Shown: positions 1 to 64,000 of the stretch, piece by piece
How positions within the stretch are numbered: the first letter of the stretch is position 1
Layout: each line of letters opens with the position of its first letter
Source of the DNA: a bacterium
Lineage (GTDB): Bacteria > Patescibacteriota > CPR2 > UBA1875 > CAIMLA01
DNA length: 64,000 nt
Direction of reading: 5' to 3'
Assembly (NCBI GenBank): GCA_037129835.1
Contig: JBAXUE010000003.1
Location: 18,793-82,792, forward strand
Position numbers and translations under genes: made by a program
Notes under the pieces: model-generated
Databases searched by the model: none
Told to the model about the DNA's origin: nothing
Seen by the model: the letters and a program-made list of their open reading frames with translations, nothing else

Positions 1-78
1 CTGCCAGCCGTTTGACGAGTTCGTAATATTTTAATTGCTTGTAACTCTTTACCATATTAACTAGGACATGTTACCATA

Positions 79-1998
79 ATGTCACTACAAAATAAAGTAA
101 AAATAACGCAGAAACAGGAATATATGACGACTATCTTTATCATATTATTGATCGCACTGGTATCCATAATCCCCGGTTTTGGCATCATTTACTACATACT
201 GCGAGGTAACGAAAAGTTTAATTCATTCGATTCCATTATCTTGTCCTTGATAATTTCGCCCGTAATAGTGGTAACGCTGTCATTCTTGGAGGTATCGACT
301 GGCCTCTCCCTATCAACACCCCTTCTTTTACTAAATATATTCATGATTAACAGTGCTAGTCTGTATCTAGTTACCAGACTGAAACCAAACATAAATCTCA
401 ATAATCTAGTAAAGAGATTGTCTCTACTGCAAATATTTGTTTACCTGGGCATGTTTGTAATATTTGTGGCCAGGATATGGTCTGTAATCAGGCTCCAGAC
501 ACCCTTACTGCATGATCCCATATCTCATTCAGAGTGGCTAAAGCTTCTAACCGATACGGGCAGGACAACCAATCTTTCCTGGTATCCTCAGGGGCTTGAG
601 TATTATCTGCAATACTTTACTCGTCTAGGCGGTGTGGAACCAGCAAAGGCTATATTGCTTGGAACAAATGTATTTCTATGTCTAATCCCGATCTCACTAT
701 ATTACTTCGCAAGACTAATAAATAAGGGTGAAAACGGCCTTTTCGCTGTTAGCGCACTAGTGATTTCTTCTGTTCTAGCCATGCCGAACTACCTCTTTTT
801 CACGGCAGGCAAAAACTCCATGATTATGGCCTTCGCACTAGTGCCTCTGGCGCTTTACTATGTATATAAAACGAATAATAACCAATATGAAAATGTCTTT
901 CTCGCTCTTGTTCTTTTTTGCATATTTACGGTTCATTATCCTACGGGTGTATTCGTATACTTACTCTGGGGCGTAAACTACGCCTTGTGTACTCTTATAA
1001 ATATTCGCAAGTTAAAGAAAACTATAGCGGGTAGCCTCGGTTTTATTATTCCTACGTTCGGTTTGCTACTCCTCTCTTTGATAAAAATATATCCTGTATA
1101 CAAGGCATTTCCTGCCTCTGATGATAAGTCAGTCTCATCTATTATTGGATATCTGCAAACAGTCGGCATAAAACAGTTTATAACGACAGACTCTCTCACT
1201 TATCATATTGCCACCTTCGGCTTTCTACTGACCATACTAGTAATTGGTAGTGTCTTCCTTTATCTTTTCACTGGGCGTAAGGCTAAGGGAGATACTCTAA
1301 CCCACTTTTTAATGGGCTTTGGCTTTCTGTATGTCGGTCTGTCTATACTGCTTAAGCTTCCTCAGAAGGTATTAGGCATCTTTTTCAACCTAGAAACTAA
1401 GTTTTTTTCTTTCTTTGTTTTAATATTATTCGTTTCTTGGTTCGTTCAATACTTTGTAGAATTCGTTGAAGAGAACTACCAATTCGGGCTGGCTAGCTAT
1501 ATATATATAATACTTGGGGTTACCCTACTCATAGGGAATGTCGCTCTTTATAATGAATACCGAGATGCCGGAGCAAAACTTTCTACGGTGGCTGCTCCGG
1601 ATATACGAGCCTTTGACTATATAAAGGAGAATATTTCATCGCAGGATAAGATACTAGTACAGATGGCGAGAGGAAATGGTGTGGTAATGCCTACAGATGC
1701 TGGTGCATGGATTTCTACATACACAAACTCGCCTATAGAAGTTGATTTTTCAAATTTTTCCAAGCCTGTGTCTGAGAAAATATTCAAACAGTACCAAGTG
1801 ATTGGAACCGATAAAAAAGCACTAAACAATCTTTACTGTAGCTACGGAATCAGATATATCTACTTCGGGTCCAGGCCTGTCTTTGCTCCAGGTATGGATA
1901 AGGTTGTTCTTGAGAGTACGAAAGAAGTTACAATCGTTTATAACAACGCCGCCGTGTTGTATAAAGTAGTCCCCCAGACCTGTCCTAGTAAGAACTAG
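79..1998 (+). CDS. Large polytopic membrane protein (>=12 predicted TM helices), putative GT-C-type glycosyltransferase/polysaccharide polymerase-like
   Basis: 639-aa ORF dominated by hydrophobic helices with a large C-terminal soluble domain; located in a sugar-nucleotide/glycosyltransferase cluster. Family assignment is inferred from architecture and context only. Confidence 0.35.
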   Translation: MSLQNKVKITQKQEYMTTIFIILLIALVSIIPGFGIIYYILRGNEKFNSFDSIILSLIISPVIVVTLSFLEVSTGLSLSTPLLLLNIFMINSASLYLVTRLKPNINLNNLVKRLSLLQIFVYLGMFVIFVARIWSVIRLQTPLLHDPISHSEWLKLLTDTGRTTNLSWYPQGLEYYLQYFTRLGGVEPAKAILLGTNVFLCLIPISLYYFARLINKGENGLFAVSALVISSVLAMPNYLFFTAGKNSMIMAFALVPLALYYVYKTNNNQYENVFLALVLFCIFTVHYPTGVFVYLLWGVNYALCTLINIRKLKKTIAGSLGFIIPTFGLLLLSLIKIYPVYKAFPASDDKSVSSIIGYLQTVGIKQFITTDSLTYHIATFGFLLTILVIGSVFLYLFTGRKAKGDTLTHFLMGFGFLYVGLSILLKLPQKVLGIFFNLETKFFSFFVLILFVSWFVQYFVEFVEENYQFGLASYIYIILGVTLLIGNVALYNEYRDAGAKLSTVAAPDIRAFDYIKENISSQDKILVQMARGNGVVMPTDAGAWISTYTNSPIEVDFSNFSKPVSEKIFKQYQVIGTDKKALNNLYCSYGIRYIYFGSRPVFAPGMDKVVLESTKEVTIVYNNAAVLYKVVPQTCPSKN

Positions 1999-3236
1999 TT
2001 GATATAGTACGCTACGCCCTCATATTTATACTGATAGCCAAGCTTTGATATTACATTGTTTTTCTCGGACTCAGATGCGGTATAGAAATGAGTGCCGTTA
2101 TTATTCCAGAAACGATATACGGGTACTCCTGACGGGTCTACAGATACGTTGTATGCAACTCCGTCCAAGCGGTATTTGTACCCAAGAGTTCTAATAGTAT
2201 TGTTTTTTTCCGCTTCAGAAGCCGTGTAGAAATGTGTACCATTACTGGTATTATAGAATCTATACAGAGGAACGGTGTTCCTACCGTCACCTGGATTTAC
2301 CCGATATGCAACACCTTCAAGCCTGTATTTAGTTGGCCACTTTGCCAAAACATTATTTTTCTCGGACTCTGAAGCGGTGTAAAAGTGTGTCCCGTTTGTA
2401 TTCCAAAACCGATATACGGCTAATCCCGGATCAACGTAGTCTATGTTCCCAAAGAATGTATTGAAAAACCAAGTATAGTTGTTCGAATAAGGCGTATATG
2501 GAGTGTATCTATAAAGAGCAGCGGTAGAATTATTGCCTATATATACCGAACCGCCGCCAATGTTGACCGTGTTGCCTGCCCAGTATGGACTCGTGTTTGG
2601 ATTACGATTGGCTGAGCCATTATAACTACCCCTGAGACTACCCGCCGCCCAGTCAACTTGCATAGCAAAACCGGCGCAAGAACCTGTGGGGTTGTCATTG
2701 GTTACTCGTGGGTGACTTTCAGTCCATGTACTGCAAGCCTTCACCACACCACTATCGGTTACTGCAAATCCCGTGGCCCAACGTAGTCGCCTAGCGTTTT
2801 CTGCAGCATCGTAATTGGAATCTGTCGGTGTTACCCAGCTTTGCTCCTTATATAGAACGGCTAGTAAAACCTGCGGGTTGATACCATACCAAGAAGCTGA
2901 CTTGGCAATAACATGTGCGGCAGTCCAGCCCGTTGATTCTTCTTCACCATCGAAGGGTCCGATCTTCGTCCCGTTATAGAAACCAAAAGAATCAGTAAAT
3001 GGAGCTGGCATAACGTAATTAGCAAGATAACTACCACGAGCAACTAAAAATTCTTGTATCTGTTGCTCGTTCATAGAATTTACATTATCAAAAACGCTAT
3101 CGGGCATAATATAGCTTGGGTTTTGTGCCGCCGAGGTTACAAAGGGTGAAAATAAAAATACACCCTGTAAAACTATAATCAGAGCTGTTTTCGCAATAAA
3201 CTGTAATTTCGTGCCTTTTTTCACCATACCCTCCAT
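1995..3236 (-). CDS. Secreted protein, N-terminal signal peptide, unknown N-domain, three C-terminal ~45-aa YRFWNxNGTHFYTASExEK repeats (DUF5648-like cell-surface repeat)
   Basis: N-terminus MEGMVKKGTKLQFIAKTALIIVLQGVFLFSPFVTSAAQ is a signal peptide; C-terminus has three tandem copies of VYRFWNTNGTHFYTASESEKNNV...EGVAY; the same module ends the S8 protease at 13330..15285. Confidence 0.6.
   Translation of the reverse strand: MEGMVKKGTKLQFIAKTALIIVLQGVFLFSPFVTSAAQNPSYIMPDSVFDNVNSMNEQQIQEFLVARGSYLANYVMPAPFTDSFGFYNGTKIGPFDGEEESTGWTAAHVIAKSASWYGINPQVLLAVLYKEQSWVTPTDSNYDAAENARRLRWATGFAVTDSGVVKACSTWTESHPRVTNDNPTGSCAGFAMQVDWAAGSLRGSYNGSANRNPNTSPYWAGNTVNIGGGSVYIGNNSTAALYRYTPYTPYSNNYTWFFNTFFGNIDYVDPGLAVYRFWNTNGTHFYTASESEKNNVLAKWPTKYRLEGVAYRVNPGDGRNTVPLYRFYNTSNGTHFYTASEAEKNNTIRTLGYKYRLDGVAYNVSVDPSGVPVYRFWNNNGTHFYTASESEKNNVISKLGYQYKYEGVAYYIN
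1998..2425 (-). repeat. Three tandem ~135-nt coding repeats (YRFWN-NGTHFYTAS module)
   Basis: Nucleotide-level similarity among the three units, and to 13333..13765 (e.g. ttctcggactctgaagcggtgtaaaagtgtgt vs ttctcggattctgaagcagtgtagaagtgagt). Confidence 0.6.
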
Positions 3237-3341
3237 ACCAAATTATTTTACTATAGGGTTCTGCTCGTGTCAAAGTAGAGTCAGTTGATATTTTATGAGT
3301 AATCTGATAATATTTCGTTAGTTTAAACCAAAAAGGAGCTT

Positions 3342-4370
3342 ATGTTTAAAGGGAAAATTTTATTAATTACAGGCGGCACGGGATCTTTTGGAAATGCAGT
3401 TCTCCGCAGATTTCTAGAATCTGATATCAAAGAAATCCGGATATTCTCACGTGACGAGAAAAAACAAGAAGATATGCGCAAGCTCTATAAAAACGATAAA
3501 TTGAAGTTTTATATCGGTGATGTCCGCAACCTAGAAAGCGTATGTGAAGCCGTAAAAGAAGTAGACTATATATTTCATGCTGCGGCCCTGAAGCAGGTCC
3601 CTTCTTGCGAATTTTTTCCTATGGAGGCTGTGCGTACAAATGTATTCGGTACCGACAACGTGCTTACTGCTGCGGTAAATGCTGGGGTCAAGAAAGTAGT
3701 TTGTCTATCTACGGACAAGGCGGCTTACCCTATAAACGCCATGGGCACATCCAAAGCCATGATGGAGAAGGTAATCATCGCTAAATCGCGAAACGTAGAT
3801 CCCTCCAAAACCACTATATGCTGCACGAGATACGGTAATGTAATGGCCTCTCGTGGCTCCGTAATCCCTCTATTTATTGATCAGATAAAGGCAGGACAGC
3901 CCATCACTATCACTGACCCGAATATGACTAGATTCTTAATGAACCTAGACGAAGCCGTTGACCTCGTACTCTTTGCTTTCAAAAACGCAAACCAGGGAGA
4001 TCTCTTTATACAAAAAGCATCTGCTTCCACCATCCAAGATCTGGCACAAGCACTCCTAGAAATGTTTGACGCCAAGGGTGGAATCAAAAACATCGGCACA
4101 AGACACGGAGAGAAAGCGCATGAAACTCTCATGACGAGGGAAGAAAAAGAAAAGAGTACAGACCTCGGCCAATACTTCCAAATACCGGCAGATACTCGAG
4201 ACTTAAACTATGATAAATATCTGTCAGAGGGCAATCTAGCTATAGAAAAAATCATAGAATATACATCTGAGAATACAGAAAGACTAGACGTTGAGGGCAC
4301 TAAAAAGAAGCTTATGACAGTAGACTATGTCGTCAAGGAACTTCAGAACAAAAATGGGGAACTCATATGA
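3342..4370 (+). CDS. fnlA: UDP-N-acetylglucosamine 4,6-dehydratase/5-epimerase (CapE/FnlA/WbjB family)
   Basis: N-terminus MFKGKILLITGGTGSFGNAVLRRFLESDIKEIRIFSRDEKKQEDMRKLY is near-identical in pattern to CapE/FnlA; 342 aa; followed by a reductase and a CapG-type 2-epimerase. Confidence 0.75.
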   Translation: MFKGKILLITGGTGSFGNAVLRRFLESDIKEIRIFSRDEKKQEDMRKLYKNDKLKFYIGDVRNLESVCEAVKEVDYIFHAAALKQVPSCEFFPMEAVRTNVFGTDNVLTAAVNAGVKKVVCLSTDKAAYPINAMGTSKAMMEKVIIAKSRNVDPSKTTICCTRYGNVMASRGSVIPLFIDQIKAGQPITITDPNMTRFLMNLDEAVDLVLFAFKNANQGDLFIQKASASTIQDLAQALLEMFDAKGGIKNIGTRHGEKAHETLMTREEKEKSTDLGQYFQIPADTRDLNYDKYLSEGNLAIEKIIEYTSENTERLDVEGTKKKLMTVDYVVKELQNKNGELI

Positions 4371-5230
4371 AGAAGATCTTGGTTCTTGGCTCAAATGGTA
4401 TGGCTGGCCACGTAGTAACCCAAACATTCATAGAAGCTGGTTATGATGTAGACAACCTTACAAATACGCAACAATTCAATGACAAAACAGTGATTATGGA
4501 CCTCACAGACGGGGCGGCTTTTGATGAATATCTAGACAAAAACTCTTATGACGTAATAGTAAACTGCGTAGGTATATTGGTAGAACTAAGCGACAAACGA
4601 AAAGACCTATCCTCATATCTAAACTCCTATCTCCCTCACTATCTAGAGTATAAATACAAAGATACGAAGACCAAAATAATCCACATGAGCACAGACTGTG
4701 TATTCTCTGGAGATACAGGTCCATACCGAGAAGACTCGCCATACGACGGACAACTTTTTTACGATAGGTCCAAGGCCTTGGGTGAAATAATAAACGACAA
4801 AGACCTAACCTTCCGCATGTCTATCATCGGTCCTGATATGCAAGTAGCTGGTGTGGGTTTATTCAACTGGTTCTATGCTCAGACAGGCCAGATATTTGGT
4901 TATACCAAGTCTATGTGGACAGGTGTCACCACTATACATTTAGCAAAAGCAATGGTTGCTGCCACAGAACAAAATCTGACAGGTCTATACCACCTAGTTC
5001 CGGATAAAAATATTTCCAAATATGATCTTGTAAGTACCTTTAAAGAGGTTTTCAACCGCACTGATATTGAGATAGAGGCACGCGAGGGCGTAGTTGCCGA
5101 CAAATCGCTATTGAACACTCGGTCCGACTTTGACTTTGCGGTACCCTCCTATGAAGTGATGATAAAAGACATGAAAAAGTGGGTGATAGGGCACAAAGAG
5201 TTTTATCCTCACTATAAGATAAAGGAATAA
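4367..5230 (+). CDS. NAD(P)-dependent sugar-nucleotide reductase, RmlD-like fold (FnlB/CapF-equivalent step)
   Basis: MKKILVLGSNGMAGHVV Rossmann N-terminus, 287 aa, start overlaps the preceding stop (ATGA), sits between the FnlA-type and FnlC-type genes. Confidence 0.5.
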   Translation: MKKILVLGSNGMAGHVVTQTFIEAGYDVDNLTNTQQFNDKTVIMDLTDGAAFDEYLDKNSYDVIVNCVGILVELSDKRKDLSSYLNSYLPHYLEYKYKDTKTKIIHMSTDCVFSGDTGPYREDSPYDGQLFYDRSKALGEIINDKDLTFRMSIIGPDMQVAGVGLFNWFYAQTGQIFGYTKSMWTGVTTIHLAKAMVAATEQNLTGLYHLVPDKNISKYDLVSTFKEVFNRTDIEIEAREGVVADKSLLNTRSDFDFAVPSYEVMIKDMKKWVIGHKEFYPHYKIKE

Positions 5231-5231
5231 T

Positions 5232-6362
5232 GTGAAAAAGCTAAAAGTAATGACAATAGTCGGGACCAGACCCGAAATAATAAAGCTATCGGAATGCATC
5301 AAGGCTTGTGACAAATATTTCGATCATGCTCTCGTGCACACAGGCCAAAACTATGACTATACCTTAAACGAAGTCTTCTTCGAAAATCTAGAGCTGAAGG
5401 CCCCAAACCACTTTCTCGAAGCAGTCGGCGACAATCTTGGTGAAACAACGGGTAATATAATCGCCAAAAGCTACAACCTCCTGGTAAAAGAAAAACCCGA
5501 TGCCGTGCTCATACTCGGCGATACCAACTCTGCTCTCTCGGCGATTCCCGCTAAGAGGCTAAAAATCCCTATTTTTCATATGGAGGCTGGTAACAGGTGT
5601 TTTGACCAGAACGTGCCAGAAGAGATAAATAGAAAGATTGTTGACCATATCTCTGACGTAAACCTTCCATATACCGAACATGCCCGCAGGAATCTGCTAG
5701 CTGAGGGCGTAAAGGCAGATAATATGTTTGTAACAGGCTCCCCTATGCGAGAGGTTCTCCAAAAGTATAATAGCGAGATACTTAAGAGCGACGTACTTAA
5801 GAGATTAAAGCTAGAAAAAGACAAATACATCCTCGTTTCGGCACATCGAGAAGAGAATATAGACGATGAAGACAACTTCCTTTCTCTTATGAACGCGCTA
5901 AATGGTATTGCCGAAAAATACAAAATGCCTGTAATCTATTCTACACACCCCCGCAGCCTAGACCGACTAACTAAACGTGGATTCAAGCTACATTCACTCA
6001 TACAAATACTGAAGCCTTTTGGTTTCTTTGATTATAACAAGCTTCAACTTGATTCTTTCTGCGTCTTATCCGACAGCGGGACTCTCGCTGAAGAAGGCTC
6101 AATACTAGGATTCACCGGAGTATCGCTCCGAACTTCCACGGAAAGACCGGAGGCAGTGGATGCCGGCGCCTTACTAATCGGCGGAATAACCACTAAAAGC
6201 ATTGTGCAGGCAATGGAGCTCGCAAGAGACTTGAGGGCTGATAGCTTAAACGGCCTTGTCCCCTTAAATTACCAAGATGCCAATGTCTCTTTAAAAATCG
6301 TAAAAATAATTCAAAGCTATACTGGTATCGTTAACCAATTTGTTTGGCGCAAAAATAATTAA
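5232..6362 (+). CDS. fnlC: UDP-N-acetylglucosamine 2-epimerase, non-hydrolysing (CapG/FnlC/WbjD type)
   Basis: MKKLKVMTIVGTRPEIIKLSECIKACDKYFDHALVHTGQNYDYTLNEVFF matches the CapG/FnlC N-terminal signature; 376 aa. Confidence 0.7.
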   Translation: MKKLKVMTIVGTRPEIIKLSECIKACDKYFDHALVHTGQNYDYTLNEVFFENLELKAPNHFLEAVGDNLGETTGNIIAKSYNLLVKEKPDAVLILGDTNSALSAIPAKRLKIPIFHMEAGNRCFDQNVPEEINRKIVDHISDVNLPYTEHARRNLLAEGVKADNMFVTGSPMREVLQKYNSEILKSDVLKRLKLEKDKYILVSAHREENIDDEDNFLSLMNALNGIAEKYKMPVIYSTHPRSLDRLTKRGFKLHSLIQILKPFGFFDYNKLQLDSFCVLSDSGTLAEEGSILGFTGVSLRTSTERPEAVDAGALLIGGITTKSIVQAMELARDLRADSLNGLVPLNYQDANVSLKIVKIIQSYTGIVNQFVWRKNN

Positions 6363-6366
6363 GTTC

Positions 6367-7386
6367 TTATAACCGTTTTTTAATTAGGCTAAATTTGTCA
6401 TTGTCGGCATTGACTATCTTTGATGCCAAGTCTAAATAGTTTCTGTTTTTGAAAAACAACACCTTGCCAAAAACTACTTCTGGTAGAGAGCCGGCGTCGC
6501 TTACTATCACTTTTTTACCAAGCTCACATGCCTCTACGGCAGAGTAACCGAAACCCTCCGTAATAGAGGGTACGATTACTGCCTTCGCTCTTAAAATCGT
6601 CTTTTGTAAATCTTCTCGTGTCATGGACGGAATCACAGAAACCTGATTACCTAGCCCCGCTCCTTTTATGGCTGACACAAATCTTGCTCTTTCCTTTGGT
6701 GGATCAGAAGCCAGTACAATCAAGAATTTACTTTTGCCCCCTAATTTGCCTATATATTGGATTATGGCTTTCAATAAGACAAATATGCCTTTTGTTTTGC
6801 CAGGTCTACCAAAATATAGGTAATAATCTCCTTCAATTGCTTTCCCGATCGTCTTTGTCTTTTCCAGTTCAGGATAAATCACCATCACCTTGCTACTATC
6901 TATTCCCGAAGCCAACAAATCTCGTTTGGTCGCTTTACTAATGGCGATGTATTTATCATATCCTTTGTGCAATACCCAATATTCAAAGGCAAAAAAGCCC
7001 ATTGCTTTTATCGGATTTTCTATCCAAAACCATTTACGACCAAGGCACTCGTATACCGTGATGTAACAGGGCTTACCCCCTACTTTAGCCGCCCTCATAG
7101 CAACTGGGGCGGCCGTATATGTAGCCGTATGAACTAAATCAGCCCATCGCACATGTTCTTGGAGATCGGTATTTGAGGGAACAGGGTGTCCGAAAAAACC
7201 CTTCCAGGGGTAATAATATATTTCAATTTTTTTGTAATTCTTATTACCGCTTACACCCCCTGAGCTACTTGTGGCCACCCGAACCTCATGTCCTTCACAT
7301 ATAAACTTGAGGGCCATTTGAAGAAGCAGATTCTCTGCACCACCAACATGGGGATAGAAATGCTCTGAAACTATTAGTATTTTCAT
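6367..7386 (-). CDS. Glycosyltransferase family 4 (GT-B, retaining)
   Basis: C-terminal EGFGYSAVEA...GKKVIVSDAGSLPEVV motif typical of GT4; 339 aa. Confidence 0.7.
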   Translation of the reverse strand: MKILIVSEHFYPHVGGAENLLLQMALKFICEGHEVRVATSSSGGVSGNKNYKKIEIYYYPWKGFFGHPVPSNTDLQEHVRWADLVHTATYTAAPVAMRAAKVGGKPCYITVYECLGRKWFWIENPIKAMGFFAFEYWVLHKGYDKYIAISKATKRDLLASGIDSSKVMVIYPELEKTKTIGKAIEGDYYLYFGRPGKTKGIFVLLKAIIQYIGKLGGKSKFLIVLASDPPKERARFVSAIKGAGLGNQVSVIPSMTREDLQKTILRAKAVIVPSITEGFGYSAVEACELGKKVIVSDAGSLPEVVFGKVLFFKNRNYLDLASKIVNADNDKFSLIKKRL

Positions 7387-7721
7387 TTTTTGTTTATTTT
7401 TTCCTCTAGAAGGGCCTGATGCTGGGTCAACTTAATTATTCTATCTGTCTGATGGGATACGATGACAGACAACATGAGAGTAAGCCCAAGAAGTCCCAAG
7501 AAAGCCGCTATAAATATAAGAGTAGGTGGATAAATAATTCCGAGATAGTGGGAAATCGTAGTGATTATACCTATGTCCAAAAAGCCTAAGGGCAAGAGCA
7601 ACGCGATAAATAGCCAGAGAATGGCGTATTTTTCTCTCAGATGTTTCTTTTTGAGTAGCCAGATAATGGTGCCCAACAAAACAAGACATATTCCGAGTAG
7701 AAAAATATAATAATTTTGCAT
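7383..7721 (-). CDS. DUF2304-like small membrane protein (partner of GT2 polyprenyl-phosphate glycosyltransferases)
   Basis: 112 aa, 3-4 TM segments, REKYAILWLFIALLLP motif; immediately downstream of a DPM1-like GT2 with a 4-nt overlap. Confidence 0.45.
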   Translation of the reverse strand: MQNYYIFLLGICLVLLGTIIWLLKKKHLREKYAILWLFIALLLPLGFLDIGIITTISHYLGIIYPPTLIFIAAFLGLLGLTLMLSVIVSHQTDRIIKLTQHQALLEEKINKK

Positions 7722-7722
7722 C

Positions 7723-8415
7723 TTATCCCCTTACCTTCTGCATAAGCATAGAGCTTATGACCTTAAACATATAATAAACTGACTTTAGCGGAGTAATAGA
7801 CGACTTACCACCCTGTCTTTCTTTCATAAGGACAGGTGTTTCTACTATCTTTTTGCCCCTATTTTTCAAATACACTATCACTTCTGGCTCAGGATAATCA
7901 CTGGGATAATTGGCCGCATATAGTGCGATTACCTCTCTATTTACCAGGCGAAAGCCTGAGGTAGCGTCTGTAATCCTCTGACCCGTGAGTATCTGCGTGA
8001 TAAACGCAAAGATATTTATGCCTATTCTCCTGGCAAAGGATGAGCGGAAGCTCTTCTCCCCAAGGAATCTCGAACCTATGACGAGATCAGCCTTTTCACG
8101 ATCCTGTGCAGCGACCAACTTTTTGATCTCCTTGGGCTCGTGCTGCCCATCTCCATCAACCTGTACCGCGAAGTCGTAATTATTATTAAGTGCGTATATA
8201 TAGCCCGTTTGCATCGCTCCACCAATACCGAGATTTAGTGGTAATGAGATGTGAGATATTTTATTGTTCGAAAGTATTTCTTCGGTTTTATCGATCGAGC
8301 AGTCATTAACAACCATTATGTCCGCAGTCGGTTCTGCCTCTCGGATGTTTCTTATCACATCCAGAATACTCTTTTCCTCATTATACGCCGGCACTATTAC
8401 TAGTAGCTTTGCCAA
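7723..8415 (-). CDS. GT2 polyprenyl-phosphate sugar synthase (DPM1/GtrB-like)
   Basis: VIVPAYNEE, DCSIDKT and VDGDGQH motifs (DXD-type GT-A); 230 aa. Confidence 0.7.
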   Translation of the reverse strand: MAKLLVIVPAYNEEKSILDVIRNIREAEPTADIMVVNDCSIDKTEEILSNNKISHISLPLNLGIGGAMQTGYIYALNNNYDFAVQVDGDGQHEPKEIKKLVAAQDREKADLVIGSRFLGEKSFRSSFARRIGINIFAFITQILTGQRITDATSGFRLVNREVIALYAANYPSDYPEPEVIVYLKNRGKKIVETPVLMKERQGGKSSITPLKSVYYMFKVISSMLMQKVRG

Positions 8416-8456
8416 AACAATCCCCTTACTTAGTCCTCTAATTTGTTAATTTTAGC

Positions 8457-9824
8457 TTATTTGTGCTTATCTTTCAATGAAATAGCGGATTTGTCAGATA
8501 ATATCAACCCTGGCAAGAACAATACGCCCAGGGTCAACATATATAAATACCGGTAGTCGTTAGAGACCCCAACAAGTACCAACAGAGGAACGTTTATACA
8601 TATAATGGACACAAAACCCATGATGCGCGCACTCTTTCTGACTATGCCATAAACAAATGCCGCCGCATAAAACATCAGGGCCAGAGCGTGATTCCAAAAG
8701 ATAACTCTCTGGGGCAAGTGGATGGACCAATAGAAAAAGTCAGTAAATGGCGCCGTAATAAAACTACTACGGGGTATGTAATCCATCTTATTGCTAGAAA
8801 CACCGATATAAAATGGGTCGTACCAGCCTTTCATCCCAAAACCTAGCTGATATGCAACAAGACAAGTCCTGTCCGCCATCAATACCGGTAGGTTTTTTAG
8901 GAATAACTGATTTGATTTACTTGCAAAATCTTTTTGATATAGATTGTTATTAGCAAAATAACTATCAACAGTACTCCTGTTTGCCATCATGAGCCCGTCT
9001 ATACTACTACACCTATAGCCACTGACGTATTTATCTTTTGGAATAATCGAGGTGAAGTATATTGTTTCTTCTGCTGTGATATTGGCGTCATTTGAGCTCA
9101 TTACCGCCGCTACTAGCTGTAGCCTCAGTGAAGTACTCGCATCTACATAGCTTGTGGTGTTAACTCCAGATAGAGTTGCCACTGGCCCTGTAATTACAAT
9201 AAACACAATACCCAGAGATACAACTTGAAGGAACAATCCCTTCCAATTGATTTTCTTTACTAAAAATAGTAATAATGGCGATAAAAGCAGATATACTGCT
9301 CCGTTATGGCGAGTAGGCGCGATAAGCAAACTAAGTCCGAGGAAAACATAGATAAGATTCGTTTGAGAATCATCATCTAAAAATCTCAGATAAACATAAC
9401 CGAGCAACACTATCAACTGCGAGAATATGACGTCTTTCCACATAGTAACGTTGTATATTCCGACTGCAGGTGACAACCAAAAAAAGATGAGGGTAGCCAC
9501 AATTAAATATTTGTTTACCTTCTTTTTATAAAAATATATAGCGAAAAGCGCCGCGATTAGTGATGATAATAATATTTGGAAAAATATAAATGACGCAATA
9601 CCGCCTAAATATTTTACAAAAATACCTAGAAAAAGCGTAAATACATAAGGGTGCGCGTTGGAGATTTTTCCGGACGCAATCTGTGTAAGCTGATTGATCG
9701 AATCTATGCTGAGATTAGCGGGATAAAAAGCATAAAGCCAAACAGAAAAAATTGCCGTTGATAATATAAAAACGGCCCAAAATACACTTAATTTTGCAAA
9801 TATTTTGCTAATGGTGCCTTCCAA
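8457..9824 (-). CDS. Polytopic membrane protein, putative GT-C glycosyltransferase using a lipid-linked sugar donor
   Basis: 455 aa, many TM helices; follows a GT2/DUF2304 pair; overlaps rmlD start by 37 nt. Confidence 0.35.
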   Translation of the reverse strand: MEGTISKIFAKLSVFWAVFILSTAIFSVWLYAFYPANLSIDSINQLTQIASGKISNAHPYVFTLFLGIFVKYLGGIASFIFFQILLSSLIAALFAIYFYKKKVNKYLIVATLIFFWLSPAVGIYNVTMWKDVIFSQLIVLLGYVYLRFLDDDSQTNLIYVFLGLSLLIAPTRHNGAVYLLLSPLLLFLVKKINWKGLFLQVVSLGIVFIVITGPVATLSGVNTTSYVDASTSLRLQLVAAVMSSNDANITAEETIYFTSIIPKDKYVSGYRCSSIDGLMMANRSTVDSYFANNNLYQKDFASKSNQLFLKNLPVLMADRTCLVAYQLGFGMKGWYDPFYIGVSSNKMDYIPRSSFITAPFTDFFYWSIHLPQRVIFWNHALALMFYAAAFVYGIVRKSARIMGFVSIICINVPLLVLVGVSNDYRYLYMLTLGVLFLPGLILSDKSAISLKDKHK

Positions 9825-10633
9825 TCACTAAGAAATAAATCACTTGCTTTTGATTTTGTTAAATCCAGGGCCGAATACATCGGACGAGGAGCAATAGTGT
9901 GGTCCTTTTTGTCTGACAAGTATTCTTCGGTGGTGATTCCCACTACTTTTGTCTTTTTGCCTGCTATAGTAAAAATTTCTGTAGCAAAGTCCGCCCAAGA
10001 AATAATCTGCCCGTCCCCGGTGACGTTATAAATACCTGGTGTTGAGTGCTTCTGGACAACATTATAGATGGCCCTCGCCAGATCTGGCGCATAGGTGGGT
10101 CTGCCGTATTGATCATTCACTACTTTGATTTCATTCATCTTCTCAGATAGGGCTAGCATGGTTCGAACAAAGTTATTGCCCTCTCCATAAACCCAAGATG
10201 TGCGCAGCACATAGCCATTTTGTAGGGCCAGAACGGCCGTTTCTCCGTCTAGTTTGGATTTACCATAAGCACTAAGGGGGTTTGTTTTAGTATCTTCTGG
10301 TATTGGCTCAGTGGCAGTGCCATCAAAAACATAATCAGTACTAATATATATCATCGATATCCCTGCCTTTTTACAAGCATTAACTAAGTTGCGCGTACCG
10401 CCGGCGTTTACCTTATTTGCAAGATCAGGATTTTCTTCACAGCCATCTACGTTCGTGATGGCCGCTCCATGCACTAGAAAATCTGGCTCAAAATCAGTAA
10501 AAACACGCTCTATCTGAGTGGGATCTGTGATTTCCATGTTATCTGTGTCGGTAAGGAGTATTTCTTCGTTTTTTAAAACTTCTGCAAGGGCTTTGCCCAG
10601 CTGTCCGTTGCCCCCCGTGATTAATATTTTCAT
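9788..10633 (-). CDS. rmlD: dTDP-4-dehydrorhamnose reductase
   Basis: MKILITGGNGQLGKAL...YISTDYVFDG...RTSWVYG, typical RmlD; 281 aa. Confidence 0.8.
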   Translation of the reverse strand: MKILITGGNGQLGKALAEVLKNEEILLTDTDNMEITDPTQIERVFTDFEPDFLVHGAAITNVDGCEENPDLANKVNAGGTRNLVNACKKAGISMIYISTDYVFDGTATEPIPEDTKTNPLSAYGKSKLDGETAVLALQNGYVLRTSWVYGEGNNFVRTMLALSEKMNEIKVVNDQYGRPTYAPDLARAIYNVVQKHSTPGIYNVTGDGQIISWADFATEIFTIAGKKTKVVGITTEEYLSDKKDHTIAPRPMYSALDLTKSKASDLFLSDWKAPLAKYLQN

Positions 10634-10679
10634 ATTGTTATTCCTTGATATTATTTACTCGCTAAACTACAATCTATGT

Positions 10680-11045
10680 ATGTTATACCTACTTACTATA
10701 TTTACTGCTGCGCTTTTGGCGACAGGACAAATGTTTTGGAAAAAAGCCGCTGTTACCTATCCCACACTGATTGCTGACCATCTTTCCCCAACAAGTGCTG
10801 CGTTACGTGTAATTTTCTCTACTAAATTCTTTATTGGCGCTTTTCTATATGTTGTCGCCACCCTGATATATCTGTGGTTATTTTCAAAATATCCCTATTA
10901 TATTGTACAAACAACCCTAATGGTGACCTCCCTCGTATTAACCGCCGCTATCTCTGTTTTTATTTTTAAGGAAGAGCTTTCACTAATTAATCTGCTAGGA
11001 ATCAGTATTATACTTTTTGGTGTTTTCTTGGTTTCTGCCAAATAA
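10680..11045 (+). CDS. Small 4-TM membrane protein, EamA/SMR-like (possible lipid-linked sugar flippase subunit)
   Basis: The track ORF starts at 10518 but its first 54 codons overlap rmlD antisense; the in-frame ATG at ~10680 (MLYLLTIFTAALLATGQMFWKK...) gives a 121-aa, 4-helix protein. Confidence 0.4.
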   Translation: MLYLLTIFTAALLATGQMFWKKAAVTYPTLIADHLSPTSAALRVIFSTKFFIGAFLYVVATLIYLWLFSKYPYYIVQTTLMVTSLVLTAAISVFIFKEELSLINLLGISIILFGVFLVSAK

Positions 11046-11049
11046 GGGC

Positions 11050-11526
11050 TTATTTATTCTCGATACTCCAGTCAAAACCTACTTCTGGACTATCCCAGTC
11101 AAGACGCTCCTCGTCTGGGTTTTTGGGGTCATATGACTCCGTCGTAACATAGGTTATTACAACCGGATCATTACCAAGGACCTGATATCCATGAGCAACT
11201 CCGATAGGTATCAGAAGTGATGCTGGATTATCTTCACCCATAAAGAATTGTTCTGTGGTTTTATAAGTTGGTGAGTCTTTGCGCAGATCGTGTAAAACAA
11301 CTCTGGCATTGCCGACAGGGAAGAACCATAAGTCGTCTTGTTTTTTATGATAGTGAAAAGCTTTAATAACTCCTGGGTTGGTCTTAGATATAGAGAATTG
11401 ACCAAATTTTGTCAGCATATTCTCGTCATCTCGAGCTACTTCTGAAAAAAAGCCTCTGTCGTCACTGTGACGCACTAGTTTTTTAAACTTAACTCCCTGT
11501 ATTTTTCCTTCTTTGATATCTGCCAT
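11050..11526 (-). CDS. rmlC: dTDP-4-dehydrorhamnose 3,5-epimerase
   Basis: MADIKEGKIQGVKFKKLVRHSDDRGFFSEV...HYHKKQDDLWFF...HGYQVLG cupin motifs; start moved to internal Met (M47 of the track ORF) directly abutting the rmlB stop. Confidence 0.75.
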   Translation of the reverse strand: MADIKEGKIQGVKFKKLVRHSDDRGFFSEVARDDENMLTKFGQFSISKTNPGVIKAFHYHKKQDDLWFFPVGNARVVLHDLRKDSPTYKTTEQFFMGEDNPASLLIPIGVAHGYQVLGNDPVVITYVTTESYDPKNPDEERLDWDSPEVGFDWSIENK

Positions 11527-11527
11527 T

Positions 11528-12538
11528 TTATTCTCCGTATTGTTTATTATAATAATCTTGATATTTACCGCTTTTGACAGCCTGCCACCACTCTGGATTG
11601 TTCTGGTACCACTCAATCGTTTCTTTAAGTCTCTGCTCAAAGGGATGTTTTGGTTCCCAGCCAAGCTCGTTATGAATCTTGGTCCAATCTACCGCGTATC
11701 TAACATCGTGTGCGGGGCGATCTTTAACGTACTCGATATCGTCTTCTGTTTTACCCATTATCTTTAACATCATTTTGACTAATTCTAGGTTGGTTATGTC
11801 TTTGGTCAGACCTCCAATACAGTATGTTTCACCTATTTTGCCTTGTTTTAAAACCAAGTCAATGGCCTCACAGTGATCTTCCACATAGAGCCAATCACGA
11901 ACCTGGTTACCTACTCCATATATGGGCACCTTCTTACCCTCTATAAGATTTGTTACCGCAAGAGGAATAAGCTTCTCAGGGAAGTGATATGGTCCATAGT
12001 TGTTTGAGCAATTTGTAATCGTGAATGGTAACCCAAAAGTATCACCATAGGCTCTAACGAGATGATCAGATCCTGCCTTGGAAGCACTGTAAGGGCTATG
12101 AGGGTCATAAGGAGTGTTCTCGTTAAACTTGCCGCCACTTAGTGGTAATGTGCCAAACACTTCGTCTGTGGAGACATGGTGAAATCTGGTAACACCTGCT
12201 TTAATAGAAGCATCTAAAAGTATTTGGGTACCAAGAATGTTTGTTTTAACAAATGTGGCGGGCTCAAGAATTGAGCGATCCACATGAGACTCTGCGGCAA
12301 AGTGGACAACTGTATCACAGCCACTGATGGCTTTTGCCACATCTTCTGGGCTGGTGATATCTCCTTTGATAAAGATATATCTAGGGTCTTTCTCTACTGC
12401 TTTCAAGTTTGAAAGATTCCCAGCATATGTTAGGCAGTCAAGATTCACAACCTCAATATCTTTGTATTTTCCAAGCATATGATGGATAAAGTTTGAACCA
12501 ATAAACCCAGCACCACCAGTAACTAAATACTTTTTCAC
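11528..12538 (-). CDS. rmlB: dTDP-glucose 4,6-dehydratase
   Basis: MKKYLVTGGAGFIGSNF...YSASKAGSDHLV (YxxxK SDR motif); 336 aa. Confidence 0.85.
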   Translation of the reverse strand: MKKYLVTGGAGFIGSNFIHHMLGKYKDIEVVNLDCLTYAGNLSNLKAVEKDPRYIFIKGDITSPEDVAKAISGCDTVVHFAAESHVDRSILEPATFVKTNILGTQILLDASIKAGVTRFHHVSTDEVFGTLPLSGGKFNENTPYDPHSPYSASKAGSDHLVRAYGDTFGLPFTITNCSNNYGPYHFPEKLIPLAVTNLIEGKKVPIYGVGNQVRDWLYVEDHCEAIDLVLKQGKIGETYCIGGLTKDITNLELVKMMLKIMGKTEDDIEYVKDRPAHDVRYAVDWTKIHNELGWEPKHPFEQRLKETIEWYQNNPEWWQAVKSGKYQDYYNKQYGE

Positions 12539-13269
12539 TATCTACCTTCCTCTTTTTTTGACATTGCCTTTTCCTGCATTAGGTTCGCCGCACGAAGCAA
12601 GCTATCAAAAGTGCCGGCGTCTTCCCAAAGACCTTCTATTATATTTACTTTGAGATCACCGTTCTGTAGATAAACGTTTTGTAGGTCCACAATCTCAAGC
12701 TCTCCTCGAGGTGAAGGTTTTAATTCTTTAGCGAACTTCACTACTCTTGAGTCAAAGGTATAGATACCAACAGAGGCATAGTCTGATTTTGGCTTTTGGG
12801 GCTTCTCCTCTATCGAGACAACGTGACCGTCTTTAGCAAACTCCACCACGCCAAACCTTTCTGGGTCGGCTACTTTCTTTGCGTATGTGACCGCCCCGCC
12901 CTTGAAGCTTTTGATGTGCTCTGAAAAATCGTAATCAAAAATATTATCTCCAAGAATGAGCGTGACGTCATCATTGTCTATAAAGTCATCTCCGTATATG
13001 AAGGCTTCTGGTAAACCCCCGGGTGTTGGCTGGACCACATAGCTAATCCTGGCGCCAACTTCTTTGCCGGTTCCTAGCAGATTAAGATAGTGTCCGGCAA
13101 ATTCTGGAGATACAATAATCAGTATCTCAGTAATTCCTGCTCTGGTCAGTGTTTCGATGGGATAATAGATCATTGGTTTGTTATATACGGGCAATAGCTG
13201 CTTTGAAGTTACCCATGTTAGTGGTCTGAGCCTGGTGGCTTTCCCGCCAGCAAGTATGATTCCCTTCAT
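12538..13269 (-). CDS. rmlA: Glucose-1-phosphate thymidylyltransferase (short form)
   Basis: MKGIILAGGKATRLRPLTWVTSKQLLPVYNKPMIYYPIETL nucleotidyltransferase signature; 243 aa. Confidence 0.8.
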   Translation of the reverse strand: MKGIILAGGKATRLRPLTWVTSKQLLPVYNKPMIYYPIETLTRAGITEILIIVSPEFAGHYLNLLGTGKEVGARISYVVQPTPGGLPEAFIYGDDFIDNDDVTLILGDNIFDYDFSEHIKSFKGGAVTYAKKVADPERFGVVEFAKDGHVVSIEEKPQKPKSDYASVGIYTFDSRVVKFAKELKPSPRGELEIVDLQNVYLQNGDLKVNIIEGLWEDAGTFDSLLRAANLMQEKAMSKKEEGR

Positions 13270-13329
13270 ATTTCTCCTTTTATTAGCTTGTGTATTTTAG
13301 CACAAATAGGTTATATATCAAACCCGGGC

Positions 13330-15285
13330 TCATGGCAGATAATAAGCTACGCCTTCTAGTCTGAATGTGCCAGGCCATCTGGCCATAATGTTGTTCTTCT
13401 CGGATTCTGAAGCAGTGTAGAAGTGAGTGCCATTCGCGTTCCAGAAGCGATATACGGGTGTCCCGCTCGAATCCATAGTTACATTATAAGCAACTCCCTC
13501 TAATTTATATTTCGTAGGCCACTTCCTAACAGCGTCTAAAGCCTCGGTATATGACGCGGTGTAAAAATGGGTGCCGTTGCTATTCCATAGTCGATAAAGT
13601 GGTGTCAGCGCTCTCTGGGAATTAAGATTGGTGGTATAGGCCACACCCTCATATTTATATATATTTGGCCATCTAGCCATAACGTTGCTCTTTTCAGACT
13701 CTGACGCAGTGTAAAAATGGGTTCCGTTTGTGTTCCAGAAGCGATAGACATTTTGCAGTACCACTGGAGGTGGTGTATAAGAATCAACCGCTGGAGGCGG
13801 AACATAGGGGGCCACAACTGTATTTACACTTACTGTGACGGTCGCACTATTTATACCGCCATTTGTTGCCCTTACAATATATGTTCCGGGGCTCGTATTA
13901 GTAAATAATCCAGTCGAATTTGTTCCCGTCCATGTATATGTTAGTGGAATATCATGGTTTGAAACATCTTGCCCTTGAGCTGTAAATTGGATAGTTTCAC
14001 CAGAAGTAATTGTTTGGGTGGTGGAAGGGTAGATATTGATATGATCCAGCCCTGTATAATTTACAGACTTTAGAGCGTTTATTCTGCCGTAACCGTAGAA
14101 GTCTGTCCTACTTTGCGAAGCCATACCCGCAACTTTGTCGGCGCCCTGCTCTATCATGGACTGCACTTCATCGGGCGTATAATTGTTTCTCGCCAGAAGT
14201 AGTGCCGCCAGGCCAGCGACATAGGGGCTTGCGAGCGAGGTACCACTTGCGGACGCGTAGGCGTTGTTTGTATATGCACTTCCAGACCAGGCAGTGCTGG
14301 CGGCATAAATACTCGTACCCGGTGCTGAAACATCTACCTCGGGACCAAAACTAGAATATGAGGCAATAAAATCATCTGAGCCCGTTGCCCCTACCGCTAT
14401 TACACTGTCATATGCTGCCGGATAATTAGTTCTGCGCAGAGTGAGGTCTGCATTGCTGCCCGAATTACCAGCTGCGGCAACTATGGTTACTCCGCTGTTA
14501 TGAGAATCATTTATGGCCGCCTCAAGTGCTGGATCACTCCCCTCTATATAGTTATAACCAAGGCTCATATTTACAACCTTCGCTCCATTTAGTGTGGCAT
14601 ATCTCAGACCGGCTGTTATGCTAGCCGTGGTTCCGTTTCCATCGTTGTCCATAACTCTTATCGGCATAATTTTGGCATACCAATTAATGCCAGCCATTCC
14701 GACGGCATTATTTGCTGTAGCCCCGATAACGCTGGCCACCGCCGTTCCGTGAGAAACACTCTCGCCTCCTCCTGTTGGAAGCGATGGATCGCTATCGTTA
14801 TTTACAAAATCCCACCCTCCCACAATGCGACCAGTGAGGTCTTGATGGTTTTGATTGATGCCAGTATCTAGCACTGCTACCGTTACCGCACTATTACCCG
14901 TGGTGATATCCCAAGCCCCCGGTGCACTTATTTTTGGCAATGCCCATTGGCTTGAATAAGCTGGGTCATTTGGAATGGCGGTAGTTTTGTATTTCTTGTT
15001 AATAGAATAACTGGTTATTTTACCTGTTTTCTTTTTTTGTTTTGCGGTTAATTCTTGGTCGGCCCCCAATACCAACACACCATACTTGGAATAATCTTTT
15101 TTAATATTAATAAAGCCCTCTTTTGCGCTGGCCACTCCTACCGTTTTGGGATTGAAATATACCACAATATCTTCGCCTGCTGCATCTATTTTCTGTGTTA
15201 TCGTAAGGGGTATCAGAAATATCGTTAGACACAATATCGCAACGTTGCTCCAAAATATTATTCGTCTAATGTGAAATAGCCTCAA
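13330..15285 (-). CDS. Secreted subtilisin-like serine protease (S8) with Pro-rich linker and three C-terminal YRFWN-NGTHFYTAS repeats
   Basis: Catalytic triad motifs VAVLDTGI (Asp), HGTAVASVIG (His), GTSLASPYVAGLAALL (Ser); N-terminal signal/anchor; C-terminus carries the same repeat module as 1995..3236. Confidence 0.8.
   Translation of the reverse strand: MRLFHIRRIIFWSNVAILCLTIFLIPLTITQKIDAAGEDIVVYFNPKTVGVASAKEGFINIKKDYSKYGVLVLGADQELTAKQKKKTGKITSYSINKKYKTTAIPNDPAYSSQWALPKISAPGAWDITTGNSAVTVAVLDTGINQNHQDLTGRIVGGWDFVNNDSDPSLPTGGGESVSHGTAVASVIGATANNAVGMAGINWYAKIMPIRVMDNDGNGTTASITAGLRYATLNGAKVVNMSLGYNYIEGSDPALEAAINDSHNSGVTIVAAAGNSGSNADLTLRRTNYPAAYDSVIAVGATGSDDFIASYSSFGPEVDVSAPGTSIYAASTAWSGSAYTNNAYASASGTSLASPYVAGLAALLLARNNYTPDEVQSMIEQGADKVAGMASQSRTDFYGYGRINALKSVNYTGLDHINIYPSTTQTITSGETIQFTAQGQDVSNHDIPLTYTWTGTNSTGLFTNTSPGTYIVRATNGGINSATVTVSVNTVVAPYVPPPAVDSYTPPPVVLQNVYRFWNTNGTHFYTASESEKSNVMARWPNIYKYEGVAYTTNLNSQRALTPLYRLWNSNGTHFYTASYTEALDAVRKWPTKYKLEGVAYNVTMDSSGTPVYRFWNANGTHFYTASESEKNNIMARWPGTFRLEGVAYYLP
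13333..13765 (-). repeat. Three tandem coding repeats homologous to 1998..2425
   Basis: Protein repeats VYRFWNTNGTHFYTASESEKSNVMARWP.../PLYRLWNSNGTHFYTASYTE.../PVYRFWNANGTHFYTASESEKNNIMARWP...; nucleotide similarity to the first gene. Confidence 0.6.
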
Positions 15286-15303
15286 GGCGCCCTCCGTTAT
15301 GTG

Positions 15304-16164
15304 TTAACGTACTTCGTTTAGAAATTTCTTGAATTCTTTATTTAATTTGTCATGCTTTAGGGCCATGCAAACTGTTGCTTCTAGGAAGCCAAGTTTGTCT
15401 CCCGTATCAAAGTATTTTCCTTTATAAACCATTCCTTTTGCCCCCTCTGCTTCAATCTGTTTCTCGAGAGCATCTGTAAGCTGTATTTCATTGCCAGCCC
15501 CGGCAGTGGTTTTTTCTAAATACTTAAAAATACTTGGTGTAAGTATATAGCGCCCGTAAATTGATAAATTAGATGGAGCATCCTCTTTTTTTGGCTTTTC
15601 AACAACGCCGTTAATATCAAAGATATCCCCATCCCCTTCTTTGGCTACAACACCATAGGAACTGACTTTCTCCCAAGGAACTTCTTGCACACCAATAACA
15701 CTTTTCTCTGTTTTTACACATTCGGCGACCATTTTCTTTGTAAATTCTCCGCCATCTTCCATGAGCACGTCTGGCAAGATAACTATAAAGGGCTCGTCTC
15801 CCACTAGCTCTTTGGCCCTGAGTACTGCGTGCCCAAGGCCGAGAGGTTCTTTTTGTCGCACATATACTATTTCGGCCATTTCTGAGATAGCCTTCACTTC
15901 TTTTAGTAGCTCGTCTTTGCCTTTTAATTCGAGCATGTGTTCGAGCTCATACGAGTGATCAAAATAATCTTCGATGGCTCTCTTGCCACGGCCAGTGATA
16001 AATATTATTTCCTCTGCGCCGGCCCTTACCGCCTCTTCGACGGCATAGTGGATTGCTGGCTTGTCAATGATGGGCAGCATCTCCTTGGGCATAGATTTTG
16101 TTGCTGGCAAAAATCTGGTTCCAAAGCCAGCGGCAGGGATAACGGCTTTTCGAATTTTTTTCAT
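15304..16164 (-). CDS. galU: UTP--glucose-1-phosphate uridylyltransferase
   Basis: MKKIRKAVIPAAGFGTRFLPATKSMPKEMLPIIDKPAIHY signature; 286 aa. Confidence 0.8.
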   Translation of the reverse strand: MKKIRKAVIPAAGFGTRFLPATKSMPKEMLPIIDKPAIHYAVEEAVRAGAEEIIFITGRGKRAIEDYFDHSYELEHMLELKGKDELLKEVKAISEMAEIVYVRQKEPLGLGHAVLRAKELVGDEPFIVILPDVLMEDGGEFTKKMVAECVKTEKSVIGVQEVPWEKVSSYGVVAKEGDGDIFDINGVVEKPKKEDAPSNLSIYGRYILTPSIFKYLEKTTAGAGNEIQLTDALEKQIEAEGAKGMVYKGKYFDTGDKLGFLEATVCMALKHDKLNKEFKKFLNEVR

Positions 16165-16236
16165 TTCTTCCCTATAAATTATTTAATTGAACAGGTTGTA
16201 TTATACTAGACTTACAAGGGATAGACCAGTCACCTG

Positions 16237-16953
16237 CTATACATCGAGGCTTTTTTTAATGGCAGAGAAGTCTTTGACTGCTTTCAAACCAATTTTAAAT
16301 ATTCTTGTCAAATTTATAGAATTAACACCACCCTGACGAGGACGAAAAGTAATGGGGCGAAAATCTATATTCTCTTTATTTTTCACCAACAGAACTGTTA
16401 GCATCACGTTCGATAGATTAAAATCTTTGGGAATTTTCTCAATATATTTTTTGAGAACACGTGTCTTTACTAAGCGAAAGGGCGTATTCGCATCAACAAC
16501 ATTTAAGCCAAAAATCAGAAATAGTACTAACTTCAAGGTTTTTGTAACAAATGATCGAGATAGTCCATCTTGTCTTCTGTTTCTGTGGCCAATAATTGCA
16601 GAATATTTAGTTCTATCTTCCCAAAAAGAAGCGAATTCTGAAGGAAGCGTCTGCCCGTCGCCATCAGTTTGAAACACGTAGTCTGCGTTGTTTTTTATAG
16701 CATAATGGTACCCATATAGTATGGTGGCACCATGACCGCTATTACTTTTTGTGATCGTAACCAGACAAGGAAGTTGTTTTTGTAGGGCCAATAATTTTTT
16801 ATAAGTATGGTCATTACTACCGTCGTCTATTATAGCTACCTTTGAATTATTGCCTATTTTTGCAACAACTTCGTGCCATTCTTTGGCCACACTTTCAATA
16901 TTCATCTCTTCGTTGTAGGCGGGAATGACTATATAAAGCCTGTCTTTTAACAT
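16237..16953 (-). CDS. GT2 polyprenyl-phosphate sugar synthase (GtrB/DPM1-like)
   Basis: LYIVIPAYNEEMNI, IDDGSNDHT, QTDGDGQ motifs; 238 aa; followed by a GtrA-like gene. Confidence 0.7.
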   Translation of the reverse strand: MLKDRLYIVIPAYNEEMNIESVAKEWHEVVAKIGNNSKVAIIDDGSNDHTYKKLLALQKQLPCLVTITKSNSGHGATILYGYHYAIKNNADYVFQTDGDGQTLPSEFASFWEDRTKYSAIIGHRNRRQDGLSRSFVTKTLKLVLFLIFGLNVVDANTPFRLVKTRVLKKYIEKIPKDFNLSNVMLTVLLVKNKENIDFRPITFRPRQGGVNSINLTRIFKIGLKAVKDFSAIKKSLDV

Positions 16954-17369
16954 TATTTCCCTTCTTGAAAAGTAAATAGTTTATTTAGCACAAACTGGAA
17001 CGCGGCTACAACAAAGATTGATCCTACCTTCACGTATATATCGTTGATTATAAGGACCCGAGTACCAAGGTAGAGAATTATCATAGAAAGCAAGAGACCG
17101 ACATAGCCGACCAAGAAAAATTTTGCCGCACGGGCCTTTAATTTGTCGGTTTTTTTAAAATTATAAAAAGCATTAAGGTAAAAACTTACGGAAATACCAA
17201 TGTTAATACCAATAAAATTAGCAAGATATTCATTTAAATGTGTTGACCGTGTTAATAAATAGTATGTGATTGTATCTAAACTAGCGGCAGTTAACCCCAT
17301 CACACCATATAATATAGATTGTCTTATTATGGGATACTCTTTATAAATTGTCTTCATCTTTTTTATCAT
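16953..17369 (-). CDS. GtrA-family small membrane protein (lipid-linked sugar translocation)
   Basis: 138 aa, 4 TM; YGVMGLTAASLDTITYYLL and C-terminal FQFVLNKLFTFQ are GtrA-like; operonic with GT2 and glf. Confidence 0.55.
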   Translation of the reverse strand: MIKKMKTIYKEYPIIRQSILYGVMGLTAASLDTITYYLLTRSTHLNEYLANFIGINIGISVSFYLNAFYNFKKTDKLKARAAKFFLVGYVGLLLSMIILYLGTRVLIINDIYVKVGSIFVVAAFQFVLNKLFTFQEGK

Positions 17370-18519
17370 TTATAATCATTTCTGCCACATCAAGAGCTTT
17401 TTCTATTGCTGCATCCATATTGTAATAGCCGTAGTTTGCCAATCTTCCGCAAAGGAACATATTCCCTAATTTTTTGGCTAAATTCTTATATTTATTATAA
17501 AGAATTATATTTTTTTCTTCAATAATTGGGTAATATGGTATGTTCCCGATATTTTCATTTGGCGAATATTCACGTGGATACTCTTTTAGAATCGTTGACT
17601 TATTTTTAATAATTTGCTTAGTGAGATATTTAAATTCAGTTATCCGGGTATATTTCTCACTTATCGTATAATTGACTACTGCAGCTGGTTGAAAAGTCGT
17701 GATCTTTTTTTGCTCAAATCTTAAGTCCAGAGATATATAAGGTAATCGCCCAAACCTGTAATCAAAAAATTCATCGATTGCCCCTGTGTAGACAATCGGT
17801 TTATCCCATTGATCCCCCTCAAAATATATTTTATTGTCCTTGTGAGATATTAACTCCTTGCTATCTATAGAAGTCCTAACTAATATATTTTTGTGATCAA
17901 GTAAGTTTTTAAAAAGCTCGGTGAACCCGTTCTGCGGCATCATTTGGATTTTGTCTTGAAAATATCTATCGTCGTAACCTAATAGGATTGGGACTCGATT
18001 TATAACGCTCTGATTAACTTTTTCAAAGGGTACTCCCCATTGTTTGGCGGTGTATCTAGCAAAAACATTATTATATACGAACCGTCCGAATTCCTTTATG
18101 TTTGGCTCCTTACTATTAATCAAATCCAGCACCGACACTCTTTCATTACTCCCAAAATGCTCATTTAGTAGTTTTTTAATAGTGTCAGCTTCTTTTTTTT
18201 CAAAAAGACTTTCTATTGACTTGTAATTAAAGGGTATCGGAACTAAGATACCGCCTATATTCCCCAAGACTCTATGTTCGTATTTATACCATGCAGAAAA
18301 TGGCTTTATAAAAGCAAAGACCTCTTCGTTGTTTGTGTGAAAAATGTGTGGTCCGTAGTTGTGGATCAAAATGCCCTGCGAATCATAGGAATCATACATG
18401 TTGCCGGCTATATGACTTCTTTTTTCTATAATGACTACCCTCTTGCCGTTATCGGCCAATTTCCTAGCACATACGGCCCCAGAAAAACCACAACCCACAA
18501 CTATTACGTCTTTTTCCAT
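17341..18519 (-). CDS. glf: UDP-galactopyranose mutase
   Basis: VIVVGCGFSGAVCARKLADNGKRVVIIEKRSHIAGNMYD FAD-binding N-terminus; 392 aa. Confidence 0.85.
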   Translation of the reverse strand: MEKDVIVVGCGFSGAVCARKLADNGKRVVIIEKRSHIAGNMYDSYDSQGILIHNYGPHIFHTNNEEVFAFIKPFSAWYKYEHRVLGNIGGILVPIPFNYKSIESLFEKKEADTIKKLLNEHFGSNERVSVLDLINSKEPNIKEFGRFVYNNVFARYTAKQWGVPFEKVNQSVINRVPILLGYDDRYFQDKIQMMPQNGFTELFKNLLDHKNILVRTSIDSKELISHKDNKIYFEGDQWDKPIVYTGAIDEFFDYRFGRLPYISLDLRFEQKKITTFQPAAVVNYTISEKYTRITEFKYLTKQIIKNKSTILKEYPREYSPNENIGNIPYYPIIEEKNIILYNKYKNLAKKLGNMFLCGRLANYGYYNMDAAIEKALDVAEMIINDKKDEDNL

Positions 18520-18554
18520 TTAACATTCCTTGCCTAAATATAAAGTATGCCGAA

Positions 18555-20198
18555 TCATTTAATTCTCATATATACTACAAAAATATCGGTAGGATTAACC
18601 GGCTTATAATATTCCCCTAACAGGCCGTCAAGCACCTTGTCGGCATTTACGGTATATTCACCAAAACTTGCTACTTGTGATATTTTTTTTGAAGATACTA
18701 TTATTTTGGGTTTTTGTTTTAATAGATCAAGTAGGTATTCTTTTAATCGATTCTTGTCCACAAAGGCAACGGGGTCTTGATATATATATTTTGAGCAAGA
18801 CATTTTTTGAGAGGCCAGATATATGTTTACAAAATTACCAGTAACCGATATACATTGTTCGCGGCCAGAATATTGACGAACAATCTGTGCTGTTTTAATA
18901 ATGCTATTAGTATATATCTTTCTTGAATATGGGTCGTTTAATAGAATATTGTCGATCAACGGATTGGCACCGCGATTTGCGCTAATGTTGATAATTTTAT
19001 ATCCCAGAAATATGCAATTAGACAGAATACACATAAACAACGCAACAACTATAAGTGCTCGAAAAAATATGTCTCTTATCGACTGGTGCTTATTATTAAC
19101 AATATGATTAATTAACAACACTGTTGGTATAAGATAGCATGGCACAAGGATCATGCCGTAATGGGCGTATCCCGTGCCCGTAGAACCAATAAAAACAAAA
19201 GATGCGCAAAAATATACCATTAAAGAGAAAATTAGTAATCCTTCTTTTTTCGAGTTATTTTTTCTAAGAATTAAATAATATATTAGAATGCATAAGCTGC
19301 TAGTGGCCAACAAGTCTATATAGGACGTTATCGCCATTATTCTGTTGCCTGGCATAAGCTGTGTGTATTTTAAGTTAAACAGAATATATGCCAGGTAAAA
19401 ATCATTCAAGGCCTTATTTACAAACAGATAGATCGCTATCGGCACAGAAACGAACAAAGTACCACAAATAAAATATAGTATGTAACCAGTTGCTATTTTA
19501 AATTTTTTCCTAAATATGACTGCGAAAAACAAAATGGGGCAATATGATAACCATATTGCTATCATATTTGGTCTGAGAAACAAAACAGCGGCGGCACAAG
19601 ATCCAAGAATCATTAACTGCTTTTTGTTCAAATTCTTTTCTTTCCAAATGCTGCTGGTAAATATATATAAGGAAATAAAGATAAAGGGGAGTGCGTATTC
19701 TTCTACGAGATTGCCGCTAGAAAAATATACAGCAACGGTACTAATAGAAATAACTGTTGATAAAAATGCTACAAGAGGTTTAGAAAAAATCTTAGCTGTT
19801 TTATAGGCGAAATAGATGGCGACACAGATACTTAAAAGCTCAAATATCCACAACAACCAAGTACCGCCTGGAAGAGTTCCAAGAAAATTAATTAAATACA
19901 GAACTGGTCCCTTGTGATCAAAGACCTCTTTATAGGGAATAAATCCTCTATTTATCGCCCTACCCATATAGATAAATACACTTGAGTCTGTACCCGGTAG
20001 TGCTCTTGATATCGGGCTTAGCGTACCTTGAGAAACCAACAATAAGCCAACTATAAATAAGGATAAATAATATGCGGTTTCAATTTTAAGTAGCCTGTTG
20101 GTAAAAATTTTAACAACGCCTTTTCCCACCTCAATCTTTATTTTCTCTTTGTGGGCGAACAATGACTGCCCTGTCTCTTCCAGTTCCGCTTGACTCAC
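18555..20198 (-). CDS. Polytopic membrane protein, putative GT-C (candidate galactofuranosyl/rhamnosyl transferase or polymerase); true start probably downstream of the track start
   Basis: 547 aa with >10 TM helices; the 5' end overlaps jag by 68 nt, so the real start is likely internal. Confidence 0.35.
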   Translation of the reverse strand: MSQAELEETGQSLFAHKEKIKIEVGKGVVKIFTNRLLKIETAYYLSLFIVGLLLVSQGTLSPISRALPGTDSSVFIYMGRAINRGFIPYKEVFDHKGPVLYLINFLGTLPGGTWLLWIFELLSICVAIYFAYKTAKIFSKPLVAFLSTVISISTVAVYFSSGNLVEEYALPFIFISLYIFTSSIWKEKNLNKKQLMILGSCAAAVLFLRPNMIAIWLSYCPILFFAVIFRKKFKIATGYILYFICGTLFVSVPIAIYLFVNKALNDFYLAYILFNLKYTQLMPGNRIMAITSYIDLLATSSLCILIYYLILRKNNSKKEGLLIFSLMVYFCASFVFIGSTGTGYAHYGMILVPCYLIPTVLLINHIVNNKHQSIRDIFFRALIVVALFMCILSNCIFLGYKIINISANRGANPLIDNILLNDPYSRKIYTNSIIKTAQIVRQYSGREQCISVTGNFVNIYLASQKMSCSKYIYQDPVAFVDKNRLKEYLLDLLKQKPKIIVSSKKISQVASFGEYTVNADKVLDGLLGEYYKPVNPTDIFVVYMRIK

Positions 20199-20601
20199 TT
20201 ATTAACCCGTTTTTTGAGACCTCTTCATGAACAATCCGTCTCTCATATGAATTAAGCCCCGTTATTCTTTCTGGGAATCCGCTCGCCGTAGTTTTCTCAA
20301 TGGCTTTTTGGGCAATTTCTACAATCCTTCGATCTTTGTTTTTTAAATATTCGCCCGAGTCAATTCGCACTGAGATGTCCTTGTCGAGCTGGTGGCGAAT
20401 AATTATCCCGAGAATGTAATTTAAGTCTGAGAGCGTTTCTCCATGATAACCGATAATTATCGCCGAATCTTTACCAACTAGATTTATTCTGAGGCCACTT
20501 GTATTCGCACTAACCTCTGGTGTGAGATTGACCCGAAGGAGGCGTAAAAATTCTTCGGCTATCTGCTGGGCTTTCTTTATATCAGAGTTGTTTATTGACA
20601 T
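20131..20601 (-). CDS. jag: Jag/KhpB-like RNA-binding protein (KH + R3H)
   Basis: 156 aa, ...GYHGETLSDLNYIL... and a C-terminal R3H-like region; sits immediately downstream of yidC as in many bacteria. Confidence 0.7.
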   Translation of the reverse strand: MSINNSDIKKAQQIAEEFLRLLRVNLTPEVSANTSGLRINLVGKDSAIIIGYHGETLSDLNYILGIIIRHQLDKDISVRIDSGEYLKNKDRRIVEIAQKAIEKTTASGFPERITGLNSYERRIVHEEVSKNGLISESSGTGRDRAVIVRPQRENKD

Positions 20602-20632
20602 AATTTCTCCTATTCTAGAGGGCCGAAAATAT

Positions 20633-21487
20633 TTATTTTTTCTTCTTCCCTTTTAACTGCTTTTTTTCGGCTTTCTTTTCATCTGCCTCAACTTCAATAA
20701 CAGCTTCTTTGTCTAATTCTTCGACATCGCCGCGCATTACATACCACTGTTGGAAATATGACATAACGGTTGTGACGGTCCAGTATAGAGGGAGTGCGGC
20801 TGGCAAGATAAAGCCTATGTATAAGATCATTAGTGGCATCATATACATAAGAGCGGCTGTTGGCCCCGCCTGGGTACCCGGCTGTTTCGCCATTACTTGT
20901 CTGAGCTGAATAAACTGCGTACCCCCCGCAAGCAGGGTAATAATTACCTCGATATTGATTACGAGTGGTGAGAATGAAGTCATTGCCTTATTGGCAAGAT
21001 TGAATATCCCCAAGAAATAAGTATTAAAGGGCACCGAAAGTGCGCTTTTTACAAAACCAATATCCTTCATCCACGGGTAGAGATAATTCCAAATACCGGC
21101 ATTTGGGCTAAGAAGCTTAATAAAAGCCGGGTCACTAAATTTCATAATGGCATAATATAAGGCAAAGAGTAAAGGAAGCTGAACCAAAGAAGGTAGGCAA
21201 GAAGAGAACGGGTTAACTTCTTTTTCCTTATATAGCTCAAGGGTCATCTCTTGAACTTTTTTGGAATCATTCTTATATTTTTCTTGGATTTTTTTAATCT
21301 CGGGCTGCAGTTTTGTTAAGCCCTTTTGACTTCTGAGCGTTTGGGATTGAAGCGGCCAAAGGATTCCGCGGATGAGAAGCGTTACTAAAATTATGGCAAT
21401 GCCAAAATCATGAAAAGCTATCGAGCTGTAGAAAAATACTAAAATATTTACCAGGGGTTGTACTAAAATTGTATCAAATATGTTCAT
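20633..21487 (-). CDS. yidC: Membrane protein insertase YidC (short monoderm form)
   Basis: 284 aa; ...GILWPLQSQTLRSQKGLTKLQPEIKKIQEKYKND... and the 5-TM core are typical of YidC/Oxa1. Confidence 0.85.
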   Translation of the reverse strand: MNIFDTILVQPLVNILVFFYSSIAFHDFGIAIILVTLLIRGILWPLQSQTLRSQKGLTKLQPEIKKIQEKYKNDSKKVQEMTLELYKEKEVNPFSSCLPSLVQLPLLFALYYAIMKFSDPAFIKLLSPNAGIWNYLYPWMKDIGFVKSALSVPFNTYFLGIFNLANKAMTSFSPLVINIEVIITLLAGGTQFIQLRQVMAKQPGTQAGPTAALMYMMPLMILYIGFILPAALPLYWTVTTVMSYFQQWYVMRGDVEELDKEAVIEVEADEKKAEKKQLKGKKKK

Positions 21488-21671
21488 TAAATCTTCCTAT
21501 TAACATGAAACATTCTATCACGCGATGAGGGTAAACTCAACAAGCTTAATATTTCTTATCCACTACATTGGGGACAAATATAGGGGGTTGTGGAAAACTT
21601 TTTTATGTATTATAATGAGCACAGATTTTACTAATTATTGGGTCTTGGGCGGATCCAAACTGGGGTGGAAA
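21488..21671. promoter_or_regulatory. yidC-dnaA intergenic region with DnaA-box-like 9-mers (oriC part / dnaA promoter)
   Basis: TTATCCACT at about 21557 and TTTTCCACA (reverse) at about 21590, each one mismatch from TTATCCACA; coordinates +/-1. Confidence 0.45.
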
Positions 21672-23036
21672 ATGGAAAAAGAACAGATATGGAAATCGGT
21701 TCTCGGGGAGTTGGAGGTGTCTTTATCAAAGGCAAACTTTACGACTTGGTTTAAAAACACTCAGATAGTCTCCGCCGACGAAAACAGCGCCGTTGTTGGT
21801 GTCCCCAATGTCTTTACTAAAGAGTGGTTAGAGAAAAAATATCATTCACAAATACTAGAGGCCATTGGGCACGTCATACCATCTATAAAAAATATCGATT
21901 ACCGAGTTGGAACTATAAAAAAACTAGAAAAAGACATCCGTCCAGCTGTAGACATTCAGAAAATAGAAGAAAGCGTAAGTTCTTCTGAGGGGATTGAGGA
22001 CGGTTATGTTTCTGTCGGAGATCTTAACCCAAAATACACACTGGAAACCTTCGTAGTCGGAAACTCAAATAAGCTGGCTTTTGCCGCCTGTCAAAGCGTT
22101 GCTGAAAATCCAGGGACAAAATATAATCCCTTATTTATTTATGGAGGGGTTGGTCTCGGCAAAACCCACTTAATGCAGGCCGTTGGTAATGCAATACATA
22201 AAATAAATAAGAAGAAAAAAGTTGTTTATGTTACTAGTGAAAAATTTACGAACGACTTTATATCCTCTATTACTGACAAAAAAACTAACGCCTTTAAAGA
22301 CAAATATCGTAAAACAGATGTACTTATTGTTGATGATATGCAGTTTCTCGCCGGTAAGGAACAAACTCAAGAAGAGTTCTTTCACACCTTTAATGCACTA
22401 CATCAAGCTAATAAGCAGATCATAATTGCCAGTGATCGTCCTCCAAAAGCAATTCCTACCCTTGAGGAGAGGCTAAGATCTAGGTTTGAATGGGGACTTC
22501 TTGTAGATATTCAGTCTCCGGATTTAGAAACAAGGATCGCTATTTTACAGAGAAAAAGTCAATCTCGGGGCTACGTAGTTCAACTTGAGGTGCTTGATTA
22601 TATTGCCAGAAATATTCAAAATAATATTCGTGAGCTTGAGGGTGCGCTCAATAGAATCCTTGCTTATTGCGAACTTAATGGTGGTCAGCCAAGCCTAGAT
22701 GTAGCAAAAACGGTTCTGAGCAGTCTTATAAATAACAGCCGCCGAAAAGGCTTTAATTCAAAACAAATTATAGAAAAAGTTGCGAGTTTTTATGACATCT
22801 CGGTCAATGAAATAATGGGAACAAAGAGAGACAAAGAGATAGTTTTGCCTAGACAAATAGCGATGTATTTAATGCGCGAAGAATTGCAGCTTTCTTATCC
22901 TAAAATAGCAAGGGAGCTTGGTAAAAAAGACCACACTACCGCTATTCATTCTTGCGATAAAATAGAAAAAGAACTAGACCACAATGAAGTGATGAGACAT
23001 GAGATAGGGTTAATAAAGGAAAGGTTATATGGTTAG
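21672..23036 (+). CDS. dnaA: Chromosomal replication initiator DnaA
   Basis: The track ORF starts at 21525 but the conserved DnaA N-terminus MEKEQIWKSVLGELEVSLSKANFTTWF begins at the internal Met with upstream GGGGTGG; Walker A GGVGLGKTHL, box VII, C-terminal HTH. Confidence 0.9.
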   Translation: MEKEQIWKSVLGELEVSLSKANFTTWFKNTQIVSADENSAVVGVPNVFTKEWLEKKYHSQILEAIGHVIPSIKNIDYRVGTIKKLEKDIRPAVDIQKIEESVSSSEGIEDGYVSVGDLNPKYTLETFVVGNSNKLAFAACQSVAENPGTKYNPLFIYGGVGLGKTHLMQAVGNAIHKINKKKKVVYVTSEKFTNDFISSITDKKTNAFKDKYRKTDVLIVDDMQFLAGKEQTQEEFFHTFNALHQANKQIIIASDRPPKAIPTLEERLRSRFEWGLLVDIQSPDLETRIAILQRKSQSRGYVVQLEVLDYIARNIQNNIRELEGALNRILAYCELNGGQPSLDVAKTVLSSLINNSRRKGFNSKQIIEKVASFYDISVNEIMGTKRDKEIVLPRQIAMYLMREELQLSYPKIARELGKKDHTTAIHSCDKIEKELDHNEVMRHEIGLIKERLYG

Positions 23037-23285
23037 TTGTGGATAAGTATGTTTATAACTAGTTATTATCCTATTTCTTCCTTGTTTAGAAAACAAAGTT
23101 AAAAAATGGGCAAGAAAAGTTATCAGCATTGTTACCAATAGTTATACCTAGGGTTGTACGGTTTTAAAAACACATAAAATAAAGTAAAATTAAGATTAAA
23201 AAAGGTCTTTTAACAAACATACACAGGGTTTATTACTAAGATTATTAATATATATTATAAATAATTAGACAAATAAGGGGATAAG
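23037..23285. promoter_or_regulatory. dnaA-dnaN intergenic oriC candidate: perfect DnaA box plus AT-rich unwinding-like stretch
   Basis: tgtggataa at about 23038-23046 is the reverse of TTATCCACA; degenerate TTATCCTAT nearby; very AT-rich stretch ttattaatatatattataaataatt just upstream of dnaN. Confidence 0.6.
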
Positions 23286-24383
23286 ATGAAAGTATCAATT
23301 CTAAAAGAAAATTTAGCAAAAGCATTATCAATTTGCGGAAGAGTAGTTTCTACTAGAGGAAGCTTAGAGATCCTTAGTAACGTAATGATTAGCACAGAAT
23401 CAGGTAGAATAAAAATATCTGCAACAAATCTAGAAGTTGGTATAAACTATTGGGTTGGTGCAAAAGTAGAAAAAGAAGGGGCTATCACAGTTCCTGCTAG
23501 ACTTATTACAGATGTTGTTAGTTCTCTTTCTAGTGAAAAAATAATATTAGACATAGAAGATACAACACTTCATATCAATTCTGACAATGACAAACTCTCT
23601 ATAAAAGGAATTTCAATTGATGAGTTTCCTCTTATTCCTAAAATAGAAAATACTACCTTTAAAATTTCTTCTAAGGTTCTTCGCGAGGCACTAAGCCAGG
23701 TTAGTTTTGCTGCAGCTCTTGATGAGGCACGCCCCGTACTTTCCGGTGTGTATATGTTAGTAGACGGGGACAAGCTTGTTTTAGCTGCGACAGACAGTTA
23801 TAGGCTTGCCGAAAAAATAATCAAATTAGAGAAAAAAGTAGCTGATAGAATAGAAGTAATTATTCCAGCAAGAGCTCTTATAGAATTATCTAGAACGCTC
23901 TCAGATCTAGAAACGGATATAAAAGTTTGTATTACCGACAACCAAATTTTATTCGCAGCAGACGAGGTAGAGTTCACATCTAGATTAATAGAAGGAAATT
24001 TTCCAAACTATAAACAAATCATCCCCGATACTAGTGATACAAAAGCAGTTGTTTCTGTAAGCGATTTTTCCAGCGTTCTAAAAGTTGCTAGCCTTTTTGC
24101 TAGAGAAAATGCCAATAGTGTTAATATATATATTAAATCAAAAGGGAAAATAGAAATAAATGCGACATCTTCGCAGGTTGGTGATAGTTCTTCTGTTATT
24201 GATGCAGAAGTAGAAGGAAAAGATGGAGAAATCGCCTTTAACAGTAAATATATTCTTGAAGTTTTATCTAGTCTTAAAAGCGAAAAAATAGAATTTGAAA
24301 TTAGTGGTAAATTAAATCCGGGAGTAATACACCCAGAGGGAGTTAAGGACTATACTTATATTATTATGCCGCTTCGCTCTTAA
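23286..24383 (+). CDS. dnaN: DNA polymerase III beta sliding clamp
   Basis: 365 aa, MKVSILKENLAKALS..., three-domain beta-clamp length, canonical dnaA-dnaN-recF order. Confidence 0.9.
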   Translation: MKVSILKENLAKALSICGRVVSTRGSLEILSNVMISTESGRIKISATNLEVGINYWVGAKVEKEGAITVPARLITDVVSSLSSEKIILDIEDTTLHINSDNDKLSIKGISIDEFPLIPKIENTTFKISSKVLREALSQVSFAAALDEARPVLSGVYMLVDGDKLVLAATDSYRLAEKIIKLEKKVADRIEVIIPARALIELSRTLSDLETDIKVCITDNQILFAADEVEFTSRLIEGNFPNYKQIIPDTSDTKAVVSVSDFSSVLKVASLFARENANSVNIYIKSKGKIEINATSSQVGDSSSVIDAEVEGKDGEIAFNSKYILEVLSSLKSEKIEFEISGKLNPGVIHPEGVKDYTYIIMPLRS

Positions 24384-24388
24384 TATTT

Positions 24389-25471
24389 ATGGAAATCAAA
24401 AGCTTAAAACTACAAAATTGGCGAAGCCATAACACATTAAACTTTGATTTTAATGAAATTACTATTATTATAGGAGTAAATGCTTCTGGAAAAACAAACT
24501 TTTTAGAAGCTATATATTATTTAGCGACCGCAAAAAGCTTTCGTTCTAAAGATATGAATTTAATTGGCTGGGAACAAAACTTTACAAGGATAGAAGCTGT
24601 TATAAATAAAGGCAATGATAAAGAAGATATTACCGTTGTTTTGGAAAAATTACCCAATTTTAGGAAGACAGTAAAGCTAAAAGAACAAAAAGTTAGTAGT
24701 AGTAAAATACTAGGTCATCTGAATTGTGTTATTTTTACCCCAGAAGAAATAGAACTAATATATACTCTTCCTGATGCAAGAAGAAGATATATAAATCTTA
24801 TACTCAGCCAGACGAACGTCAAGTATGCATATAACCTACTTCATTATAAAAAAGTTGTAGAACAAAGGAACAACCTTTTAAAGAGACTTTCAAAAGGAAC
24901 TGGGAGTATTGGCGAGTTAGAGTTGTGGGACGGCAAGCTTGCTGAATATGCCACACCAATAATAGAGGAAAGGCTAGACTATTTAAGACAAATAAATGAC
25001 AAAATAAGTGATTATTATAAAAAACTATCAAATCAAAAAGCCTCGCTAGAAATCAAATACAAGCCTTCTGTAGAGCCCGACAAAGGCTGGGCGGGGATTA
25101 TTGAAGGATTGCTTAAAAATCGCGAGAGAGACACCGTAGTTGGCTCTACAAGCATAGGACCACACCGTGATGACTTGGGTTTTATAATGAATGGTAGGGA
25201 TATCGTCGATTTTGCATCTAGGGGAGAGTTTAGGACGGTTATGCTCGCCCTAAAACTATCAGAAATAGATTACTTCTATCAAAAAACTGGGGAGAAGCCA
25301 GTTCTTCTGCTTGACGACGTATTTAGTGAGCTAGACGAATGTCGCAGAGACCTACTATCTCAGATATTTCTAAATCAACAAACAATAGTGACCACCACTG
25401 ACCTTGACCATGTTAGTAAAAATATTTTAGAAAAAGCAAAGGTAATTAATCTAGGACAAACTTGTGGATAA
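24389..25471 (+). CDS. recF: DNA replication/repair protein RecF
   Basis: Walker A GVNASGKTNFLEAI, C-terminal LLLDDVFSELD; 360 aa. Confidence 0.85.
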   Translation: MEIKSLKLQNWRSHNTLNFDFNEITIIIGVNASGKTNFLEAIYYLATAKSFRSKDMNLIGWEQNFTRIEAVINKGNDKEDITVVLEKLPNFRKTVKLKEQKVSSSKILGHLNCVIFTPEEIELIYTLPDARRRYINLILSQTNVKYAYNLLHYKKVVEQRNNLLKRLSKGTGSIGELELWDGKLAEYATPIIEERLDYLRQINDKISDYYKKLSNQKASLEIKYKPSVEPDKGWAGIIEGLLKNRERDTVVGSTSIGPHRDDLGFIMNGRDIVDFASRGEFRTVMLALKLSEIDYFYQKTGEKPVLLLDDVFSELDECRRDLLSQIFLNQQTIVTTTDLDHVSKNILEKAKVINLGQTCG

Positions 25472-25748
25472 TAACAACCTTTTTTCTAAAAGGCTCGATC
25501 AGCTTGGAATAAAAAGACAAGTTGATGCTAGTATGATAGTGGCAATGGCCCAAAAGATTATTACCGATACTTTTGGCGAAAGAGGAACAGAAAATATTCG
25601 TGTCGTATCTTTCAACAGAGGTACCTTAAAAATAACCACAACGAGCGGTGCTTGGTCTGCAGAGTGTCAGGGAATACTTCCAAAAATAAAAACACCACCC
25701 ATCGAAAGAGTAGTGTTTGTGAGTGGATATTATAACGAAGAAAATTAG
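25464..25748 (+). CDS. Small DUF721/DciA-like protein downstream of recF
   Basis: 94 aa, overlaps the recF stop; position and size match the DUF721 ORF that commonly follows recF; motif similarity is weak. Confidence 0.3.
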   Translation: MDNNNLFSKRLDQLGIKRQVDASMIVAMAQKIITDTFGERGTENIRVVSFNRGTLKITTTSGAWSAECQGILPKIKTPPIERVVFVSGYYNEEN

Positions 25749-25752
25749 CGCC

Positions 25753-26415
25753 CTAAAGATTTATATCTATTTTTTCTGTGTTGGCACCCTTGTCTTTTAG
25801 CCAAGTGATAACGTCTTCACTTGTTCCTTCGTTTGAATAAGAAACAAGAATATTGACCCTACCGTTTAGCATTAGCGAACCTTCAAAAATGGTAAATTTA
25901 TCATTTTCAACAGGTATGCTACTAATAAATTCAAAACCCTTTGTTTTACCTTCTTCAAAGGCATCTTCTTCGGACATTAATTTTTCTGTCATCGAAGTGC
26001 TGATCATCTCATTTTCTTTTAATGCCCTGGTCTTAAAAGATATGTCAGACACGCGTCCCTTTAGCGACAGAAAATCAGAATAGGGTGTTATTGTTAATGT
26101 ATATTCATTATTTGGAAGCAAGTAACCATTCTTTTCAAAACTAATAAATAATTTATTTTTACTCACCGAGGACTGCACCACTGGTTTGTAGCTTGAGTTG
26201 ATTTTGTCTTTAATTTCTACTTTTGTTAGACCCTCTTTGATGTTAGAACCATAAGTGAGGATTATCTTGGGCTCTAGCGCTACATTTTCTTGGCCTGTTA
26301 CCACAGAACTATCCTTGAGTTCGGGGGGTCTAAGAATAAAGGGTAGTGTAACTATGCCTACAAATAAAAAACCTATTAATGTAAATATTATAATCAGTCT
26401 TGTTTTTGACTCCAT
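25753..26415 (-). CDS. N-terminally anchored extracellular protein of unknown function (last gene of the T4SS/hydrolase array)
   Basis: 220 aa; single N-terminal TM (LIIIFTLIGFLFVGIVTLPFIL), rest hydrophilic and beta-rich. Confidence 0.5.
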   Translation of the reverse strand: MESKTRLIIIFTLIGFLFVGIVTLPFILRPPELKDSSVVTGQENVALEPKIILTYGSNIKEGLTKVEIKDKINSSYKPVVQSSVSKNKLFISFEKNGYLLPNNEYTLTITPYSDFLSLKGRVSDISFKTRALKENEMISTSMTEKLMSEEDAFEEGKTKGFEFISSIPVENDKFTIFEGSLMLNGRVNILVSYSNEGTSEDVITWLKDKGANTEKIDINL

Positions 26416-27023
26416 TATTCGGCCTCAAAACTATTGCCAAAACGAAGCCAGGTTCCGCGGCCATAGTTTGGATAGCTTTTAATCATCACGCAGGCACCAG
26501 CGTTGCCCTCGATGGTGTACAGTCTGGTGCCGACAATATTATAGACTATTCCAATGTGATGATCTTTCTGGATCATATCCCCAGGTTTTGGAATTTTTGT
26601 AGTGATATCGTATTTATATTTTAAGCTGTCCATCATGCCATTCGCTGCACAGGTATGAGGAAAGCTTGCACCAGCATGCCCGTATACCCACCCGGCAAAG
26701 CCTGCACACCAAGGCCAATCACTAGGAGAAAGACCACAGGCGTATTTCACATATTTTTGTGGGTCACCCTCATTTTGTTGAGATCCGGTGCCACACACCT
26801 TGGCGTCAAACTCCTTTTGGGCTTCGTCTATTATCTTTTGCCTAATCCCCGTAAGATTAGTCGGCGGCGTAAAAGCTCCTGGGATAATAGCAGTGGGAGA
26901 AAAATATGGGCAAGAAAAAAAGTCGACAGCACGAACCAGCTTGGGGTTAATTGAAATAATAACGATTAACAACAGTGTAGAAAAGATGACAGCAACCAGG
27001 TGTGTAGTTTTTTTGTTATTCAA
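26415..27023 (-). CDS. Secreted CHAP-domain peptidoglycan amidase/endopeptidase
   Basis: Signal peptide then FFSCPYFSP motif; Cys in WCAGFAGWVYGHAG and His in DHHIGIVYNIVGTRLYTIEGNAG are CHAP-like. Confidence 0.55.
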   Translation of the reverse strand: MNNKKTTHLVAVIFSTLLLIVIISINPKLVRAVDFFSCPYFSPTAIIPGAFTPPTNLTGIRQKIIDEAQKEFDAKVCGTGSQQNEGDPQKYVKYACGLSPSDWPWCAGFAGWVYGHAGASFPHTCAANGMMDSLKYKYDITTKIPKPGDMIQKDHHIGIVYNIVGTRLYTIEGNAGACVMIKSYPNYGRGTWLRFGNSFEAE

Positions 27024-27639
27024 CGGTATACTCTATCTGCAACTTGTTGTAGTCTTTGTCTGTGGCTAGTAGCCACTCTTCTGCTTCTTTGGCGTAAGTG
27101 TCTCGTTTACTAGAGTCGCCGGCCAATACTAGGGTGATTAATATATTCGGTTTTGAATCTTGATTTGCATAATTAATATCTATTCTATAATTACTTTTAT
27201 AATAAGGTAGATTGGCAAGAATGGGGTAATCCTTAACTAGCTTGTCTAATTTTTCTTGGGACTTTGTTTCCATTGCGTATTCAACATCGTATAGATCTTC
27301 TGTGGAAAGCTTGTCGTATGTAATGGTTGTCGTATCTGCATCGAGGGCGACCTCAACTGTTTGAGTCTTATTATTCGCCACATCGAAAGACGTTGTCTTA
27401 CTTATAAAAAGATCCTGAGAAAACACTATGTTATAATGGCCGGAGCTTAAATAGATTGTTTGGTCGCCAGTATATTTTTTATCTCCGATCGAATAGGAAA
27501 CCCTTTTAGGGGAAACTACAAACTTGACATTTGCACCCCCGCGCAGGGCATAGTTTACCCCAAATAAAAGAATTAAAAGCAAAGCAAAAGATCCCGCTAT
27601 AAACAAGTATAAGGTAATTTCATTTTTTGATATATTCAC
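27016..27639 (-). CDS. Membrane-anchored PEGA-domain protein (paralog of 30628..31371)
   Basis: N-terminal TM; VVSPKRVSYSIGDKKYTGDQTIYLSSGHYNIVFSQDLF is PEGA-like; C-terminal LANLPYYKSNYRIDINYANQDS is shared with 30628..31371. Confidence 0.45.
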   Translation of the reverse strand: MNISKNEITLYLFIAGSFALLLILLFGVNYALRGGANVKFVVSPKRVSYSIGDKKYTGDQTIYLSSGHYNIVFSQDLFISKTTSFDVANNKTQTVEVALDADTTTITYDKLSTEDLYDVEYAMETKSQEKLDKLVKDYPILANLPYYKSNYRIDINYANQDSKPNILITLVLAGDSSKRDTYAKEAEEWLLATDKDYNKLQIEYTVE

Positions 27640-27648
27640 TCGACCTCC

Positions 27649-28296
27649 TTATTTTAACCGAACAGCCCAAGACATATCAGAATACCACGACTTACACTTT
27701 GGTCTGTAGGCATGTTTACCGATTGATGCGCCCAAAACCCCACCAGGACACCCACAGTAGCCAGGGCCGACATAAAGCATGGCATGTGAGCCGTAGTCTA
27801 CATTAAATAGCATATCGCCTGGCTGTAGTTGTTTTGTGCTAGTTACGGGATGAATAATTTGATATTTATCAGAATGTTTATTGTAGTAGTTTTTAATAGC
27901 TTCGCCCGCTAGCGTATTTACTAGTGCGCTTGGATCTACTCCTGAATGCCTAAGAGCCGTGACCACGAAACCGTAACAGTCGGTCACTCCCTTTTCTTTT
28001 TCGTGATCGTAAAGCGAAGGATTTTTTATATATTCACAGCCTTTTGCAATAAGGGCAGTCGCACCAGCTCCAGGAGTGCCGGGCAGTCCGGGAGTGACAC
28101 CACCCGTCCCTCCGCCGCCTGTTCCGCCGCCACCCGTACCGGGGGTAACCACTGGGGATACGTAAATGGGACAATCGAGGAAGTTAATTGCCCTTGTTGT
28201 TTTGGGATAGGCAATAAAACAACAGAGAACTAAAAGAACTGCCGTGAATATTATTAAGGATTGTTTTCGTTTATTTTTCAATCTCATACCTTTCAA
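27649..28296 (-). CDS. Secreted NlpC/P60-like cell-wall endopeptidase with Gly-rich linker
   Basis: Signal peptide then INFLDCPIYVSP, linker GTGGGGTGGGGTGG, Cys in TDCYGFVVTAL and His in SHAMLYVG; C-terminal KCKSWYSDMSWAVRLK shared with 31349..32047. Confidence 0.5.
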   Translation of the reverse strand: MKGMRLKNKRKQSLIIFTAVLLVLCCFIAYPKTTRAINFLDCPIYVSPVVTPGTGGGGTGGGGTGGVTPGLPGTPGAGATALIAKGCEYIKNPSLYDHEKEKGVTDCYGFVVTALRHSGVDPSALVNTLAGEAIKNYYNKHSDKYQIIHPVTSTKQLQPGDMLFNVDYGSHAMLYVGPGYCGCPGGVLGASIGKHAYRPKCKSWYSDMSWAVRLK

Positions 28297-28966
28297 TTGT
28301 GGTTAGTCCAGTGGCAAGATTAATAATATCTAAAGGAATTCCCAGCTCATTTAATAAGGCACTATCGTAATCCGTGCCGGGGCCGTATACCACCCTCCAA
28401 ATACCTTCTTCCTTTTTTTGGATTATCATCGCATCTTCCACTTCTTCGTAGGACGCCTTTATCCACGATATGGCCCAGTCGTTAATAATTTTTTTATTTA
28501 CCGACTCAAAAGGAATATCTACATTGCCTTTTATGTTGTCATCTATTTGCTGAAAATCATTTTGATATTCATTTAGCATTTCTTTCTCTTTGAAAATAAT
28601 GAGGTTCGTTTTTTCTAGGGCTTGTTTATAGTTATTTTGTTTAATAAGGTCTGTTGCTTCTGATAAATCTTTATCAAAATATTCAGGATTGTAATTTATT
28701 TCAGCTAAGTCATTTTTAATACCTGCACGAATGACAGCTATAGAGTAGTTAATACATGTGGACTCATTGTCTTCACAGTTTGGGTATTCTTCTGAGGGCG
28801 TCCATTTATCATTACTAGCTAGTTCTTTAAAGGTTCTCGCATCGTAGGCCGTTGTAGATTGTTGAACCAGATATATAAGGCCAATAATAACAAGTAGCGC
28901 CAAGGACAAGCCCGAAATAGCCACGATATAAAGTGTTTTTTTGTCTTTTATTAGATTGGTTTCCAA
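28271..28966 (-). CDS. N-terminally anchored extracellular protein, unknown function
   Basis: 231 aa, one N-terminal TM (LYIVAISGLSLALLVIIGLIYLV), acidic ectodomain; overlaps neighbours (operonic). Confidence 0.5.
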   Translation of the reverse strand: METNLIKDKKTLYIVAISGLSLALLVIIGLIYLVQQSTTAYDARTFKELASNDKWTPSEEYPNCEDNESTCINYSIAVIRAGIKNDLAEINYNPEYFDKDLSEATDLIKQNNYKQALEKTNLIIFKEKEMLNEYQNDFQQIDDNIKGNVDIPFESVNKKIINDWAISWIKASYEEVEDAMIIQKKEEGIWRVVYGPGTDYDSALLNELGIPLDIINLATGLTTIERYEIEK

Positions 28967-28999
28967 AGTTGCCCCCTTATTTTTTTAGATAAGACCCAT

Positions 29000-29533
29000 T
29001 CACTCCACTAACCCTAGGTCAAAAACCTTAAAAGCGTTTCCCTCGTCCTTTATTATTGTTATCCAATAATTTTGTTTTAAAGAATTTTTTTCTGTAGAGC
29101 TTGATAGCGTTGTATCAACACTTACTAAAAGGCACATATGCCCACCCTCTTGTTCCTCGCAGTATTCTACCGGCCCAGATGCGGCAGAGCTGTCTGTTAT
29201 AGGAGATACGAGGTTTACGTTTTCATATTCCAAGACAGGGCTGTCTTTTGTAAAATATTTTAGCAACCTTTCTTTGCGGGATTCTGTTGTTTCAGAAATT
29301 GATTGTTGGGAATACTCTTCTATTGCTTTCTGCGCCAATAATGTCTGATTGTTTAGGCTCCATTCCTCCCGCTTGTCCGCTACGCTATTCGTTATTTGCT
29401 TATCGTTTTTCTTATTTGTTGTTACTTTTTCATTTGTGGAATTAATATATAGCACGAAACCTATAAATATTAATATAGTGCCAGCGATAATAGATATAAG
29501 CAGCATTTTATTTTTATTCATCTTAACCTCCAC
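29000..29533 (-). CDS. N-terminally anchored extracellular protein, unknown function
   Basis: 177 aa, N-terminal TM (MLLISIIAGTILIFIGFVLYI), Cys-containing ectodomain. Confidence 0.5.
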   Translation of the reverse strand: MEVKMNKNKMLLISIIAGTILIFIGFVLYINSTNEKVTTNKKNDKQITNSVADKREEWSLNNQTLLAQKAIEEYSQQSISETTESRKERLLKYFTKDSPVLEYENVNLVSPITDSSAASGPVEYCEEQEGGHMCLLVSVDTTLSSSTEKNSLKQNYWITIIKDEGNAFKVFDLGLVE

Positions 29534-30641
29534 TCATTGACCAATGCCAATCCTCTGCAGGATAATTAATAAAACCATATGTTGCACCATTTTTCTTTAA
29601 CCATTTATATACAGGATCTCCCTTGCTTACTAACGATCCTTTATAAGTAAAGTCAATAGCAAGGCCTCTTTCGTGATTAGAGTTTCCTGGTTTGGCTACC
29701 TTACCTCCACAATTTGGTGAGCAACCGGCATATATACCTTGTTGCGTTTCGTAACTGCGAAACCCGCTCCCGCTTAAGGAGACGCCGTCTGCCTTTGCTG
29801 CCGCAATCATTTCCACTGTTCTTTGAGAAATTAGGGCGTTAACCACCCCTACTGCAGTGCCACACTTTCGGAAAGTAAATCCGTTCGTCGGGTGCTTATA
29901 AGTCCCCTTGTCAGAAGAACCTGAGGCATATGCGACACTTGAATAATCCGTTCCATTCTTTAAGCTCCACCCACTTCCCTTACTGATGGTATTTGCTGGC
30001 TTTGCAGTGCCAGAACCACCACCAACACTTGTTGTGGTTGTTGGTGTTGCGGCCAGCTTGCATTTTGGTCTCGAGAAACCGGCTAGATCAGAGCGCCCAT
30101 AAGAAGAGATTCTAACATATGCCCCCGTATATGGAGCCTCTATCATTTTGCCACCACCGATTACCATTCCTACGTGGTGGATAGGACTCCCGAAAAACAC
30201 TAAATCCCCGGGTAGCTCGCTTCCTTTACTGACCTTTGGCTGACCAGAGTATTGGTCACCAGAATAATGCGGCAATGAAACACCTGCCTTTTTATACGCA
30301 TATAGCATGAGCCCCGAGCAATCAAAGCTATTGGGGCCAGCGGCTGCCCAAACGTAAGGCTTCCCTATTTGTTTCTGAGCTTCGGCTACGGCGATGGCGG
30401 CACAGGCATTCGGTGTACCGCTGATAGTCCCCCCACCAGCACCACCACCCGTCCCACCACCAATACCCGGAATCGTTGGCAAGGTTATGGGCTTGATATA
30501 AATAGGACACTCCCAAAAGGAGATAGCCATTGTTTTAATGGGTATTATGAATAACAGACCAAGGCTCACAAACAATAGTCCAAACAAAAGAAATACTTTT
30601 CTTGGAACCAGCCTCTTTATTTTATTGTTATTCCGCGACAT
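29523..30641 (-). CDS. Bifunctional secreted peptidoglycan hydrolase: NlpC/P60 endopeptidase + VanY/M15 D,D-carboxypeptidase-like domain
   Basis: Signal peptide then ISFWECPIYIKP, Gly linker GGGTGGGAGGGT, NlpC/P60 Cys FDCSGLMLYAY and His HHVGMVIGGG; C-terminal SGFRSYETQQ and NSNHERGLAIDF match M15 Zn-peptidase motifs. Confidence 0.6.
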   Translation of the reverse strand: MSRNNNKIKRLVPRKVFLLFGLLFVSLGLLFIIPIKTMAISFWECPIYIKPITLPTIPGIGGGTGGGAGGGTISGTPNACAAIAVAEAQKQIGKPYVWAAAGPNSFDCSGLMLYAYKKAGVSLPHYSGDQYSGQPKVSKGSELPGDLVFFGSPIHHVGMVIGGGKMIEAPYTGAYVRISSYGRSDLAGFSRPKCKLAATPTTTTSVGGGSGTAKPANTISKGSGWSLKNGTDYSSVAYASGSSDKGTYKHPTNGFTFRKCGTAVGVVNALISQRTVEMIAAAKADGVSLSGSGFRSYETQQGIYAGCSPNCGGKVAKPGNSNHERGLAIDFTYKGSLVSKGDPVYKWLKKNGATYGFINYPAEDWHWSMSGG

Positions 30642-31371
30642 ACCTCACCTGTAGGTTTGCATAGTTAGGATCTTCTGTTTTTAGCCAATCTTCCGCTGCT
30701 TGTTTAAAGGGGCCTTCTAGTTCGGTTGCGCCTTTTGTCAAAAGAGTTATCTCTATAAATGGCAAGGCTGAGTCATCGTTTTCGTAGCTTATGTCAATAT
30801 GATAGTCGCCGGTATAGTATGGTAGACTGCCAAGTATGGGGTATGAAGAAACTAGGTCGGCCAACTCTTTATCCCCTTCTGCCTCTGATATTTTGTCTAT
30901 AGTATTTTGTTCTTCGATAGACAACTCCTCATAATAAGCGTTGGCGGCCTCGTCACTCGTTTGTTCGTTGAAATAATCTACAACCTTTTTGTCTGCCGCA
31001 GATAGATCGTCATATTTAATTTTATTGCTACTTTTTAAGCTTAGAGGAATCAGGTCTACCGCAATTGTTTGATCTTTATTGCGTTCTGCTATTATCTCAA
31101 TATTCTTGTCGTTAAATAAGTCTCTTTTAAAAATGACGTTGTAATGTCCAGGAGGAACTACGATTGTTTGGTTCCCAGTATATTTTTTCTTATTTATTGT
31201 GTATGTAGCATCTGCGGGACTAATCGCGATATAGATTTTTGTAGTATTGCCTACAAAAAACAATAAACTGATTCCTAGTGCCAAAATAATAAATGTTGCA
31301 AACGCTATTAGGGCATATAAAATATTCTTTTTTTTCTGTTCTTCCATCTTAATTACCCTCTTCAAAATCAC
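30628..31371 (-). CDS. Membrane-anchored PEGA-domain protein (paralog of 27016..27639)
   Basis: N-terminal TM; IAISPADATYTINKKKYTGNQTIVVPPGHYNVIFKRDLF PEGA-like; C-terminal LGSLPYYTGDYHIDISYENDDS. Confidence 0.45.
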   Translation of the reverse strand: MILKRVIKMEEQKKKNILYALIAFATFIILALGISLLFFVGNTTKIYIAISPADATYTINKKKYTGNQTIVVPPGHYNVIFKRDLFNDKNIEIIAERNKDQTIAVDLIPLSLKSSNKIKYDDLSAADKKVVDYFNEQTSDEAANAYYEELSIEEQNTIDKISEAEGDKELADLVSSYPILGSLPYYTGDYHIDISYENDDSALPFIEITLLTKGATELEGPFKQAAEDWLKTEDPNYANLQVRYVAE

Positions 31372-32047
31372 TTAGTTTGGCCATAGCTAGCAATTCCTGT
31401 ATTTCGTCATCGCTGGGGCTTTCTACTAATTGGCCCACAGCGGGTTTAAGTCTTACGACTGTTGTCATTTTCTTTGTCCAGCTGCTGCACTTTGGGCCAT
31501 GTCCACCAAGTGAGGCTGAAATTACGCCACCCTTACAGCCACAATATTTTGAACCAACAAACATGCTGGCGTGCGAGTTTGATGACTTGGTGCTAAAAAG
31601 CATGTCCCCAGGCATCAACTTCTTGGTGCTTTTTATCCCCTTTATGACCTCATATTTATCAGTGTTTTTGCTGAAATATTTTGGAGCTTGATATGCCTGT
31701 CCCGAATCTGGAACCTTGGTGTCTACTTTGGTTCGTCGAAGCGCAGTAATCAGCATACCCCAGCAGTCTGTAAAGTCCTTGGACTTGACCTTTTCTTTTT
31801 TATAGAGCGACGAGCTATTTTTATAATCACACACCTTTTTTTTAAGTGTTTCTGCATCTATATAATATTCTTGATTACAACTTCCCGGCGGAGATGTAAA
31901 CATGGGGCAGGGAATAGCCTCTGCAAATGCCACACCCCCCCATATTTGTCTGTCCACAACATTGAAAGCGCAGATGAATAATGCCAAAATCGATGCGGCT
32001 AGAATAATAATAGTTAGTCTTGTCTTTTTTCTGATATTTTTCCTCAT
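31349..32047 (-). CDS. Secreted NlpC/P60-like endopeptidase (paralog of 27649..28296)
   Basis: Likely start at MRKNIRKK with GGGGAGG 4 nt upstream (track start 32071); AIPCPMFTSP after the signal, Cys in TDCWGMLITAL, His in SHASMFVG, C-terminal KCSSWTKKMTTVVRLK. Confidence 0.5.
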   Translation of the reverse strand: MRKNIRKKTRLTIIILAASILALFICAFNVVDRQIWGGVAFAEAIPCPMFTSPPGSCNQEYYIDAETLKKKVCDYKNSSSLYKKEKVKSKDFTDCWGMLITALRRTKVDTKVPDSGQAYQAPKYFSKNTDKYEVIKGIKSTKKLMPGDMLFSTKSSNSHASMFVGSKYCGCKGGVISASLGGHGPKCSSWTKKMTTVVRLKPAVGQLVESPSDDEIQELLAMAKLSDFEEGN

Positions 32048-32251
32048 TTTTCCTCCCCAAGTATCACTCAAATAACATTATATATGGATACAAGTCAAAA
32101 TAATACTATTGAGCATGTGTTAATGTTTGTCCTTTGGCGAAATGGTTTCCTCGATTCTTGCTGGGCTATACGACTGATAATGTTTAGATAATGATGCGTT
32201 GAAGCATAAAAGGAGGCTGTTTTTAAATTAAGGCCCCCGCTACTCGGTTGT

Positions 32252-32776
32252 TTAGCCGGCCTTGCCTCCAGTGTTTGCGGTCATATCAAAATAAACGGTT
32301 TCGAGATTAGTTTTGTTTATTATTGAGTTATTAATATAATCCTTAGCTTCGTTCTTATATTTTTCGAAAGGCAGCTGATAAACAGTAATGTTGCAGATGT
32401 TACCACTTTCCATTTCTGTGCAATCTACGCTGTATTCCGACCCAATATAAGGGAGAAGATAGCTCTTTTTTAACTCATAAGTCTTGTTTCGGGTTTTGTT
32501 GGTCACTTCCAGTGTCGAAATCTCTGTCAGATAATCGTCTTTAGATATTTCGATTTTATATTTACCGGTCTTTAGTTCTATGGTTATCGGTGAGTTTCCG
32601 ACCACGGCACCATCGATTTTTATCTTTGCTGACCCAGGCACTGTGTTTATTGTTATTTTAGGTTTTCCGCTAAGCGCACTTGCAACCAGGGTAAGGACCA
32701 ATATTACTAGAAACAGAATTATAATTGCTATAATTATTTTAGTTTTTGTTTCTAGGTTAGAAATTATGGTGTACAT
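32252..32776 (-). CDS. Membrane-anchored PEGA-domain protein
   Basis: N-terminal TM then TINTVPGSAKIKIDGAVVGNSPITIELKTGKYKIEISKDDYL, a close match to the PEGA pattern. Confidence 0.45.
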   Translation of the reverse strand: MYTIISNLETKTKIIIAIIILFLVILVLTLVASALSGKPKITINTVPGSAKIKIDGAVVGNSPITIELKTGKYKIEISKDDYLTEISTLEVTNKTRNKTYELKKSYLLPYIGSEYSVDCTEMESGNICNITVYQLPFEKYKNEAKDYINNSIINKTNLETVYFDMTANTGGKAG

Positions 32777-34740
32777 GTTATTGCGCTCCCAGCATTGTTA
32801 TTAATTTTCGTTATCCACTGCTTGATCTCATTTATATAGGTTGCGGTATCGTTTTGCGTTGGGGGTGCATATTCCATCATCATGTCCGGTATCGTTTTTA
32901 TTCCCATCCCTTTTATATATACTCTTTTAATATAAACGGAAATATTGTCGCTACCAGTAAGGCTATCGTCCCAGGAATTCCACTTGTAATAAATCGAGCC
33001 GCTTGGGTGGGGCTGGCTACCGCCTGCCTGTCTCCCAAAAGAATTATGGCTGCCCTTACTTGTCCCACTTCCAACGCTTCCAAATTGAGTTTCTTTTCTG
33101 GCTAATGATACTAGTAAAGCAGGATTAATATTTGAGGCCTTGCCACTGGCCAAGAAAAGGGCGCCCTTACCGCTTAACGGCTTCCCGCTACCGATAAATT
33201 TATTAAGGGCCGCAATATATTTTGCTTCATCAGAAATATTTGGAAAAGCAACCGAAATGCAGGCGGTTGTTGAGGCAGTACCACCGGGTGTAGGAGTCGT
33301 GGGCCCGGCCGGCGTAGAGGGTGACGGAGTAGACGGAGTAGAAGGAGCAGGGGCCGCGGTACCCGTCTTGGGGCTATCAAAAACCTTACATGTTCCCGTT
33401 AGTGTTTCGGGCAATGTGCCAGGAACGTATTCCCATTCTTCCCTGTCGGGCGGGTTTGCTGGAAAGGCGGCCTTCATGTAAGTGACAAATTCCTTAATGT
33501 GACCACTATTTTCATCCCCCCACCCTGGAGTTTTGGGGCGAAGAGGTATAAGTTCCGGCCTAGTGAGCCTGAAGAAGGTCGCTGCCCCCACATCGTTGGT
33601 TCCAAGAAAGTTGTTCAATACGTCCATAGCTTTTTCAAAAGGCAGTAGTGGTAATTTCGCGAGACCCTTAAATGCCTCCCATCCAGCTACCAATATGTTT
33701 GTCCTTAGTTGTCTCCAAAATCTTGCGATATCACCCTCATAGTCTTCGAGAATATATTTATCAGTAAACGGCTCATATAGGAACCAAATCTTGCTTGCAA
33801 GATCGTCTATTTTTCGCCACTGTCCGATATAGACAATATTTCTATAAGGATCAATATCTGCAGGGGACATATCGTTTTTATTTGCATCTTGTAGAGCAAT
33901 ACGGATTTTACCAGCACGGCAACGGATGGCCTCTATCGCACATTTATGATAACAAACAGGGTCGATTTCTGGACCTGTCAGAGTTATTACGGTGCATTTA
34001 AGATAGCACTCTGGGATCTGGTCTGCGATGTTAGTTTCCTTGTAGTCTATCGCTGCCAATATCTCTGGCGTTGTTTTGTTATATTTTTCTTTTTCGCCAG
34101 TCGGGCTGCCGTTTTCGTCTACCACTGAATAGGTTTTTCCAAGATCCCAATCTTTGCCGCTAGAATCCTTATAGCCATTCGCTGCCTGTACGTAAGCGTC
34201 ATAGTAGGTAATAAACCGTTGCATGGCTGCAGTCGGGACGTCTGCTTTTGGGCAGCTGTCTCCCCAGCCCCCTGCGATGAATGAAACTGACACAAAAACA
34301 GTCCCTATTACCATGGCTAGGGGCAAGAAAGCACAACTTGCAACGCAAGCAAGAGCGGCCAAAGCTTCCAAAAAGGCCTTTATCAACCGCTTTATCATTC
34401 TTTTCCAGAATTCTTTATCAAAAGCAAGCTTAAGTAGTTCCAGGTCTGCCATCACGTCAGTTCCGACTGATTCAATAGCTCTTGCACCGGCCTGAACACC
34501 CTTGACTACCTTTTTTGCATCTTCAACACCCTCTTTGATCTTTTGGCCAGTCTTTGAGTTCCCGGCAGCATCAATGGCCCCTTCTTTGCCCTTTTTTACA
34601 GCATATCCAATAGGGTCCTTATTAATTTCGCCTATTTTGTCTTTTACACCACCACCGATTTTATCAGCACCAGCTTTAACACCACTGCCAACCTTGTCAG
34701 CACCGGCTTTTGCCAGTTTTCCTAAGTTCTCCAGGCCCAC
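32764..34740 (-). CDS. PrgK-like large membrane-anchored extracellular protein: N-terminal GADK repeats, TM, Cys-rich ectodomain, Pro/Thr linker, C-terminal putative muramidase-like domain
   Basis: 658 aa; repeats GADKVGSGVKAGADKIGGGVKDKIG; TM at about aa 130-165; linker TAAPAPSTPSTPSPSTPAGPTTPTPGG; C-terminal NINPALLVSLARKETQFG loosely resembles a glucosaminidase/lysozyme core; directly downstream of VirB4. Confidence 0.35.
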   Translation of the reverse strand: MGLENLGKLAKAGADKVGSGVKAGADKIGGGVKDKIGEINKDPIGYAVKKGKEGAIDAAGNSKTGQKIKEGVEDAKKVVKGVQAGARAIESVGTDVMADLELLKLAFDKEFWKRMIKRLIKAFLEALAALACVASCAFLPLAMVIGTVFVSVSFIAGGWGDSCPKADVPTAAMQRFITYYDAYVQAANGYKDSSGKDWDLGKTYSVVDENGSPTGEKEKYNKTTPEILAAIDYKETNIADQIPECYLKCTVITLTGPEIDPVCYHKCAIEAIRCRAGKIRIALQDANKNDMSPADIDPYRNIVYIGQWRKIDDLASKIWFLYEPFTDKYILEDYEGDIARFWRQLRTNILVAGWEAFKGLAKLPLLPFEKAMDVLNNFLGTNDVGAATFFRLTRPELIPLRPKTPGWGDENSGHIKEFVTYMKAAFPANPPDREEWEYVPGTLPETLTGTCKVFDSPKTGTAAPAPSTPSTPSPSTPAGPTTPTPGGTASTTACISVAFPNISDEAKYIAALNKFIGSGKPLSGKGALFLASGKASNINPALLVSLARKETQFGSVGSGTSKGSHNSFGRQAGGSQPHPSGSIYYKWNSWDDSLTGSDNISVYIKRVYIKGMGIKTIPDMMMEYAPPTQNDTATYINEIKQWITKINNNAGSAITCTP

Positions 34741-36516
34741 CTATTCCGCCTCTTCTTTTTTCAGCGCCTTCTCTGGGTTTGTGTTCGCCAACAGGTTTTC
34801 TTGGTAACTTGGGATTATTTGCATAGCAACATGCCGAAGCCCAGCAATAAACAATCCCTCACCAACACCAGTAGTTACTAAGTAGTCTCTCTCTGTTTCT
34901 GTTAGTTTCCACGCCTCTTTAACATAATCAACTTGCGCCGGATGCTGCCGGAGGAGTATCGCCATAGAAGAGTTTTGTGCGATTGCGCGACCGTATTCGG
35001 AGCCAAAAAAGTCGGCTGCATCTTGAGCAATACAGGTAAGGCCAAGATAATATTTACGTCCTCTTTTTGCTAGCGAGAAAAGGAATTGTGCCGATTCAGG
35101 ATATTTCATAAGTACCCAGGCTTCATCAACAAACAAGAGGCGCTTTTTCTTTTCGCTTTTGATTTTATTCCAGATAAAGTTAAGTATTGAATACATTGCT
35201 ATCGGTCTCAGCTCATCCTCAAGGTCCCTGATAGAGAAAACCACCAAACGATTTTGCATACTTACATTGGATTGCTGATTCATAAGACCCGAGTATGTAC
35301 CATTTGTGTATTTATCTAGTCGAACCGCGATACTTTCACCGCCGTTGATGCTCTCCAAAACTTTTTGAAGATCATGAAATGTAGGTGGTTGTAATCCGTG
35401 AGTTTTTGGGTCTTCGGTAATACCCTTGGATGCGTATGCCTCGATGATTGCTTTGTCTAAAACATTGCTTTCTTCTGGAGAAATATTTCCAACCATGACT
35501 CGCACTAAACCAGCTAGCATTATTGTATTGCTACGAATGGACTCTATTGCCTCTTTTTCGTCATTTATCAAGGGAAGATCAAACGGATTTACGTGCTGTT
35601 CTGAATTAATGTTTATACTCAAGTAGCTGCCACCAAAGGCCAAAGAGAGCTCTTCATATTCATTTTCCGGATCAATTACAAGAATATCGGTGCCAAGAAT
35701 AAGAGACCTTATTAGCTCTAGCTTTACAGTATAGCTTTTCCCGGCTCCAGACATAGCGATAACAACAGAATTATAATTTGGTAAACTAAAGCGATCAAAA
35801 ATAATTAAACTATTGTTTATTTTGTTAATACCGTAAAACACCCCTGTATCTTGAGATAATGTGTCGGACAAGAATGGGAAAAAGGTGGAGATGGCCTCGG
35901 TGTCTAGGTTTCTTCCTATGGATATTTCCTCTCTATCAAGCGGTAGGGTCGAGTTGAACCCTTCTTTGCCTTGATAGAGTGTCCTTTTTGAATACACCAA
36001 GAGCTCATTAAGCATTTTTTCTACTCGATCAACACTGTCATTTAGTGATTCCATCGTTTCTGCGTATATGGTGAGATAGAATCCTACTTTAAATATTTTT
36101 GTCTGACCCGTAGCGATTTTTTCACGTAGATTCTCTACGTCCGCATATTTTGCCTCAAGGCCAGGATCCCTAACGAGACCTCTCTGGGCATTCATATCTA
36201 GAGTCGACTCTAACTGAGTTGACTTTCCTCTTAGTCTTTGGGCAATAGCTGCGTTGTCTTGAGGGTAGATGTGGATAGAAACATCAAGGGGTAGGTCGGT
36301 ATTAATGGTTTGTGAGAGCCATCCCGGGAAGAGCATCCTTGGGTAGTCGTATACAAATAGAGTTGTAAGATATACCTGGCCAAGCTTCAGGTGATCTACT
36401 GCTATTTCCAAAGCAGAAGGAGCCAGCAAGTCTCTTACACTTGTAAGCCCTTGTTGGAATACCTGCATTGCTCGAGTCTGTCTTAGTTCGTCTGCGCTTT
36501 TATTCTCTTGAAACAT
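34741..36516 (-). CDS. virB4: Type IV secretion ATPase VirB4/TrbE/PrgJ family (C-terminal two-thirds)
   Basis: Walker A VIAMSGAGKSYT, DPENEY, Walker B RLLFVDEAWVLM; 591 aa; Walker A at about aa 245, so the usual ~200-aa N-terminal domain is missing from this ORF. Confidence 0.7.
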   Translation of the reverse strand: MFQENKSADELRQTRAMQVFQQGLTSVRDLLAPSALEIAVDHLKLGQVYLTTLFVYDYPRMLFPGWLSQTINTDLPLDVSIHIYPQDNAAIAQRLRGKSTQLESTLDMNAQRGLVRDPGLEAKYADVENLREKIATGQTKIFKVGFYLTIYAETMESLNDSVDRVEKMLNELLVYSKRTLYQGKEGFNSTLPLDREEISIGRNLDTEAISTFFPFLSDTLSQDTGVFYGINKINNSLIIFDRFSLPNYNSVVIAMSGAGKSYTVKLELIRSLILGTDILVIDPENEYEELSLAFGGSYLSININSEQHVNPFDLPLINDEKEAIESIRSNTIMLAGLVRVMVGNISPEESNVLDKAIIEAYASKGITEDPKTHGLQPPTFHDLQKVLESINGGESIAVRLDKYTNGTYSGLMNQQSNVSMQNRLVVFSIRDLEDELRPIAMYSILNFIWNKIKSEKKKRLLFVDEAWVLMKYPESAQFLFSLAKRGRKYYLGLTCIAQDAADFFGSEYGRAIAQNSSMAILLRQHPAQVDYVKEAWKLTETERDYLVTTGVGEGLFIAGLRHVAMQIIPSYQENLLANTNPEKALKKEEAE

Positions 36517-37174
36517 CTGGTGTTTCTCCTACAAACTCTTTTGTTACTACGGATCTTTCTAAGGAAGACGCATCTGACATATAGCCAAACTTATCAATAC
36601 CTGGGTTGTATGAAATGTAATAGAGCTCTATTAGCCCTTGAGTATCAAGGGGGATACAGTTGATACCAATATTTTTTAAACCCATTTCTACGACAGAAGT
36701 TCTTTGATTAAGGGTGTTTATAGCCTTGTCGGTAGTTTTTGATATTAACTCCGTGTTCGGCTGCTCTTTTTGGCCAGCAATATATGGGAAGTATGGTACA
36801 ACGATGTAAAACTTTTTATCCATTAGGTTCGCTCTTTTTGTAATTTCTTCTAAGAAATTATGATAATCCTGAACGTGCTGAGCGGTGTAGTCGTCGGTGG
36901 CTTTTTTTGCGATATCTGAAATATTTTTTAAGTACTTTGCGAGATTAACCCTTCTAGATTGAACAAGAATTTGCATTGGAAAATCTACGGCATTGATCAG
37001 GTCCTGGAATGCCATTATTAGGCTTTCTTGCTCCCCCTCTGATCGGAGAGCGAAATTCAAGCTAGAAGACATGACAACTTTTCTCATTGACTTGTCTTTT
37101 AAATACACCACACCGTCGTGTATTTTATCTATTTCTAAAAAGCTTTGGGTGCTCGGTGCTTTTGGTTTAGCCAT
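36500..37174 (-). CDS. Candidate detached N-terminal domain of VirB4 (224 aa), overlapping the ATPase ORF by 17 nt in another frame
   Basis: 224 + 591 aa = 815 aa, a typical full VirB4 length; no TM; position directly upstream of virB4. Could be a real split, a frameshift or a sequencing error. Confidence 0.3.
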   Translation of the reverse strand: MAKPKAPSTQSFLEIDKIHDGVVYLKDKSMRKVVMSSSLNFALRSEGEQESLIMAFQDLINAVDFPMQILVQSRRVNLAKYLKNISDIAKKATDDYTAQHVQDYHNFLEEITKRANLMDKKFYIVVPYFPYIAGQKEQPNTELISKTTDKAINTLNQRTSVVEMGLKNIGINCIPLDTQGLIELYYISYNPGIDKFGYMSDASSLERSVVTKEFVGETPDVSRE

Positions 37175-37875
37175 TACTTTTTACCTCCAGGAGACTCTAG
37201 GTCTGCAAATTTATAGGCAGAGAGGTCTGGCAGATTACTGTTTTGACCCTTATTGGGATTTACTGTGGCAACTTGTGAAATAGCCGGTTCTCTGTTTTTT
37301 GCTACATTTTCGGCGGCATCATTCAGTGCCTGCGTTATCTCTTTGTTTCTGCTCGGAGTTTCGTTCAGTGCTATTTCTGCCGAAATATAGTCATCTGTCA
37401 TTTCTTCAATCCCACCGTCCAGAAGCGCCGCCATTTTTTTTATATGCGACAGCTCTTGGCGAACGCCTTTTTTGTTTTCAATGCCCGAGTCGAATGGTTG
37501 TCCAGTATCAGACTTACTCTTCAGTGTGACCTTTTCTGTTAATTTATTTAATGAGTCAAGTGCCCCGCCAGCATCTAGAGATTCTTTTGCCCATAATCGC
37601 AACTTTTCACCAGTATAGTACTGGTATAAAGGGAAGATATAATAATCAAGCGGCCTAGAATTGTATGGCACAAAGGCGAGCGAAAAAAATAGGGCTACAG
37701 GGAAAATAGCGGCGAGAACACCAACAAATATCGGTAGTTTGGCAGCGGTGAATAGCGTGTAAAATCCGAAGCCAAAACCAATCCCTGCAAGCATAAAGCC
37801 AAATTGTTTTAGGGTTAGCGGACCAAGGACTTGATCTGCAACCTCCACATCTTGTGGAACGTTATAGTAATTCAT
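37174..37875 (-). CDS. VirB3/PrgI-like small inner-membrane T4SS component with C-terminal soluble extension
   Basis: Two adjacent TM helices near the N-terminus (LTLKQFGFMLAGIGFGFGFYTLFTAAKLPIFVGVLAAIFPVALFFSLAFVPY) immediately upstream of VirB4, as for VirB3/PrgI/TcpE. Confidence 0.3.
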   Translation of the reverse strand: MNYYNVPQDVEVADQVLGPLTLKQFGFMLAGIGFGFGFYTLFTAAKLPIFVGVLAAIFPVALFFSLAFVPYNSRPLDYYIFPLYQYYTGEKLRLWAKESLDAGGALDSLNKLTEKVTLKSKSDTGQPFDSGIENKKGVRQELSHIKKMAALLDGGIEEMTDDYISAEIALNETPSRNKEITQALNDAAENVAKNREPAISQVATVNPNKGQNSNLPDLSAYKFADLESPGGKK

Positions 37876-37911
37876 TTATCTTCCTATATACCATTTAATG
37901 CTTCTTTACAC

Positions 37912-40329
37912 TTATAAATCATCAATTTGCTTGTTTATTGCAGTTGCCTTATCTTGTTCTTCCACTGTTGCGTGTGCTGGCCCCGCAGCCCTTGTTTCGT
38001 CAATGGTCGCTCTTTTCTCAGCTTCTTCGAACTTTGCCTGTTTGGCTGCTGCAGCCTTTTCTGTTGCGGTTGCCGCCGCCGCCGCATGTGCCGCCGCCGC
38101 TGCTGTTGCTGCCTTTGCGGCATCAATTTGTGCCCTGTTAATAGGCTCTGCTTCTTCTTGTGCCTTAGAAACTTCTTCTATCATCGCTTCTGTTTGGGCT
38201 GCGCTCTTGCTCTTTTCTCTTTTAGCTGATTTTTCAAAGGCGCCAAGAACCTTCTTGCTATCGGCAGTTACCTTGCCGGATCGATCCATGTGTGTAGAAG
38301 CGGCCGCAACTCTAGTATTGATTGTTTCTGTTTGTTCTTGACTAAATTGGCTGAAGTCGGTTACCTGGCTGAAGTCAACTAGGGCCATATGCTCTGGGTT
38401 GATTTTGCCGGTGTTGTCTGTAAATGTCTTTGAAGCATCGAAAATAATATTGTCTGCTTCTGCTCCGGTTTGCAGATCCCCTGGGTTGCTTGCTCGTAAT
38501 TTTTCTGCTCGTCTCTTCTCTGCGGCAAAGTTTTTACCCATGTTTCCAGCCAAAAGATCTTTGTAGTCTTTTCCGTTTGCTCTGATGACCGCAGAGGTTA
38601 CTCTGCTATCGCCCATGTCGCTAGCCTTTCTTTGTAGCCGTCCATTTTTAGCAGTCCATCTGCTTACCTTGCTTCTCTCTTCATCGGTAAGTACTGGGCC
38701 ACCATGATGTGAATTTTCCTCTTTTATGAACAGCTCTTGCATGTCCTTTGTTTTAAAGTCTTTGTAATATTCATCCTTTATTGGCACATCTGTTATTACG
38801 CCGTGTCTATCATATTCATATCCAGCCTCGGTTTCTTTCCCCATATGTGCAAACGCTTGATCACCTTTAAACTTGTAGTCACCATCTTTGTCTGTCAGTA
38901 CTCTGAGCCTCTCTCTGCCCATTGGATCAAAACTAGCTTCTTTGGTAACAAGTTCTTCGTCTCCGGCTTGTCTTTTCTCGGCGTCACCGTCATTAACTCC
39001 CAGAACTATCGCCGAAGCCTTACCAAGAATTCTTTTGCCAAAGTTATCAGAGTTGGCAGCCGCCTCTCCCCCAAGTCCACTATGGACTCTTTCATTCCAA
39101 GGTATACCGCTTTTATTCATAGCTTTTGACCCTTCCTTCATTACCATTCCGCCCAATGACTTTGCCTTGTTTGTTACCATGCCTTGCCCAGCCTTACCTA
39201 TGGCAGCAGCAGCCCCTCCGAGAAATTTGAGAGGTAAAAATATAGCGGCTATGGTAGCAACCAGGCCTGCAAAAAGAAGGTAATATGAAACCGGGTCAAA
39301 AATTTCTATAATAGATTTCGGTGCCCCGCCAGCCATAACATCAATTCCACCCCCCATTCCAAAGCTCTTGGAATTATCTGTTGCCCATGGATATTTTCCG
39401 CCAGTCACAATCTCATCTTGTATAAATTGTTTCCCTTTTTGTGACACCAGGGTCTTAGCAGTCCCCACAAGGCTAGTTTTAGAAGCGCCAAATGTAATCA
39501 ATTGGCCAACAAATAGGACTAATACAAATATTGGTAGGAAAAAGACCCACTTCGTAAATTCCTTCCACCAAGTGCTATATACGCTTTTTGTCCAAGGCAA
39601 CACGTTACAAGCAAAGGCCAGGGGCGCCAGGATGATGCACAGCATCACTACTACCGCCCTGAAAGCAAGCATGGCGCAAGCGCAAATCATAATCAGTAAG
39701 GCTATTATAGCGACAAATATTGAAAGGAAAGCGACCACCACGTTACTCCCTGTACCAATTCCTGAATATGTGGCCATTAGCACTTCAGTCATACTTTGAG
39801 TGCCGATTATTTGATTAACCATAACGCTTGCAAGGTCGTAAATCACAGCAGCAAGAGGACGACTAATAATCATCATAAAGATTGTCAGGGCAAGCTTGGG
39901 AACCATCGCCGAAAGTGTCCATTCCTTTAAGCCAACATTAAAGGTGGTTGCAAAGATGGCGACTAGCAGTGTGACTCCAAAAATAGAATAAGCTATAGTG
40001 TCGGTTGATACTACTAGTTGTTGATACATTGTGTTGGTTGGGTCGGTGCCTACGGTAATTACCATTTTAGACATGAACATAGCGAGGGATAACAGAACAA
40101 AGCCGAAGCCGTAAATCGCTTGAGCAATAGAGGTGAACATGGCGGTAAAAAAGTCGACGATCCAGTCAAGGGGATTTAGAGAGAATCTAGCAGCATAGGA
40201 AAGGCTTGGTGCTAGTAGCACGGTTGCTGCTCCTGCATATACATAGCCACGTTTATAAAATAAGCTTTTTATTTTTGCCCTTGTACGGGACACACTTTGA
40301 GCGATACCCATATAATCCCCCCCAAACAA
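37912..40329 (-). CDS. VirB6/TrbL/PrgH-like polytopic T4SS channel protein with long charged, Ala-rich C-terminal tail
   Basis: 805 aa; about 8 TM helices in the first ~400 aa, then a hydrophilic domain ending in AAKAATAAAAAHAAAAATATEKAAAAKQ; upstream of the VirB3-like and VirB4 genes. Confidence 0.4.
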   Translation of the reverse strand: MFGGDYMGIAQSVSRTRAKIKSLFYKRGYVYAGAATVLLAPSLSYAARFSLNPLDWIVDFFTAMFTSIAQAIYGFGFVLLSLAMFMSKMVITVGTDPTNTMYQQLVVSTDTIAYSIFGVTLLVAIFATTFNVGLKEWTLSAMVPKLALTIFMMIISRPLAAVIYDLASVMVNQIIGTQSMTEVLMATYSGIGTGSNVVVAFLSIFVAIIALLIMICACAMLAFRAVVVMLCIILAPLAFACNVLPWTKSVYSTWWKEFTKWVFFLPIFVLVLFVGQLITFGASKTSLVGTAKTLVSQKGKQFIQDEIVTGGKYPWATDNSKSFGMGGGIDVMAGGAPKSIIEIFDPVSYYLLFAGLVATIAAIFLPLKFLGGAAAAIGKAGQGMVTNKAKSLGGMVMKEGSKAMNKSGIPWNERVHSGLGGEAAANSDNFGKRILGKASAIVLGVNDGDAEKRQAGDEELVTKEASFDPMGRERLRVLTDKDGDYKFKGDQAFAHMGKETEAGYEYDRHGVITDVPIKDEYYKDFKTKDMQELFIKEENSHHGGPVLTDEERSKVSRWTAKNGRLQRKASDMGDSRVTSAVIRANGKDYKDLLAGNMGKNFAAEKRRAEKLRASNPGDLQTGAEADNIIFDASKTFTDNTGKINPEHMALVDFSQVTDFSQFSQEQTETINTRVAAASTHMDRSGKVTADSKKVLGAFEKSAKREKSKSAAQTEAMIEEVSKAQEEAEPINRAQIDAAKAATAAAAAHAAAAATATEKAAAAKQAKFEEAEKRATIDETRAAGPAHATVEEQDKATAINKQIDDL

Positions 40330-40440
40330 TTAATAATCATTAACAATAGTTTAAAACATATTACACTTTCAAGCAATAAAAAAGATGCTTCATGTGGAAG
40401 CATCTTGCGAAGTAATCTTTCGAACCCCTGGTTTGTTTCT

Positions 40441-40797
40441 TTAAAATCGCCCGATGATAAAACCAATAAGACTTACTAGTAGATAAGAGCCAGCAACGAT
40501 AGCTATACCGATAAGGCCAGAGGTAAGTATCTTTTTTGCGGTTGTTGACCTTGTTGGGTCTCCAGCAGAAAGCATGTACATTATACCGCCATAAATAAGG
40601 ACCAGTACGGCAATAGTAAATGTAACCCCCCATACTATGTCATAGATGCTAGTAAGAAAGTGTTGTAGCGTACTGCTACCAAACTGTGTGGTTACTACTG
40701 AAATAGCTTTCGCCATGGTTGTCATTGGTAAAAACAGAGCCGTTATTCCGAGGCCAAGCCCAAAACCGTTTATCATTTTTTGTTTATTCATATCCAC
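40441..40797 (-). CDS. VirB2/TrbC-like pilin-type protein 1 (signal peptide + two hydrophobic helices around a short polar loop)
   Basis: 118 aa; ...VLVLIYGGIMYMLSAGDPTRSTTAKKILTSGLIGIAIVAGSYLLV; paralogous to the next two ORFs. Confidence 0.45.
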   Translation of the reverse strand: MDMNKQKMINGFGLGLGITALFLPMTTMAKAISVVTTQFGSSTLQHFLTSIYDIVWGVTFTIAVLVLIYGGIMYMLSAGDPTRSTTAKKILTSGLIGIAIVAGSYLLVSLIGFIIGRF

Positions 40798-40849
40798 TCC
40801 TTATTATAAAAATATTTTAACATGTGCAGACCCATAGTCAACATCTTTT

Positions 40850-41248
40850 TTATGTAAACAGCGTTGCGAGATACCCAGCGAAGCTCACTAATAGTTTAGA
40901 TCCAGCGATAACAGCAATAGCTATAAAGATATATGTGAGATATTTTTTGGCCGTTGTCGCTCTGTTTGCGTCACCCGCCGAGGTCATATACATAATTCCC
41001 GCCATCACTACCGCCAGCGTGGCTGCAGTAAGAGTGACTCCAAGAAAAATATCAAAAATGTTACTCGTTATGCATGTGACCATTTCTACTCCAGAAATAC
41101 CAGGAGTAGATAGTTCGGTGCAACCCTTATAGAAGGGATTGGAAGAACCGGGGTCTCTGGCAGTCTTGTATGCGTGAGCAATTGTGCCCAACGGAAATAT
41201 TGAAAGAAAGACGGCTATAACAATAAGTAAATTGATTCGTCTTTTCAT
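40850..41248 (-). CDS. VirB2/TrbC-like pilin-type protein 2
   Basis: ...LAVVMAGIMYMTSAGDANRATTAKKYLTYIFIAIAVIAGSKLLV aligns with protein 1; start probably at the internal MKRRINLL (track start 41284 overlaps the upstream gene by 40 nt). Confidence 0.45.
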   Translation of the reverse strand: MKRRINLLIVIAVFLSIFPLGTIAHAYKTARDPGSSNPFYKGCTELSTPGISGVEMVTCITSNIFDIFLGVTLTAATLAVVMAGIMYMTSAGDANRATTAKKYLTYIFIAIAVIAGSKLLVSFAGYLATLFT

Positions 41249-41655
41249 TTGAAGTTGATGCCCATAAAAGAGAGGATAATCCAAAATGCTGACATCGCGA
41301 ATGCCCCCGTAAACGCTGCAATTATCATTTTTTTACCCTGCTCATACCTTGCGGCGTTACCAATGGAGACGAACATTGTGACCCCACCCAATATCATCAT
41401 TACAAGCGACAGGGTATATAAGATTGGGGCGGCATGACCGGCCATTTTACCAAGAGCTTGTGGCGCGTTGTCTGTATCATCAAATAAGCCGTGATTTAAT
41501 AGACTTCCAGCTAATATATTCGCGGGATAAGTAATAATAAAAGAAAATATTAAGGCATAAACAACATATGATTTTTTTTGCAATTGTTTAAATAGTTTTG
41601 TAATGGTGTGCACAGTCGAAACCCCCCTTGATATAAAAAGATTACACAACACCAT
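41245..41655 (-). CDS. VirB2/TrbC-like pilin-type protein 3 (more divergent)
   Basis: 136 aa; ...LVMMILGGVTMFVSIGNAARYEQGKKMIIAAFTGAFAMSAFWIILSF has the same topology; first gene of the minus-strand array, AT-rich promoter region upstream. Confidence 0.4.
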   Translation of the reverse strand: MVLCNLFISRGVSTVHTITKLFKQLQKKSYVVYALIFSFIITYPANILAGSLLNHGLFDDTDNAPQALGKMAGHAAPILYTLSLVMMILGGVTMFVSIGNAARYEQGKKMIIAAFTGAFAMSAFWIILSFMGINFK

Positions 41656-41676
41656 ACAATATTACAAGTATTTTTA

Positions 41677-42189
41677 TTGTTTATTAATACTATTTATCTG
41701 AAAGATTTTCTGTATTATAATTTACACATAATGACATTTGAAATTGAAAAATATTATAAATACAAAAAAGGCCCAATCTGGTATCTAGTCGTAGTGTCGG
41801 TTTTTTCTTTTTTTTCTTTTCGCGCCTATATGGCAAATGATTATTATCAGCTATTTCTTTATGCACTCGTCGCATCTGGTTTATTGGCCTATATATTAAT
41901 TAAGCCTTTGAAAAATAAAGTTGAAATAACAGAAAGCTCTATACATATCGATAAAAATGTTTTTCTCTTTGTTAACATGGACGGCTACATCCTTCTCGAG
42001 GACAAAGAAGTCTATATGTTTCATTTATTTATGAAGAGCAAGTGGAAGCCCACTATCAAGCTGACCTTTCTAAAGGAGCAGAAAAAAGATGTTGATAAAG
42101 TTGACACTTTTCTAGAAAAGAAGCTTAAAGTTTTGGAAAACGAAAAAGAGCCCTCGATGGATTACCTTCAAAGGCTCTTTAGGTTCTAG
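41677..42189 (+). CDS. Hypothetical small membrane protein, 2 TM + C-terminal PH-like (YcxB-like) domain
   Basis: 170 aa, Lys-rich, two hydrophobic helices (WYLVVVSVFSFFSF..., LFLYALVASGLLAYILI) followed by a soluble domain; divergent from the pilin operon. Confidence 0.3.
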   Translation: MFINTIYLKDFLYYNLHIMTFEIEKYYKYKKGPIWYLVVVSVFSFFSFRAYMANDYYQLFLYALVASGLLAYILIKPLKNKVEITESSIHIDKNVFLFVNMDGYILLEDKEVYMFHLFMKSKWKPTIKLTFLKEQKKDVDKVDTFLEKKLKVLENEKEPSMDYLQRLFRF

Positions 42190-42214
42190 AATCTAAAGAA
42201 CTTAGTATCGGCAG

Positions 42215-42721
42215 TTAACTTCCGCTAACCTTTATCTTGCGTAGTTTGTGTGTTTCTGCCTTGGGTATTCTGATAGTAAGAATGCCTTTCTTGAAATCTG
42301 CAAGGGCTTCGTCGGCAAGACCCTTTTGCGGCAAGTTTATTGTTCGTGAGAATGATCCCCAGTAGCACTCTTGGGCATGGTATGAGCCAGAGTCTACTTC
42401 CTTGATATCCGCCCTCTCACCTCTGATGATTACCATGTCGTCTGTAACTGTGATGTCGATATTATCACCGTCTACGCCGGCGACCGGAGCCTTAATAACG
42501 ATTTCTTTTGCTGTTTCATAAACGTCAACAGCCAACTGTCCTTCGAGCGTTGTTTCTTCTGGAGCTTCGGTGATGCCGGTATTAACCCAATCATCAGTTA
42601 AAATATTTTCTTCAAGGAAAAAGCTCTCTTCGGTTACTGGGTTTACTGCCGAAGTTTTTTTCTTAATATTTGGTAGTTTTGGTAGCATCATGATATTCCT
42701 CCCGACGACTACAGCCGCCAA
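42215..42721 (-). CDS. Small heat-shock protein, Hsp20/alpha-crystallin family
   Basis: 168 aa; C-terminal FKKGILTIRIPKAE and the alpha-crystallin core ...SFSRTINLP... Confidence 0.8.
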   Translation of the reverse strand: MAAVVVGRNIMMLPKLPNIKKKTSAVNPVTEESFFLEENILTDDWVNTGITEAPEETTLEGQLAVDVYETAKEIVIKAPVAGVDGDNIDITVTDDMVIIRGERADIKEVDSGSYHAQECYWGSFSRTINLPQKGLADEALADFKKGILTIRIPKAETHKLRKIKVSGS

Positions 42722-42925
42722 CCATTTTTAACTTAATAATATTTTCTCACGTTAAGAATAATATAGCAATAACAAATTTCGATAAAAACAGAAATATTTG
42801 AGCACGATTTGGTTAATAATTTAGCGACAGCAATAATAAGGATATAATAATTTTAAACTTAGATTCGCAGTAAATACGCGATAACAAAAATAGTGACAAA
42901 ACATACATTATAGTCTAATATATTC

Positions 42926-43507
42926 GTGAGGGGGGTGTTTATGGCCTATGTTAGAAAGTGTCTCCGGGATAATGTACGTCGAGTGCTGCTGGTATTACTA
43001 AACGAGGGAGGGGAAGTTCATGAGCTTGATTCTGATCCTCTTGAGGCTAAGAAGGTAACAGAAATCTTTTTAGACGAAGATGGCTACGGTTATAGTCAGT
43101 CAAAGATGCGTCGAGTACTGCGAAGCTTGTCAGATAAAGGCTTTGTCGAGGTAAAATGGAAAAATTCAGGCGTTATAGCATCTTTAACCGAGGCTGGACG
43201 ACTCAGGGCACTCCGTTATAAGGTAGATGAGATCAATATTGAAGTTCCGGCCTGGTGGGATCATCGCTGGAGAATAGTGATGTTTGATGTACCAGAGAGC
43301 CACAAACGCGCGCGCGATTTATTCAAAGAAAAGCTTATGGATTTGGGCTTTGTACAGCTACAAAATAGTGTATACGTTCATCCTGCAGAAAGTCATAACG
43401 AGATAGAGTTTATACGAACGACATACGGCATCAAGGATTATGTAAAAATATTGTTGGTCGATCGTATAGAGGGAGAGTTGGCGCTCAGGAAGCATTTTGG
43501 TCTGTAA
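42926..43507 (+). CDS. Putative transcriptional regulator: N-terminal winged HTH + C-terminal Cas2/PaaX-C-like domain
   Basis: wHTH-like VRRVLLVLLNEGGEVHELDSD...KMRRVLRSLSDKGFVEVKW; C-terminal WDHRWRIVMFDVPESHKRARDLFKEKLMDLGFVQLQNSVYV resembles the Cas2 core; no CRISPR array nearby. Confidence 0.3.
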   Translation: MRGVFMAYVRKCLRDNVRRVLLVLLNEGGEVHELDSDPLEAKKVTEIFLDEDGYGYSQSKMRRVLRSLSDKGFVEVKWKNSGVIASLTEAGRLRALRYKVDEINIEVPAWWDHRWRIVMFDVPESHKRARDLFKEKLMDLGFVQLQNSVYVHPAESHNEIEFIRTTYGIKDYVKILLVDRIEGELALRKHFGL

Positions 43508-44200
43508 GTGCAACAACTTATTACATATGTGGGCAACGCAGTAGTTGAAGCCGTCTTTCCGCCGAAATGTGACTGCGGTAAGTGGGGCAAGAATATTTGC
43601 AAAGATTGCTTATTTAAGGCCATTATTTATAAAACACCGCTGTGTCCAATATGCGGTAAAATATCACCCCAGAGTAAAACTTGTATTAACTGTAAGAATA
43701 AAAGCAAACTAACTGGCGTTATGATACTTGGGAAACACGATGGGGTCCTAAAGAAATCTATTTGGAGGTTAAAATACGGCTTTAATAAAACAATTTCGAA
43801 AGACCTGGCCTCTATGCTGGTAGATAAATTTGGAGAGGGGATTAGTAAGAAGCGGCCAGTTGTGACATGGGTCCCTGAAACCAAGAAAAAACTCAGATCA
43901 CGTGGCTATAATCAGTCAAAAGAAATAGCGCAGCATTTTGCAGATAAATTACTTCTATGCAGCGGGAGATTACTTGCCAAAAACACAGAGACAAAAAGCC
44001 AGGTAGGGCTCAAAAAAAGAGAACGACTTATGAATGTCACCGGTAGTTTTGACTATGTCGGGCCAAAAGAAATCAATAATAATATAGTGTTGATAATCGA
44101 TGATGTTTATACAACCGGCGCCACACTAGAAGAGTGCGCAAAGGTCCTTCGTAGGGCTGGATATAGAGAAATTTGGGCTATGGTGCTTACCAGAGACTAA
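43508..44200 (+). CDS. comFC: Competence protein ComFC (Zn-ribbon + phosphoribosyltransferase domain)
   Basis: Cys clusters CDCGKWGKNICKDC...CPICGK...CINC then the PRTase motif VLIIDDVYTTGATL. Confidence 0.7.
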   Translation: MQQLITYVGNAVVEAVFPPKCDCGKWGKNICKDCLFKAIIYKTPLCPICGKISPQSKTCINCKNKSKLTGVMILGKHDGVLKKSIWRLKYGFNKTISKDLASMLVDKFGEGISKKRPVVTWVPETKKKLRSRGYNQSKEIAQHFADKLLLCSGRLLAKNTETKSQVGLKKRERLMNVTGSFDYVGPKEINNNIVLIIDDVYTTGATLEECAKVLRRAGYREIWAMVLTRD

Positions 44201-44217
44201 ATTTCTCTTTTGAAGGT

Positions 44218-45888
44218 TTATTCTTTGATTACTCGCAGAACTTCGCCAATGGTTGTTACGCCCGAAAGAGACTTGAGCAGGCCATCTTGTTCCATGGTGA
44301 CCATGCCAGATTCAATCGCTTTTTCGCGAACGCTAAATATATTAGCACCTTCAGAAATTAAAATTTGAATATCGCGTTTCATCTCAAGGATTTCAAAAAT
44401 ACCGATGCGTCCTTTGAAACCTAGGTTTTTACATTTATCACAGCCAGCACCGATAGTAAATTTATATGGTGCGATGGGCTTTAACTCTTCTGGCAAGGAG
44501 CTTACTATCCTGGTTATTTCGCCATCTTCAAAAGGTGTTGGTATATATTCTTTTCGACAATCTGGGCAAATAATACGGACTAAACGTTGAGCGATAATGA
44601 GATTCGTTGAGGCGGCAAATAAAGAGGGTTCGTTAACAAGATCTATGTATCTTGAGATAGCCGTGACAGCATCGTTAGCATGAAGTGTAGAAACCATTAG
44701 GTGTCCCGTTAACGCAGCCTGGATAGCAACACTGGCTGTATTGCCATCTCGAATTTCACCAACCATTATTATGTCTGGATCTTCACGAAGTACAGCCTTT
44801 AGTCTCTCAAAAAATGATTCGCCCTCATTTATTTGAGACTGAACAGCACCAACCAGGGTATATTCTACGGGGTCTTCTAGGGTAATAATTTTTACACTTT
44901 CGGTGTTGAGTCTGTTTAATATGGCATAAATCGTGGTTGTTTTGCCAGAACCTGTTGGTCCCACAATAAGGATCATCCCATGTGGTCTATTAAGTGCGTT
45001 TTCGAGCTTTGGTTGATCGTAGGCACCTAAGCCCAAGTCGCTTATATCTAGAGTGGTAGTTTGGGCACTAAATAAACGGATTACTATATCATCGCCGTAC
45101 ATTGTAGGCATGGTCTCGATACGAACCCCGAGCTCAGTATCATTGTAATTTAGAGCAAACCTACCGCCTTGAGGAATTTTTGCATTTAGTTTTAATTCTG
45201 ACTGAAGTTCTACCTGGGATAATACATATTTGTATTGTTTCGCATTTAGGGTGGCGACGTGGTGTAGCGTACCGTCAAGCCTGTATCTAATATAGGTGTC
45301 ACCCTCTCTCGGCTCAACATGGATATCAGAAGCCTTGGACTCAAATGCCATAAAAAGGATAACCTTTAAAAGCTCTTGGACTGGTGTGGCCTGAAGCTTT
45401 GCCTGTAGCTCATCGAATGATTTGATGGTGGCAATATTGGTTAGATCTACAATATTGTCATCTTTGTCGAAGGGAACCTTCTTCTCAATATTCTTATATC
45501 TAGATAAAAATTCTACAAAAGAAGGTTCAGAAATAAGAACGATATTGATTTGAATTAATAGATATTGCTTCTTAAGTTCCTTAAAAAATTCTTCAAAATC
45601 CTTTTCGGCGTCTGTAATGGCGACCGTTAAAATGTTTTCATTATAATCAATAGGGAACGCTGAATATTTAATAACTTCTTCTCGAGAAAAAAAGCTGAGA
45701 ACATCGTTTTGTATATATGCGCCCTTGAGATATACGTATCCGAATCCAATGTCCGCCGCTTTGGCTTTTACGGCTTCTTCTAGGTCTGTTCTATATAAGC
45801 TACCAATCGTCTTGGTAAGTGAATTGTCGTTATTGTTCAAAACCCCTCCAGATTTAAAGAAGCCATAAGGGCTACTCGTTACTACCAT
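44218..45888 (-). CDS. pilB: Type IV pilus assembly ATPase PilB (GspE family)
   Basis: Walker A LIVGPTGSGKTTT, Asp/His boxes, tetracysteine CPDC...CDKC, N-terminal GSPII_E-N-like domain; 556 aa. Confidence 0.75.
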   Translation of the reverse strand: MVVTSSPYGFFKSGGVLNNNDNSLTKTIGSLYRTDLEEAVKAKAADIGFGYVYLKGAYIQNDVLSFFSREEVIKYSAFPIDYNENILTVAITDAEKDFEEFFKELKKQYLLIQINIVLISEPSFVEFLSRYKNIEKKVPFDKDDNIVDLTNIATIKSFDELQAKLQATPVQELLKVILFMAFESKASDIHVEPREGDTYIRYRLDGTLHHVATLNAKQYKYVLSQVELQSELKLNAKIPQGGRFALNYNDTELGVRIETMPTMYGDDIVIRLFSAQTTTLDISDLGLGAYDQPKLENALNRPHGMILIVGPTGSGKTTTIYAILNRLNTESVKIITLEDPVEYTLVGAVQSQINEGESFFERLKAVLREDPDIIMVGEIRDGNTASVAIQAALTGHLMVSTLHANDAVTAISRYIDLVNEPSLFAASTNLIIAQRLVRIICPDCRKEYIPTPFEDGEITRIVSSLPEELKPIAPYKFTIGAGCDKCKNLGFKGRIGIFEILEMKRDIQILISEGANIFSVREKAIESGMVTMEQDGLLKSLSGVTTIGEVLRVIKE

Positions 45889-45904
45889 TATTTTAGCACA
45901 ATTT

Positions 45905-45930
45905 AAAAAATGACCAATAGGTCATTTTTC
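45905..45930 (-). terminator. Hairpin + U-tract downstream of tRNA-Ser(CGA)
   Basis: aaaaatgacc-aata-ggtcattttt: 10-bp arms with a 4-nt loop, A/T tracts on both sides (bidirectional shape). Confidence 0.4.
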
Positions 45931-46014
45931 GTCATGTTGTTCATTCGACTACGCTCAGGACATTCGACTTGCAACCTCTATTGGCTATAGCCATGAACGA
46001 GCTTGCGAGTCGAA

Positions 46015-46104
46015 TGGCGGAGAGGGTGGGATTTGAACCCACGGTGACCTTGCGACCACAACGGTGTTCGAGACCGTCCTATTCAACCGCTCTAGCACCT
46101 CTCC
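46015..46104 (-). tRNA. tRNA-Ser (anticodon CGA), type II with long variable arm
   Basis: Reverse complement GGAGAGGTGCTAGAGCGGTTGAATAGG-ACGGT-CTCGAAC-ACCGT-TGTGGTCGCAAGGTCACCG-TGGGTTCAAATCCCA-CCTCTCC-G-CCA folds as a cloverleaf; anticodon loop CUCGAAC; encoded CCA. Confidence 0.8.
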
Positions 46105-46110
46105 ATATAT

Positions 46111-46674
46111 TTAATTAACGATATATAGGTACACCTCATTTATTTTTTTTGCAGGAACCAACTCGGTAATTTCAAATGCATTAGAAACAATGCGCGTTCC
46201 GGGTTTCAGCTGTTTGTATATGGTCTGATGAAACCTGTTCATTGTGTGCGGGAAAAGATAGCAAAAAACGACATCTGCGTCAGATATATTTTTTTTAAAA
46301 AAGTTGCCCCACAATAATTCTCCCCGAGAAATACCAATCATTCTTCTAAGATAGTAATACAAAACAAGTGGAATTGAAATTTCAAAACCCGTAGCCTTTG
46401 CCCCTAGCATAGTAGCAGCATCGACTATCTTGCCATCTCCAGCACCAAGGTCATACACTCTTTCGCCCTTTTTAATATTACTAATTTCCAGCATTGTTTT
46501 GACCCTAGATTTGTTTGAAGGTACGAACGGTGCCCAATAAAATGTATAAAAGCTAGAGATAAAAAAGAGCATTCCAAATGCGGGTATTATTAATGGCCAA
46601 TATACGTTGAAGGTTTGTGCCAAATAGATACCTATCGCCATTAGTATTAGTTCAAATATTATTTCGGGAACCAT
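46111..46674 (-). CDS. Membrane-anchored class I SAM-dependent methyltransferase-like protein
   Basis: Two N-terminal TM helices then motif I VYDLGAGDGKIVDAA; 187 aa. Confidence 0.4.
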   Translation of the reverse strand: MVPEIIFELILMAIGIYLAQTFNVYWPLIIPAFGMLFFISSFYTFYWAPFVPSNKSRVKTMLEISNIKKGERVYDLGAGDGKIVDAATMLGAKATGFEISIPLVLYYYLRRMIGISRGELLWGNFFKKNISDADVVFCYLFPHTMNRFHQTIYKQLKPGTRIVSNAFEITELVPAKKINEVYLYIVN

Positions 46675-46697
46675 TTTTTCTCCTAGATATGATCTAT

Positions 46698-46774
46698 TGG
46701 TGCGCCTGGGAGGATTCGAACCTCCGACCTTACGGACCGCAACCGTACGCTCTAATCCCCTGAGCTACAGGCGC
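46698..46774 (-). tRNA. tRNA-Arg (anticodon read as GCG)
   Basis: Reverse complement GCGCCTG-TA-GCTC-AGGGGATTA-GAGC-G-TACGG-TTGCGGT-CCGTA-AGGTC-GGAGG-TTCGAAT-CCTCC-CAGGCGC-A-CCA; G37 fits a CGN-decoding tRNA; anticodon read by eye, +/-1 nt. Confidence 0.6.
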
Positions 46775-46872
46775 TTATTATTGACGAGTAAATATCTCAC
46801 AGATTATACTGCACCGCAGTCGATAATTCAATCTTAAAACCGCCCATAAGGGCGGCTTTAAGTGGTTTGGGT

Positions 46873-47454
46873 TTAGTATTTTTCTGATAAAATTTGGTAA
46901 AAAGCTTGTGGATGATCACAAACAGGGCAAATTTTTGGTGGTTCCGTACCTTCATGTACGTAGCCGCATTCACGACAAGTCCACCAAGTTTTTTCACCTC
47001 TTTTGAAGGCAATATCTTGTTCCAGGACGTTTAAAAGCTGGGTGTATCTGTGAAAATGATGATCCTCTGCTTCACCAATATCCGTTAGGCGTGCAGCAAT
47101 CTTGTCTAGCCCCTCTTCTTTGGCGGTTTTTGCAAAGTCAGGGTACATAGTGGACTTTTCGAAATCTTCACCGGCTATAGCTGCTTTTAAGTTTTCCTTA
47201 GTTGTATCCCAAACATTAGGTACTTCTGCATCAATCTTGATTGCTGGATAACTAACGTCGTTTTTTTTGAGTTCTTGGATGTGTTTCATTAGCATCTTGG
47301 CATGCGTTTTTTCTTGGTTGGCAGTTTCTTCAAATACGCCGGCAATTTGTTCGTAACCCTCATCTCTTGCCACCTTTGCGTAGATAGTATATCTATTTCT
47401 TGCTTGGCTTTCACCGGCAAAAGCTTTCGCTAGGTTTTCAATTGTCTTTTCCAT
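46873..47454 (-). CDS. rbr: Rubrerythrin (di-iron ferritin-like domain + C-terminal rubredoxin-like Cys4)
   Basis: EKTHAKMLMKH / EDHHFHRY di-iron ligand motifs, C-terminal CRECGYVHEG...CPVCDHP. Confidence 0.8.
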   Translation of the reverse strand: MEKTIENLAKAFAGESQARNRYTIYAKVARDEGYEQIAGVFEETANQEKTHAKMLMKHIQELKKNDVSYPAIKIDAEVPNVWDTTKENLKAAIAGEDFEKSTMYPDFAKTAKEEGLDKIAARLTDIGEAEDHHFHRYTQLLNVLEQDIAFKRGEKTWWTCRECGYVHEGTEPPKICPVCDHPQAFYQILSEKY

Positions 47455-47553
47455 TTCTTCTCCTTTGCTAAGTTTATTTTACTATATTATAGCATTCTAT
47501 GAAGCCCCCGTAATAGTATTTGTATCTATACGGCGGTAGTTTATAATACAAAT

Positions 47554-47724
47554 ATGGATAATAAAGAAAAAGCAGAGAAAATAGAAGAACTGTATCAGAG
47601 GTCTTTAGATGAATTAACCATACTTAACAAAAAGCAAATGCAGATTATAAGGGATTTTCATAAAAAACTTGAAGAAATAAAGATAAAAGAAATCCAAAAT
47701 AAACTGGGGAAAAACGATGAGTAG
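47554..47724 (+). CDS. Small 56-aa coiled-coil ORF translationally coupled (GATGAGTAG overlap) to the HD-domain gene; possibly leaderless
   Basis: MDNKEKAEKIEELYQRSLDELTILNKKQMQIIRDFHKKLEEIKIKEIQNKLGKNDE; TTGTAT-N16-TATAAT with the -10 ending 6 nt before the ATG; not in the ORF track (<60 aa). Confidence 0.25.
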   Translation: MDNKEKAEKIEELYQRSLDELTILNKKQMQIIRDFHKKLEEIKIKEIQNKLGKNDE

Positions 47725-50056
47725 TTCTTCAGAAACCTTGGCTCCGCCACAGCCAGAGACTCAAAAAACGCCTGATAGCTTGGCAGAGCAAGGTGAGATG
47801 CCTATTACCGACGAACAACTAAAGGCTATTGTCGAAGGGGACTCCGAAAGTTTAACAAGGGGCGCTAGTGCTGTAAAAAAGCTTTCCGAAGGTGTTTTAA
47901 GAGCAGGTTCTGATTATGGCACGACAACCGAAGAAGCAGTCAGAGTGGCAACGGAAACGGGCGCAACAGAAGAACTTGCCACCAATGACGCATTAGCCGA
48001 ACAAGTTGTAGAGGACTTTGGACGAGGTTCCGCGGCCATTGTAGCGGAAGGAACTGCAGCTCCGGTAGTGGATATCGCGGAGTCGCCAGACTCACCAGCC
48101 TCTTCCCCGATATGGGTTGTTACTAGCGGCGAAGTTAACCCTATGGATATAGCTCGCCAAGCGAGTGAGGTAGTGCCCGAAGCTCAATCCGAAGCTATTG
48201 CGCAAGACACAACCGAAGCCGGTACTGAAATACGGGGAACCGTGGAAAAAGAACAAAGTCTTTCCGTGACAGAGAGAGCGGGAGAGATGCTCCGTGCCTA
48301 CTCGGAAGTACGTGGGAAAATAATACTAGAGCAAAAACTGGCACGTGAATCAGAAAAATTACAGAGACCTTTGACACCCGTAGAAACTGACGAAATAACC
48401 AAAGAGGTTTCTGCAAGAATTAGAAAAACAACAGAATATTTTGAATCAGTTGATAAAGAAAGAAGCCCAGAGACTCCGCTTGCGAGGGTTGCATCCATCT
48501 ACGAGGGGCTTGGAGATGTCGATAAAGATGCCTTGGAGGCACACATGAAGCTAGTAATAGAGTTAGCCTTTAATCAACAAATCGACAACCCAGAGCAGTA
48601 TTGTTCTCATGGTTTTGACCACACTTTAAGCGTTGCTGAATACACCAAACAGGTAGCCGAAAATAATTCAGAAATAATCAGTAAAGTACAAGCTCAATAC
48701 GGTATTACTGAGGCGGAAGCGATGTTTCTTCTAGAAACTGTTGCGCTTTTTCACGATTTTGGTTATCCGACAATTGGCCAAAGAAGTAAGGCTGCCCATG
48801 GTATTACTGGAGCAGAAATAATTTCTCAAGACCAATCACTCGCGCCGTTATTGGGGTCAGGAGATAGGGTGGGCCTGGTCGGTGTTGATCCTGATAAAAG
48901 GGATGCCCTTGCCCATGATTTGAGGGATGCAGTACTTTTGCATTCGGCTGATAAGGTAGAAAGTCATTTCTCGGTCAAGGTTGTATCTAGAAAGGGCACA
49001 TTTTTAACAAGTGCAGGTAATGTAGATGAGGTTGTCTCCACTTTTACATCCCCAGACACCGAAACGGGGGCTCCGTCAGAAGAATCAACCGAGATTTATG
49101 TAGCTAGAGGTAGTGATATGGACGTATTGGATGGCATCAGAATCGCTCGTGAACAGTCAGAGGACCCAGGTAAACCAATTGAAGTCATAGTGGTTGATAA
49201 TGGGCTTGAAGTGGGTAAATGGCGTTATGGTGATTCGGAGGGCGAGCCAAGCCTAATAACTGTACATGTCACTGACGAAGGATTTGAAGGTAGGTCAGCT
49301 GACTTGCACGAGAATAAGGACAAAATGATCGGTCTTGAATATTCAGAAGTAGATATTGAGGATGAGCCACTCCAAGGTGTTATTCGTGTAGCTGATAATA
49401 TGGACATGAGAAGAGTGCGTCTATCTGAGACTCAGTTAGACCCAGCCTTTCAAGAAATATATGAAGCATTTGGTGATATGGGGGACCATTCTATGGCCCT
49501 CGCCAGTTTTGAAAAACTAGAAGATGACTGGCAAAAATTATCTGATGAACAAAGCGGAAAAAAGGATGAAATTAAGACCCGGGTCCAAGAAACCTTATTA
49601 AAATTGGAGTTCTCTGAAGAACAAATTATCGCGGTATTAACGGCGGAAGATTTCCCTAGATCTGCTACTGAAATGCTAAAAGAGCAAATTATCCAAAGTA
49701 TCCTTAGCCAAGATAGGTATAGCGGTTATGAACAACCCCAACGAGATGCTATCGAAGAGATATCCATGTCTCAAAATTCAGAAGCGATGCGTCACTTTGA
49801 TGGCTGTATGGCTATTGAGGGGGTAGAGTTATCCGGATCGATGCTGACTGTTACTGTCGACAGAAAAGCGTTTGAACGCTTAAACAAATTTGGTGCTGAT
49901 GAAAAAGCAGCGGGTATAATACCCATAGGGGCATACCAGATATGGAGAGCCATACAGGCCTACGGTAGTCTCACGGTGGGGAAACAGCTTATTAACGTCA
50001 GGGTTGTGGATCAAGAGGGGGAAGAGATTGAATTACCGTTTACGACCAAGGCCTAA
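47717..50056 (+). CDS. Large (779 aa) highly acidic protein with central HD-type phosphohydrolase domain
   Basis: HGFDHTLSVAEYTKQ...LLETVALFHDFGYPTIGQRSKAAHGITGAEI (H...HD...H); long Glu/Asp-rich N- and C-terminal regions; no TM. Confidence 0.45.
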   Translation: MSSSSETLAPPQPETQKTPDSLAEQGEMPITDEQLKAIVEGDSESLTRGASAVKKLSEGVLRAGSDYGTTTEEAVRVATETGATEELATNDALAEQVVEDFGRGSAAIVAEGTAAPVVDIAESPDSPASSPIWVVTSGEVNPMDIARQASEVVPEAQSEAIAQDTTEAGTEIRGTVEKEQSLSVTERAGEMLRAYSEVRGKIILEQKLARESEKLQRPLTPVETDEITKEVSARIRKTTEYFESVDKERSPETPLARVASIYEGLGDVDKDALEAHMKLVIELAFNQQIDNPEQYCSHGFDHTLSVAEYTKQVAENNSEIISKVQAQYGITEAEAMFLLETVALFHDFGYPTIGQRSKAAHGITGAEIISQDQSLAPLLGSGDRVGLVGVDPDKRDALAHDLRDAVLLHSADKVESHFSVKVVSRKGTFLTSAGNVDEVVSTFTSPDTETGAPSEESTEIYVARGSDMDVLDGIRIAREQSEDPGKPIEVIVVDNGLEVGKWRYGDSEGEPSLITVHVTDEGFEGRSADLHENKDKMIGLEYSEVDIEDEPLQGVIRVADNMDMRRVRLSETQLDPAFQEIYEAFGDMGDHSMALASFEKLEDDWQKLSDEQSGKKDEIKTRVQETLLKLEFSEEQIIAVLTAEDFPRSATEMLKEQIIQSILSQDRYSGYEQPQRDAIEEISMSQNSEAMRHFDGCMAIEGVELSGSMLTVTVDRKAFERLNKFGADEKAAGIIPIGAYQIWRAIQAYGSLTVGKQLINVRVVDQEGEEIELPFTTKA

Positions 50057-50086
50057 TTTAATAAATATTATTAGAAAGGAAAAACT

Positions 50087-50857
50087 ATGAGAATGCCAGA
50101 AAATTCTAATGGTAATATAGAGCGTCTTAAAGAAGAAGCATTAAATAAATGGAATTTATCATATTCAGGAATACTTGAGGCGCGAATACAAGAATTTGTT
50201 AAACAAGAAAACAAGATGGTTAAGGTTGTGGATAAATTGCAACCGACCGAAACATTTATTGTCGGTGATGAAAAGGCAACATTGAATCACCGGTTACTTG
50301 GGGGTGGTGTTGGAGACATCGGGGGCACTATCGAAAATAGCATAGAAGCAGATCATTATCGTAAGTATGCTTGGTGGCGCAATGCTTTTGACCAGGGAGG
50401 ATTGGAATACAAAATGTCTGAGCTTTCCGTTATCTCTTTGGCGAAAGAGGCTGGGGTAGAAGATTCAGATATATTTCGAGCATCAACTGTTTTATCAAAA
50501 TATCGTTTTGAATTAGGCGAAAAAACCACCCATGAAATGAGCGAGTGGGTAATGGAGGAAATATTTAAGATATTAGCACCAAAACTTCTACCAGACTACA
50601 GACCCATGATAGCTGATTCTGCTCTCAGAATCATACCACTTACAAAGGAAGCACAAGAGGCTAGGACCGAAGATAATTCCGCATGGGAGAGATCCTTGCA
50701 AACAATTCGTGAAGCATCTGTTCAGTTGGATCAAATTTTTCGAGATGAGTCGCTACGTTCCCGTCAAGCAATAGGGAGTGAAGAACCCACCCTTACTAGT
50801 CAATTAATACAACAGAATACAGACATACAACCCGAGAACGCCAACCCTGACTGGTAG
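50087..50857 (+). CDS. Hypothetical soluble protein (256 aa), co-oriented with the HD-domain gene
   Basis: AAAGGAAAAA before the ATG; no recognisable motifs. Confidence 0.4.
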   Translation: MRMPENSNGNIERLKEEALNKWNLSYSGILEARIQEFVKQENKMVKVVDKLQPTETFIVGDEKATLNHRLLGGGVGDIGGTIENSIEADHYRKYAWWRNAFDQGGLEYKMSELSVISLAKEAGVEDSDIFRASTVLSKYRFELGEKTTHEMSEWVMEEIFKILAPKLLPDYRPMIADSALRIIPLTKEAQEARTEDNSAWERSLQTIREASVQLDQIFRDESLRSRQAIGSEEPTLTSQLIQQNTDIQPENANPDW

Positions 50858-50904
50858 GCCCCTTGTCGTACTTTGTATATAAGTAGTTTTATGACTCAAA
50901 TGAT

Positions 50905-51672
50905 TTATCTGAGAGTTCCGCTAAATACTTGCCATGCGAGAAGGGCCTTAGCGACTAAAGAAAAAGTTATATAAGCATATTCGCCATATATATAATCTTT
51001 CCATTTTCCGACCTTTTTGTACTGAAGAATCATATTAATCGAGAAAACATTGAAGGCGATAAATAGACTCCAGAAAATGGCGTAAACAAAGTCTGGCACT
51101 GCGCTTCCTCCTGCTGCTAAAGCATTGTAAAAATATAGTCCCATTACTACCCAGGGCATTGAGCCGGCAAAACAACCGAATAAGTACGCAGTCCAGTCCA
51201 CCTTCTTTGTTGTTTGGTTTTGAATCTCCATCATCCAACCGAATAAAATCATGCATGCGTTTAATGAAAAGATCAAAATAAGTGTCGATAAATCATAAAT
51301 ACCACAGAGGATAGCAATAACAACTACCATCATTGAAGAAGTGATAGAATATTCAGCCCATCTAAAAAGATTCATTCCTTTTTGAATTTGTTCTTCGTAC
51401 TTTTTACGCCAAACGAAAGCCGAGCCAAGCAAAAATAGCCCAGACAATAGCAAGAACGAAGCTACTATCGGTCCTAGCTGCCACTGAGCAAAGGCAACTC
51501 CATAAGCTGGGGTTGGCATACCGGGAATATTTCCTTGCTTACCTAAGTAACTAGTAGTGATCTGCGCGAAGGCATCTTTATTTGATATTGTCCACATCAC
51601 AACACCTTGCGCGAAAAGTATAATACCGACAATAGCATTATATATTCTGAGATTTTTTAGTCTTTTTTCCAT
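50905..51672 (-). CDS. Heliorhodopsin (7-TM retinal protein, inverted topology)
   Basis: NLFRWAEYSITSSMMVVVIAILCGI, ACMILFGWMME, FGCFAGSMPWVVMGLYF and C-terminal ...KWKDYIYGEYAYITFSLVAKALLAWQVFSGTL match the conserved heliorhodopsin blocks (counterion Glu in RWxEYS, Schiff-base Lys in SLVAK); 255 aa, 7 helices. Confidence 0.75.
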   Translation of the reverse strand: MEKRLKNLRIYNAIVGIILFAQGVVMWTISNKDAFAQITTSYLGKQGNIPGMPTPAYGVAFAQWQLGPIVASFLLLSGLFLLGSAFVWRKKYEEQIQKGMNLFRWAEYSITSSMMVVVIAILCGIYDLSTLILIFSLNACMILFGWMMEIQNQTTKKVDWTAYLFGCFAGSMPWVVMGLYFYNALAAGGSAVPDFVYAIFWSLFIAFNVFSINMILQYKKVGKWKDYIYGEYAYITFSLVAKALLAWQVFSGTLR

Positions 51673-51916
51673 ATTTACCCCTTTCTATGAAGATGGTACA
51701 CCTTATTATCTAAATAAAAAAGGCCACTACTTGGTCATTAATTTTAGCGATCTTTATCTTCAATATATTTTTAACATTTTTTCCCGTTAAACTCAGCTTT
51801 TGGCTCTGTTCAGAGCAATGTGTCCATTCGACTATGCTCAGGGAATTCTGGCTTGTAATCTTTTGCCCTTCGACTCGCTTACTCGCTCAGGGCATAAATC
51901 TCCTTTATGAGATTTA

Positions 51917-52006
51917 TGGCGGAAGGGGTGGGATTCGAACCCACGATACCATTGCTGGTATGACGGTTTTCAAGACCGTTCGATTCAACCGCTCTCGCAC
52001 CCTTCC
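51917..52006 (-). tRNA. tRNA-Ser (anticodon TGA), type II
   Basis: Reverse complement GGAAGGGTGCGAGAGCGGTTGAATCGA-ACGGT-CTTGAAA-ACCGT-CATACCAGCAATGGTATC-GTGGGTTCGAATCCCAC-CCCTTCC-G-CCA; anticodon loop CUUGAAA. Confidence 0.8.
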
Positions 52007-52233
52007 GTGCGGCAGGATAACCTGCTCTAAACCTCTTAATATACGATGCCGGGCACCTCCTTTGATGGACCCCTATAACACTCCGAAACCGGACCATCTG
52101 GTCCCATTCCTCTGCCATAACAATTGTATCCAAAAAAATAAAAATAAATAATGACCCCGGCTGTTACGGCTGCAATTACAGCTAGCAAAGATAAGCACAT
52201 TTTCCTTGAAATCATTGAGTTGCTTCCTTATAT

Positions 52234-52326
52234 TGGCGGAGAGGGAGGGATTCGAACCCTCGCGCCAGGTTACCCCGACCTACAGGTTTAGCAAACCCGC
52301 CCCTTCAGCCTCTTGGGTACCTCTCC
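52234..52326 (-). tRNA. tRNA-Ser (anticodon GCT), type II
   Basis: Reverse complement GGAGAGGTACCCAAGAGGCTGAAGGGG-CGGGT-TTGCTAA-ACCTG-TAGGTCGGGGTAACCTGGCGC-GAGGGTTCGAATCCCTC-CCTCTCC-G-CCA; anticodon GCU, A37. Confidence 0.8.
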
Positions 52327-52401
52327 GCATTAGCTCAAGCTATTTAGCTCATATTGCCGTCAAATTATACTTGATTTAGGCTTATTAAACAAGTAAAACT
52401 T

Positions 52402-53337
52402 GTGAAAATCTGTATAGCAGGCTATATTTCTTATATGACTTTAGATAAAGAAATACAAAATAAGAAGACAAAATATATTATTTTGGCATTTTCAGTGTTG
52501 ATTTTAGGAACCATACTAATCGTTGGATTAAAGTTATTAACAGTACAATTAGCAAAAGAATACCTACGCAAAGCAGAAAACACTACTACTAATACTGATA
52601 GACTAAAGTACTCGGAGACCTCGGCAGCGCTAAACGAAACCGAGGCGGCAATAGTTTTGGCAGGGGAATCGGCCTATGCCTTAAAAGACTATCAGCTAGC
52701 AATTCAGTATTATACAAGGCTTAATAACAATGTCGGTAAATTAGGCTCTGCAGAAGCATATTATCAGCTAGGTAGGTACGATAGCGCGAAAGAATTATTT
52801 CATGATTATAGTATTACGGACCTGACGGACTCGGAATATGAGCTATTAATTAAAACAGATCTAAGTCGAGGTGATATTAATTCAGTAAGAAAAGAGTTGG
52901 CGGGTTTCAAAACCGATGATCCATCTCGGGGTTTCTTAAATAATACTTATTGTCGAATAGACTACAGAGAAAATCCGGAGTGTTCTGCGATATACGTCTT
53001 AGACAAAATTAATCTAACAGAAACTGATAAGACTTACCTGTTGTCTACGGCATATAATTACTTTAATACGCAGAGTTTTCCACAAACAGCGTTAGCCTTA
53101 CTTAGAGAGGGGCGTGAAAAAGACCTTATTACGCGAGATGGCCTAAATTCGCTTGCAAATACGGATGAAACAAATGGAAATTTGAATTTAGCCTACAAAG
53201 AATTGGTTGAATCTCTAGCAAAAGATCAATATTATCCACAAACTTATCAACAGCTTATTTCTGTCGCAGAAAAACTCGGAGATAAGACTGCGGTATCAGA
53301 ATACCAAACTATACTAACAGGACTATATATTACGTAG
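52402..53337 (+). CDS. Hypothetical N-terminally anchored protein with TPR-like helical repeats (GTG start)
   Basis: 311 aa; TM ILAFSVLILGTILIVGL; AEAYYQLGRYDSAKELF-type repeats. Confidence 0.35.
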   Translation: MKICIAGYISYMTLDKEIQNKKTKYIILAFSVLILGTILIVGLKLLTVQLAKEYLRKAENTTTNTDRLKYSETSAALNETEAAIVLAGESAYALKDYQLAIQYYTRLNNNVGKLGSAEAYYQLGRYDSAKELFHDYSITDLTDSEYELLIKTDLSRGDINSVRKELAGFKTDDPSRGFLNNTYCRIDYRENPECSAIYVLDKINLTETDKTYLLSTAYNYFNTQSFPQTALALLREGREKDLITRDGLNSLANTDETNGNLNLAYKELVESLAKDQYYPQTYQQLISVAEKLGDKTAVSEYQTILTGLYIT

Positions 53338-53359
53338 TGCTAACTGTAGATGTTTCTTC

Positions 53360-53385
53360 GCCAATGTTTCACGTGAAACATTGGC
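53360..53385. promoter_or_regulatory. Perfect 26-bp palindrome gccaatgtttcac|gtgaaacattggc between convergent genes (hairpin or protein-binding site)
   Basis: Perfect inverted repeat with CACGTG core; not followed by a T-tract on either strand; core GTTTCACGTGAAAC recurs at 53775..53796 inside valS. Confidence 0.4.
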
Positions 53386-53438
53386 TACGACCTGACGGCC
53401 TGAAACATATTTAGTAAACAGAGGCATTCGGTCTTATA

Positions 53439-55553
53439 TTACTTAGGCCACAAGCTAATTATTAGAGGTTTTTCTTCTTTTAGCTCTTCCCAAATAGTTT
53501 CTGTTAAAAATGGCATAAATGGATGGAGCATTCTTAGCGAATTCCTTAGTACATAGTCGAGCGTGTGTTGCGCTGCAACTTTGCTTTTGTCGTTATCTTG
53601 AATTCTGGTTTTTGCGTTTTCTATATATATGTCACAGAAATCATGCCAAAAAAAGGAATATACCGATTCTGCTGCAATACTTAGTTTGTAGCCCTCAATT
53701 GCTTTCGTTACGACTTTTAAGGTAGATTCGTATTTAATTAAGATATCTTTATCAGCTTGGGTTAATTCTTTTTCAATTGTTTCACGTGAAACAATTTTAT
53801 AATCTTCTAGGTTCATTAAGACAAAACGTGCTGCATTCCAAACTTTATTTGCGAAATGCTTCTGTCCCTTGATGTTTTCCTCAGAAACAGCTACGTCGTT
53901 CTCAATTAAGGCGCCCCAAACCAAGCTCATTCGGAGTGCGTCGGAGCCATATTTATCCACCATCTCTACTGGATCAATCACGTTACCTTTGGATTTACTA
54001 ATCTTTAAGCCTTGTTTATCACGAACAAGTCCATGTAAAACCACATTTTCGAAAGGAGTTTCACCTGTTTCGTAAATTCCGAGCATCATCATGCGGATTA
54101 CCCAGAATGGTAATATGTCGGCAGCGGTTTCCATTACAGTAGTAGGGTAAAAATAGTCGAAATCTTCTTTGCTGTTTACTTCTAGGGCAGCGAAAGGCCA
54201 TTGGCCAGATGAAAACCAAGTATCGAAGGTATCTTTATCCTGGGTGAGCTTGGACGAACCACAATGAGTACAGGTAGGAGGTACTTCCCCTGCAGTGATT
54301 GTCCACTTATTACAACCAGCACAATGCCAAGCAGGAATTCTTATTCCCCATACTATCTGCCGGCTGATGTTCCAGTCACGTAGATTTGTAAGCCAGTGCA
54401 TCGCAGTCTTTTCGAATTTTCTGGCGTTAAAGGTCGTTTGTTTGTTTTCTATCGCAGAGAGTGCAGATTCGGCTAGTTTTTCTACCTTAATAAACCACTG
54501 ATCTTCTAATAAGGGTTCTATAACGGTATTACAACGATAGCACTTACCAACGGAATGGTGCAAATCTTCTGTTTTTGTTAATAATTTGGCTTCCTCGAGC
54601 CTTTTTATTGTTAGCTCTCTAGCTGCTTTCGGCCGCAGTCCCACGTATTCTTCTGGAACATTCTGCATTTTTCCTTCTTTGCTGATGATAGAAATAAGCG
54701 GAAGGTTGTGTTTCTGTCCTATTTCATAATCTGTAGCATCGTGGGCAGGAGTAACCTTGAGCGCGCCCGTACCGAACCCTATTTCTACAAGCTCATCAGC
54801 TATTATTGGCACTTCCCTTCCTATGAGTGGAATAGTAGCGATCTTGCCAACTAGGCTTCCCAGTTTTTTGTCTTTTGGGTTCACCGCTACTGCGACATCG
54901 GCAAATATGGTTTCTGGTCTAGTGGTTGCAATAGTCACGGTACCATAATCTAGGTAGTATAGTTTGTCGTCTTGTTCTTTGTAATCAACCTCAAGTTGAG
55001 AAAAGGCAGTTCCACAGCGGACACAGTAGTTCACTACTCTCTCGCCTCGATATATTAAGTCGTCCTTGAAAAGCTTATTAAACGTTCGATAGACTACTTT
55101 GACAATCGCTGGATCTAGGGTGTATTTACCTCTGGACCAGTCACAAGAGGCACCGAGTGCTCTAAGTTGATTCTCCATATTATTACGGTTATCCACAACA
55201 TAATCCCATATCATTTGGTATAGTGTATCGCGATCATAGTCGAACCTGCTTTTGCCTTCTTTGGCCAATTTTTTCTCAAATACGTATTGCGTTTCTATGC
55301 CTGCATGATCTGCCCCGGGGACCCATAAAGTAGGGCGTCCCTTCATTCTCCAGTAGCGAGTGAGGATATCTTCTACGAATACGAAGCGAGCATGACCGAT
55401 GTGCAGATTGTCATTCGCATTTGGTGGAGGCATTATTATAGTAAAGGGCTTTTCACCTTTTTTGATTATTGGCTTAAAGTAGCCATTATCTTCCCAAAAT
55501 TTGTATATTCTTTTTTCGTTTTCGGCCGGGCTGTATGCTTTTGCCATTTCCAT
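53439..55553 (-). CDS. valS: Valyl-tRNA synthetase (compact form)
   Basis: HIGH as PPPNANDNLHIGHA, KMSKS as KISKSKGNVIDP, ISRQIVWGIRIPAW motif typical of ValRS; 704 aa; preceded by a T-box-like leader. Confidence 0.65.
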   Translation of the reverse strand: MEMAKAYSPAENEKRIYKFWEDNGYFKPIIKKGEKPFTIIMPPPNANDNLHIGHARFVFVEDILTRYWRMKGRPTLWVPGADHAGIETQYVFEKKLAKEGKSRFDYDRDTLYQMIWDYVVDNRNNMENQLRALGASCDWSRGKYTLDPAIVKVVYRTFNKLFKDDLIYRGERVVNYCVRCGTAFSQLEVDYKEQDDKLYYLDYGTVTIATTRPETIFADVAVAVNPKDKKLGSLVGKIATIPLIGREVPIIADELVEIGFGTGALKVTPAHDATDYEIGQKHNLPLISIISKEGKMQNVPEEYVGLRPKAARELTIKRLEEAKLLTKTEDLHHSVGKCYRCNTVIEPLLEDQWFIKVEKLAESALSAIENKQTTFNARKFEKTAMHWLTNLRDWNISRQIVWGIRIPAWHCAGCNKWTITAGEVPPTCTHCGSSKLTQDKDTFDTWFSSGQWPFAALEVNSKEDFDYFYPTTVMETAADILPFWVIRMMMLGIYETGETPFENVVLHGLVRDKQGLKISKSKGNVIDPVEMVDKYGSDALRMSLVWGALIENDVAVSEENIKGQKHFANKVWNAARFVLMNLEDYKIVSRETIEKELTQADKDILIKYESTLKVVTKAIEGYKLSIAAESVYSFFWHDFCDIYIENAKTRIQDNDKSKVAAQHTLDYVLRNSLRMLHPFMPFLTETIWEELKEEKPLIISLWPK

Positions 55554-55730
55554 ATTTGTTTTCCTTATATAAAAACCACACCTAGCTCAGGAGCCCTCTC
55601 GGGCGGTACCATCCTGATTCCTTAGTGTGGGATACTTACTCTTCTGCTATTACGGGCTTACCCGTCGGGTTCTAATTGCTAAATGCTTTCTTCCCGAGAC
55701 TCACTAGTGACTAGCTAGCTCGATGTCTGT
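55554..55730 (-). ncRNA. T-box riboswitch-like leader of valS
   Basis: Minus-strand RNA contains AAUCAGGAUGGUACCGCCCGAGAGGG (15/18 match to T-box consensus AAUUAGGGUGGUACCGCG) about 40-60 nt upstream of the valS ATG, then GGUUUUUAU; a leader of about 177 nt from the predicted promoter; GUCA candidate Val specifier in CUAGUCACUAG. Confidence 0.5.
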
Positions 55731-55736
55731 GACAGA

Positions 55737-55765
55737 ATTTTAGAATATTTTATCGTTTTTGTCAA
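55737..55765 (-). promoter_or_regulatory. Sigma70-like promoter for T-box/valS (TTGACA-N17-TAAAAT on minus strand)
   Basis: Plus-strand tgtcaa (55760-55765) and atttta (55737-55742) are 17 nt apart. Confidence 0.4.
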
Positions 55766-55774
55766 TTAACACTA

Positions 55775-55803
55775 TTGACAATAATGCAATATTATGTTAG
55801 TAT
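55775..55803 (+). promoter_or_regulatory. Divergent sigma70-like promoter for the small GC-rich gene (TTGACA-N17-TAGTAT)
   Basis: ttgaca at 55775-55780, 17-nt spacer, tagtat at 55798-55803; SD GGAGG 6 nt before the ATG at 55889. Confidence 0.4.
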
Positions 55804-55888
55804 ATCCTAGTTCCGTAAGGAACAGCACCTTGCAGTAGTAGTTGTAGTCGCTAGCCATAAAGGTTAGCCCACACCACAGGAGGCAGTA

Positions 55889-56164
55889 ATGTACACACAG
55901 GTTTTTGCTACCGTTTGGCCGCTCCTCGTTTTGACTGCTGGAATAGCAGTTGTGGCACCAAAAGTGCCGCGTTGGACATGGATGGTCATAAATGTTGTGT
56001 CGGGGATTCTTCTCGGCGCTTTCGGCGGACTCGTTTCGTTTACAGCAATCGCCACAGGCGGAAACCCAAATGTCGGCCCAGCTGCACTCCTCTCGTTCGC
56101 GGGAGGACTTGCATGGGCAGCGGTATGGCTCCTGTATTACTGGGAGCACCGCTCGAAGGCATAA
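55889..56164 (+). CDS. Small (91 aa) hydrophobic 3-TM membrane protein in a GC-rich islet
   Basis: MYTQVFATVWPLLVLTAGIAVVAPKVPRWTWMVINVVSGILLGAFGGLVSFTAIATGGNPNVGPAALLSFAGGLAWAAVWLLYYWEHRSKA; own promoter, SD and terminator; local G+C clearly above the surrounding DNA. Confidence 0.5.
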   Translation: MYTQVFATVWPLLVLTAGIAVVAPKVPRWTWMVINVVSGILLGAFGGLVSFTAIATGGNPNVGPAALLSFAGGLAWAAVWLLYYWEHRSKA

Positions 56165-56183
56165 CTACTATGCACGATGCAAA

Positions 56184-56214
56184 GCCTCAGAACCACACGG
56201 TTCTGAGGCTTTTG
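56184..56214 (+). terminator. Rho-independent terminator (gcctcagaacc-acac-ggttctgaggc + TTTTG)
   Basis: 11-bp perfect stem, 4-nt loop, T-tract; between the small gene and the convergent tsaD stop. Confidence 0.55.
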
Positions 56215-56217
56215 CCT

Positions 56218-57288
56218 TTAGATAAGTTTTAAATTCGGATCTGGGACTAAGGATTTCGCATCACAATAATCATCTATTAAGGAATGTTGATATGCGGCCG
56301 CCGCTATCATGGCAGCGTTATCGGTACAGCACTTAATATCTGGTATAAATATATTTACTTTATAATCACCGAGCTCTTCGATAACTTGTTTCCTTAGATT
56401 CGTGTTCGCAGCAACGCCCCCAGACAACAAAACGGTTTTTGGTTTATATTCTTTGACTGCACGAGCAAGGTTTCTCGACATTATTTTATTTGCGGTAAAC
56501 TCAAATGATGCGGAGATGTCTTCTTTCTGCTTTATTGTTAGCGATTCGTTGTCGGCTTTGACTCTTTTAATAAGGTTAAGAACGGCTGTTTTGAGGCCAG
56601 AATACGAGAAGTCAAGACTCTCTTTTGGATTAACCAGAAATCCTTCTTCGTTTCTTTTTGGCGCCGAAGTCAAGTCAGTAATGGGTAGCCTGTAAGCTTC
56701 TTTGTTGCCCAAAAGAGCCATTTTTGATATTTCTGGTCCACCCGGATATCCGAGATCGAGCATTTTTGCTACTTTATCATAAGCTTCACCGGCGGCGTCA
56801 TCTTGGGTTTCTCCGATAATTTTGTAATTAAGGTGCTTCGCCATATAAATCACGTTGGTGTGGCCACCTGATGCCGTTAGGCAAACCAAGGGGAAAGTAG
56901 GCACTTCTGGCAAATTCTTCTTCAACCAGTTTGCATAGATGTGCCCTTCTGTGTGATGAACTGCGATGAGGGGCTTGTTATATATATAGGCCAAAGTTTT
57001 CGCAGTATTTACCCCGACTATTAGTGAACCGATAAGGCCAGGACCTTCAGTAACTGCGATTGCATCAATCTCGTCCCAAGTTACTTCGGCGACGCGAAAA
57101 GCTTCTTCCAAAACGGGAATAATGTGCTTGATATGCTCCCTAGCAGCCACTTCTGGAACAACACCGCCATAAGCACTATGTTCGAGCTGTGTTGCCACAA
57201 TTGAGCTTAGGATAATACTACCATCTGTAACGATCGCCACCGAGGTGTCGTCACAGCTTGTTTCTATTGCTAAAATATTCATAAGCAT
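56218..57288 (-). CDS. tsaD: tRNA N6-adenosine threonylcarbamoyltransferase TsaD (Kae1/Gcp family)
   Basis: MLMNILAIETSCDDTSVAIV..., HHTEGHIYANWL, GVAANTNLR motifs; 356 aa. Confidence 0.85.
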   Translation of the reverse strand: MLMNILAIETSCDDTSVAIVTDGSIILSSIVATQLEHSAYGGVVPEVAAREHIKHIIPVLEEAFRVAEVTWDEIDAIAVTEGPGLIGSLIVGVNTAKTLAYIYNKPLIAVHHTEGHIYANWLKKNLPEVPTFPLVCLTASGGHTNVIYMAKHLNYKIIGETQDDAAGEAYDKVAKMLDLGYPGGPEISKMALLGNKEAYRLPITDLTSAPKRNEEGFLVNPKESLDFSYSGLKTAVLNLIKRVKADNESLTIKQKEDISASFEFTANKIMSRNLARAVKEYKPKTVLLSGGVAANTNLRKQVIEELGDYKVNIFIPDIKCCTDNAAMIAAAAYQHSLIDDYCDAKSLVPDPNLKLI

Positions 57289-57301
57289 ATTCTAACACAG
57301 G

Positions 57302-58321
57302 TTGTACTTTAAGCTCTTGGTCTCAGATGATAGAATGTTAGACATGAGTAAAACATTGAACATATTGTCAGATAGCAAAAACAATCTCTTTCAATCGGAG
57401 CAGTGGGAAGATTATCAAGAGGCATTGGGCAATAAAACTTTTAGAATAAAACTTAATGATGTTTCGGTACTGTTAATAAAAAAACCTTTATATAAAGATA
57501 AAAGTTATTTGTACTGTCCTAAGGGTCCCGTCTGTGATGAGGAAACTTGGTCCGTTCTTAAACGCCAAGCGGGCGAGATAGCAGAAAAAGAATCATGTGT
57601 TTTTCTTAGGGTAGAGCCCTTTGAAATCTCCCAAAAGATTGTTGTCGATTTAAAGCTCAAGAAGGTTGGTACCTACTCACCAAATAGTAAGCAATTTTCG
57701 CCGATGAACACTAGAGTTCTTGATATAGAACCAAGAGATGATGACATTCTCGCCCAAATGAAACCAAAGTGGAGATATAATATCAAGCTTGGATACCGCA
57801 AAGGAGTCCAGGTAAGGATGAGCACAAAACTAGAAGATCTGCGAAAGTTTCATGAACTCTCTTTGGGCCTAAAAGAACGGGGATATACACCTTTTGAGCT
57901 AGCGCACTATGAACGGATGCTCTATTCATTAACTAAAGGAAAGCATATTGCACTTTTCATTGCAGAATATGAGAATAAAATCCTTTCTGCGATCCTTGTT
58001 ACTTTCTACGGCGGAGTAGCGACCTATTTGCACGGTGCTTCTAGCGATGAGTGTAGGGAGTTGATGCCGAATCACTTGGCTCAATGGGAAGCTATATTAG
58101 AATCTAGGCGTCGTGGCTGTGTTTTATATGATTTCTGGGGGATTGCACCTGATGAAGACGAAAATCATCCCTGGGCAGGTATCACACGCTTTAAGAGGGG
58201 TTTTGGCGGTGAAGTAGTAAAATTCGCAGGGGCTTATGATTGTATTTTTGATAAAAAGTGGTATAGTGCTTTTCATACATACAATTTTCTGAGGAAAGTC
58301 ACAAAAAATGAACATCGATAA
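57302..58321 (+). CDS. FemAB-family aminoacyl-tRNA-dependent peptidoglycan peptidyltransferase (FemX/MurM-like)
   Basis: 339 aa; ...YLHGASSDECRELMPNHLAQWEAILESRRRGCVLYDFWGI...RFKRGFGG resembles the FemAB/GNAT-fold family; adjacent to murE. Confidence 0.45.
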   Translation: MYFKLLVSDDRMLDMSKTLNILSDSKNNLFQSEQWEDYQEALGNKTFRIKLNDVSVLLIKKPLYKDKSYLYCPKGPVCDEETWSVLKRQAGEIAEKESCVFLRVEPFEISQKIVVDLKLKKVGTYSPNSKQFSPMNTRVLDIEPRDDDILAQMKPKWRYNIKLGYRKGVQVRMSTKLEDLRKFHELSLGLKERGYTPFELAHYERMLYSLTKGKHIALFIAEYENKILSAILVTFYGGVATYLHGASSDECRELMPNHLAQWEAILESRRRGCVLYDFWGIAPDEDENHPWAGITRFKRGFGGEVVKFAGAYDCIFDKKWYSAFHTYNFLRKVTKNEHR

Positions 58322-59615
58322 TATATTAAATACTGGACGAAAAATTATTCCCAAGAAAGTCTTTGCATCAGCACAGCCTTTTTATCATCTATTGCTTTCC
58401 ATAACGGGGAATATCCGATATGGGTTCCCAGGAAAGAAGATGATAGTCGTGGGGGTGACTGGGACAAATGGTAAATCAACGACAACGGAGCTTATATTAT
58501 CAGTTTTTAAGGAAAACGGCTTAAAATCAGGGATGTTATCAACCGTAGCCTTTGAAATTGCTGGCAAAAGAGCTGAAAACACAACAAATCGAACTACTCT
58601 TGGCCGTTGGCAGACACCAAAGAAGCTGCGAGAGATGGTAGATGCTGGTTGTACTCATGCAATAATCGAAGTAGCCAGTGAGGGGCTAGTCATGAATCGA
58701 GTTTGGGGGGTACCATTTGACGTTGCTGTTTTTACTAATTTATCCCCAGAGCATTTGAATACTCACAAAACTATGGAAAACTATCGTAATGCCAAGGGAC
58801 TTATGTTTTCTGGCCTCAAAAATTCATTTAAAAAAAGCGCCCCAAAGACGATAGTCGTTAACGCAGATGACAAAGAAGCCAAATACTTTATGGGTTTTGA
58901 AGCGGATCAGAAGATAACCTTTGGTATAAATGACGGTCAAGTTTGGGCAACTAATATGTATTTTGAAGATGAGACCAAATATACTCTGGTTGATGACAAG
59001 ACAAAATACGAAGTAAGGTCTAGTTTGCCGGCAAGATTCAATATTTATAATCAGCTAGCCGCCTATTCTGTAGGCAAGGCACTCTCTTTGAATCCAGGAA
59101 AATGTATCAAAGGGCTAGAAAAGGTAAAAAAAGTGCTAGGCAGGATGGAAGAAGTCCCAAACGATATTGGGATTAAGATAATAGTAGACTACGCCGTAAC
59201 GCCTGATGCATTTGAGCTTTTGTTCTCAGAACTTAGAAGAACTACAAAGGGTAAAATAATTGCAGTTTTTGGCGCTACGGGTGACAGAGACAAGGATAAA
59301 AGACCACTTCTGGGGGAAGTAGCTGCCAAGATGACAAACTATTTGATAATTACTGACGAAGAATCTTACAGTGAAAATCCTGCAGTGATTGTCGATTCCA
59401 TAGCTGAAGGTGTCGAAAGAGTTCGCAAGGGTAACTATGAAATAATTCTCGACCGCAGAGAAGCGATTAAGCAAGCTTTAGTTTTGGCAAAAGTAGGCGA
59501 TACGGTCGTAATTACCGGAATGGGACATCAAAAATATCGTAATGTCGGTGGTGATAAAAAAGTCGAATGGAATGAGGCCAAGGTCATCGGAAACATTCTA
59601 TCAGAACTCAAATAA
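58308..59615 (+). CDS. murE: UDP-N-acetylmuramoyl-tripeptide (Mur) ligase, MurE-like
   Basis: P-loop VVGVTGTNGKSTTT, DYAVTPDAFE (DYAHTPDA-like), Mur ligase C-terminal domain; 435 aa. Confidence 0.65.
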   Translation: MNIDNILNTGRKIIPKKVFASAQPFYHLLLSITGNIRYGFPGKKMIVVGVTGTNGKSTTTELILSVFKENGLKSGMLSTVAFEIAGKRAENTTNRTTLGRWQTPKKLREMVDAGCTHAIIEVASEGLVMNRVWGVPFDVAVFTNLSPEHLNTHKTMENYRNAKGLMFSGLKNSFKKSAPKTIVVNADDKEAKYFMGFEADQKITFGINDGQVWATNMYFEDETKYTLVDDKTKYEVRSSLPARFNIYNQLAAYSVGKALSLNPGKCIKGLEKVKKVLGRMEEVPNDIGIKIIVDYAVTPDAFELLFSELRRTTKGKIIAVFGATGDRDKDKRPLLGEVAAKMTNYLIITDEESYSENPAVIVDSIAEGVERVRKGNYEIILDRREAIKQALVLAKVGDTVVITGMGHQKYRNVGGDKKVEWNEAKVIGNILSELK

Positions 59616-59768
59616 TTTACTTTTTATAGTATATCTCATACTGGGTTGCTTATTTATTTCCTTAATTAATTATCTGAAACTAGCATTTGTTCTCGTCACC
59701 CTTGACAAAGGAGCTATAAAGCGTTATTATGTGTGGTCAAATTAAATTCAGAAAAACCAGGAGCAAGC

Positions 59769-61385
59769 ATGGAATTGTCCCCAAAACAACAAATAGCAGA
59801 ACTGATAAAGAGTAATCAGCGAATTTTGATAGTTGGCCACAAAAACTCGGGTGGTGATCTTATCGGTTCTATGCTGGCGCTCGAACGAGTGCTTGTTTCT
59901 CAAGGCAAGGAAGTTTCTTTGGTATTGTCAGAAGGCGTTGAGACGGCTCACCTGTTCCTACCTGGTGTTGAGAAGATCGGTCGTGAACTATCAGGCCAAA
60001 GAGATCTTATCGTTAGGATTGATAAAAACGCAAACAAAATTGAAAAAATCGCTTATAACGAAGAAAATGGATTTCTTAATATTGTTATCACACCTAGTGG
60101 TAAAGCAATTGCGAAATCAAATTTGAATATAGTAGATGGTAATTACAAATACGACCTTATTTTCGTGTTAGACACACAGGATGTAGAAAAAATTGACCCC
60201 GTTTATGATAAATATACGGAACTATTTTTCGAAGTACCGATAATCAATATCGATCATCATGCAGGAAACGAGCATTTTGGAACCGTTAACTTGGTCGATA
60301 TGACAGCGACCTCTACGGCAGAAATTTTAGTATCTATTATTGAGGCAATCGGGCCAGGGAACTTTGATGCTGATGTGGCGACTTGTTTACTTACTGGGCT
60401 TATCGCCGATACGGCTAGCTTTAAAAATACTAATACTACGCCAAAATCATTAACAATATCAGCACAGATGTTGGCAGCTGGGGCGAGACAGCAAGAGATT
60501 ATTCAAAATTTATATAAGGCTAGACCGATTCAAACGTTGAAACTTTGGGGCAAGCTGCTATCAGGTCTTGAATATGACGCAGAACATCGAATCGTCTATA
60601 CGGTTGTGAATAAAGAAGATCTGAGCACAGCAAAAGCCTCTATCGAAGATGTTCAAATTGTACTGGATGAGCTCCTTAGCAGCACTCCAGGAACTGATAT
60701 CGTACTAGTACTAGTCGAGAACAACGCCAATATTACTGGTTTGTTGCGCGGTTTAAATGGTCAAGACGTACTATCTTTAGCAGAAGGCTTTGGCGGTAAT
60801 GGTAAGGCTCTAGAGGCAAGCTTCGAAGTCCAAAATGCAACAATAGCCAATAATAAAGAACAAATCATAACAAAAATAATGAATTTCAGAGATGCTCAGC
60901 TAGGTAAGCCCCAAAATCAGCCCATCTCAGTAATGGTAGAGAAGGCTGAACCCCCAAAGGTAGCTGTAGAAGAAGTCAAAATAACTGAGATTAAAGTTAT
61001 TGACAATGGAACTCAGCAAGAAGACGTAAACGAGCTTATCTCGATAGAGAAAACAATCGATAATACGCCAGAGGAAATCGCTGGCGATAACGGTTTTTCG
61101 TTAGAGGAAATATTTACCCCAACACCTGAGTACGCACCAGTAGAGGAAGATGTTGTCCTCGAAGTCTCTGACGATTCCATAGAAAAGGCTCTGGAATCTA
61201 TCGATCTAGAGATAGAGGGAGCACCCGTCCCGATACTGGATTCTCCTAATATCGATATAGAAGAAGTAAAAACAAAAAGTGAAACATTACAAAAAATCGG
61301 AGAAGTTATGAGGGGTTATAAGCCAGGAACTTCTGAGCCAGAAAACGGAAATCAACCTATAGATTCTACGATTTGGAAGAAATAA
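59769..61385 (+). CDS. DHH-family phosphoesterase (NrnA-like oligoribonuclease/pAp phosphatase) with long acidic C-terminal extension
   Basis: Start at MELSPKQ with AGGAG upstream; GHKNSGGD, NIDHHAGNEHFG (DHH), C-terminal ~170 aa Glu/Asp-rich. Confidence 0.6.
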   Translation: MELSPKQQIAELIKSNQRILIVGHKNSGGDLIGSMLALERVLVSQGKEVSLVLSEGVETAHLFLPGVEKIGRELSGQRDLIVRIDKNANKIEKIAYNEENGFLNIVITPSGKAIAKSNLNIVDGNYKYDLIFVLDTQDVEKIDPVYDKYTELFFEVPIINIDHHAGNEHFGTVNLVDMTATSTAEILVSIIEAIGPGNFDADVATCLLTGLIADTASFKNTNTTPKSLTISAQMLAAGARQQEIIQNLYKARPIQTLKLWGKLLSGLEYDAEHRIVYTVVNKEDLSTAKASIEDVQIVLDELLSSTPGTDIVLVLVENNANITGLLRGLNGQDVLSLAEGFGGNGKALEASFEVQNATIANNKEQIITKIMNFRDAQLGKPQNQPISVMVEKAEPPKVAVEEVKITEIKVIDNGTQQEDVNELISIEKTIDNTPEEIAGDNGFSLEEIFTPTPEYAPVEEDVVLEVSDDSIEKALESIDLEIEGAPVPILDSPNIDIEEVKTKSETLQKIGEVMRGYKPGTSEPENGNQPIDSTIWKK

Positions 61386-61486
61386 GCTATTTGGGCATTT
61401 TTAGCGTTGTTTAAAAGGGTGGATACAAGCCACAGAAAGCTTGTAAGCAGTCTATTGTGAACAACTAGGTCTTAGGGGGGAGACAA

Positions 61487-61864
61487 ATGTCTGGAATTAG
61501 GATAGGTAAGTGGATTGGCTGGCATCTGTTTGTCAAAAGCAATAACCTCTCCGATGAGGGTGTTGTGACAGAATGTCTCGGCCAGGAAGGTATTATTACC
61601 TTCGAAACAAATAACGGTGAATTTAGCTTCTATTCCGATTCGCTAAAAAAAGGCGGACGCGGATACGAAGTATCCGGGGACGCACCCAGGAAGGCGTATT
61701 TAGTTCCTGTGGGGGTGACTCTGTCAGAAAGACTTGTTCTTGCACTATTCACGATTGTCCTTTTGATGATCTACGCTGTAGCTATCTGGTATGGAATAAA
61801 AGGTATTCAAGCCTTTTTCCACTCAGATATCCTGCGAATCATCGCTGATATCGGACCACTCTAG
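61487..61864 (+). CDS. Hypothetical protein with C-terminal TM helix, in second GC-rich islet
   Basis: 125 aa; SD GGGGGGAG; C-terminal LVLALFTIVLLMIYAVAIWYGIKGI; G+C noticeably higher than flanks. Confidence 0.4.
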   Translation: MSGIRIGKWIGWHLFVKSNNLSDEGVVTECLGQEGIITFETNNGEFSFYSDSLKKGGRGYEVSGDAPRKAYLVPVGVTLSERLVLALFTIVLLMIYAVAIWYGIKGIQAFFHSDILRIIADIGPL

Positions 61865-61882
61865 ACGAGGGAGGTGAGGCGT

Positions 61883-62065
61883 ATGTCTAAGCACGTAGGG
61901 GAGATGACGGAGGTCCAATTTCGGATTCATCTTCTTGATCACTGCAAATCGCAAACTCCCATCGAAGTTCAGGAGTTCGAGGAGATCGTGCAGGAAGCTG
62001 TACGGCGAGGGTACGGTGAAGATATGGCCAGACAAGGATGGCTAGTTCGCAATAAGAAAACATAA
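61883..62065 (+). CDS. Small (60 aa) charged protein, second gene of the GC-rich islet
   Basis: MSKHVGEMTEVQFRIHLLDHCKSQTPIEVQEFEEIVQEAVRRGYGEDMARQGWLVRNKKT; GAGGGAGG SD; 18-nt gap after the previous gene. Confidence 0.35.
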   Translation: MSKHVGEMTEVQFRIHLLDHCKSQTPIEVQEFEEIVQEAVRRGYGEDMARQGWLVRNKKT

Positions 62066-62115
62066 GCGGCCGGGGACCGCAATGAAATACGTTTCGTTGC
62101 TGGGCCACCGGCCGC
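62066..62115. terminator. GC-rich nested hairpin between the islet and the convergent trpS
   Basis: gcggccgg...ccggccgc outer 8-bp stem with an inner gcaatgaaa/tttcgttgc stem. Confidence 0.4.
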
Positions 62116-62139
62116 GATTCGTTTAGGAGATATGGTTAG

Positions 62140-63141
62140 TTAAATACCAAGCCCGATGGCATCTTGTACACGTTTCAGAGTCTCTGCAGCAATAGGCTTT
62201 GCTTTAGTTGCACCGTCTTTCAATACTTTTAGGACATATTCATCGCTTATTTCGTTATATTTTTCTTGGAACGGTGTTAGTAGTTTAATAACGGATTCAG
62301 CAACGTCTTTTTTAAATTCACCATATGAAACACCGGCATATTTTCTTTCGAGATCCTTAATAGGAGTTTCGGTACATACAGACAAAATGTTTAATAAATT
62401 GGAGATCCCCGGTTTATTGGTTTTGTCGAAAATGATTTTGTTGTCTGAATCGGTTACTGCTTTTGCTAGTTTTGAGAGTATTACTTCCGGTTTATCTAGA
62501 ATCTCGATTCTACTATTTGGATTATCGTCAGATTTTGACATTTTTTCAGTGGGGACTGTCAGCGACATTATTCGGGTTGCTTCTTTGTTGGTGGTAAATT
62601 CTGGCATAACAAAAACTTTGCCGTAACGCTTGTTGATTCGTTCAGCGATGTCCCTAGTTATCTCCACATGTTGTTTTTGGTCATCTCCTACGGGTACTTC
62701 GTCAGCGTCGTAGAGCAGAATATCGGCGGCCATGAGAACCGGATAATCAAAAAGTCCCACAGAGACGGCTTCTCCTTTGTTTCTTGATTTGTCTTTGAAT
62801 TGAGTCATTCTGCTAGCTTCGCCAAAATAAGTAAAGCAATTTAGAACCCAACATAGTTCTGATAGTTCTGATACTGTCGATTGCACAAATACTATGGATT
62901 TTTTTGGGTCTATCCCCGCTGCGAGATATATTTTAGCAATTTCCAGTGTTCGACTTTTTAGCAAAACAGGGTCTTGTGGTACAGTAATTGCATGCATATC
63001 CATTACGCAAAAAATATTATTTTTGCCATCCTGTTCTTTAACCCATTTGTAGATAGTTGCTAAATAATTACCTATATGTAGGTCACCGCTTGGTTGGATA
63101 CCAGAAAAAACTCTCTTTTTTGTCATAACTCTCCTATTCAT
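62140..63141 (-). CDS. trpS: Tryptophanyl-tRNA synthetase
   Basis: HIGH as FSGIQPSGDLHIGNY, KMSKS as KMSKSD; 333 aa. Confidence 0.85.
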   Translation of the reverse strand: MNRRVMTKKRVFSGIQPSGDLHIGNYLATIYKWVKEQDGKNNIFCVMDMHAITVPQDPVLLKSRTLEIAKIYLAAGIDPKKSIVFVQSTVSELSELCWVLNCFTYFGEASRMTQFKDKSRNKGEAVSVGLFDYPVLMAADILLYDADEVPVGDDQKQHVEITRDIAERINKRYGKVFVMPEFTTNKEATRIMSLTVPTEKMSKSDDNPNSRIEILDKPEVILSKLAKAVTDSDNKIIFDKTNKPGISNLLNILSVCTETPIKDLERKYAGVSYGEFKKDVAESVIKLLTPFQEKYNEISDEYVLKVLKDGATKAKPIAAETLKRVQDAIGLGI

Positions 63142-63183
63142 TTACATTTTAATATTATTAATCATTGATGTCTAATAAAGCGG

Positions 63184-63906
63184 TTATATTAACTCTGTTT
63201 TGTGATATCTGCCTGCGAAACCTTGAAACTCCGTATAGGTATCTTCTCCTATTAGAAACGGGTAAAAGCCGAGTTCCTCGATCAGTTCTAGGTTCTTTGC
63301 ATTTATTGGTAATATTACATCATTTGATATTGTCTCTGATACTTTCAAGATAGTTCTAGATATGGGTGTTTGTTTTTTTCCCGATAACAAACCTTCAATA
63401 ACAGCCTTAATTTCTTGAAAACTTTCAGGAGTTTTTGAATATTTAATCCCAGTCTCAAAAGAAACTCCTATCTCGTATTGTCCGATTAGTGAGTGTTTTG
63501 CCATCTCTTTGACCATATATATAATGGTGCCAAAGTCCGTAAGGTTCAGAATTTGTTTTGTCTTGATATCTATATTTGTAATGATCGGCGTTGTAAGTGT
63601 GTCAGATGTAGTAGTATGTATGTCTATTAGATATTCTGGATTTCCTATCGCGTTTATCATTCTACTAGCCAAACGTTCTTCATAGTTTCCTGTTGAGTTT
63701 CCAGGAAAACAACGGTTCAGGTCTTCTTCGATATATCTTGTTTTTTGTTTTAGGGCTTTTGTGTTAGCGAGTATTAGCTTTAACTCAGGGTATTTATCGA
63801 TTTTGGAAGTGTAATAATCAAAAAACTTCTTTCCAAAAATTTCATCACCATGCAAACAACAAACAATAGTCACTTTTATTGTTCCGGTACCTTTAGTTAT
63901 TATCAT
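63184..63906 (-). CDS. AstE/AspA (succinylglutamate desuccinylase/aspartoacylase) family Zn-hydrolase-like protein
   Basis: N-terminal VTIVCCLHGDEIFGKK resembles the HGNE metal-binding motif; 240 aa. Confidence 0.35.
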   Translation of the reverse strand: MIITKGTGTIKVTIVCCLHGDEIFGKKFFDYYTSKIDKYPELKLILANTKALKQKTRYIEEDLNRCFPGNSTGNYEERLASRMINAIGNPEYLIDIHTTTSDTLTTPIITNIDIKTKQILNLTDFGTIIYMVKEMAKHSLIGQYEIGVSFETGIKYSKTPESFQEIKAVIEGLLSGKKQTPISRTILKVSETISNDVILPINAKNLELIEELGFYPFLIGEDTYTEFQGFAGRYHKTELI

Positions 63907-64000
63907 CTATTCTCCTTAATTTAAAAAACCTTGTAAACACTCGAAGCAAATAGCTTTAAATATTTACAAGGACCTTCAAGAGGTGGTGCCACCTTGTTTT

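Follow-up and report, generated by a model that had tools for sequence, protein, structure and literature searches.

What is the function of a type IV secretion system (T4SS) gene array that lies beside dnaA and runs directly into a long series of genes for wall hydrolases? In the 64-kb window analysed here (the whole stretch of 64,000 nucleotides, part of a 162,780 bp contig), the ORF listing shows 18 consecutive minus-strand ORFs, g1 to g18 in order of transcription, filling positions 25753-41655. Adjacent genes overlap by 1-40 nt at ten of the 17 junctions, and the remaining junctions are gaps of 0-180 nt. The block comprises three VirB2-like pilins, VirB6, PrgI/VirB3, a split VirB4 and an 11-gene wall block. 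Hence, the packed array of about 16 kb put forward in the original prediction is borne out, except for its end at 42189, which is that of an opposite-strand ORF (41677-42189) outside the operon. The neighbours named there (dnaA, dnaN and recF on one side, comFC and pilB on the other) were found where claimed:

21525..25748, plus strand: dnaA, dnaN, recF and a dciA-like gene, convergent with the T4SS block (Pfam)
42215..45888, mixed strands: hsp20 (minus), paaX-like (plus), comFC-like (plus) and pilB (minus) (Pfam)

The corresponding Pfam matches are Bac_DnaA (6.7e-75), DNA_pol3_beta domains, SMC_N/RecF and DciA (6.7e-3) on the dnaA side, and HSP20 (5e-17), PaaX_M, DZR_2 plus Pribosyltran and T2SSE (6e-109) on the hsp20 side.

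A T4SS core with a split VirB4

The first seven genes and one junction signal are as follows:

41245..41655, minus strand: g1, VirB2-like pilin paralog, 136 aa (Pfam T4SS_pilin, E 2.2e-5)
40850..41284, minus strand: g2, VirB2-like pilin paralog, 144 aa (T4SS_pilin 1.6e-5, TrbC 2.5e-4)
40441..40797, minus strand: g3, VirB2-like pilin, 118 aa (T4SS_pilin 1.8e-8, TrbC 7.8e-6)
40382..40406, minus strand: terminator-like hairpin at the junction of the pilin genes and virB6 (10-bp stem, 4 GC pairs, T-run)
37912..40329, minus strand: g4, extended VirB6/TrbL-like polytopic membrane protein, 805 aa (homology to positional orthologues)
37174..37875, minus strand: g5, PrgI/VirB3-like, 233 aa (Pfam PrgI 9.2e-10)
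36500..37174, minus strand: g6, VirB4 N-terminal domain as its own gene (TrsD/'TraC-like'), 224 aa (NCBIfam profiles)
34741..36516, minus strand: g7, VirB4 ATPase of MPF_FATA/CD1110 type, 591 aa (NCBIfam, Pfam and PDB)

All three predicted pilin paralogs have T4SS_pilin or TrbC matches. Only g3, the best pilin match (34.8 bits) and possibly the major pilin, exceeds the Pfam cut-off, with g2 below it and g1 slightly so (24.9 bits, cut-off 26.6). The g2 protein is 56% identical to g3 across 66 aa and resembles the Mbov_0395 pilin-like family (8e-4, NCBIfam); g1 and g3 share 22% identity (E 3e-4). A promoter-like site for g1 (41742-41714) is a consensus match alone; g3 has a promoter-like site of its own (40841-40814) and a terminator-like hairpin directly after it. 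The hairpin at 40382..40406, a possible attenuator, is a pattern match only, in a region with 23 such hairpins versus 15.2 ± 4.3 in shuffles.

No direct Pfam or NCBIfam match was obtained for g4, which has a long, hydrophilic, Ala/Lys/Glu-rich C-terminal half. Its BLASTP homologues at the same position in the related loci L085 (699 aa, E 7e-41) and L087 (600 aa, E 1e-21) match TrbL (PF04610, 26.4 bits, cut-off 25.9) and TrbL_3, and g4 is therefore assigned as VirB6/TrbL-like, as predicted, through its homologues only; tblastn matches occur in 47 of the 84 loci compared. The proposed VirB3/PrgI-like protein is g5 (PrgI 39.4 bits, cut-off 27). For VirB4, g6 covers positions 3-191 of the 752-position conju_CD1110 profile (E 2e-7) and g7 positions 179-732 (362 bits, cut-off 325), so that the split, with its 17-nt g6/g7 overlap, is real and the earlier call was correct. 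Furthermore, g6 matches VirB4_plasma positions 103-282 (1e-8, NCBIfam) and has a precomputed Pfam assignment to PF26593 TraC-like, while g7 matches the TraG P-loop (1.4e-21, Pfam) and VirB4 structure 4AG5 (E 2.9e-40, PDB). Its Walker A residues G257, G259, K260 and S261, together with D464 and E465, are invariant in a 24-sequence alignment.

Absence of conjugation genes and a fixed genomic slot

When practically every remaining ORF of 70 aa or longer in the 64-kb window was scanned with Pfam, no relaxase, VirD4/T4CP, VirB11 or integrase appeared, and neither a flanking tRNA nor an att-like repeat was found there. The first three absences had been predicted, and the combination that would mark a mobile element, a relaxase and VirD4 close by with integrase or att sites, is likewise missing from the 64 kb. 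A T4CP gene may lie beyond the window; VirD4 homologues lie far from virB4 in many Patescibacteria (PMC12102498).

The CD1110 family of VirB4 is typical of Gram-positive integrated conjugative elements, and the locus might be an ordinary one whose relaxase and T4CP lie just beyond the window. We regard this as scarcely credible: in addition to the absences above, the same slot and flanks recur in genomes with DnaN only 35-81% identical, and the GC content of the block (38-45%) is close to that of its surroundings (35-45%). The slot between hsp20/comFC and recF/dnaN/dnaA is fixed and common to many related genomes. Counts over the 84 loci are 69 for PrgI, 76 for the VirB4-N gene, 39 for DnaN, 33 for RecF and 21 for a ComFC neighbour. 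The synteny check foreseen in the original prediction revealed the same block between virB4 and a convergent recF, 3.2-8.7 kb downstream, in 30 relatives. In L085, L086 and L087 the complete order (comFC/hsp20, pilins, VirB6, PrgI, TraC-like, VirB4, hydrolase, PEGA, dciA/recF/dnaN/dnaA) is the same, and that of hsp20, paaX-like, comFC-like and pilB is kept. The identity of VirB4 to relatives disagrees with that of the flanking housekeeping genes, which suggests that the locus may have been replaced in situ.

An expanded wall module

In the wall block (g8-g18), exported peptidoglycan hydrolases alternate with membrane-anchored non-catalytic proteins:

32764..34740, minus strand: g8, membrane-anchored wall hydrolase in PrgK/VirB1 position, 658 aa (Pfam Glucosaminidase 4.5e-6)
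32252..32776, minus strand: g9, TM-anchored PEGA protein, 174 aa (Pfam PEGA 8.2e-11)
31349..32071, minus strand: g10, exported NlpC/P60 hydrolase, 240 aa, Cys-Pro leader (Pfam NLPC_P60 6e-5)
30628..31371, minus strand: g11, TM-anchored PEGA-like protein with a small C-terminal alpha/beta domain, 247 aa (paralog of g16)
29523..30641, minus strand: g12, exported two-headed NlpC/P60 and VanY/M15 hydrolase, 372 aa, Cys-Pro leader (Pfam)
29000..29533, minus strand: g13, TM-anchored orphan, 177 aa (Pfam TcpC 1.8e-3, below cut-off)
28271..28966, minus strand: g14, TM-anchored conserved accessory protein, 231 aa (orthologues in relatives)
27649..28296, minus strand: g15, exported NlpC/P60 hydrolase, 215 aa, Cys-Pro leader, Gly-rich linker (Pfam NLPC_P60 1.4e-4)
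27016..27639, minus strand: g16, TM-anchored PEGA-like protein, 207 aa, paralog of g11 (profile search: virB4-linked PEGA family)
26415..27023, minus strand: g17, exported CHAP hydrolase, 202 aa, Cys-Pro leader (Pfam CHAP 6.5e-5)
25753..26415, minus strand: g18, TM-anchored Ig-like (Big_5) protein, 220 aa, last gene of the block (Pfam Big_5 2.8e-5)

The first hydrolase, g8, sits where Gram-positive T4SS operons have PrgK/VirB1. The predicted resemblance to Gram-positive cores (PrgH-I-J-K) was the right structural reading, and the ancestry is Gram-positive. In g8, a charged N-terminus, TM segment, Cys-rich middle and Pro/Thr linker precede the GH73-like C-terminus (Glucosaminidase, residues 529-647, 27.8 bits, below the cut-off of 30.2). 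L085 has an orthologue of 708 aa (E 1e-26), while the 49%-identical copy in L088 is without the C-terminal domain. The four smaller hydrolases share the lineage-specific Cys-Pro leader (CPMFTSPPGSC in g10) and all keep the catalytic Cys and His, with g17 (CHAP, 23.8 bits, below the cut-off of 26) aligning with its P60 paralogs. The NLPC_P60 score of g10 is 23.4 bits (cut-off 23). L088 encodes the two heads of g12 (NLPC_P60 1.7e-23, VanY 1.1e-14) in two genes, 56% and 70% identical, and its copy of g17 is 78% identical. Thus the expected CHAP and NlpC/P60-M15 enzymes are present, with three P60-containing genes in all, one P60 gene fewer than proposed.

Interleaved PEGA-anchored paralogs had also been anticipated; three of the six interleaved proteins (g9, g11 and g16) are PEGA-type, whereas g13, g14 and g18 are different. 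The g9 protein has orthologues in L087 and L085 and belongs to a PEGA-anchored family found in 34 loci, always on the same strand and downstream of virB4; g18 matches the family profile weakly (5.8e-5) and is immediately followed by a terminator-like hairpin (25718-25690). In an AF2 model of g11 (pLDDT 68.5 overall, about 80 in two domains), Foldseek matched the beta-sandwich to transthyretin-like/carboxypeptidase-regulatory domains (E 2e-4 to 1e-3). For g14, with orthologues in L085 (E 8e-19), L087 (2e-9) and L008, there was no Pfam or PDB match. No VirB8-like component was firmly identified in the locus; g13 is a weak candidate for a VirB8/TcpC-like (NTF2-like) protein. Its low-pLDDT AF2 model (51.8; helices, then four strands) has NTF2-like folds as best Foldseek matches, every one at E ≥ 0.23, and a search of 5.8 billion proteins gave only one non-self homologue, in addition to a 44%-identical L088 copy.

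A hydrolase/PEGA module is lineage-wide. A Pfam scan of 95 ORFs in the virB4-recF intervals of 27 relatives detected Phage_lysozyme2 (13), PEGA (13), M23 (7), Glucosaminidase (5) and NlpC/P60 (4), as well as SLT, VanY, amidases and CHAP. The module here has 11 genes, where relatives have 3 (median) and at most 6, and holds duplicated hydrolase-PEGA cassettes (g10-g11 and g15-g16; 47% identity between the hydrolases, and 36% across 241 aa, E 4e-38, between the partners). A relative with 95%-identical VirB4 shows strong rearrangement of the wall block, with identities of only 33-78%. In Southlakia epibionticum, glycosidase, Cys-peptidase and M15 peptidase activities are fused in two giant proteins; the present locus has the same activities, unbundled and partly duplicated. 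The toolkit, described beforehand as unusually large, is so in gene number but not in activities, and reflects the unbundling and duplication, in this lineage, of a module for which related genomes use 3-6 genes.

The strict alternation of a catalytic gene with a TM-anchored non-catalytic one, five times over (g8/g9, g10/g11, g12/g13+g14, g15/g16, g17/g18), could be read as an effector-immunity arsenal comparable to the Xanthomonas X-T4SS or to T6SS and T7SS cassettes. The hydrolases would then be T4SS-linked antibacterial or host-breaching effectors, each followed by its cognate immunity protein or inhibitor, and diversifying in an arms race with hosts. The same alternation in L087, the cassette duplication, the rearrangement and the common leader are all consistent with this. 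However, the export signals of the enzymes are Sec-type signal peptides and not T4SS signals at the C-terminus, and there is no VirD4 in the window to recruit effectors. The PEGA-type partners belong to a conserved family whose S. epibionticum representatives (SEML1_0004, SEML1_0005) are essential, and structural or assembly roles therefore fit better than dispensable immunity. We consider the effector explanation unlikely.

Sec export and generic peptidoglycan hydrolase families would suit housekeeping autolysins and cell-division machinery that adjoin the T4SS without a functional tie, and origin-proximal genes are often highly expressed, as argued in PMC12102498. This is rendered quite improbable by the position of the hydrolases: in 27 or more diverged genomes they follow virB4 immediately, in the same orientation and often with overlapping frames, with the first in the PrgK/VirB1 position and, here, the g7 stop abutting the g8 start (34741/34740).

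Relation to the Patescibacteria T4SS

The original prediction was unaware of any such system, but one is described in PMC7427843, PMC10633639, PMC12102498 and PMC12857230. The Patescibacteria-clade T4SS of these ultrasmall epibiotic bacteria (McLean 2020; Wang 2023; Quinonero-Coronel 2025) was first noted across Saccharibacteria in 2018/2020 (PMC7427843) and is treated in a 2025 T4SS review (PMC12857230). The papers of 2020, 2023 and 2025 report an identical gene order, with an array of pilins, a TrsD-like gene of its own, no relaxase, a location near dnaA and hydrolases further downstream; the 2025 survey of 3,035 Patescibacteria genomes reports pilin arrays, the TrsD-like gene, the missing relaxase, dnaA/dnaN proximity and the comF neighbourhood (PMC12102498). 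Tn-seq in 2023 found the T4SS (SEML1_0004-0019) essential for epibiotic growth of the cultured relative S. epibionticum (PMC10633639).

The comFC-like and pilB genes less than 4 kb away, together with the ComFC neighbours in relatives, could point to a competence-type T4SS for DNA uptake or export that acts jointly with the comFC and pilB products, as do systems of the kind represented by ComB in H. pylori and Ced in archaea. A CedB match (E 1.3e-9, NCBIfam) goes back solely to the ATPase fold that VirB4 and HerA have in common, at 37 bits against a cut-off of 700, and the locus contains no DNA-processing protein. Moreover, as PMC10633639 is summarised in PMC12857230, competence of S. epibionticum depends on type IV pili and ComEC, and comEC deletion abolishes it with viability unaffected, whereas the T4SS is essential; on that account the DNA-uptake reading is weakened, and we judge it very improbable. 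Of the predicted domesticated T4SS for breaching another cell or taking up DNA, the structure stands and the epibiont-host use is the most plausible, while DNA uptake loses ground to the comEC genetics as so summarised.

Proposed mode of action

The locus is a chromosomal, vertically kept T4SS of Gram-positive ancestry, relaxase- and T4CP-less within the window, with a wall-hydrolase module. It is very probably the Patescibacteria-clade T4SS of an uncultured Saccharimonadia-related CPR bacterium, used in host exchange, and a role in epibiont-host interaction is the most plausible. From knowledge of the T4SS family and S. epibionticum genetics, we propose that VirB4, tethered by PrgI and VirB6, would supply the energy to assemble a membrane channel together with a VirB2-type pilus. 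The hydrolases, which are exported by Sec (a predicted GH73-like glycosidase, peptidases or amidases of the NlpC/P60 and CHAP families, and an M15 peptidase), may jointly cut every main peptidoglycan bond class, opening the epibiont's own wall, and probably that of the host, to let the pilus or channel through. Each hydrolase gene is followed by one or more genes for membrane-anchored partners, PEGA-type or other, which would position or restrain the enzymes. Such a machine would serve contact-dependent exchange with a host bacterium and not conjugation. Save for its many-gene, fast-shuffling wall module, the locus is an ordinary member of the Patescibacteria T4SS.

Composition of the T4SS core

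Between positions 25753 and 41655, the ORF listing of the minus strand shows 18 consecutive ORFs (g1-g18 in transcription order), with 1-40 nt overlaps at 10 junctions and gaps of 0-180 nt at the remainder. The original prediction had extended this block to 42189, a coordinate that instead belongs to a divergent plus-strand ORF outside it (41677-42189), for which neither a family match nor a homologue in related loci was found. The first seven genes of the block correspond to the secretion machinery.

T4SS core genes in transcription order
41245-41655, minus strand: pilin (g1), T4SS_pilin/TrbC match of 24.9 bits, just under the cut-off
40850-41284, minus strand: pilin (g2), T4SS_pilin/TrbC match of 25.3 bits, just under the cut-off
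40441-40797, minus strand: pilin (g3), T4SS_pilin/TrbC match of 34.8 bits, above the cut-off
37912-40329, minus strand: polytopic protein of 805 aa (g4), putative VirB6
37174-37875, minus strand: PrgI/VirB3 (g5), PrgI family
36500-37174, minus strand: VirB4-N (g6), NCBIfam conju_CD1110, profile positions 3-191
34741-36516, minus strand: VirB4 ATPase (g7), conju_CD1110, 362 bits against a curated cut-off of 325, profile positions 179-732

The three VirB2-like pilin paralogues proposed from the sequence were thus recovered as family matches, one above and two just below threshold, with g2 and g3 sharing 56% identity. A PrgI HMM match of 39.4 bits (cut-off 27) likewise bears out the proposed VirB3/PrgI-like protein. 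The CD1110 profile represents a family of VirB4-like conjugal ATPases; as g6 and g7 cover successive parts of it, the suggested split of VirB4 is real. The g6 gene corresponds to the separate TrsD/'TraC-like' gene (PF26593, TraC-like) known in the Patescibacteria T4SS group.

The Walker A and B residues of g7 were found to be invariant across an alignment with 23 homologues; among solved structures, the Gram-positive VirB4 4AG5 is the closest (E 2.9e-40). At NCBI the protein is annotated as 'ATP-binding protein'. For the 120 best of 8000 homologues, the sampled sources are for the most part Patescibacteria/Saccharimonadia or labelled 'bacterium', with two rows labelled otherwise (Aenigmarchaeota and Dormibacteraeota MAGs). 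Identity to the Saccharimonadia homologues is ~50%, and the best genome loci for this T4SS carry the label Ca. Saccharibacteria. The window itself lies within ENA contig ERZ27300174:k141_715819 (162,780 bp), whose nearest genomes bear the labels Ca. Saccharibacteria or Patescibacteria.

The VirB6/TrbL-like assignment of g4 drew no direct HMM match, but the protein is homologous (E 7e-41 and 1e-21) to the same-position proteins of two relatives, which are themselves TrbL/VirB6-positive. We therefore assign g4 as a putative VirB6, solely by homology to these TrbL-positive orthologues.

A search for promoter-like sites returned 45, no excess over shuffles (41 ± 6), and individual sites are taken as leads only. 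By pattern match, g3 has a promoter-like site of its own (40814-40841, minus strand, TTGACT-16-TAAAAT with a TG extension), and a terminator-like hairpin with a 10-bp stem (40382-40406, minus strand) lies between g3 and virB6. Together these could constitute a pilin attenuator; the hairpin pattern would be in keeping with strongly expressed pilins and some read-through to the genes of the machinery.

Chromosomal setting of the locus

A Pfam scan covering nearly every other ORF of 70 aa or more in the 64-kb window gives the surroundings of the block. Upstream are cell-envelope polysaccharide genes, an S8 protease, jag/khpB and yidC, followed by dnaA, dnaN, recF and a dciA-like gene, these last four being convergent with the T4SS block. 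Downstream are hsp20, paaX-like and comFC-like genes, pilB, rubrerythrin, heliorhodopsin, aminoacyl-tRNA synthetases and murein genes. The scan agrees with the earlier placement of dnaA/dnaN/recF beside the block and of comFC and pilB just beyond it. A competence function for the T4SS is disfavoured, as the published comEC result counts against it.

The original prediction had noted the lack of VirD4, relaxase and VirB11, and had named a nearby relaxase and VirD4 with an integrase as the mark of an ordinary integrated element. No relaxase, T4CP, VirB11, integrase, recombinase or transposase was found by Pfam among ORFs of at least 70 aa across the 64 kb. VirB4 is the sole T4SS-type (TraG P-loop/AAA_10) ATPase in the window, the remaining P-loop proteins being PilB (T2SSE), DnaA and RecF. 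The GC content of the block is near that of its flanks. The four Rfam matches in the window are all tRNAs, the nearest of which lies ~4 kb beyond the locus. Furthermore, the chromosomal slot is identical in 30 relatives, and is thus not a variable insertion site. An integrative and conjugative element is excluded for the window by the absence of relaxase, T4CP and integrase and by the shared slot.

The conservation of this setting extends to a wider set. A scan of one genome per species yielded 80 loci; among 84 loci, homologues were found for the VirB4-N gene in 76, PrgI in 69 and VirB6 in 47, and for the flanking DnaN, RecF and DnaA in 39, 33 and 32 respectively. One of these loci (L086) has an insertion within its T4SS operon, where a small gene for a GIY-YIG nuclease (8847-9140) separates prgI from the VirB4-N gene.

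The proposed location 'next to oriC' rests on gene content (jag-yidC, dnaA-dnaN-recF), because DnaA boxes form no tight cluster in the window. Boxes with at most 1 mismatch number 34, against 18 ± 4.5 expected. Two near-consensus boxes lie upstream of dnaA (21556 and 21589) and a perfect one just after it (23038). The longest dnaA ORF encodes 503 aa, ~50 residues above the 449-454 aa of relatives, the extra stretch spanning 21525-21671. The true dnaA start is probably near 21672, leaving a yidC-dnaA spacer of ~185 nt that holds both near-consensus boxes.

Several neighbouring genes deserve mention in their own right. Despite its small genome, this CPR bacterium carries a full-length heliorhodopsin gene (50905-51672, minus strand; PF18761, E 1.5e-85, profile positions 1-242 of 242), ~9 kb away from the T4SS locus. 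Within the cell-envelope polysaccharide cluster, an S8 subtilase (13330-15285, minus strand) and a 413-aa protein (1995-3236, minus strand) are both secreted, and each has three DUF5648 repeats in tandem at its end (consensus 'YRFWN.NGTHFYTASE.EK'). A very acidic protein of 779 aa (47717-50056, plus strand) has a central HD domain (E 2e-6) as its only match, and its gene is followed by one for a 256-aa protein without a family match.

Relation to described systems

The T4SS locus of the window is a member of the known Patescibacteria-clade system, new and unannotated but not of a new kind. The suggestion that no system of this composition had been described does not hold, given PMC7427843, PMC10633639, PMC12102498 and PMC12857230. 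McLean et al. (PMC7427843) described a VirB4/VirB6/VirB2 region conserved across Saccharibacteria, which also includes a competence gene and an array encoding small proteins with Sec signals. Using Tn-seq, Wang et al. 2023 (PMC10633639) found the cluster SEML1_0006-0019 of the cultured Saccharibacterium Ca. Southlakia epibionticum ML1 to be essential for growth on the host, and the adjoining SEML1_0004 and SEML1_0005 are likewise essential in the supplementary table; the same authors noted the pilins and the lack of a coupling protein and relaxase. It is in S. epibionticum ML1 only that the T4SS has been demonstrated to be needed for epibiotic growth (PMC10633639).

The ML1 map of SEML1_0004-0019 is nearly superimposable on that of the window, and this cluster too is without relaxase and T4CP. 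Its hydrolase side comprises convergent recF and the genes for prealbumin-like, PEGA, lysozyme+Cys-peptidase and M15 DD-peptidase proteins; its core side comprises VirB4, TrsD-like, PrgI and VirB6-like genes, six pilins and hsp20 (PMC10633639). Sequence identity between the two is low. The window has three pilins co-directional with one VirB6; in ML1 the pilins number six and lie on the opposite strand, and there are two VirB6-like genes. ML1 concentrates its hydrolase activities in two giant proteins of 643 and 1113 aa, accompanied by two small anchored ones, as opposed to the 11 genes, duplicated cassettes and Cys-Pro leader of the window.

In a survey of 3,035 genomes, Quinonero-Coronel et al. 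2025 (PMC12102498) delimited a clade of Patescibacteria VirB4 that is monophyletic and nested in MPF_FATA. They recorded TrsD, PrgI, VirB6 and VirB2 arrays of 2-11 genes, found relaxases nearly absent and T4CP genes a long way from virB4, and noted that dnaA/dnaN lie close by, as does comF in class ABY1. The window is alike in VirB4 type, adjacent TrsD, PrgI, VirB6, pilin array, lack of relaxase and dnaA/dnaN neighbourhood. A 2025 review (PMC12857230) terms these systems 'exciting newcomers' of the T4SS superfamily.

The order VirB6-VirB3-VirB4-wall hydrolase-anchored small protein is also that of Gram-positive MPF_FATA systems (pCF10 PrgH-I-J-K-L; CTn2/CD1110). The parallel with PrgH-I-J-K drawn in the original prediction is confirmed by gene order and by the CD1110 match, in which the window VirB4 passes the cut-off, and a multi-activity hydrolase occupies the PrgK position. 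In contrast to these systems, the locus has no relaxase, T4CP, oriT or adhesin, carries VirB2-like pilins that they lack, encodes the VirB4 N-domain in its own gene, and is chromosomal, origin-proximal and vertically kept. The Bordetella pertussis Ptl system, an analogy made by McLean et al. 2020 (PMC7427843), is also T4CP-less and is associated with exported proteins that have Sec signals. However, Ptl is a diderm MPF_T system that exports an assembled toxin over the outer membrane, and there is no cargo homology with the window; the organism studied here would have no outer membrane to cross, since it is expected to be monoderm in the literature view.

An expanded wall module

The wall module 3' of virB4 consists of 11 genes (g8-g18). 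The start of g8 abuts the virB4 stop, so that the PrgK/VirB1-type position is filled. In the 658-aa g8 protein, a charged N-terminus is followed by a membrane segment, a middle part rich in Cys and a C-terminus that is GH73-like (E 4.5e-6, under the Pfam cut-off). It is an analogue of PrgK rather than an orthologue, because its domain types differ from the LytM/SLT/CHAP of PrgK. Four further hydrolases follow.

Hydrolases sharing a common leader
31349-32071, minus strand: NlpC/P60 (g10)
29523-30641, minus strand: NlpC/P60+VanY(M15) (g12)
27649-28296, minus strand: NlpC/P60 (g15)
26415-27023, minus strand: CHAP (g17)

The catalytic Cys and His align across all four. The families had been named correctly, although three NlpC/P60 enzymes beside the NlpC/P60+M15 fusion (g12) is one too many, g10 and g15 being the only two. 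Every wall enzyme has at least one gene for an N-terminally anchored, non-catalytic protein after it. The expected anchored partners are therefore present, but only 3 of the 6 are of PEGA type rather than all. Among them, g9 is a PEGA protein (E 8e-11), g11 and g16 are paralogues (36% identity), g14 is conserved with no recognised fold, and g18 is Big_5. The g11 model predicts a transthyretin/PEGA-like sandwich with a small beta-beta-alpha-beta domain. A two-gene cassette is present twice, as g10-g11 and g15-g16 (47% and 36% identity).

The g13 protein has a TM anchor and a weak Pfam TcpC match (E 1.8e-3, below cut-off). Its AF2 model is of low confidence (pLDDT 51.8), and Foldseek places NTF2-like folds on top with the VirB8-like OrfG at rank 16, every E being at least 0.23; we do not claim g13 as a VirB8 homologue. 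A 5.8-billion-protein index returned g13 itself plus one match, and g14 alone; with so few homologues, deep alignments for structure prediction were impossible. Among PDB sequences, neither g13 nor the g14 family had a significant match by profile search.

The module was compared with the corresponding interval of related loci. In the 30 relatives, a convergent recF lies 3.2-8.7 kb downstream of virB4; the window interval is the longest (9.3 kb) and holds 11 genes, compared to a median of 3 and a maximum of 6. A Pfam scan of 95 ORFs from the relatives' intervals found chiefly wall hydrolases and PEGA domains (at least 27 relatives). An iterated g11/g16 profile detects the anchored PEGA family in 34 loci, without exception 3' of virB4 and on the same strand. 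This interval content and the PEGA family distribution indicate that the hydrolase+PEGA module is a general part of the system. VirB1-type hydrolases were poorly associated with virB4 by T4SS profiles in PMC12102498, unlike the virB4-recF interval of the window and at least 27 relatives, which is full of generic hydrolase and PEGA domains; the main text of PMC12102498 makes no mention of the PEGA-anchored family. The conserved same-strand linkage to virB4 also makes it unlikely that the wall hydrolases are housekeeping autolysins.

Orthologues of g8, g9, g12 and g14 occur in the nearest contigs, while g10, g11, g13 and g15-g18 are extras of the window's lineage. Comparison with a near relative (L088) reveals a gradient of identity: 95% for VirB4, 83% for VirB4-N, 63% for PrgI, 59% for pilin and 42% for VirB6. 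Wall module identities range over 33-78% and gene order differs. P60 and VanY are two genes in L088 and a single fused gene (g12) in the window, and the L088 copy of g8 is without the GH73-like domain.

An effector-immunity arsenal is the most attractive alternative explanation of the alternating catalytic and anchored genes. The X-T4SS of Xanthomonas/Stenotrophomonas likewise combines a T4SS with peptidoglycan hydrolases that each lie beside a partner gene. X-T4SS effectors are cytoplasmic, carry a C-terminal XVIPCD and depend on VirD4, with immunity proteins that are periplasmic lipoproteins; none of these is present in the window, which has no VirD4 and whose hydrolases have N-terminal Sec-type leaders. 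The Sec leaders, the missing VirD4 and the fact that PEGA-type proteins are essential in ML1 argue against simple immunity.

A Cys-Pro leader on exported hydrolases

All wall-module proteins bear Sec-type leaders or anchors, and g10, g12, g15 and g17 share a common leader. It starts with a Sec-type signal whose site reads A/T/V-x-A; within six residues comes Cys-Pro-[IYM]-[YF], which is invariant, and then a linker rich in Gly, Thr and Pro. Among ORFs of at least 100 aa in the 64-kb window, the motif occurs in these four genes only. In L088 (7473-13903) it is found on five genes, as 'CPVFTSPGGTCID' or close variants, joined to P60, VanY, CHAP and uncharacterised heads. A six-frame search of 83 related loci gave chance-like matches only; the leader is thus confined to the window's genome and its near relative L088, which rules it out as a general T4SS signal. 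It is not a lipobox either, as D, E, S or P stands before the Cys. This shared leader is an observation beyond the literature consulted for Patescibacteria T4SS.

VirB4 disagrees with its flanking genes

A second such observation concerns the relationship of VirB4 to its surroundings. Judged by flanking genes, two genomes (L086 and L008) are the closest to the window, with identities of 78-79% for DnaA, 80-81% for DnaN and 72-76% for Hsp20. Their VirB4 is only 52% identical to that of the window, near the floor for the whole clade, whereas VirB4 identity is 75-83% in other pairs whose DnaN identity is 77-83%. The VirB4 of both is instead closest to that of L007 (63-66%), for which DnaN is 54-55% identical. 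L085 is nearer than L007 by DnaN (62-67%), yet its VirB4 is 56% identical. This disagreement between VirB4 and flanking housekeeping genes, seen in pairwise identities, suggests that the T4SS locus was replaced in situ by a divergent allele between conserved flanks.

Proposed role of the locus

The sequence evidence itself shows which parts are present, that the catalytic residues of the ATPase and the hydrolases are intact, that all wall-module proteins have Sec-type leaders or anchors, that the chromosomal slot is conserved and that the window has no conjugation genes. From general T4SS biology and S. epibionticum genetics, we infer that PrgI and VirB6 would tether VirB4 to the membrane, where it would power the assembly of a channel and of a VirB2-type pilus. 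Peptidoglycan may be opened for the pilus or channel by the secreted enzymes (glycosidase, Cys-peptidases and M15 peptidase), which probably also attack the host wall, and the anchored partners would position or restrain them. The T4SS would accordingly serve contact-dependent exchange with the host, not conjugation.

It is conceivable, if rather doubtful, that the locus is a hypervariable host-interaction island in a fixed origin-side slot, where cassette shuffling and in-situ replacement would set which host walls can be breached. Such an island would join a lineage-specific leader to swappable heads (P60, CHAP, VanY, uncharacterised), each enzyme being paired with an anchored partner. Its cassettes would be duplicated, fused, split and reordered among close relatives, and recombination in the conserved flanks could swap the whole T4SS block for a divergent allele.

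For the very large and largely uncultured share of bacterial diversity with an epibiotic lifestyle, few machines are known to be essential to this way of life, and the Patescibacteria T4SS is one of them. While the locus described here brings nothing categorically new, it offers two leads of modest interest, namely its unbundled, duplicated and fast-changing wall module and a possible replacement of the locus. Single-domain hydrolases beside putative partners should be easier to express and test than the 600-1100-aa fusions of ML1. The data hint at rapid turnover of the accessory module and even of the entire locus, as would be expected of a host-range determinant.

Follow-up and report, generated by a model that had tools for sequence, protein, structure and literature searches.

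What do three small membrane proteins, encoded side by side at the head of a T4SS block in a Patescibacteria chromosome, build, and why should there be three of them? The question is raised by three ORFs on the minus strand of the 64-kb stretch of DNA analysed here (hereafter the window), which lie within positions 40441-41655 and are referred to as pilin genes A, B and C (Table 1). The reading favored here, to which we assign a probability of about 75%, is that their products are VirB2-superfamily pilin-like subunits of a chromosomal, origin-proximal, monoderm-type Patescibacteria T4SS that would work by the mechanism proposed below. It rests on the family to which the proteins belong, their topology, the surrounding genes, conservation slot by slot and regulatory DNA that is itself conserved.

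Pilin genes, proteins and family membership

The initial annotation of this region described three tandem paralogous genes of VirB2/TrbC type, and the three ORFs are indeed related to one another: A and B share 54% identity over 70 aa (z = 24 against shuffles), and both A-C and B-C show 22% identity over 55 aa (z = 8 and 4.8, respectively). Gene A starts with the ATG at 40791, which is preceded by AAGGAG, and the sequence TAAGGAGTGG at this ribosome-binding site is invariant in a three-species alignment of the window with loci L058 and L059. The start codon of gene B, the ATG at 41248, and the TGA stop of C overlap in the sequence ATGA, so that translation of B is probably coupled to that of C. 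Gene C starts with the GTG at 41613, with AAGGGGGG just before it, and the NCBI call is also 122 aa long; an alternative ATG at 41655 has no ribosome-binding site, and the mature protein is identical under either start. An identical copy of protein A is present in NCBI/ENA/JGI/Logan.

Table 1. Positions of the pilin genes, the neighboring T4SS genes and the candidate regulatory sites in the window
Feature	Positions	Strand	Description
Pilin gene A (slot 3)	40441..40791	-	116 aa; hairpin residues 39-74 / 79-115
Pilin gene B (slot 2)	40850..41248	-	132 aa
Pilin gene C (slot 1)	41245..41613	-	122 aa; hairpin residues 50-82 / 87-121
Shine-Dalgarno AAGGAG of gene A	40797..40802	-	5 nt ahead of ATG; read from sequence
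Promoter-like site upstream of C	41714..41742	-	TTCAAA-17-TATAAT; consensus scan; match to consensus only
Promoter-like site in the B-A spacer, extended -10	40814..40841	-	TTGACT-16-TGnTAAAAT; consensus scan and conservation
Intrinsic-terminator-like hairpin between A and the VirB6-like gene	40372..40406	-	10-bp stem, 5-nt loop, T tract
VirB6/TrbL-like polytopic membrane protein	37912..40311	-	799 aa; long hydrophilic C-terminal half
PrgI-family (VirB3-like) protein	37174..37875	-	PF12666, 39.4 bits
TrsD-like protein, separate gene, resembling the VirB4 N-terminal part	36500..37174	-	NCBIfam VirB4_plasma positions 103-282, E 1e-8
VirB4-type ATPase	34741..36516	-	PF19044, PF12846, DUF87
Downstream co-oriented block	25753..34740	-	family searches
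Glucosaminidase-domain protein	32764-34740	-	part of downstream block
TcpC-like/VirB8-like protein	29000-29533	-	part of downstream block

The proposed architecture of the proteins, a signal or anchor region followed by two hydrophobic helices around a polar loop, was likewise confirmed. In all three, hydropathy places two hydrophobic helices, joined as a hairpin by a short basic loop, behind a signal peptide, and the AlphaFold (AF2) models of A (pLDDT 77) and C (pLDDT 81) show an N-terminal signal helix and two helices of ~35 residues with a 4-residue turn between them, i.e., a hairpin and not a single TM helix. The loop sequences quoted in that annotation are present verbatim (GIMYMLSAGDPTRSTTAKK in A, GIMYMTSAGDANRATTAKK in B and GGVTMFVSIGNAARYEQGKK in C). 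Signal peptide cleavage, as read from the sequence, is predicted at TMAKA/ISVV in A (A-x-A-type, AKA/I), at TIAHA/YKTARD in B (A-x-A-type, AHA/Y) and at ANILA/GSLLNHGLFDDTD in C (ILA/G); the mature proteins would thus begin with ISVVTTQF (A), YKTARDPG (B) and GSLLNHGL (C). The mature N-terminal segment of B carries two conserved Cys.

All three proteins match PF18895 (T4SS_pilin) collinearly and over the full length of the profile (positions 2-70 of 71). A, the best family match, scores 34.8 bits, above the 26.6-bit gathering score, and B (25.3 bits) and C (24.9 bits) fall 1-2 bits under this cut-off (E about 2e-5). Despite this shortfall, B and C are counted as members on the strength of a profile built from 48 other family members, with A, B, C and their close kin left out, which scores A at 79, B at 75 and C at 57 bits and gives no score to any other ORF of the window. 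The traits that go with PF18895 are also found here, namely a signal peptide, two TM helices with a basic loop and adjoining VirB4/T4SS genes. Thus, by family, A, B and C are VirB2-like pilin proteins (Pfam T4SS_pilin), as judged from profile matches. Their link to canonical TrbC/VirB2 (PF04956), to which A (26.5 bits, E 8e-6) and B (21.6 bits, E 2.5e-4) match below the 27.9-bit gathering score and C shows no match, is by the same kind of evidence a superfamily-level relation, not membership. Among the homologues, 54/54 match PF18895 and 16/54 also match TrbC at E <= 1e-3 (best 1e-10). An hhalign comparison with PDB-verified VirB2 was collinear and weak (P 0.007, probability 5%), the template being thin at one sequence. 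When the family alignment was used for a sequence-profile search of the PDB, transmembrane helices of MacB and RNase-kappa were the only matches, and these were set aside as spurious. The family is large, with 105,740 cluster representatives in 1.84 billion proteins (E <= 1e-3).

The T4SS neighborhood and comparable systems

The pilin genes head a T4SS block, as the initial annotation had also stated: genes for VirB6-like, PrgI, TrsD-like and VirB4 proteins follow on the same strand within 5 kb. The VirB6-like protein has no sequence match in Pfam, NCBIfam or PDB; its assignment is based on a transitive alignment, in which it aligns (E 4e-7) with the TrbL_4-matching part of a syntenic protein of locus L049, and on gene position, which is kept in L005, L006, L058 and L059. 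Orthologues of the TrsD-like protein carry PF26593 (TraC-like), and a protein of this type is described under the name TrsD in PMC12102498. The closest relatives of VirB4, at 55-57% identity, are Patescibacteria MAGs, either unclassified or labelled Peregrinibacteria/Gracilibacteria, and identity to VirB4 of monoderm Bacillota is 23-29%; by these sequence relatives the organism belongs to Patescibacteria. A reading of UGA as Gly, the alternative code found in some Gracilibacteria, was considered and rejected: under table 11, the 56 non-overlapping ORFs of >=150 aa together span 90% of the window, and 5 of them end in TGA.

Further downstream, the co-oriented block encodes, besides the glucosaminidase-domain and TcpC-like/VirB8-like proteins, a PEGA protein, three NlpC/P60 proteins (one with VanY), a CHAP protein, an Ig-like protein and three proteins that match no family. 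The T4SS region adjoins dnaA-dnaN-recF (dnaA at 21525-23036). Attempts to place the replication origin gave 34 DnaA-box matches, scattered, against 18 expected, and a GC skew that follows gene strand. Neither coupling protein (T4CP) or relaxase families nor a VirB5-family tip protein were found among the 54 window ORFs scanned. The same pilin-T4SS layout occurs in L005, L058 and L059, and L006 holds the same genes with the pilin array in the opposite orientation; in a search of VirB4-linked loci with the family profile, pilins were detected within 10 kb in only 4. Collectively, the gene content (VirB4, TrsD, PrgI, VirB6, dnaA, no relaxase) identifies the locus, at the level of sequence families, with the MPF-FATA-derived chromosomal T4SS profile of Patescibacteria as given in PMC12102498.

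That Gram-positive-type T4SSs normally have no VirB2 pilin, which the initial annotation took as its point of departure, agrees with the textbook view (PMC12857230; PMC12102498), but Patescibacteria are the published exception. One survey describes 2-11 tandem VirB2-like genes in 383 Patescibacteria assemblies, with a mean identity of 25% and a maximum of 54%, and finds the arrays commonest in Microgenomatia and Saccharimonadia (Quinonero-Coronel et al. 2025, PMC12102498). Ca. Southlakia epibionticum ML1 carries an array in the SEML1_0006-0019 region (PMC10633639), and the pilin array and T4SS are essential in this species, the only one tested (Wang et al. 2023, PMC10633639; PMC12857230). The function of Patescibacteria T4SSs has been described as completely unknown (PMC11665869), and no T4SS pilus is reported in any Patescibacterium in the literature examined (PMC12857230 among it). 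The present array resembles these in Pfam family, in its tandem position by VirB6/VirB3/TrsD/VirB4, in its chromosomal location near dnaA and in having no relaxase or coupling protein nearby, and the local identities (15-37% full length, 54% for the A-B core) match the published range. It differs in lineage from Microgenomatia and Saccharimonadia, where arrays are most abundant according to PMC12102498, and in copy number from S. epibionticum, which has six copies versus three here. Therefore, the locus is a further example of a described Patescibacteria hallmark and not a new kind of system. Slot-wise orthology and the predicted separate transcription unit of the last copy, both described below, go unmentioned in the passages of PMC12102498 and PMC10633639 that were consulted.

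Compared with diderm TrbC/VirB2 (PF04956; A. tumefaciens VirB2, PDB 8cue/8exh; RP4 TrbC), A, B and C share a signal peptide and two-helix hairpin of about 70-90 mature residues, a basic inter-helix loop, a gene position at the head of the T4SS operon and weak collinear profile similarity. However, their scores lie under the family cut-off, the host is a monoderm without an outer membrane, the searches here found none of VirB5, VirB7, VirB9 and VirB10, the proteins show no C-terminal extension for trimming and no sign of a cyclase, and three divergent copies, predicted to be co-expressed, stand in place of one gene; moreover, the diderm proteins are pilus subunits, whereas A, B and C are putative ones. 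The pilin-like proteins of Mollicutes/Bacilli ICE T4SSs (NF045849, Mbov_0395 family) and the DUF3852 proteins from conjugative elements of Clostridia also combine a signal peptide with a hairpin, and the pilin-like genes of L049 and L050 lie directly upstream of VirB6-like, VirB3-like, TrsD-like and VirB4 genes. Cross-matches exist, all below curated cut-offs, between NF045849 and A (E 8e-5) or B (E 1e-3), between PF18895 and the L049/L050 proteins (E 2e-5 to 6e-3) and between TrbC and DUF3852 proteins (E 3e-4, 3e-3). Those elements are mobile, whereas the present genes lie in a chromosomal core region. The effector T4SSs of Bartonella and Anaplasma phagocytophilum likewise have several divergent tandem VirB2 copies in host-dependent bacteria, but there the paralogues are read as antigenic or host-interaction variants, whereas those studied here are conserved slot by slot and offer no substrate for recombination.

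Slot conservation, regulatory DNA and alternative readings

L058 and L059 have the same array of three genes. Species differ less within a slot, where identity is 48-59% (C 48-50%, B 55-56%, A 55-59%), than slots differ from one another (15-37%), and the 4-gene arrays of L005 and L006 are likewise orthologous 1:1. Across the three species, 36-65% of the mature N-terminal segment does not vary in a given slot, and between slots this segment is 10-15% identical; it is as conserved as the hairpin and, for C, more so. A, B and C are thus, on sequence comparison, old paralogues conserved slot by slot. The candidate regulatory DNA follows a similar pattern of conservation. Promoters and terminators were called as consensus matches, and two of them are backed by conservation: the promoter-like site in the B-A spacer, which L058 and L059 have in the same form and which does not vary in the three-species alignment, and the terminator-like hairpin after A, which both loci keep, L059 with two compensatory base-pair changes. 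With its own conserved promoter-like site, strong ribosome-binding site and terminator-like hairpin, A is probably the major, abundant building block of the three.

These observations bear on what the proteins are and on why there are three. Were A, B and C small membrane proteins of another kind (holin-like proteins, immunity proteins or hydrophobic ORFs arisen by chance), resembling pilins by composition without being related to them, the presence of lytic enzymes nearby would come as no surprise, and short two-helix proteins do attract spurious profile matches (e.g., the MacB helices of the PDB search, weak MgtC and DUF families). This reading is nevertheless effectively refuted by the full-length, collinear PF18895 matches of all three, by the 57-79 bits obtained with an independent profile on which other window ORFs have no score, and by VirB6/VirB3/VirB4 synteny conserved across species. 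A PHROGs search with A, B and C returned nothing below E 0.03 and no holin, a result that, with the signal peptides, speaks against a holin or phage reading. Regarding the number of copies, the initial annotation suggested antigenic or functional diversification, of which the functional part fits the slot conservation. The antigenic part, according to which the copies would be interchangeable major pilins whose exposed regions evolve fast or are swapped, to vary antigens or host range, has been put forward for VirB2 paralogues in Bartonella and Anaplasma, and PMC12102498 suggests it for Patescibacteria; it could draw on the low identity between copies and on the fact that the mature, presumably exposed, N-terminal segment is their most divergent part. 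Yet this very segment is conserved between the 1:1 positional orthologues, which favors a division of labor among slots over antigenic variation, and no hypervariable exposed segments between orthologues appeared in the three-species comparison. Additionally, no DNA repeat >27 nt links A, B and C, so there is no substrate for gene conversion and conversion cassettes are ruled out, and the predicted translational coupling of B to C points to co-expression and not switching. Antigenic variation is therefore improbable here.

An assembly that stays at the membrane deserves more weight, although it too is rather unlikely. The hairpins would then not be extruded. As a ring or a short stalk, within the membrane or immediately above it, they would line the T4SS channel and belong to the translocon, not to a filament. 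Some relatives join 2 to at least 13 hairpins in a single chain, in which the linkers are polar and internal signal peptides are absent (in one of them, P0084, HMMER reports 17 stretches); two-module proteins account for 8/56 of the nearest homologues. Such chains are awkward to reconcile with the extraction of subunits one by one and suit a fixed membrane assembly better, an argument to which the missing VirB5-like tip protein and the absence of pilus reports for Patescibacteria (see above) can be added. On the other hand, the sole characterized relatives (TrbC/VirB2) are pilus subunits; all hairpin ends would lie outside the cell, so that fused modules could still be stacked into a tube as a strand linked in advance; the separate and apparently strong expression unit predicted for A fits a bulk polymer subunit; and the many hydrolases are suggestive of a wall-spanning structure.

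Proposed mechanism and implications

For the favored reading, in which A, B and C are pilin-like T4SS subunits, the following course can be proposed. Each protein would be exported by its Sec signal peptide and cut by signal peptidase I after the A-x-A-type site, leaving helical hairpins in the cell membrane whose two ends face outward and whose basic loop (net charge +2) faces the cell interior. The VirB4 ATPase, together with the TrsD-like, PrgI/VirB3 and VirB6-like proteins, would lift these hairpins out of the membrane. Stacked on one another, they would form a tube through the cell wall, in which the co-encoded hydrolases would make a local opening, and this tube would extend to the host cell that carries the bacterium; cargo may pass through it. 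The three proteins would not be interchangeable but old paralogues with separate jobs. Next to A as the proposed bulk subunit, B, with its disulfide-capable N-terminal segment, and C, with its conserved acidic N-terminus (GSLLNHGLFDDTD), are probably low-copy specialized subunits. A bolder version of this idea, which is tentative and on balance doubtful, is that each of the three slots contributes a non-redundant component to a single heteromeric assembly of hairpins, in which A would supply the bulk and B and C would serve as base, tip or adhesin, roles that VirB5 and surface adhesins fill in other systems. The fused relatives hint, in addition, that the family may build a wall-spanning tube or ring out of hairpins linked beforehand, instead of a classical homopolymeric pilus to which subunits are added singly.

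Patescibacteria, which account for much of bacterial diversity, spend their lives attached to other microbes. To what is known of their T4SSs the locus adds no new class, but it offers a compact and clean example, with three slot-conserved pilins of which one is predicted to be expressed separately. Slot conservation, together with the fused multi-hairpin relatives, narrows the plausible models of what these proteins build. If a heteromeric or pre-linked assembly proved true, T4SS surface structures would have a principle of assembly that is new, and this in the one bacterial group for which the T4SS is essential for life.

Three tandem genes of a pilin-like family

The initial annotation had placed three tandem VirB2/TrbC-like pilin genes at the head of a type IV secretion system (T4SS) in the interval 40441-41655, and three minus-strand ORFs indeed lie there (see table), their products containing verbatim the three loop sequences it had quoted. 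A protein identical to C is also called at 122 aa by NCBI, in agreement with the GTG start; an alternative ATG at 41655 is less likely, having no ribosome-binding site. The genetic code is table 11 (ORFs of 150 aa or more that do not overlap one another take up 90% of the window, and 5/56 of them end in TGA).

All three proteins match the T4SS_pilin profile PF18895 (cut-off 26.6 bits) almost end to end, A above the cut-off (34.8 bits) and B and C below it (25.3 and 24.9 bits). Against TrbC/VirB2 (PF04956; cut-off 27.9 bits), the family to which the proteins had been likened, A (26.5 bits, E 8e-6) and B (21.6 bits) match weakly, below the cut-off, whereas C gives no match. Searching 5.8 billion proteins with a profile retrieved 56 relatives. 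A precomputed PF18895 annotation exists for all except one of these, and NCBI gives two the name "pilin"; when relatives were scanned one by one, 54 of 54 matched PF18895 and 16 of 54 also TrbC (best E 1e-10). A profile from which A, B, C and the three proteins nearest to them had been left out still scores A, B and C at 79, 75 and 57 bits, respectively, and no further ORF in the rest of the 64-kb window, in support of the proposed family identity. The family is very large: a full HMMER pass through 1.84 billion cluster representatives gives 105,740 matches with E <= 1e-3, and 50,690 remain when the limit is set at 1e-10. Paralogy also holds: A and B are 54% identical across the 70-residue hairpin core (z = 24 vs shuffles), whereas C is more distant, at only about 22% identity to either (z = 8 and 4.8).

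By hydropathy, each protein has an N-terminal hydrophobic signal segment followed by two hydrophobic stretches, as had been claimed. AlphaFold2 models from the family alignment agree, predicting a signal helix and a hairpin in A (4-29 and 39-74 / 79-115; pLDDT 77) and in C (4-40 and 50-82 / 87-121; pLDDT 81). Signal-peptidase-type sites are predicted before the mature parts (AKA|ISVV in A, AHA|YKTA in B, ILA|GSLL in C). Basic loops of membrane proteins face the cytoplasm (the positive-inside rule), and each inter-helix loop has a net charge of +2; thus, the loop would be cytoplasmic, with the two termini on the outer side, as in VirB2.

The secretion-system locus and its predicted expression

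Features of the pilin array and its surroundings
Feature	Position	Strand	Remarks
Gene C (slot 1)	GTG start, most likely 41613	-	GTG 7 nt downstream of AAGGGGGG
Gene B (slot 2)	40850-41248	-	ATG overlaps TGA stop of the gene upstream (ATGA)
Gene A (slot 3)	40441-40791	-	ATG 5 nt downstream of AAGGAG
Conserved stretch	40312-40371	-	TTGCTTGAA ... ATATGnTTTAAACTA, right after the terminator hairpin; accompanied by G-rich ribosome-binding site before VirB6-like gene
VirB6-like	downstream of array	-	799 aa, polytopic; aligns with TrbL_4-matching part of syntenic VirB6-like protein, E 4e-7
PrgI/VirB3	downstream of array	-
TrsD-like	36500-37174	-	224 aa; resembles VirB4 N-terminal part
VirB4 ATPase	downstream of array	-
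Glucosaminidase, PEGA, three NlpC/P60 (one fused to VanY), TcpC-like, CHAP, Ig-like	downstream of array	-	unusually large wall-hydrolase-type set (glucosaminidase, NlpC/P60, CHAP), plus PEGA and Ig-like, at 26415-34740
dnaA, dnaN, recF	21525-25471		yidC and KhpB/Jag-like gene adjoin on other side
Membrane protein (predicted)	41677-42189	+	170 aa, no family match; divergent from array
PaaX/Cas2-like regulator, ComF-like phosphoribosyltransferase, PilB-type (T2SSE) ATPase	42926-45888		just upstream of array; type IV pilus/competence genes adjoining the T4SS
Three tRNA-Ser (CGA, TGA, GCT), one tRNA-Arg (GCG)	46015-46774 and 51917-52326	-	within about 6 kb
Two DUF5648 proteins (domain C-terminal)	1995-3236 and 13330-15285	-	one fused to subtilase; flank a sugar-nucleotide/glycosyltransferase cluster

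The pilin genes head the T4SS array as described, with the machinery genes downstream on the same strand. The TrsD-like gene corresponds to TrsD in PMC12102498 and shares 17 nt with the start of VirB4; a frameshifted VirB4 was ruled out because the TrsD-like gene is kept as a separate gene in four relatives' loci (L005, L006, L057, L059). The dnaA-dnaN-recF genes lie about 280 bp past the final gene of that block, and proximity of the T4SS to the origin is a published trait of many Patescibacteria (PMC12102498). G+C falls to about 0.35 across most of 16-26 kb, reaching 0.32 in single 1-kb windows; the cumulative GC skew has its minimum near 40-42 kb, not at dnaA, and tracks gene strand. DnaA-box matches are scattered (34, with 18 expected). 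No coupling-protein or relaxase family was found among the 54 ORFs scanned. Across 185,579 species genomes, the closest VirB4 relatives are from Patescibacteria MAGs (55-57% identity), followed by Peribacteria-, Peregrinibacteria- and Gracilibacteria-labelled MAGs (about 50%), with Bacillota at 23-29%. The system is a chromosomal, origin-proximal, relaxase-less T4SS of monoderm type, as described for Patescibacteria in PMC12102498.

Within the array, the B-A spacer carries a promoter-like TTGACT-16-TGnTAAAAT followed by TAAGGAGTGG, both invariant in three species although their A proteins are only 55-59% identical. A terminator-like 10-bp hairpin with a T tract lies 3' of gene A; it too is conserved, locus L059 differing by two compensatory base-pair changes. 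Judging from sequence, B is translationally coupled to C, and C and B would be made in smaller, linked amounts; A appears to be a separately, strongly expressed unit, which would make it the likely bulk subunit. The stretch at 40312-40371, conserved in the three-species alignment, may act as promoter for the machinery operon.

Slot-specific paralogues, fused hairpins and the form of the assembly

Two closer relatives' loci found through protein A (L058, L059) share the layout of the window: HSP20, divergent small membrane protein, three pilins, VirB6-like, PrgI, TrsD-like and VirB4. In the place and orientation of the 41677-42189 gene, they carry a 154-aa family-less gene, and loci L001 and L003 a 152-aa one. 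Proteins of the same slot are 48-59% identical between species, those of different slots 15-37%. The segment predicted to form the mature N-terminus, an exposed part in VirB2-type pili, is 65% (C), 36% (B) and 43% (A) invariant across the three species within slots, vs 10-15% identical between slots. Among the slot-specific motifs are GSLLNHGLFDDTD in slot 1 and, with two cysteines, DPGxSNPFYxGC...C in slot 2. Likewise, the more distant loci L005 and L006 have four-gene arrays that are one-to-one orthologous (66, 52, 43 and 57% identity), despite the opposite orientation of the one in L006. The paralogues are old and individually maintained, which fits a division of labour. The initial annotation had proposed antigenic or functional diversification; the functional half fits these data, whereas antigenic variation or copy switching is improbable, given the conserved N-termini, the one-to-one arrays and the lack of DNA repeats longer than 27 nt linking the copies.

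Several relatives are fused. The 327-aa protein of Patescibacteria locus L043 (214-1197, minus strand) starts with its only signal peptide, and polar linkers connect its three hairpin modules; each of the best 150 matches of the full-library search has at least two modules; two-module proteins make up 8/56 of the nearest homologues. Homologue P0057 (552 aa) has six modules and P0084 (1,775 aa) 13 if domains with E < 1e-3 are counted (HMMER reports 17 stretches). Overall, these proteins (that of L043, P0057, P0066, P0084 and most of P0057-P0205) have 2 to at least 13 modules, one N-terminal signal peptide and polar linkers, with no internal signal peptides. Fused pilins are not mentioned in the searched passages of PMC12102498. 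Fusion is topologically allowed because every hairpin starts and ends outside the membrane; it implies that different hairpins are adjacent in the final assembly and is harder to square with one-by-one extraction of free subunits. This keeps alive a less likely form of assembly, in which the hairpins stay as a non-extruded channel ring or a fixed ring or stalk. Given the family matches, that A, B and C are unrelated membrane proteins is very hard to credit. The preferred reading (probability about 0.75) is that they are VirB2-superfamily pilin-like subunits of a Patescibacterial T4SS, slot-specialised and probably forming a wall-crossing tube toward a host cell. The original observation is confirmed and its interpretation supported.

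Pilin-like proteins in Patescibacteria and possibly in other monoderm systems

Conjugative systems of Gram-positive bacteria generally have no pilus (Wang et al., 2023, PMC10633639), so that surprise at VirB2 pilins in a Gram-positive-type T4SS was reasonable; Patescibacteria are nevertheless described as the one exception among monoderm systems, with pilus formation an open possibility (2025 review, PMC12857230). The identification was correct, but the phenomenon is not new, because such arrays have been described: PMC12102498 counts 1,948 Patescibacteria assemblies with VirB2-like pilins and 441 arrays of 2-11 pilin genes across 383 assemblies, with a within-array identity of 25% on average and 54% at most, a range into which the present identities fall. 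In Southlakia epibionticum, a pilin series within the T4SS cluster is essential (Wang et al., 2023, PMC10633639). A 2024 perspective calls the role of the Patescibacteria T4SS completely unknown (PMC11665869).

A and B also give weak matches, below the curated cut-off, to a family of Mycoplasma ICEs that NCBIfam lists as a "pilin-like conjugal transfer protein" (NF045849). Two uncultured Bacilli loci found via VirB4 (L049, 6150-7041; L050, 5168-7254) encode two small signal-peptide-plus-hairpin proteins in the position of the window pilins, before VirB6-like, VirB3-like, TrsD-like and VirB4, with weak PF18895 matches below cut-off (E 2e-5 to 6e-3). Clostridia loci encode DUF3852 proteins with weak TrbC matches, below curated cut-offs. 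The Bacilli and Clostridia loci found via VirB4 that place such small hairpin proteins before the VirB6-like gene are L049, L050, L054 (1376-1783) and L056 (2905-3243). These sequence matches suggest that pilin-like proteins are perhaps not absent from monoderm systems, and that the gene may have arrived together with the monoderm system rather than having been borrowed from diderm ones.

Follow-up and report, generated by a model that had tools for sequence, protein, structure and literature searches.

The window analysed in this study, a 64-kb stretch of DNA, carries a heliorhodopsin gene at 50905-51672 on the minus strand, which begins with ATG and encodes a protein of 255 aa with a pI of 9.3 and no His residue at all. 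A Shine-Dalgarno sequence, GAAAGGGG, is located 5 nt ahead of the ATG (51678-51685, minus strand), and a promoter-like site (TTAACG, 17 nt, TATATT) lies 5' of the gene at 51762-51790 on the same strand, as a consensus match only and not as functional evidence. Upstream on the same strand are two tRNA-Ser genes identified by ARAGORN and Rfam (tga, 51917-52006; gct, 52234-52326), followed by a divergent plus-strand gene (52402-53337) for a 311-aa protein whose TPR-repeat matches stayed below the curated Pfam cutoffs; this protein is syntenic yet fast-evolving, with 26-32% identity in the relatives L003, L004 and L007 and 82% in L061. On the other side, a 256-aa acidic ORF (50087-50857, plus strand) converges directly on the heliorhodopsin gene across 47 bp. 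This ORF comes second in a cassette that starts with a 779-aa acidic HD (HDIG-like) protein, HD779 (47717-50056, plus strand; pI 4.44, 19% D+E; Pfam HD, E 2e-6), and beyond the cassette the minus strand encodes a rubrerythrin (46873-47454; NCBIfam rubrerythrin equivalog, 241 bits, and a Pfam match).

The ORF at 50905-51672 is a genuine, intact and full-length heliorhodopsin. The Pfam profile PF18761 (Heliorhodopsin) matched it over 242 of 242 positions with an E-value of 1.2e-86 and 290.4 bits (cutoff 26.7), and the NCBIfam HeR equivalog NF038020 gave 294.7 bits (cutoff 100), while the PDB sequences TaHeR (6is6) and 48C12 were matched at E 7e-60 and 2e-53, respectively. All of the sequence blocks quoted in an earlier note on this DNA (RWAEYS, MILFGW, FGCFAGSMPW and YAYITFSLVAKALLAWQVFSGTL) were present in the minus-strand translation, and the identity that it had proposed, including the Schiff-base Lys and the counterion Glu, was borne out by alignment to TaHeR and 48C12.

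The AF2 model (pLDDT 88, pTM 0.84) shows a predicted fold of seven helices in which extracellular loop 1 (ECL1) forms a long beta-hairpin: TM1 spans residues 2-29, strands 35-46 and 53-65 form the hairpin between TM1 and TM2, and six more helices follow. In the Foldseek search of this model against the PDB, the top 10 matches were all TaHeR or 48C12 (TM 0.81-0.88; TaHeR 6is6, 0.86-0.88), and the best type-1 rhodopsin ranked after the heliorhodopsins, with an E-value of 1e-4 and TM of about 0.6. Since Kyte-Doolittle segmentation did not cleanly resolve seven helices, the AF2 model was used in its place. The number of K+R residues was 3 at the N-terminus, 5 in the TM2-3 loop, 2 in the TM4-5 loop, 4 in the TM6-7 loop, 2 in ECL1 and 0 in segment 182-197; this positive-inside count on a crude hydropathy split, in which segment 182-197 falls inside helices of the AF2 model, is consistent with the inverted topology with a cytoplasmic N-terminus.

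Concerning the retinal pocket, K242 (codon at 50947-50949, minus strand) is the retinal Schiff-base lysine of TM7 in S238-L-V-A-K242 and aligns with TaHeR K238 and 48C12 K241; its column holds Lys in 119 of 120 related clusters and a gap in the remaining one, and S238 of the SxxxK motif aligns with 48C12 S237. The Schiff-base counterion, a single Glu of TM3 (E107 in RWAEYS; codon at 51352-51354, minus strand) aligns with TaHeR E108 and 48C12 E107 and is invariant across the clusters (120/120). The network of 48C12, whose residue roles have been described (PMC9726877, PMC6951262), was matched at N12, Q22, S77, Y92, R104, W105, E107, Y108, E149, F207, E231, S238, K242 and W247; this includes the R104/Y92/E149/E231 network. 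The residues predicted to form the lateral fenestration beside the retinal ring are present as well: positions Y163, C167, G170, F207, N208 and S211 agree with the published motif of an aromatic residue at 162 and 206, a small one at 166 and 210, and Gly at 169 (bioRxiv 10.1101/2025.11.27.691015).

The gene is under strong purifying selection, as shown by a dN/dS of 0.08 against the L061 copy, the only relative for which this ratio is informative; in the other relatives dS is saturated and dN ranges from 0.09 to 0.27. Heliorhodopsin is also the most conserved protein in its own neighbourhood (85% versus 47-81% for the neighbours).

The conserved TM1/TM2 His pair (48C12 H23/H80) is absent from this protein. 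Leu occupies the place of the TM1 His (48C12/TaHeR H23) at L19 (codon at 51616-51618, minus strand) and, at L81 (51430-51432, minus strand), the site of the TM2 His (48C12 H80/TaHeR H82), both as read from the alignment. These changes are shared by a clade of about 120 protein clusters (56-93% identity) characterised by H23L, H80L or absence of H80, and S111T, in which the L19 column is Leu in 113 of the 114 clusters possessing the N-terminus. All taxon-labelled members of the clade are Saccharibacteria/Patescibacteria. Outside the clade, H80 is retained in 54 of 54 heliorhodopsins. Previous data showed that His mutants of heliorhodopsin still form M (PMC9726877) and that pigment forms in a natural heliorhodopsin with Leu at both sites (bioRxiv 10.1101/2021.02.16.431466). 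The His pair is not family-defining, and its loss marks a subfamily.

The one natural His-less heliorhodopsin characterised so far is HULAa30F3 from Chloroflexi (bioRxiv 10.1101/2021.02.16.431466). Because both conserved His residues of the proposed proton-accepting group are replaced and S111 is changed to Thr, the photocycle of the present protein should resemble those of HULAa30F3 and the TaHeR H23F/H82F mutant, with M scarce and the O state long-lived. HULAa30F3, with both conserved His replaced by Leu, shows such low M and long-lived O (bioRxiv 10.1101/2021.02.16.431466); it comes from a different phylum (Chloroflexi/Dehalococcoidia), has a DegV neighbour and is likened to our protein by description rather than by sequence. 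Its absorption is at 562 nm; for our protein, the triad M148/M214/A241 would point to a shorter wavelength (PMC7807009).

With regard to the host, the small-genome CPR bacterium supposed in the earlier note was supported by the closest matches in the genome collection, which were Saccharibacteria/Patescibacteria MAGs. As to the envelope, no outer-membrane marker turned up in the 64 kb, which encode FemAB, a Mur ligase and a type IV secretion cluster of the PrgI type (Gram-positive-like). The ORF very likely encodes the heliorhodopsin of a CPR bacterium of the Saccharibacteria, presumably of monoderm type. In the window, 65 ORFs (63 of them at least 110 aa long) were scanned with Pfam, and none matched Bac_rhodopsin, beta-carotene dioxygenase, lycopene cyclase or a phytoene synthase/desaturase; the other seven ORFs of at least 110 aa each lie on the opposite strand, nested in a longer scanned ORF. 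The suggestion that no blh or crt genes are nearby thus holds across the whole window by Pfam scans. In rhodopsin-bearing Saccharibacteria, blh was likewise not found (Jaffe 2022, PMC9296517), and exogenous retinal has already been proposed for the Saccharibacteria rhodopsins (PMC9296517) and for TaHeR. Exogenous retinal, as the earlier note had it, is the likely source, given the lack of retinal-biosynthesis genes in the 64 kb, a fraction of the genome.

Compared with known systems, the protein is 41-44% identical over its full length to TaHeR (Thermoplasmatales archaeon SG8-52-1, PDB 6is6) and 48C12 (PDB 6su3/6uh3). It shares with them the fold (model TM 0.82-0.88), the E107/K242/S238 set, the R104-E149-E231-Y92-N12 network and the fenestration residues; Y163 matches TaHeR Y164, and the Met/Met/Ala colour-tuning triad is as in TaHeR. 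It differs from both in that H23 and H80/H82 are Leu or absent, S111 is Thr and His is lacking overall. The SacR type-1 rhodopsins (PMC9296517) come from the same host phylum, in genomes without blh, and have been given the same host-derived retinal hypothesis; exogenous all-trans-retinal is rapidly taken up by them through a lateral hole (PMC9296517). Unlike our protein, SacRs are type-1 outward proton pumps with a DTS motif and the opposite membrane topology, and none occurs in the window.

The main text of Chiriac et al. 2022 describes 80 heliorhodopsins in Saccharimonadia with an SLVAK motif (PMC9166423), and the heliorhodopsin studied here very likely belongs to that set, with which it shares the host group, the SLVAK lysine motif and, as that text presents it, a proposed link to oxidative-stress protection. 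The novelty implied in the earlier note was therefore overstated, since Saccharimonadia heliorhodopsins had already been catalogued; the scavenged-retinal idea and an oxidative-stress connection have also been published before. Neither His loss at the two sites nor adjacency to superoxide reductase (SOR) or rubrerythrin is described in the same main text (PMC9166423). What is new here is modest, namely the extent of the His-less clade and the recurrence of SOR, rubrerythrin (Rbr) and MsrB beside heliorhodopsins.

Rubrerythrin is the conserved same-strand downstream neighbour of heliorhodopsin in this lineage, being 76-81% identical and syntenic in L003, L004 and L007. In these three relatives, which are among the closest with synteny and whose heliorhodopsins are 80-86% identical to ours, the locus lacks both HD779 and the 256-aa gene, and an SOR gene occupies the cassette site, followed by the same rubrerythrin. 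SOR and Rbr thus adjoin heliorhodopsin in all three, and Rbr alone is found in the window, where no SOR is present, a tblastn search found no SOR remnant, and heliorhodopsin lies 3.2 kb from rubrerythrin, with opposite-strand genes in between. Other redox neighbours of heliorhodopsins were SOR in L074, MsrB in L067, L013, L027/L081, L032 and L120, and Rbr in L100; with respect to membership of an oxidative-stress module, redox-defence genes were found adjoining heliorhodopsin in independent lineages. No redox gene was near heliorhodopsin in L062 and L134-L137, nor in L006, of which only the upstream side is on the contig. Many clade members are also placed among housekeeping genes, between FtsA-like and AlaRS genes (L135-L137 and L006) or beside SMC (L062 and L134). 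A heliorhodopsin-linked oxidative-stress module was hypothesised by Bulzu 2021 and Chazan 2021, and oxidative-stress genes adjoin proton-pump rhodopsins too (Chazan et al., bioRxiv 10.1101/2021.02.16.431466). As judged from gene neighbourhoods, the oxidative-stress link of heliorhodopsin would be a weak one.

The heliorhodopsin gene is probably its own transcription unit, on the basis of the promoter-like site, the Shine-Dalgarno sequence and a terminator-like hairpin with a T-run located between heliorhodopsin and SOR in L003. The 47 bp that separate the heliorhodopsin gene from the 256-aa ORF contained no bidirectional terminator. A single operon of heliorhodopsin with SOR-Rbr was also considered, and is opposed by the same L003 hairpin.

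The HD cassette is rare. HD779 has 8 homologues among 5.8e9 proteins, with H298, H302, H346-D347, H361, H409 and D412 invariant in the family, and no PDB sequence match that would point to a function beyond the HD domain. The 256-aa family counts 54 representatives among 1.84e9 proteins, and our member had no match in Pfam, NCBIfam or PDB sequences. At four other, unrelated sites carrying HD779 homologues, the 256-aa homologue follows in every case, and no heliorhodopsin lies beside them within 8 kb, two of these contigs ending 0.7-3.6 kb downstream. The only other lineage with both heliorhodopsin and the cassette is L061, in which identities are 93% for heliorhodopsin, 54% for the 256-aa protein and 41% for the HD protein. 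HD779 and the 256-aa ORF are very probably a two-gene cassette inserted specifically in this lineage between heliorhodopsin and rubrerythrin and unrelated to heliorhodopsin. The convergence with an acidic HD protein described in the earlier note is right in that the HD protein is acidic and near, but the directly convergent gene is the 256-aa ORF, with HD779 upstream of it on the same strand. Conserved co-occurrence of heliorhodopsin and the HD protein, which the earlier note had suggested checking in related genomes, was not borne out in L003, L004, L007 and the other clade contexts, L061 alone sharing the arrangement.

Taken as a whole, the protein is best explained, and we consider it probable, as a functional, stand-alone and non-pumping photosensor that uses scavenged retinal, where the pigment, its photocycle and the lack of transport are read from homologues only. 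By analogy, it would bind all-trans-retinal that is not made by the cell and may be taken from the host or surroundings through the fenestration, and it would pump no ions. It may act as a slow-cycling light sensor that is transcribed alone. Its output could, speculatively, be a light-triggered defence against photo-oxidative stress, a published idea that fits the placement of SOR, rubrerythrin and MsrB.

An unlikely alternative is that heliorhodopsin binds and modulates the product of a gene outside its own locus, either a transporter or a soluble enzyme. For other heliorhodopsins, reported partners include photolyase and an ABC transporter. Such modulation has been shown experimentally, as AbHeR acts on glutamine synthetase (PMC9529153); moreover, the cytoplasmic loops of our protein are conserved and positively charged, and a partner in trans would fit the variable neighbourhood. 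However, glutamine synthetase and photolyase were both missing from the Pfam scans of the window and from the annotated neighbours of clade heliorhodopsins, where L135 has an ABC ATPase fragment about 4.6 kb away; Saccharibacteria metabolism is, in addition, very reduced.

Light-dependent membrane-lipid remodelling with DUF2177, DUF1295 and DegV proteins, as hypothesised by Chazan et al., seems quite improbable here. DUF2177 is immediately upstream of heliorhodopsin in L005 and L134 of the clade and in the distant non-clade L076, with the same-strand order DUF2177-DUF1295-heliorhodopsin in L134, and this placement matches the published association (bioRxiv 10.1101/2021.02.16.431466). That association is not universal, however, and Pfam scans found none of the three families in the window.

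We regard ion transport or light harvesting, either as proton transport resembling that of viral heliorhodopsins or as a two-antenna role with exogenous xanthophylls, as very improbable. CPR cells have few means of energising the membrane, the protein carries the carotenoid-binding/fenestration motif, and a light-harvesting role was proposed for most heliorhodopsins (preprint 10.1101/2025.11.27.691015). Against this, the characterised prokaryotic proteins 48C12 and TaHeR neither pump ions nor act as channels (PMC6951262), and the fenestration motif present here is missing from the transporting viral subfamily (10.1101/2025.11.27.691015). The exchange of two polar His for Leu, in addition, raises rather than lowers the hydrophobicity of the TM1/2/3/7 tunnel.

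We find it extremely improbable that heliorhodopsin is paired in light signalling with the convergent HD protein and the 256-aa companion of the latter, the phosphohydrolase being under heliorhodopsin control. The genes are adjacent in this genome and in the diverged lineage L061, which leaves a local functional link a slight probability, and the HD catalytic residues are invariant, but the cassette is missing at the syntenic position in L003, L004 and L007 and also from the clade contexts L005, L006, L062, L067 and L134-L137, it stands elsewhere without heliorhodopsin in the available flanks, its proteins diverge in sequence about 6-9 times faster than heliorhodopsin, and co-transcription is impossible because the orientation is convergent. 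Synteny appears largely to refute this pairing, leaving the HD phosphohydrolase unsupported as the signalling partner that the earlier note had suggested. The DHH protein named there as another candidate (59733-61385, 8 kb away) fares no better, as it matched NrnA-like nanoRNase models of NCBIfam below their cutoffs only, resembling a housekeeping enzyme, and sits in a conserved Mur/FemAB/TsaD block.

Returning to the photosensor that we favour, a bolder extension is that the His-less (L19/L81/T111) heliorhodopsins constitute a distinct functional subfamily with an M-poor photocycle and host-derived retinal, gating an episymbiont photo-oxidative defence of SOR, rubrerythrin and MsrB. We hold this to be doubtful as a whole; if it were true, pigment formation itself would report host contact and light together.

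The physiological role of heliorhodopsin is still debated, and CPR genomes are a good place to narrow its possible partners because they are minimal. In the present locus, the tempting HD-domain neighbour can be set aside as a partner, and SOR, rubrerythrin and MsrB join the redox genes that recur beside heliorhodopsins. The CPR clade, moreover, in which nature has knocked out both histidines of the proposed proton-accepting group, provides a cheap test case for the roles of these His residues in the heliorhodopsin family.

The ORF at 50905-51672 on the minus strand starts with ATG and encodes 255 aa, and all four heliorhodopsin sequence blocks quoted in the earlier note were found in its translation. 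The protein matched the Pfam Heliorhodopsin family (PF18761) with an E-value of 1.2e-86 over 242 of 242 profile positions and scored 294.7 bits against the NCBIfam HeR equivalog NF038020 (cutoff 100); its top matches among solved structures were the characterised heliorhodopsins TaHeR (6is6, E 7e-60) and 48C12 (6uh3/6su3, E about 2e-53). In the AlphaFold2 model, built with 61 homologues as input (pLDDT 88, pTM 0.84), TM1 is followed by a long beta-hairpin (35-46, 53-65) and then by the other six helices. In a Foldseek search with this model, the first ten hits were heliorhodopsin chains (TM 0.81-0.88), followed by the best type-1 rhodopsin (E 1e-4, TM about 0.6). Taken together, these results confirm the observation, and it is near-certain, far beyond chance, that this ORF of a Saccharibacteria genome encodes a true heliorhodopsin.

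The closest matches in the genome collection (71-86% identity) were MAGs labelled Candidatus Saccharibacteria or Patescibacteria group, and two other assemblies carry the identical protein with identical neighbours. Chiriac et al. 2022 screened 1326 CPR genomes and reported 80 heliorhodopsins in Saccharimonadia, with SLVAK among the commonest lysine motifs, the same motif as in the window protein, and suggested that CPR heliorhodopsins mitigate oxidative stress (PMC9166423). Bulzu et al. 2021 argued that heliorhodopsins are monoderm-restricted sensory switches tied to oxidative stress (PMC8612252), and Chazan et al. listed oxidative-stress, DegV and DUF2177 genes among heliorhodopsin neighbours (bioRxiv 10.1101/2021.02.16.431466). 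Given these three reports, the gene is of a known, catalogued kind, correct but ordinary against the published record. In the genome collection, heliorhodopsin contigs labelled as diderm taxa were also seen (L009 and L011, Muribaculaceae; L020, Fusobacteria; L055, Spirochaetales; L-numbers denote homologous loci fetched from other genomes or assemblies), which could reflect either faulty binning or true departures from the monoderm rule.

The Pfam scan of the 64-kb window covered 65 ORFs, 63 of them at least 110 aa; seven further ORFs of that size were left out, each overlapped on the opposite strand by a longer one that was scanned. Besides aminoacyl-tRNA synthetases and cell-wall genes, the window carries a rhamnose/glycan cluster, a type IV secretion cluster of the Gram-positive type and the origin region with dnaA, dnaN and recF. 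Since dnaA, dnaN and recF (21525-25471, plus strand) lie just downstream of the divergent yidC and Jag-like KH/R3H genes (20131-21487), the window spans the chromosomal replication origin region. The genes at 25753-41655 (minus) form a long same-strand cluster of the kind expected for a type IV secretion system of the Gram-positive type. It includes three T4SS-pilin paralogues, a VirB4/TraG-like ATPase, a PrgI-like protein and wall hydrolases (NlpC/P60-VanY and glucosaminidase), alongside several ORFs of 200-805 aa without a Pfam match. Two proteins ending in a DUF5648 domain (1995-3236 and 13330-15285, both minus) flank the rhamnose/glycan cluster; in one of the two, the domain is fused to an S8 protease of the subtilase family.

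No blh, phytoene synthase/desaturase, lycopene cyclase or type-1 rhodopsin was found among the 65 ORFs, so the earlier observation that blh and crt genes are missing nearby holds across the 64-kb window. The exogenous retinal supply proposed on that basis is reasonable but already published, as Jaffe et al. described rhodopsin-bearing Saccharibacteria without blh and proposed host-derived retinal (PMC9296517).

The heliorhodopsin had been described as convergent with a giant acidic HD-domain protein; the directly convergent gene is in fact a 256-aa acidic ORF (50087-50857, plus), but the 779-aa HD protein (HD779; 47717-50056, plus) is indeed acidic (pI 4.44, 19% D+E) and lies just beyond, upstream on the same strand. 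Three of the closest syntenic Saccharibacteria relatives, L003, L004 and L007, share DHH, Mur ligase, FemAB, TsaD, ValRS, a TPR-like protein, rubrerythrin and a heliorhodopsin 80-86% identical to the window protein, and both HD779 and the 256-aa ORF are absent there. The cassette formed by these two ORFs occurs at the same position in a second lineage, L061, with 93% identity for the heliorhodopsin, 54% for the 256-aa protein and 41% for the HD protein. Only eight HD779 homologues were found in 5.8 billion proteins, and a collection of 1.84 billion yielded 54 representatives of the 256-aa family. Within the HD779 family the HD catalytic residues never vary, and neither does a C-terminal D-N-M-D-M motif. 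At four other loci (L128, L129, L131, L132), which lie at unrelated sites in apparently small CPR-type genomes, a 222-227-aa protein homologous to the 256-aa ORF product is encoded after the HD homologue on the same strand; no heliorhodopsin lies within the 8-kb flanks, two contigs ending 0.7-3.6 kb downstream. The cassette is therefore rare, fast-evolving and mobile, and no conserved heliorhodopsin partner. The signalling partnership suggested earlier is unsupported for HD779, its co-occurrence with heliorhodopsin being shared, among the loci compared, only by L061, and fares no better for the DHH protein, a housekeeping-block gene 8 kb away with only sub-threshold NrnA-like matches. A 56-aa Lys/Glu-rich ORF (47554-47724, plus), called as a gene in L001, lies just upstream of HD779 and overlaps its start; the 83-88-aa ORFs just upstream of the HD homologue in L129 and L131 show no obvious sequence similarity.

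At the cassette position, L003, L004 and L007 carry a superoxide reductase (SOR), a 2Fe-type desulfoferrodoxin of 131-148 aa (PF01880 and PF06397; L003 10839-11267, L004 10850-11245, L007 10823-11269), directly downstream of heliorhodopsin and 10-16 bp upstream of rubrerythrin. SOR and rubrerythrin are the conserved same-strand downstream neighbours in this lineage; rubrerythrin (46873-47454, NCBIfam equivalog) is the only one of the pair left in the 64-kb window, where neither an SOR gene nor a remnant was found. Elsewhere, a 43%-identical heliorhodopsin (L074) is followed by SOR after about 130 bp, MsrB lies immediately upstream in L067 (same clade), L013, L027/L081 and L032 and adjoins the gene in L120, and L100 has rubrerythrin upstream at a distance of about 1.9 kb. 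Two papers on heliorhodopsin neighbourhoods name neither rubrerythrin, nor superoxide reductase (desulfoferrodoxin), nor methionine sulfoxide reductase (SelR/Msr) in their main text. The link to redox genes is nevertheless weak, since a good terminator hairpin separates heliorhodopsin and SOR in L003, the window gene is preceded by a promoter-like site and a Shine-Dalgarno sequence of its own, other clade members lie between FtsA-like and AlaRS genes (L135-L137; L006 likewise on its upstream side) or adjoin SMC (L062, L134), and at some loci DUF2177, with or without DUF1295, precedes the heliorhodopsin. DUF2177 lies immediately upstream of heliorhodopsin on the same strand in L005 (1017-2190) and L134 (3789-5762, with DUF1295), both of the histidine-less clade described below, and upstream of the more distant, non-clade heliorhodopsin of L076, echoing the DUF2177/DUF1295/DegV association and lipid-remodelling idea of Chazan et al.

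The dN/dS of the heliorhodopsin gene against L061 was 0.08 (dS 0.65), and against more distant relatives dN was only 0.09-0.27 with saturated dS. Between the window and L003, identity was 85% for heliorhodopsin, 81% for rubrerythrin, 72% for Mur ligase, 68% for FemAB, 65% for TsaD, 61% for DHH and 47% for ValRS. Judged from these comparisons, the gene is clearly in use, despite no visible retinal pathway. The ValRS (53439-55553, minus) is short for a valyl-tRNA synthetase at 704 aa, and its 47% identity to the syntenic ValRS of L003, L004 and L007, against 61-72% for the flanking TsaD, FemAB, Mur ligase and DHH genes, suggests accelerated divergence or gene replacement.

An alignment of 65 full-length heliorhodopsins from the fetched loci with 48C12 and TaHeR, a check proposed in the earlier note, placed the counterion E107 and the Schiff-base S238xxxK242 correctly. 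The window protein also has the network residues N12, Q22, S77, Y92, R104, W105, Y108, E149, F207, E231 and W247 (for their roles see PMC9726877, PMC6951262). The lateral-fenestration positions (Y163, C167, G170, F207, N208, S211) fit the motif of bioRxiv 10.1101/2025.11.27.691015 and resemble TaHeR, and the positive charges at the N-terminus and in the TM2-3, TM4-5 and TM6-7 loops are consistent with the family's N-in topology. The most likely role of the protein is that of a photosensor that stands alone, does not pump ions and would be loaded with scavenged retinal, a mechanism and source we infer from characterised homologues and the literature; a redox-defence output is speculative.

The H23/H80 histidines are the proposed proton-accepting group of heliorhodopsins; in 48C12 the H80F mutant lost its O state, while M still formed in TaHeR H23F/H82F but accumulated less (PMC9726877; Chazan et al., bioRxiv 10.1101/2021.02.16.431466). 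The window protein contains no histidine at all. In all 12 locus sequences at least 63% identical to it, Leu stands at the positions of 48C12 H23 and H80, and Thr at that of S111; in the more distant heliorhodopsins, H80 is kept in 54 of 54, and position 23 is H (46) or F (8). Among the closest 120 protein clusters (56-93% identity), Leu replaces H23 in 113 of the 114 having the N-terminus, Thr occupies S111 in 119, and no His aligns with H80 in any of them. Histidine loss has a precedent in HULAa30F3 (Chloroflexi), a characterised natural Leu/Leu heliorhodopsin with low M, a long-lived O and 562 nm absorption (bioRxiv 10.1101/2021.02.16.431466). What is new is that the loss is fixed across a large clade, all taxon-labelled members of which are Saccharibacteria or Patescibacteria, and the window protein belongs to this histidine-less CPR subfamily.
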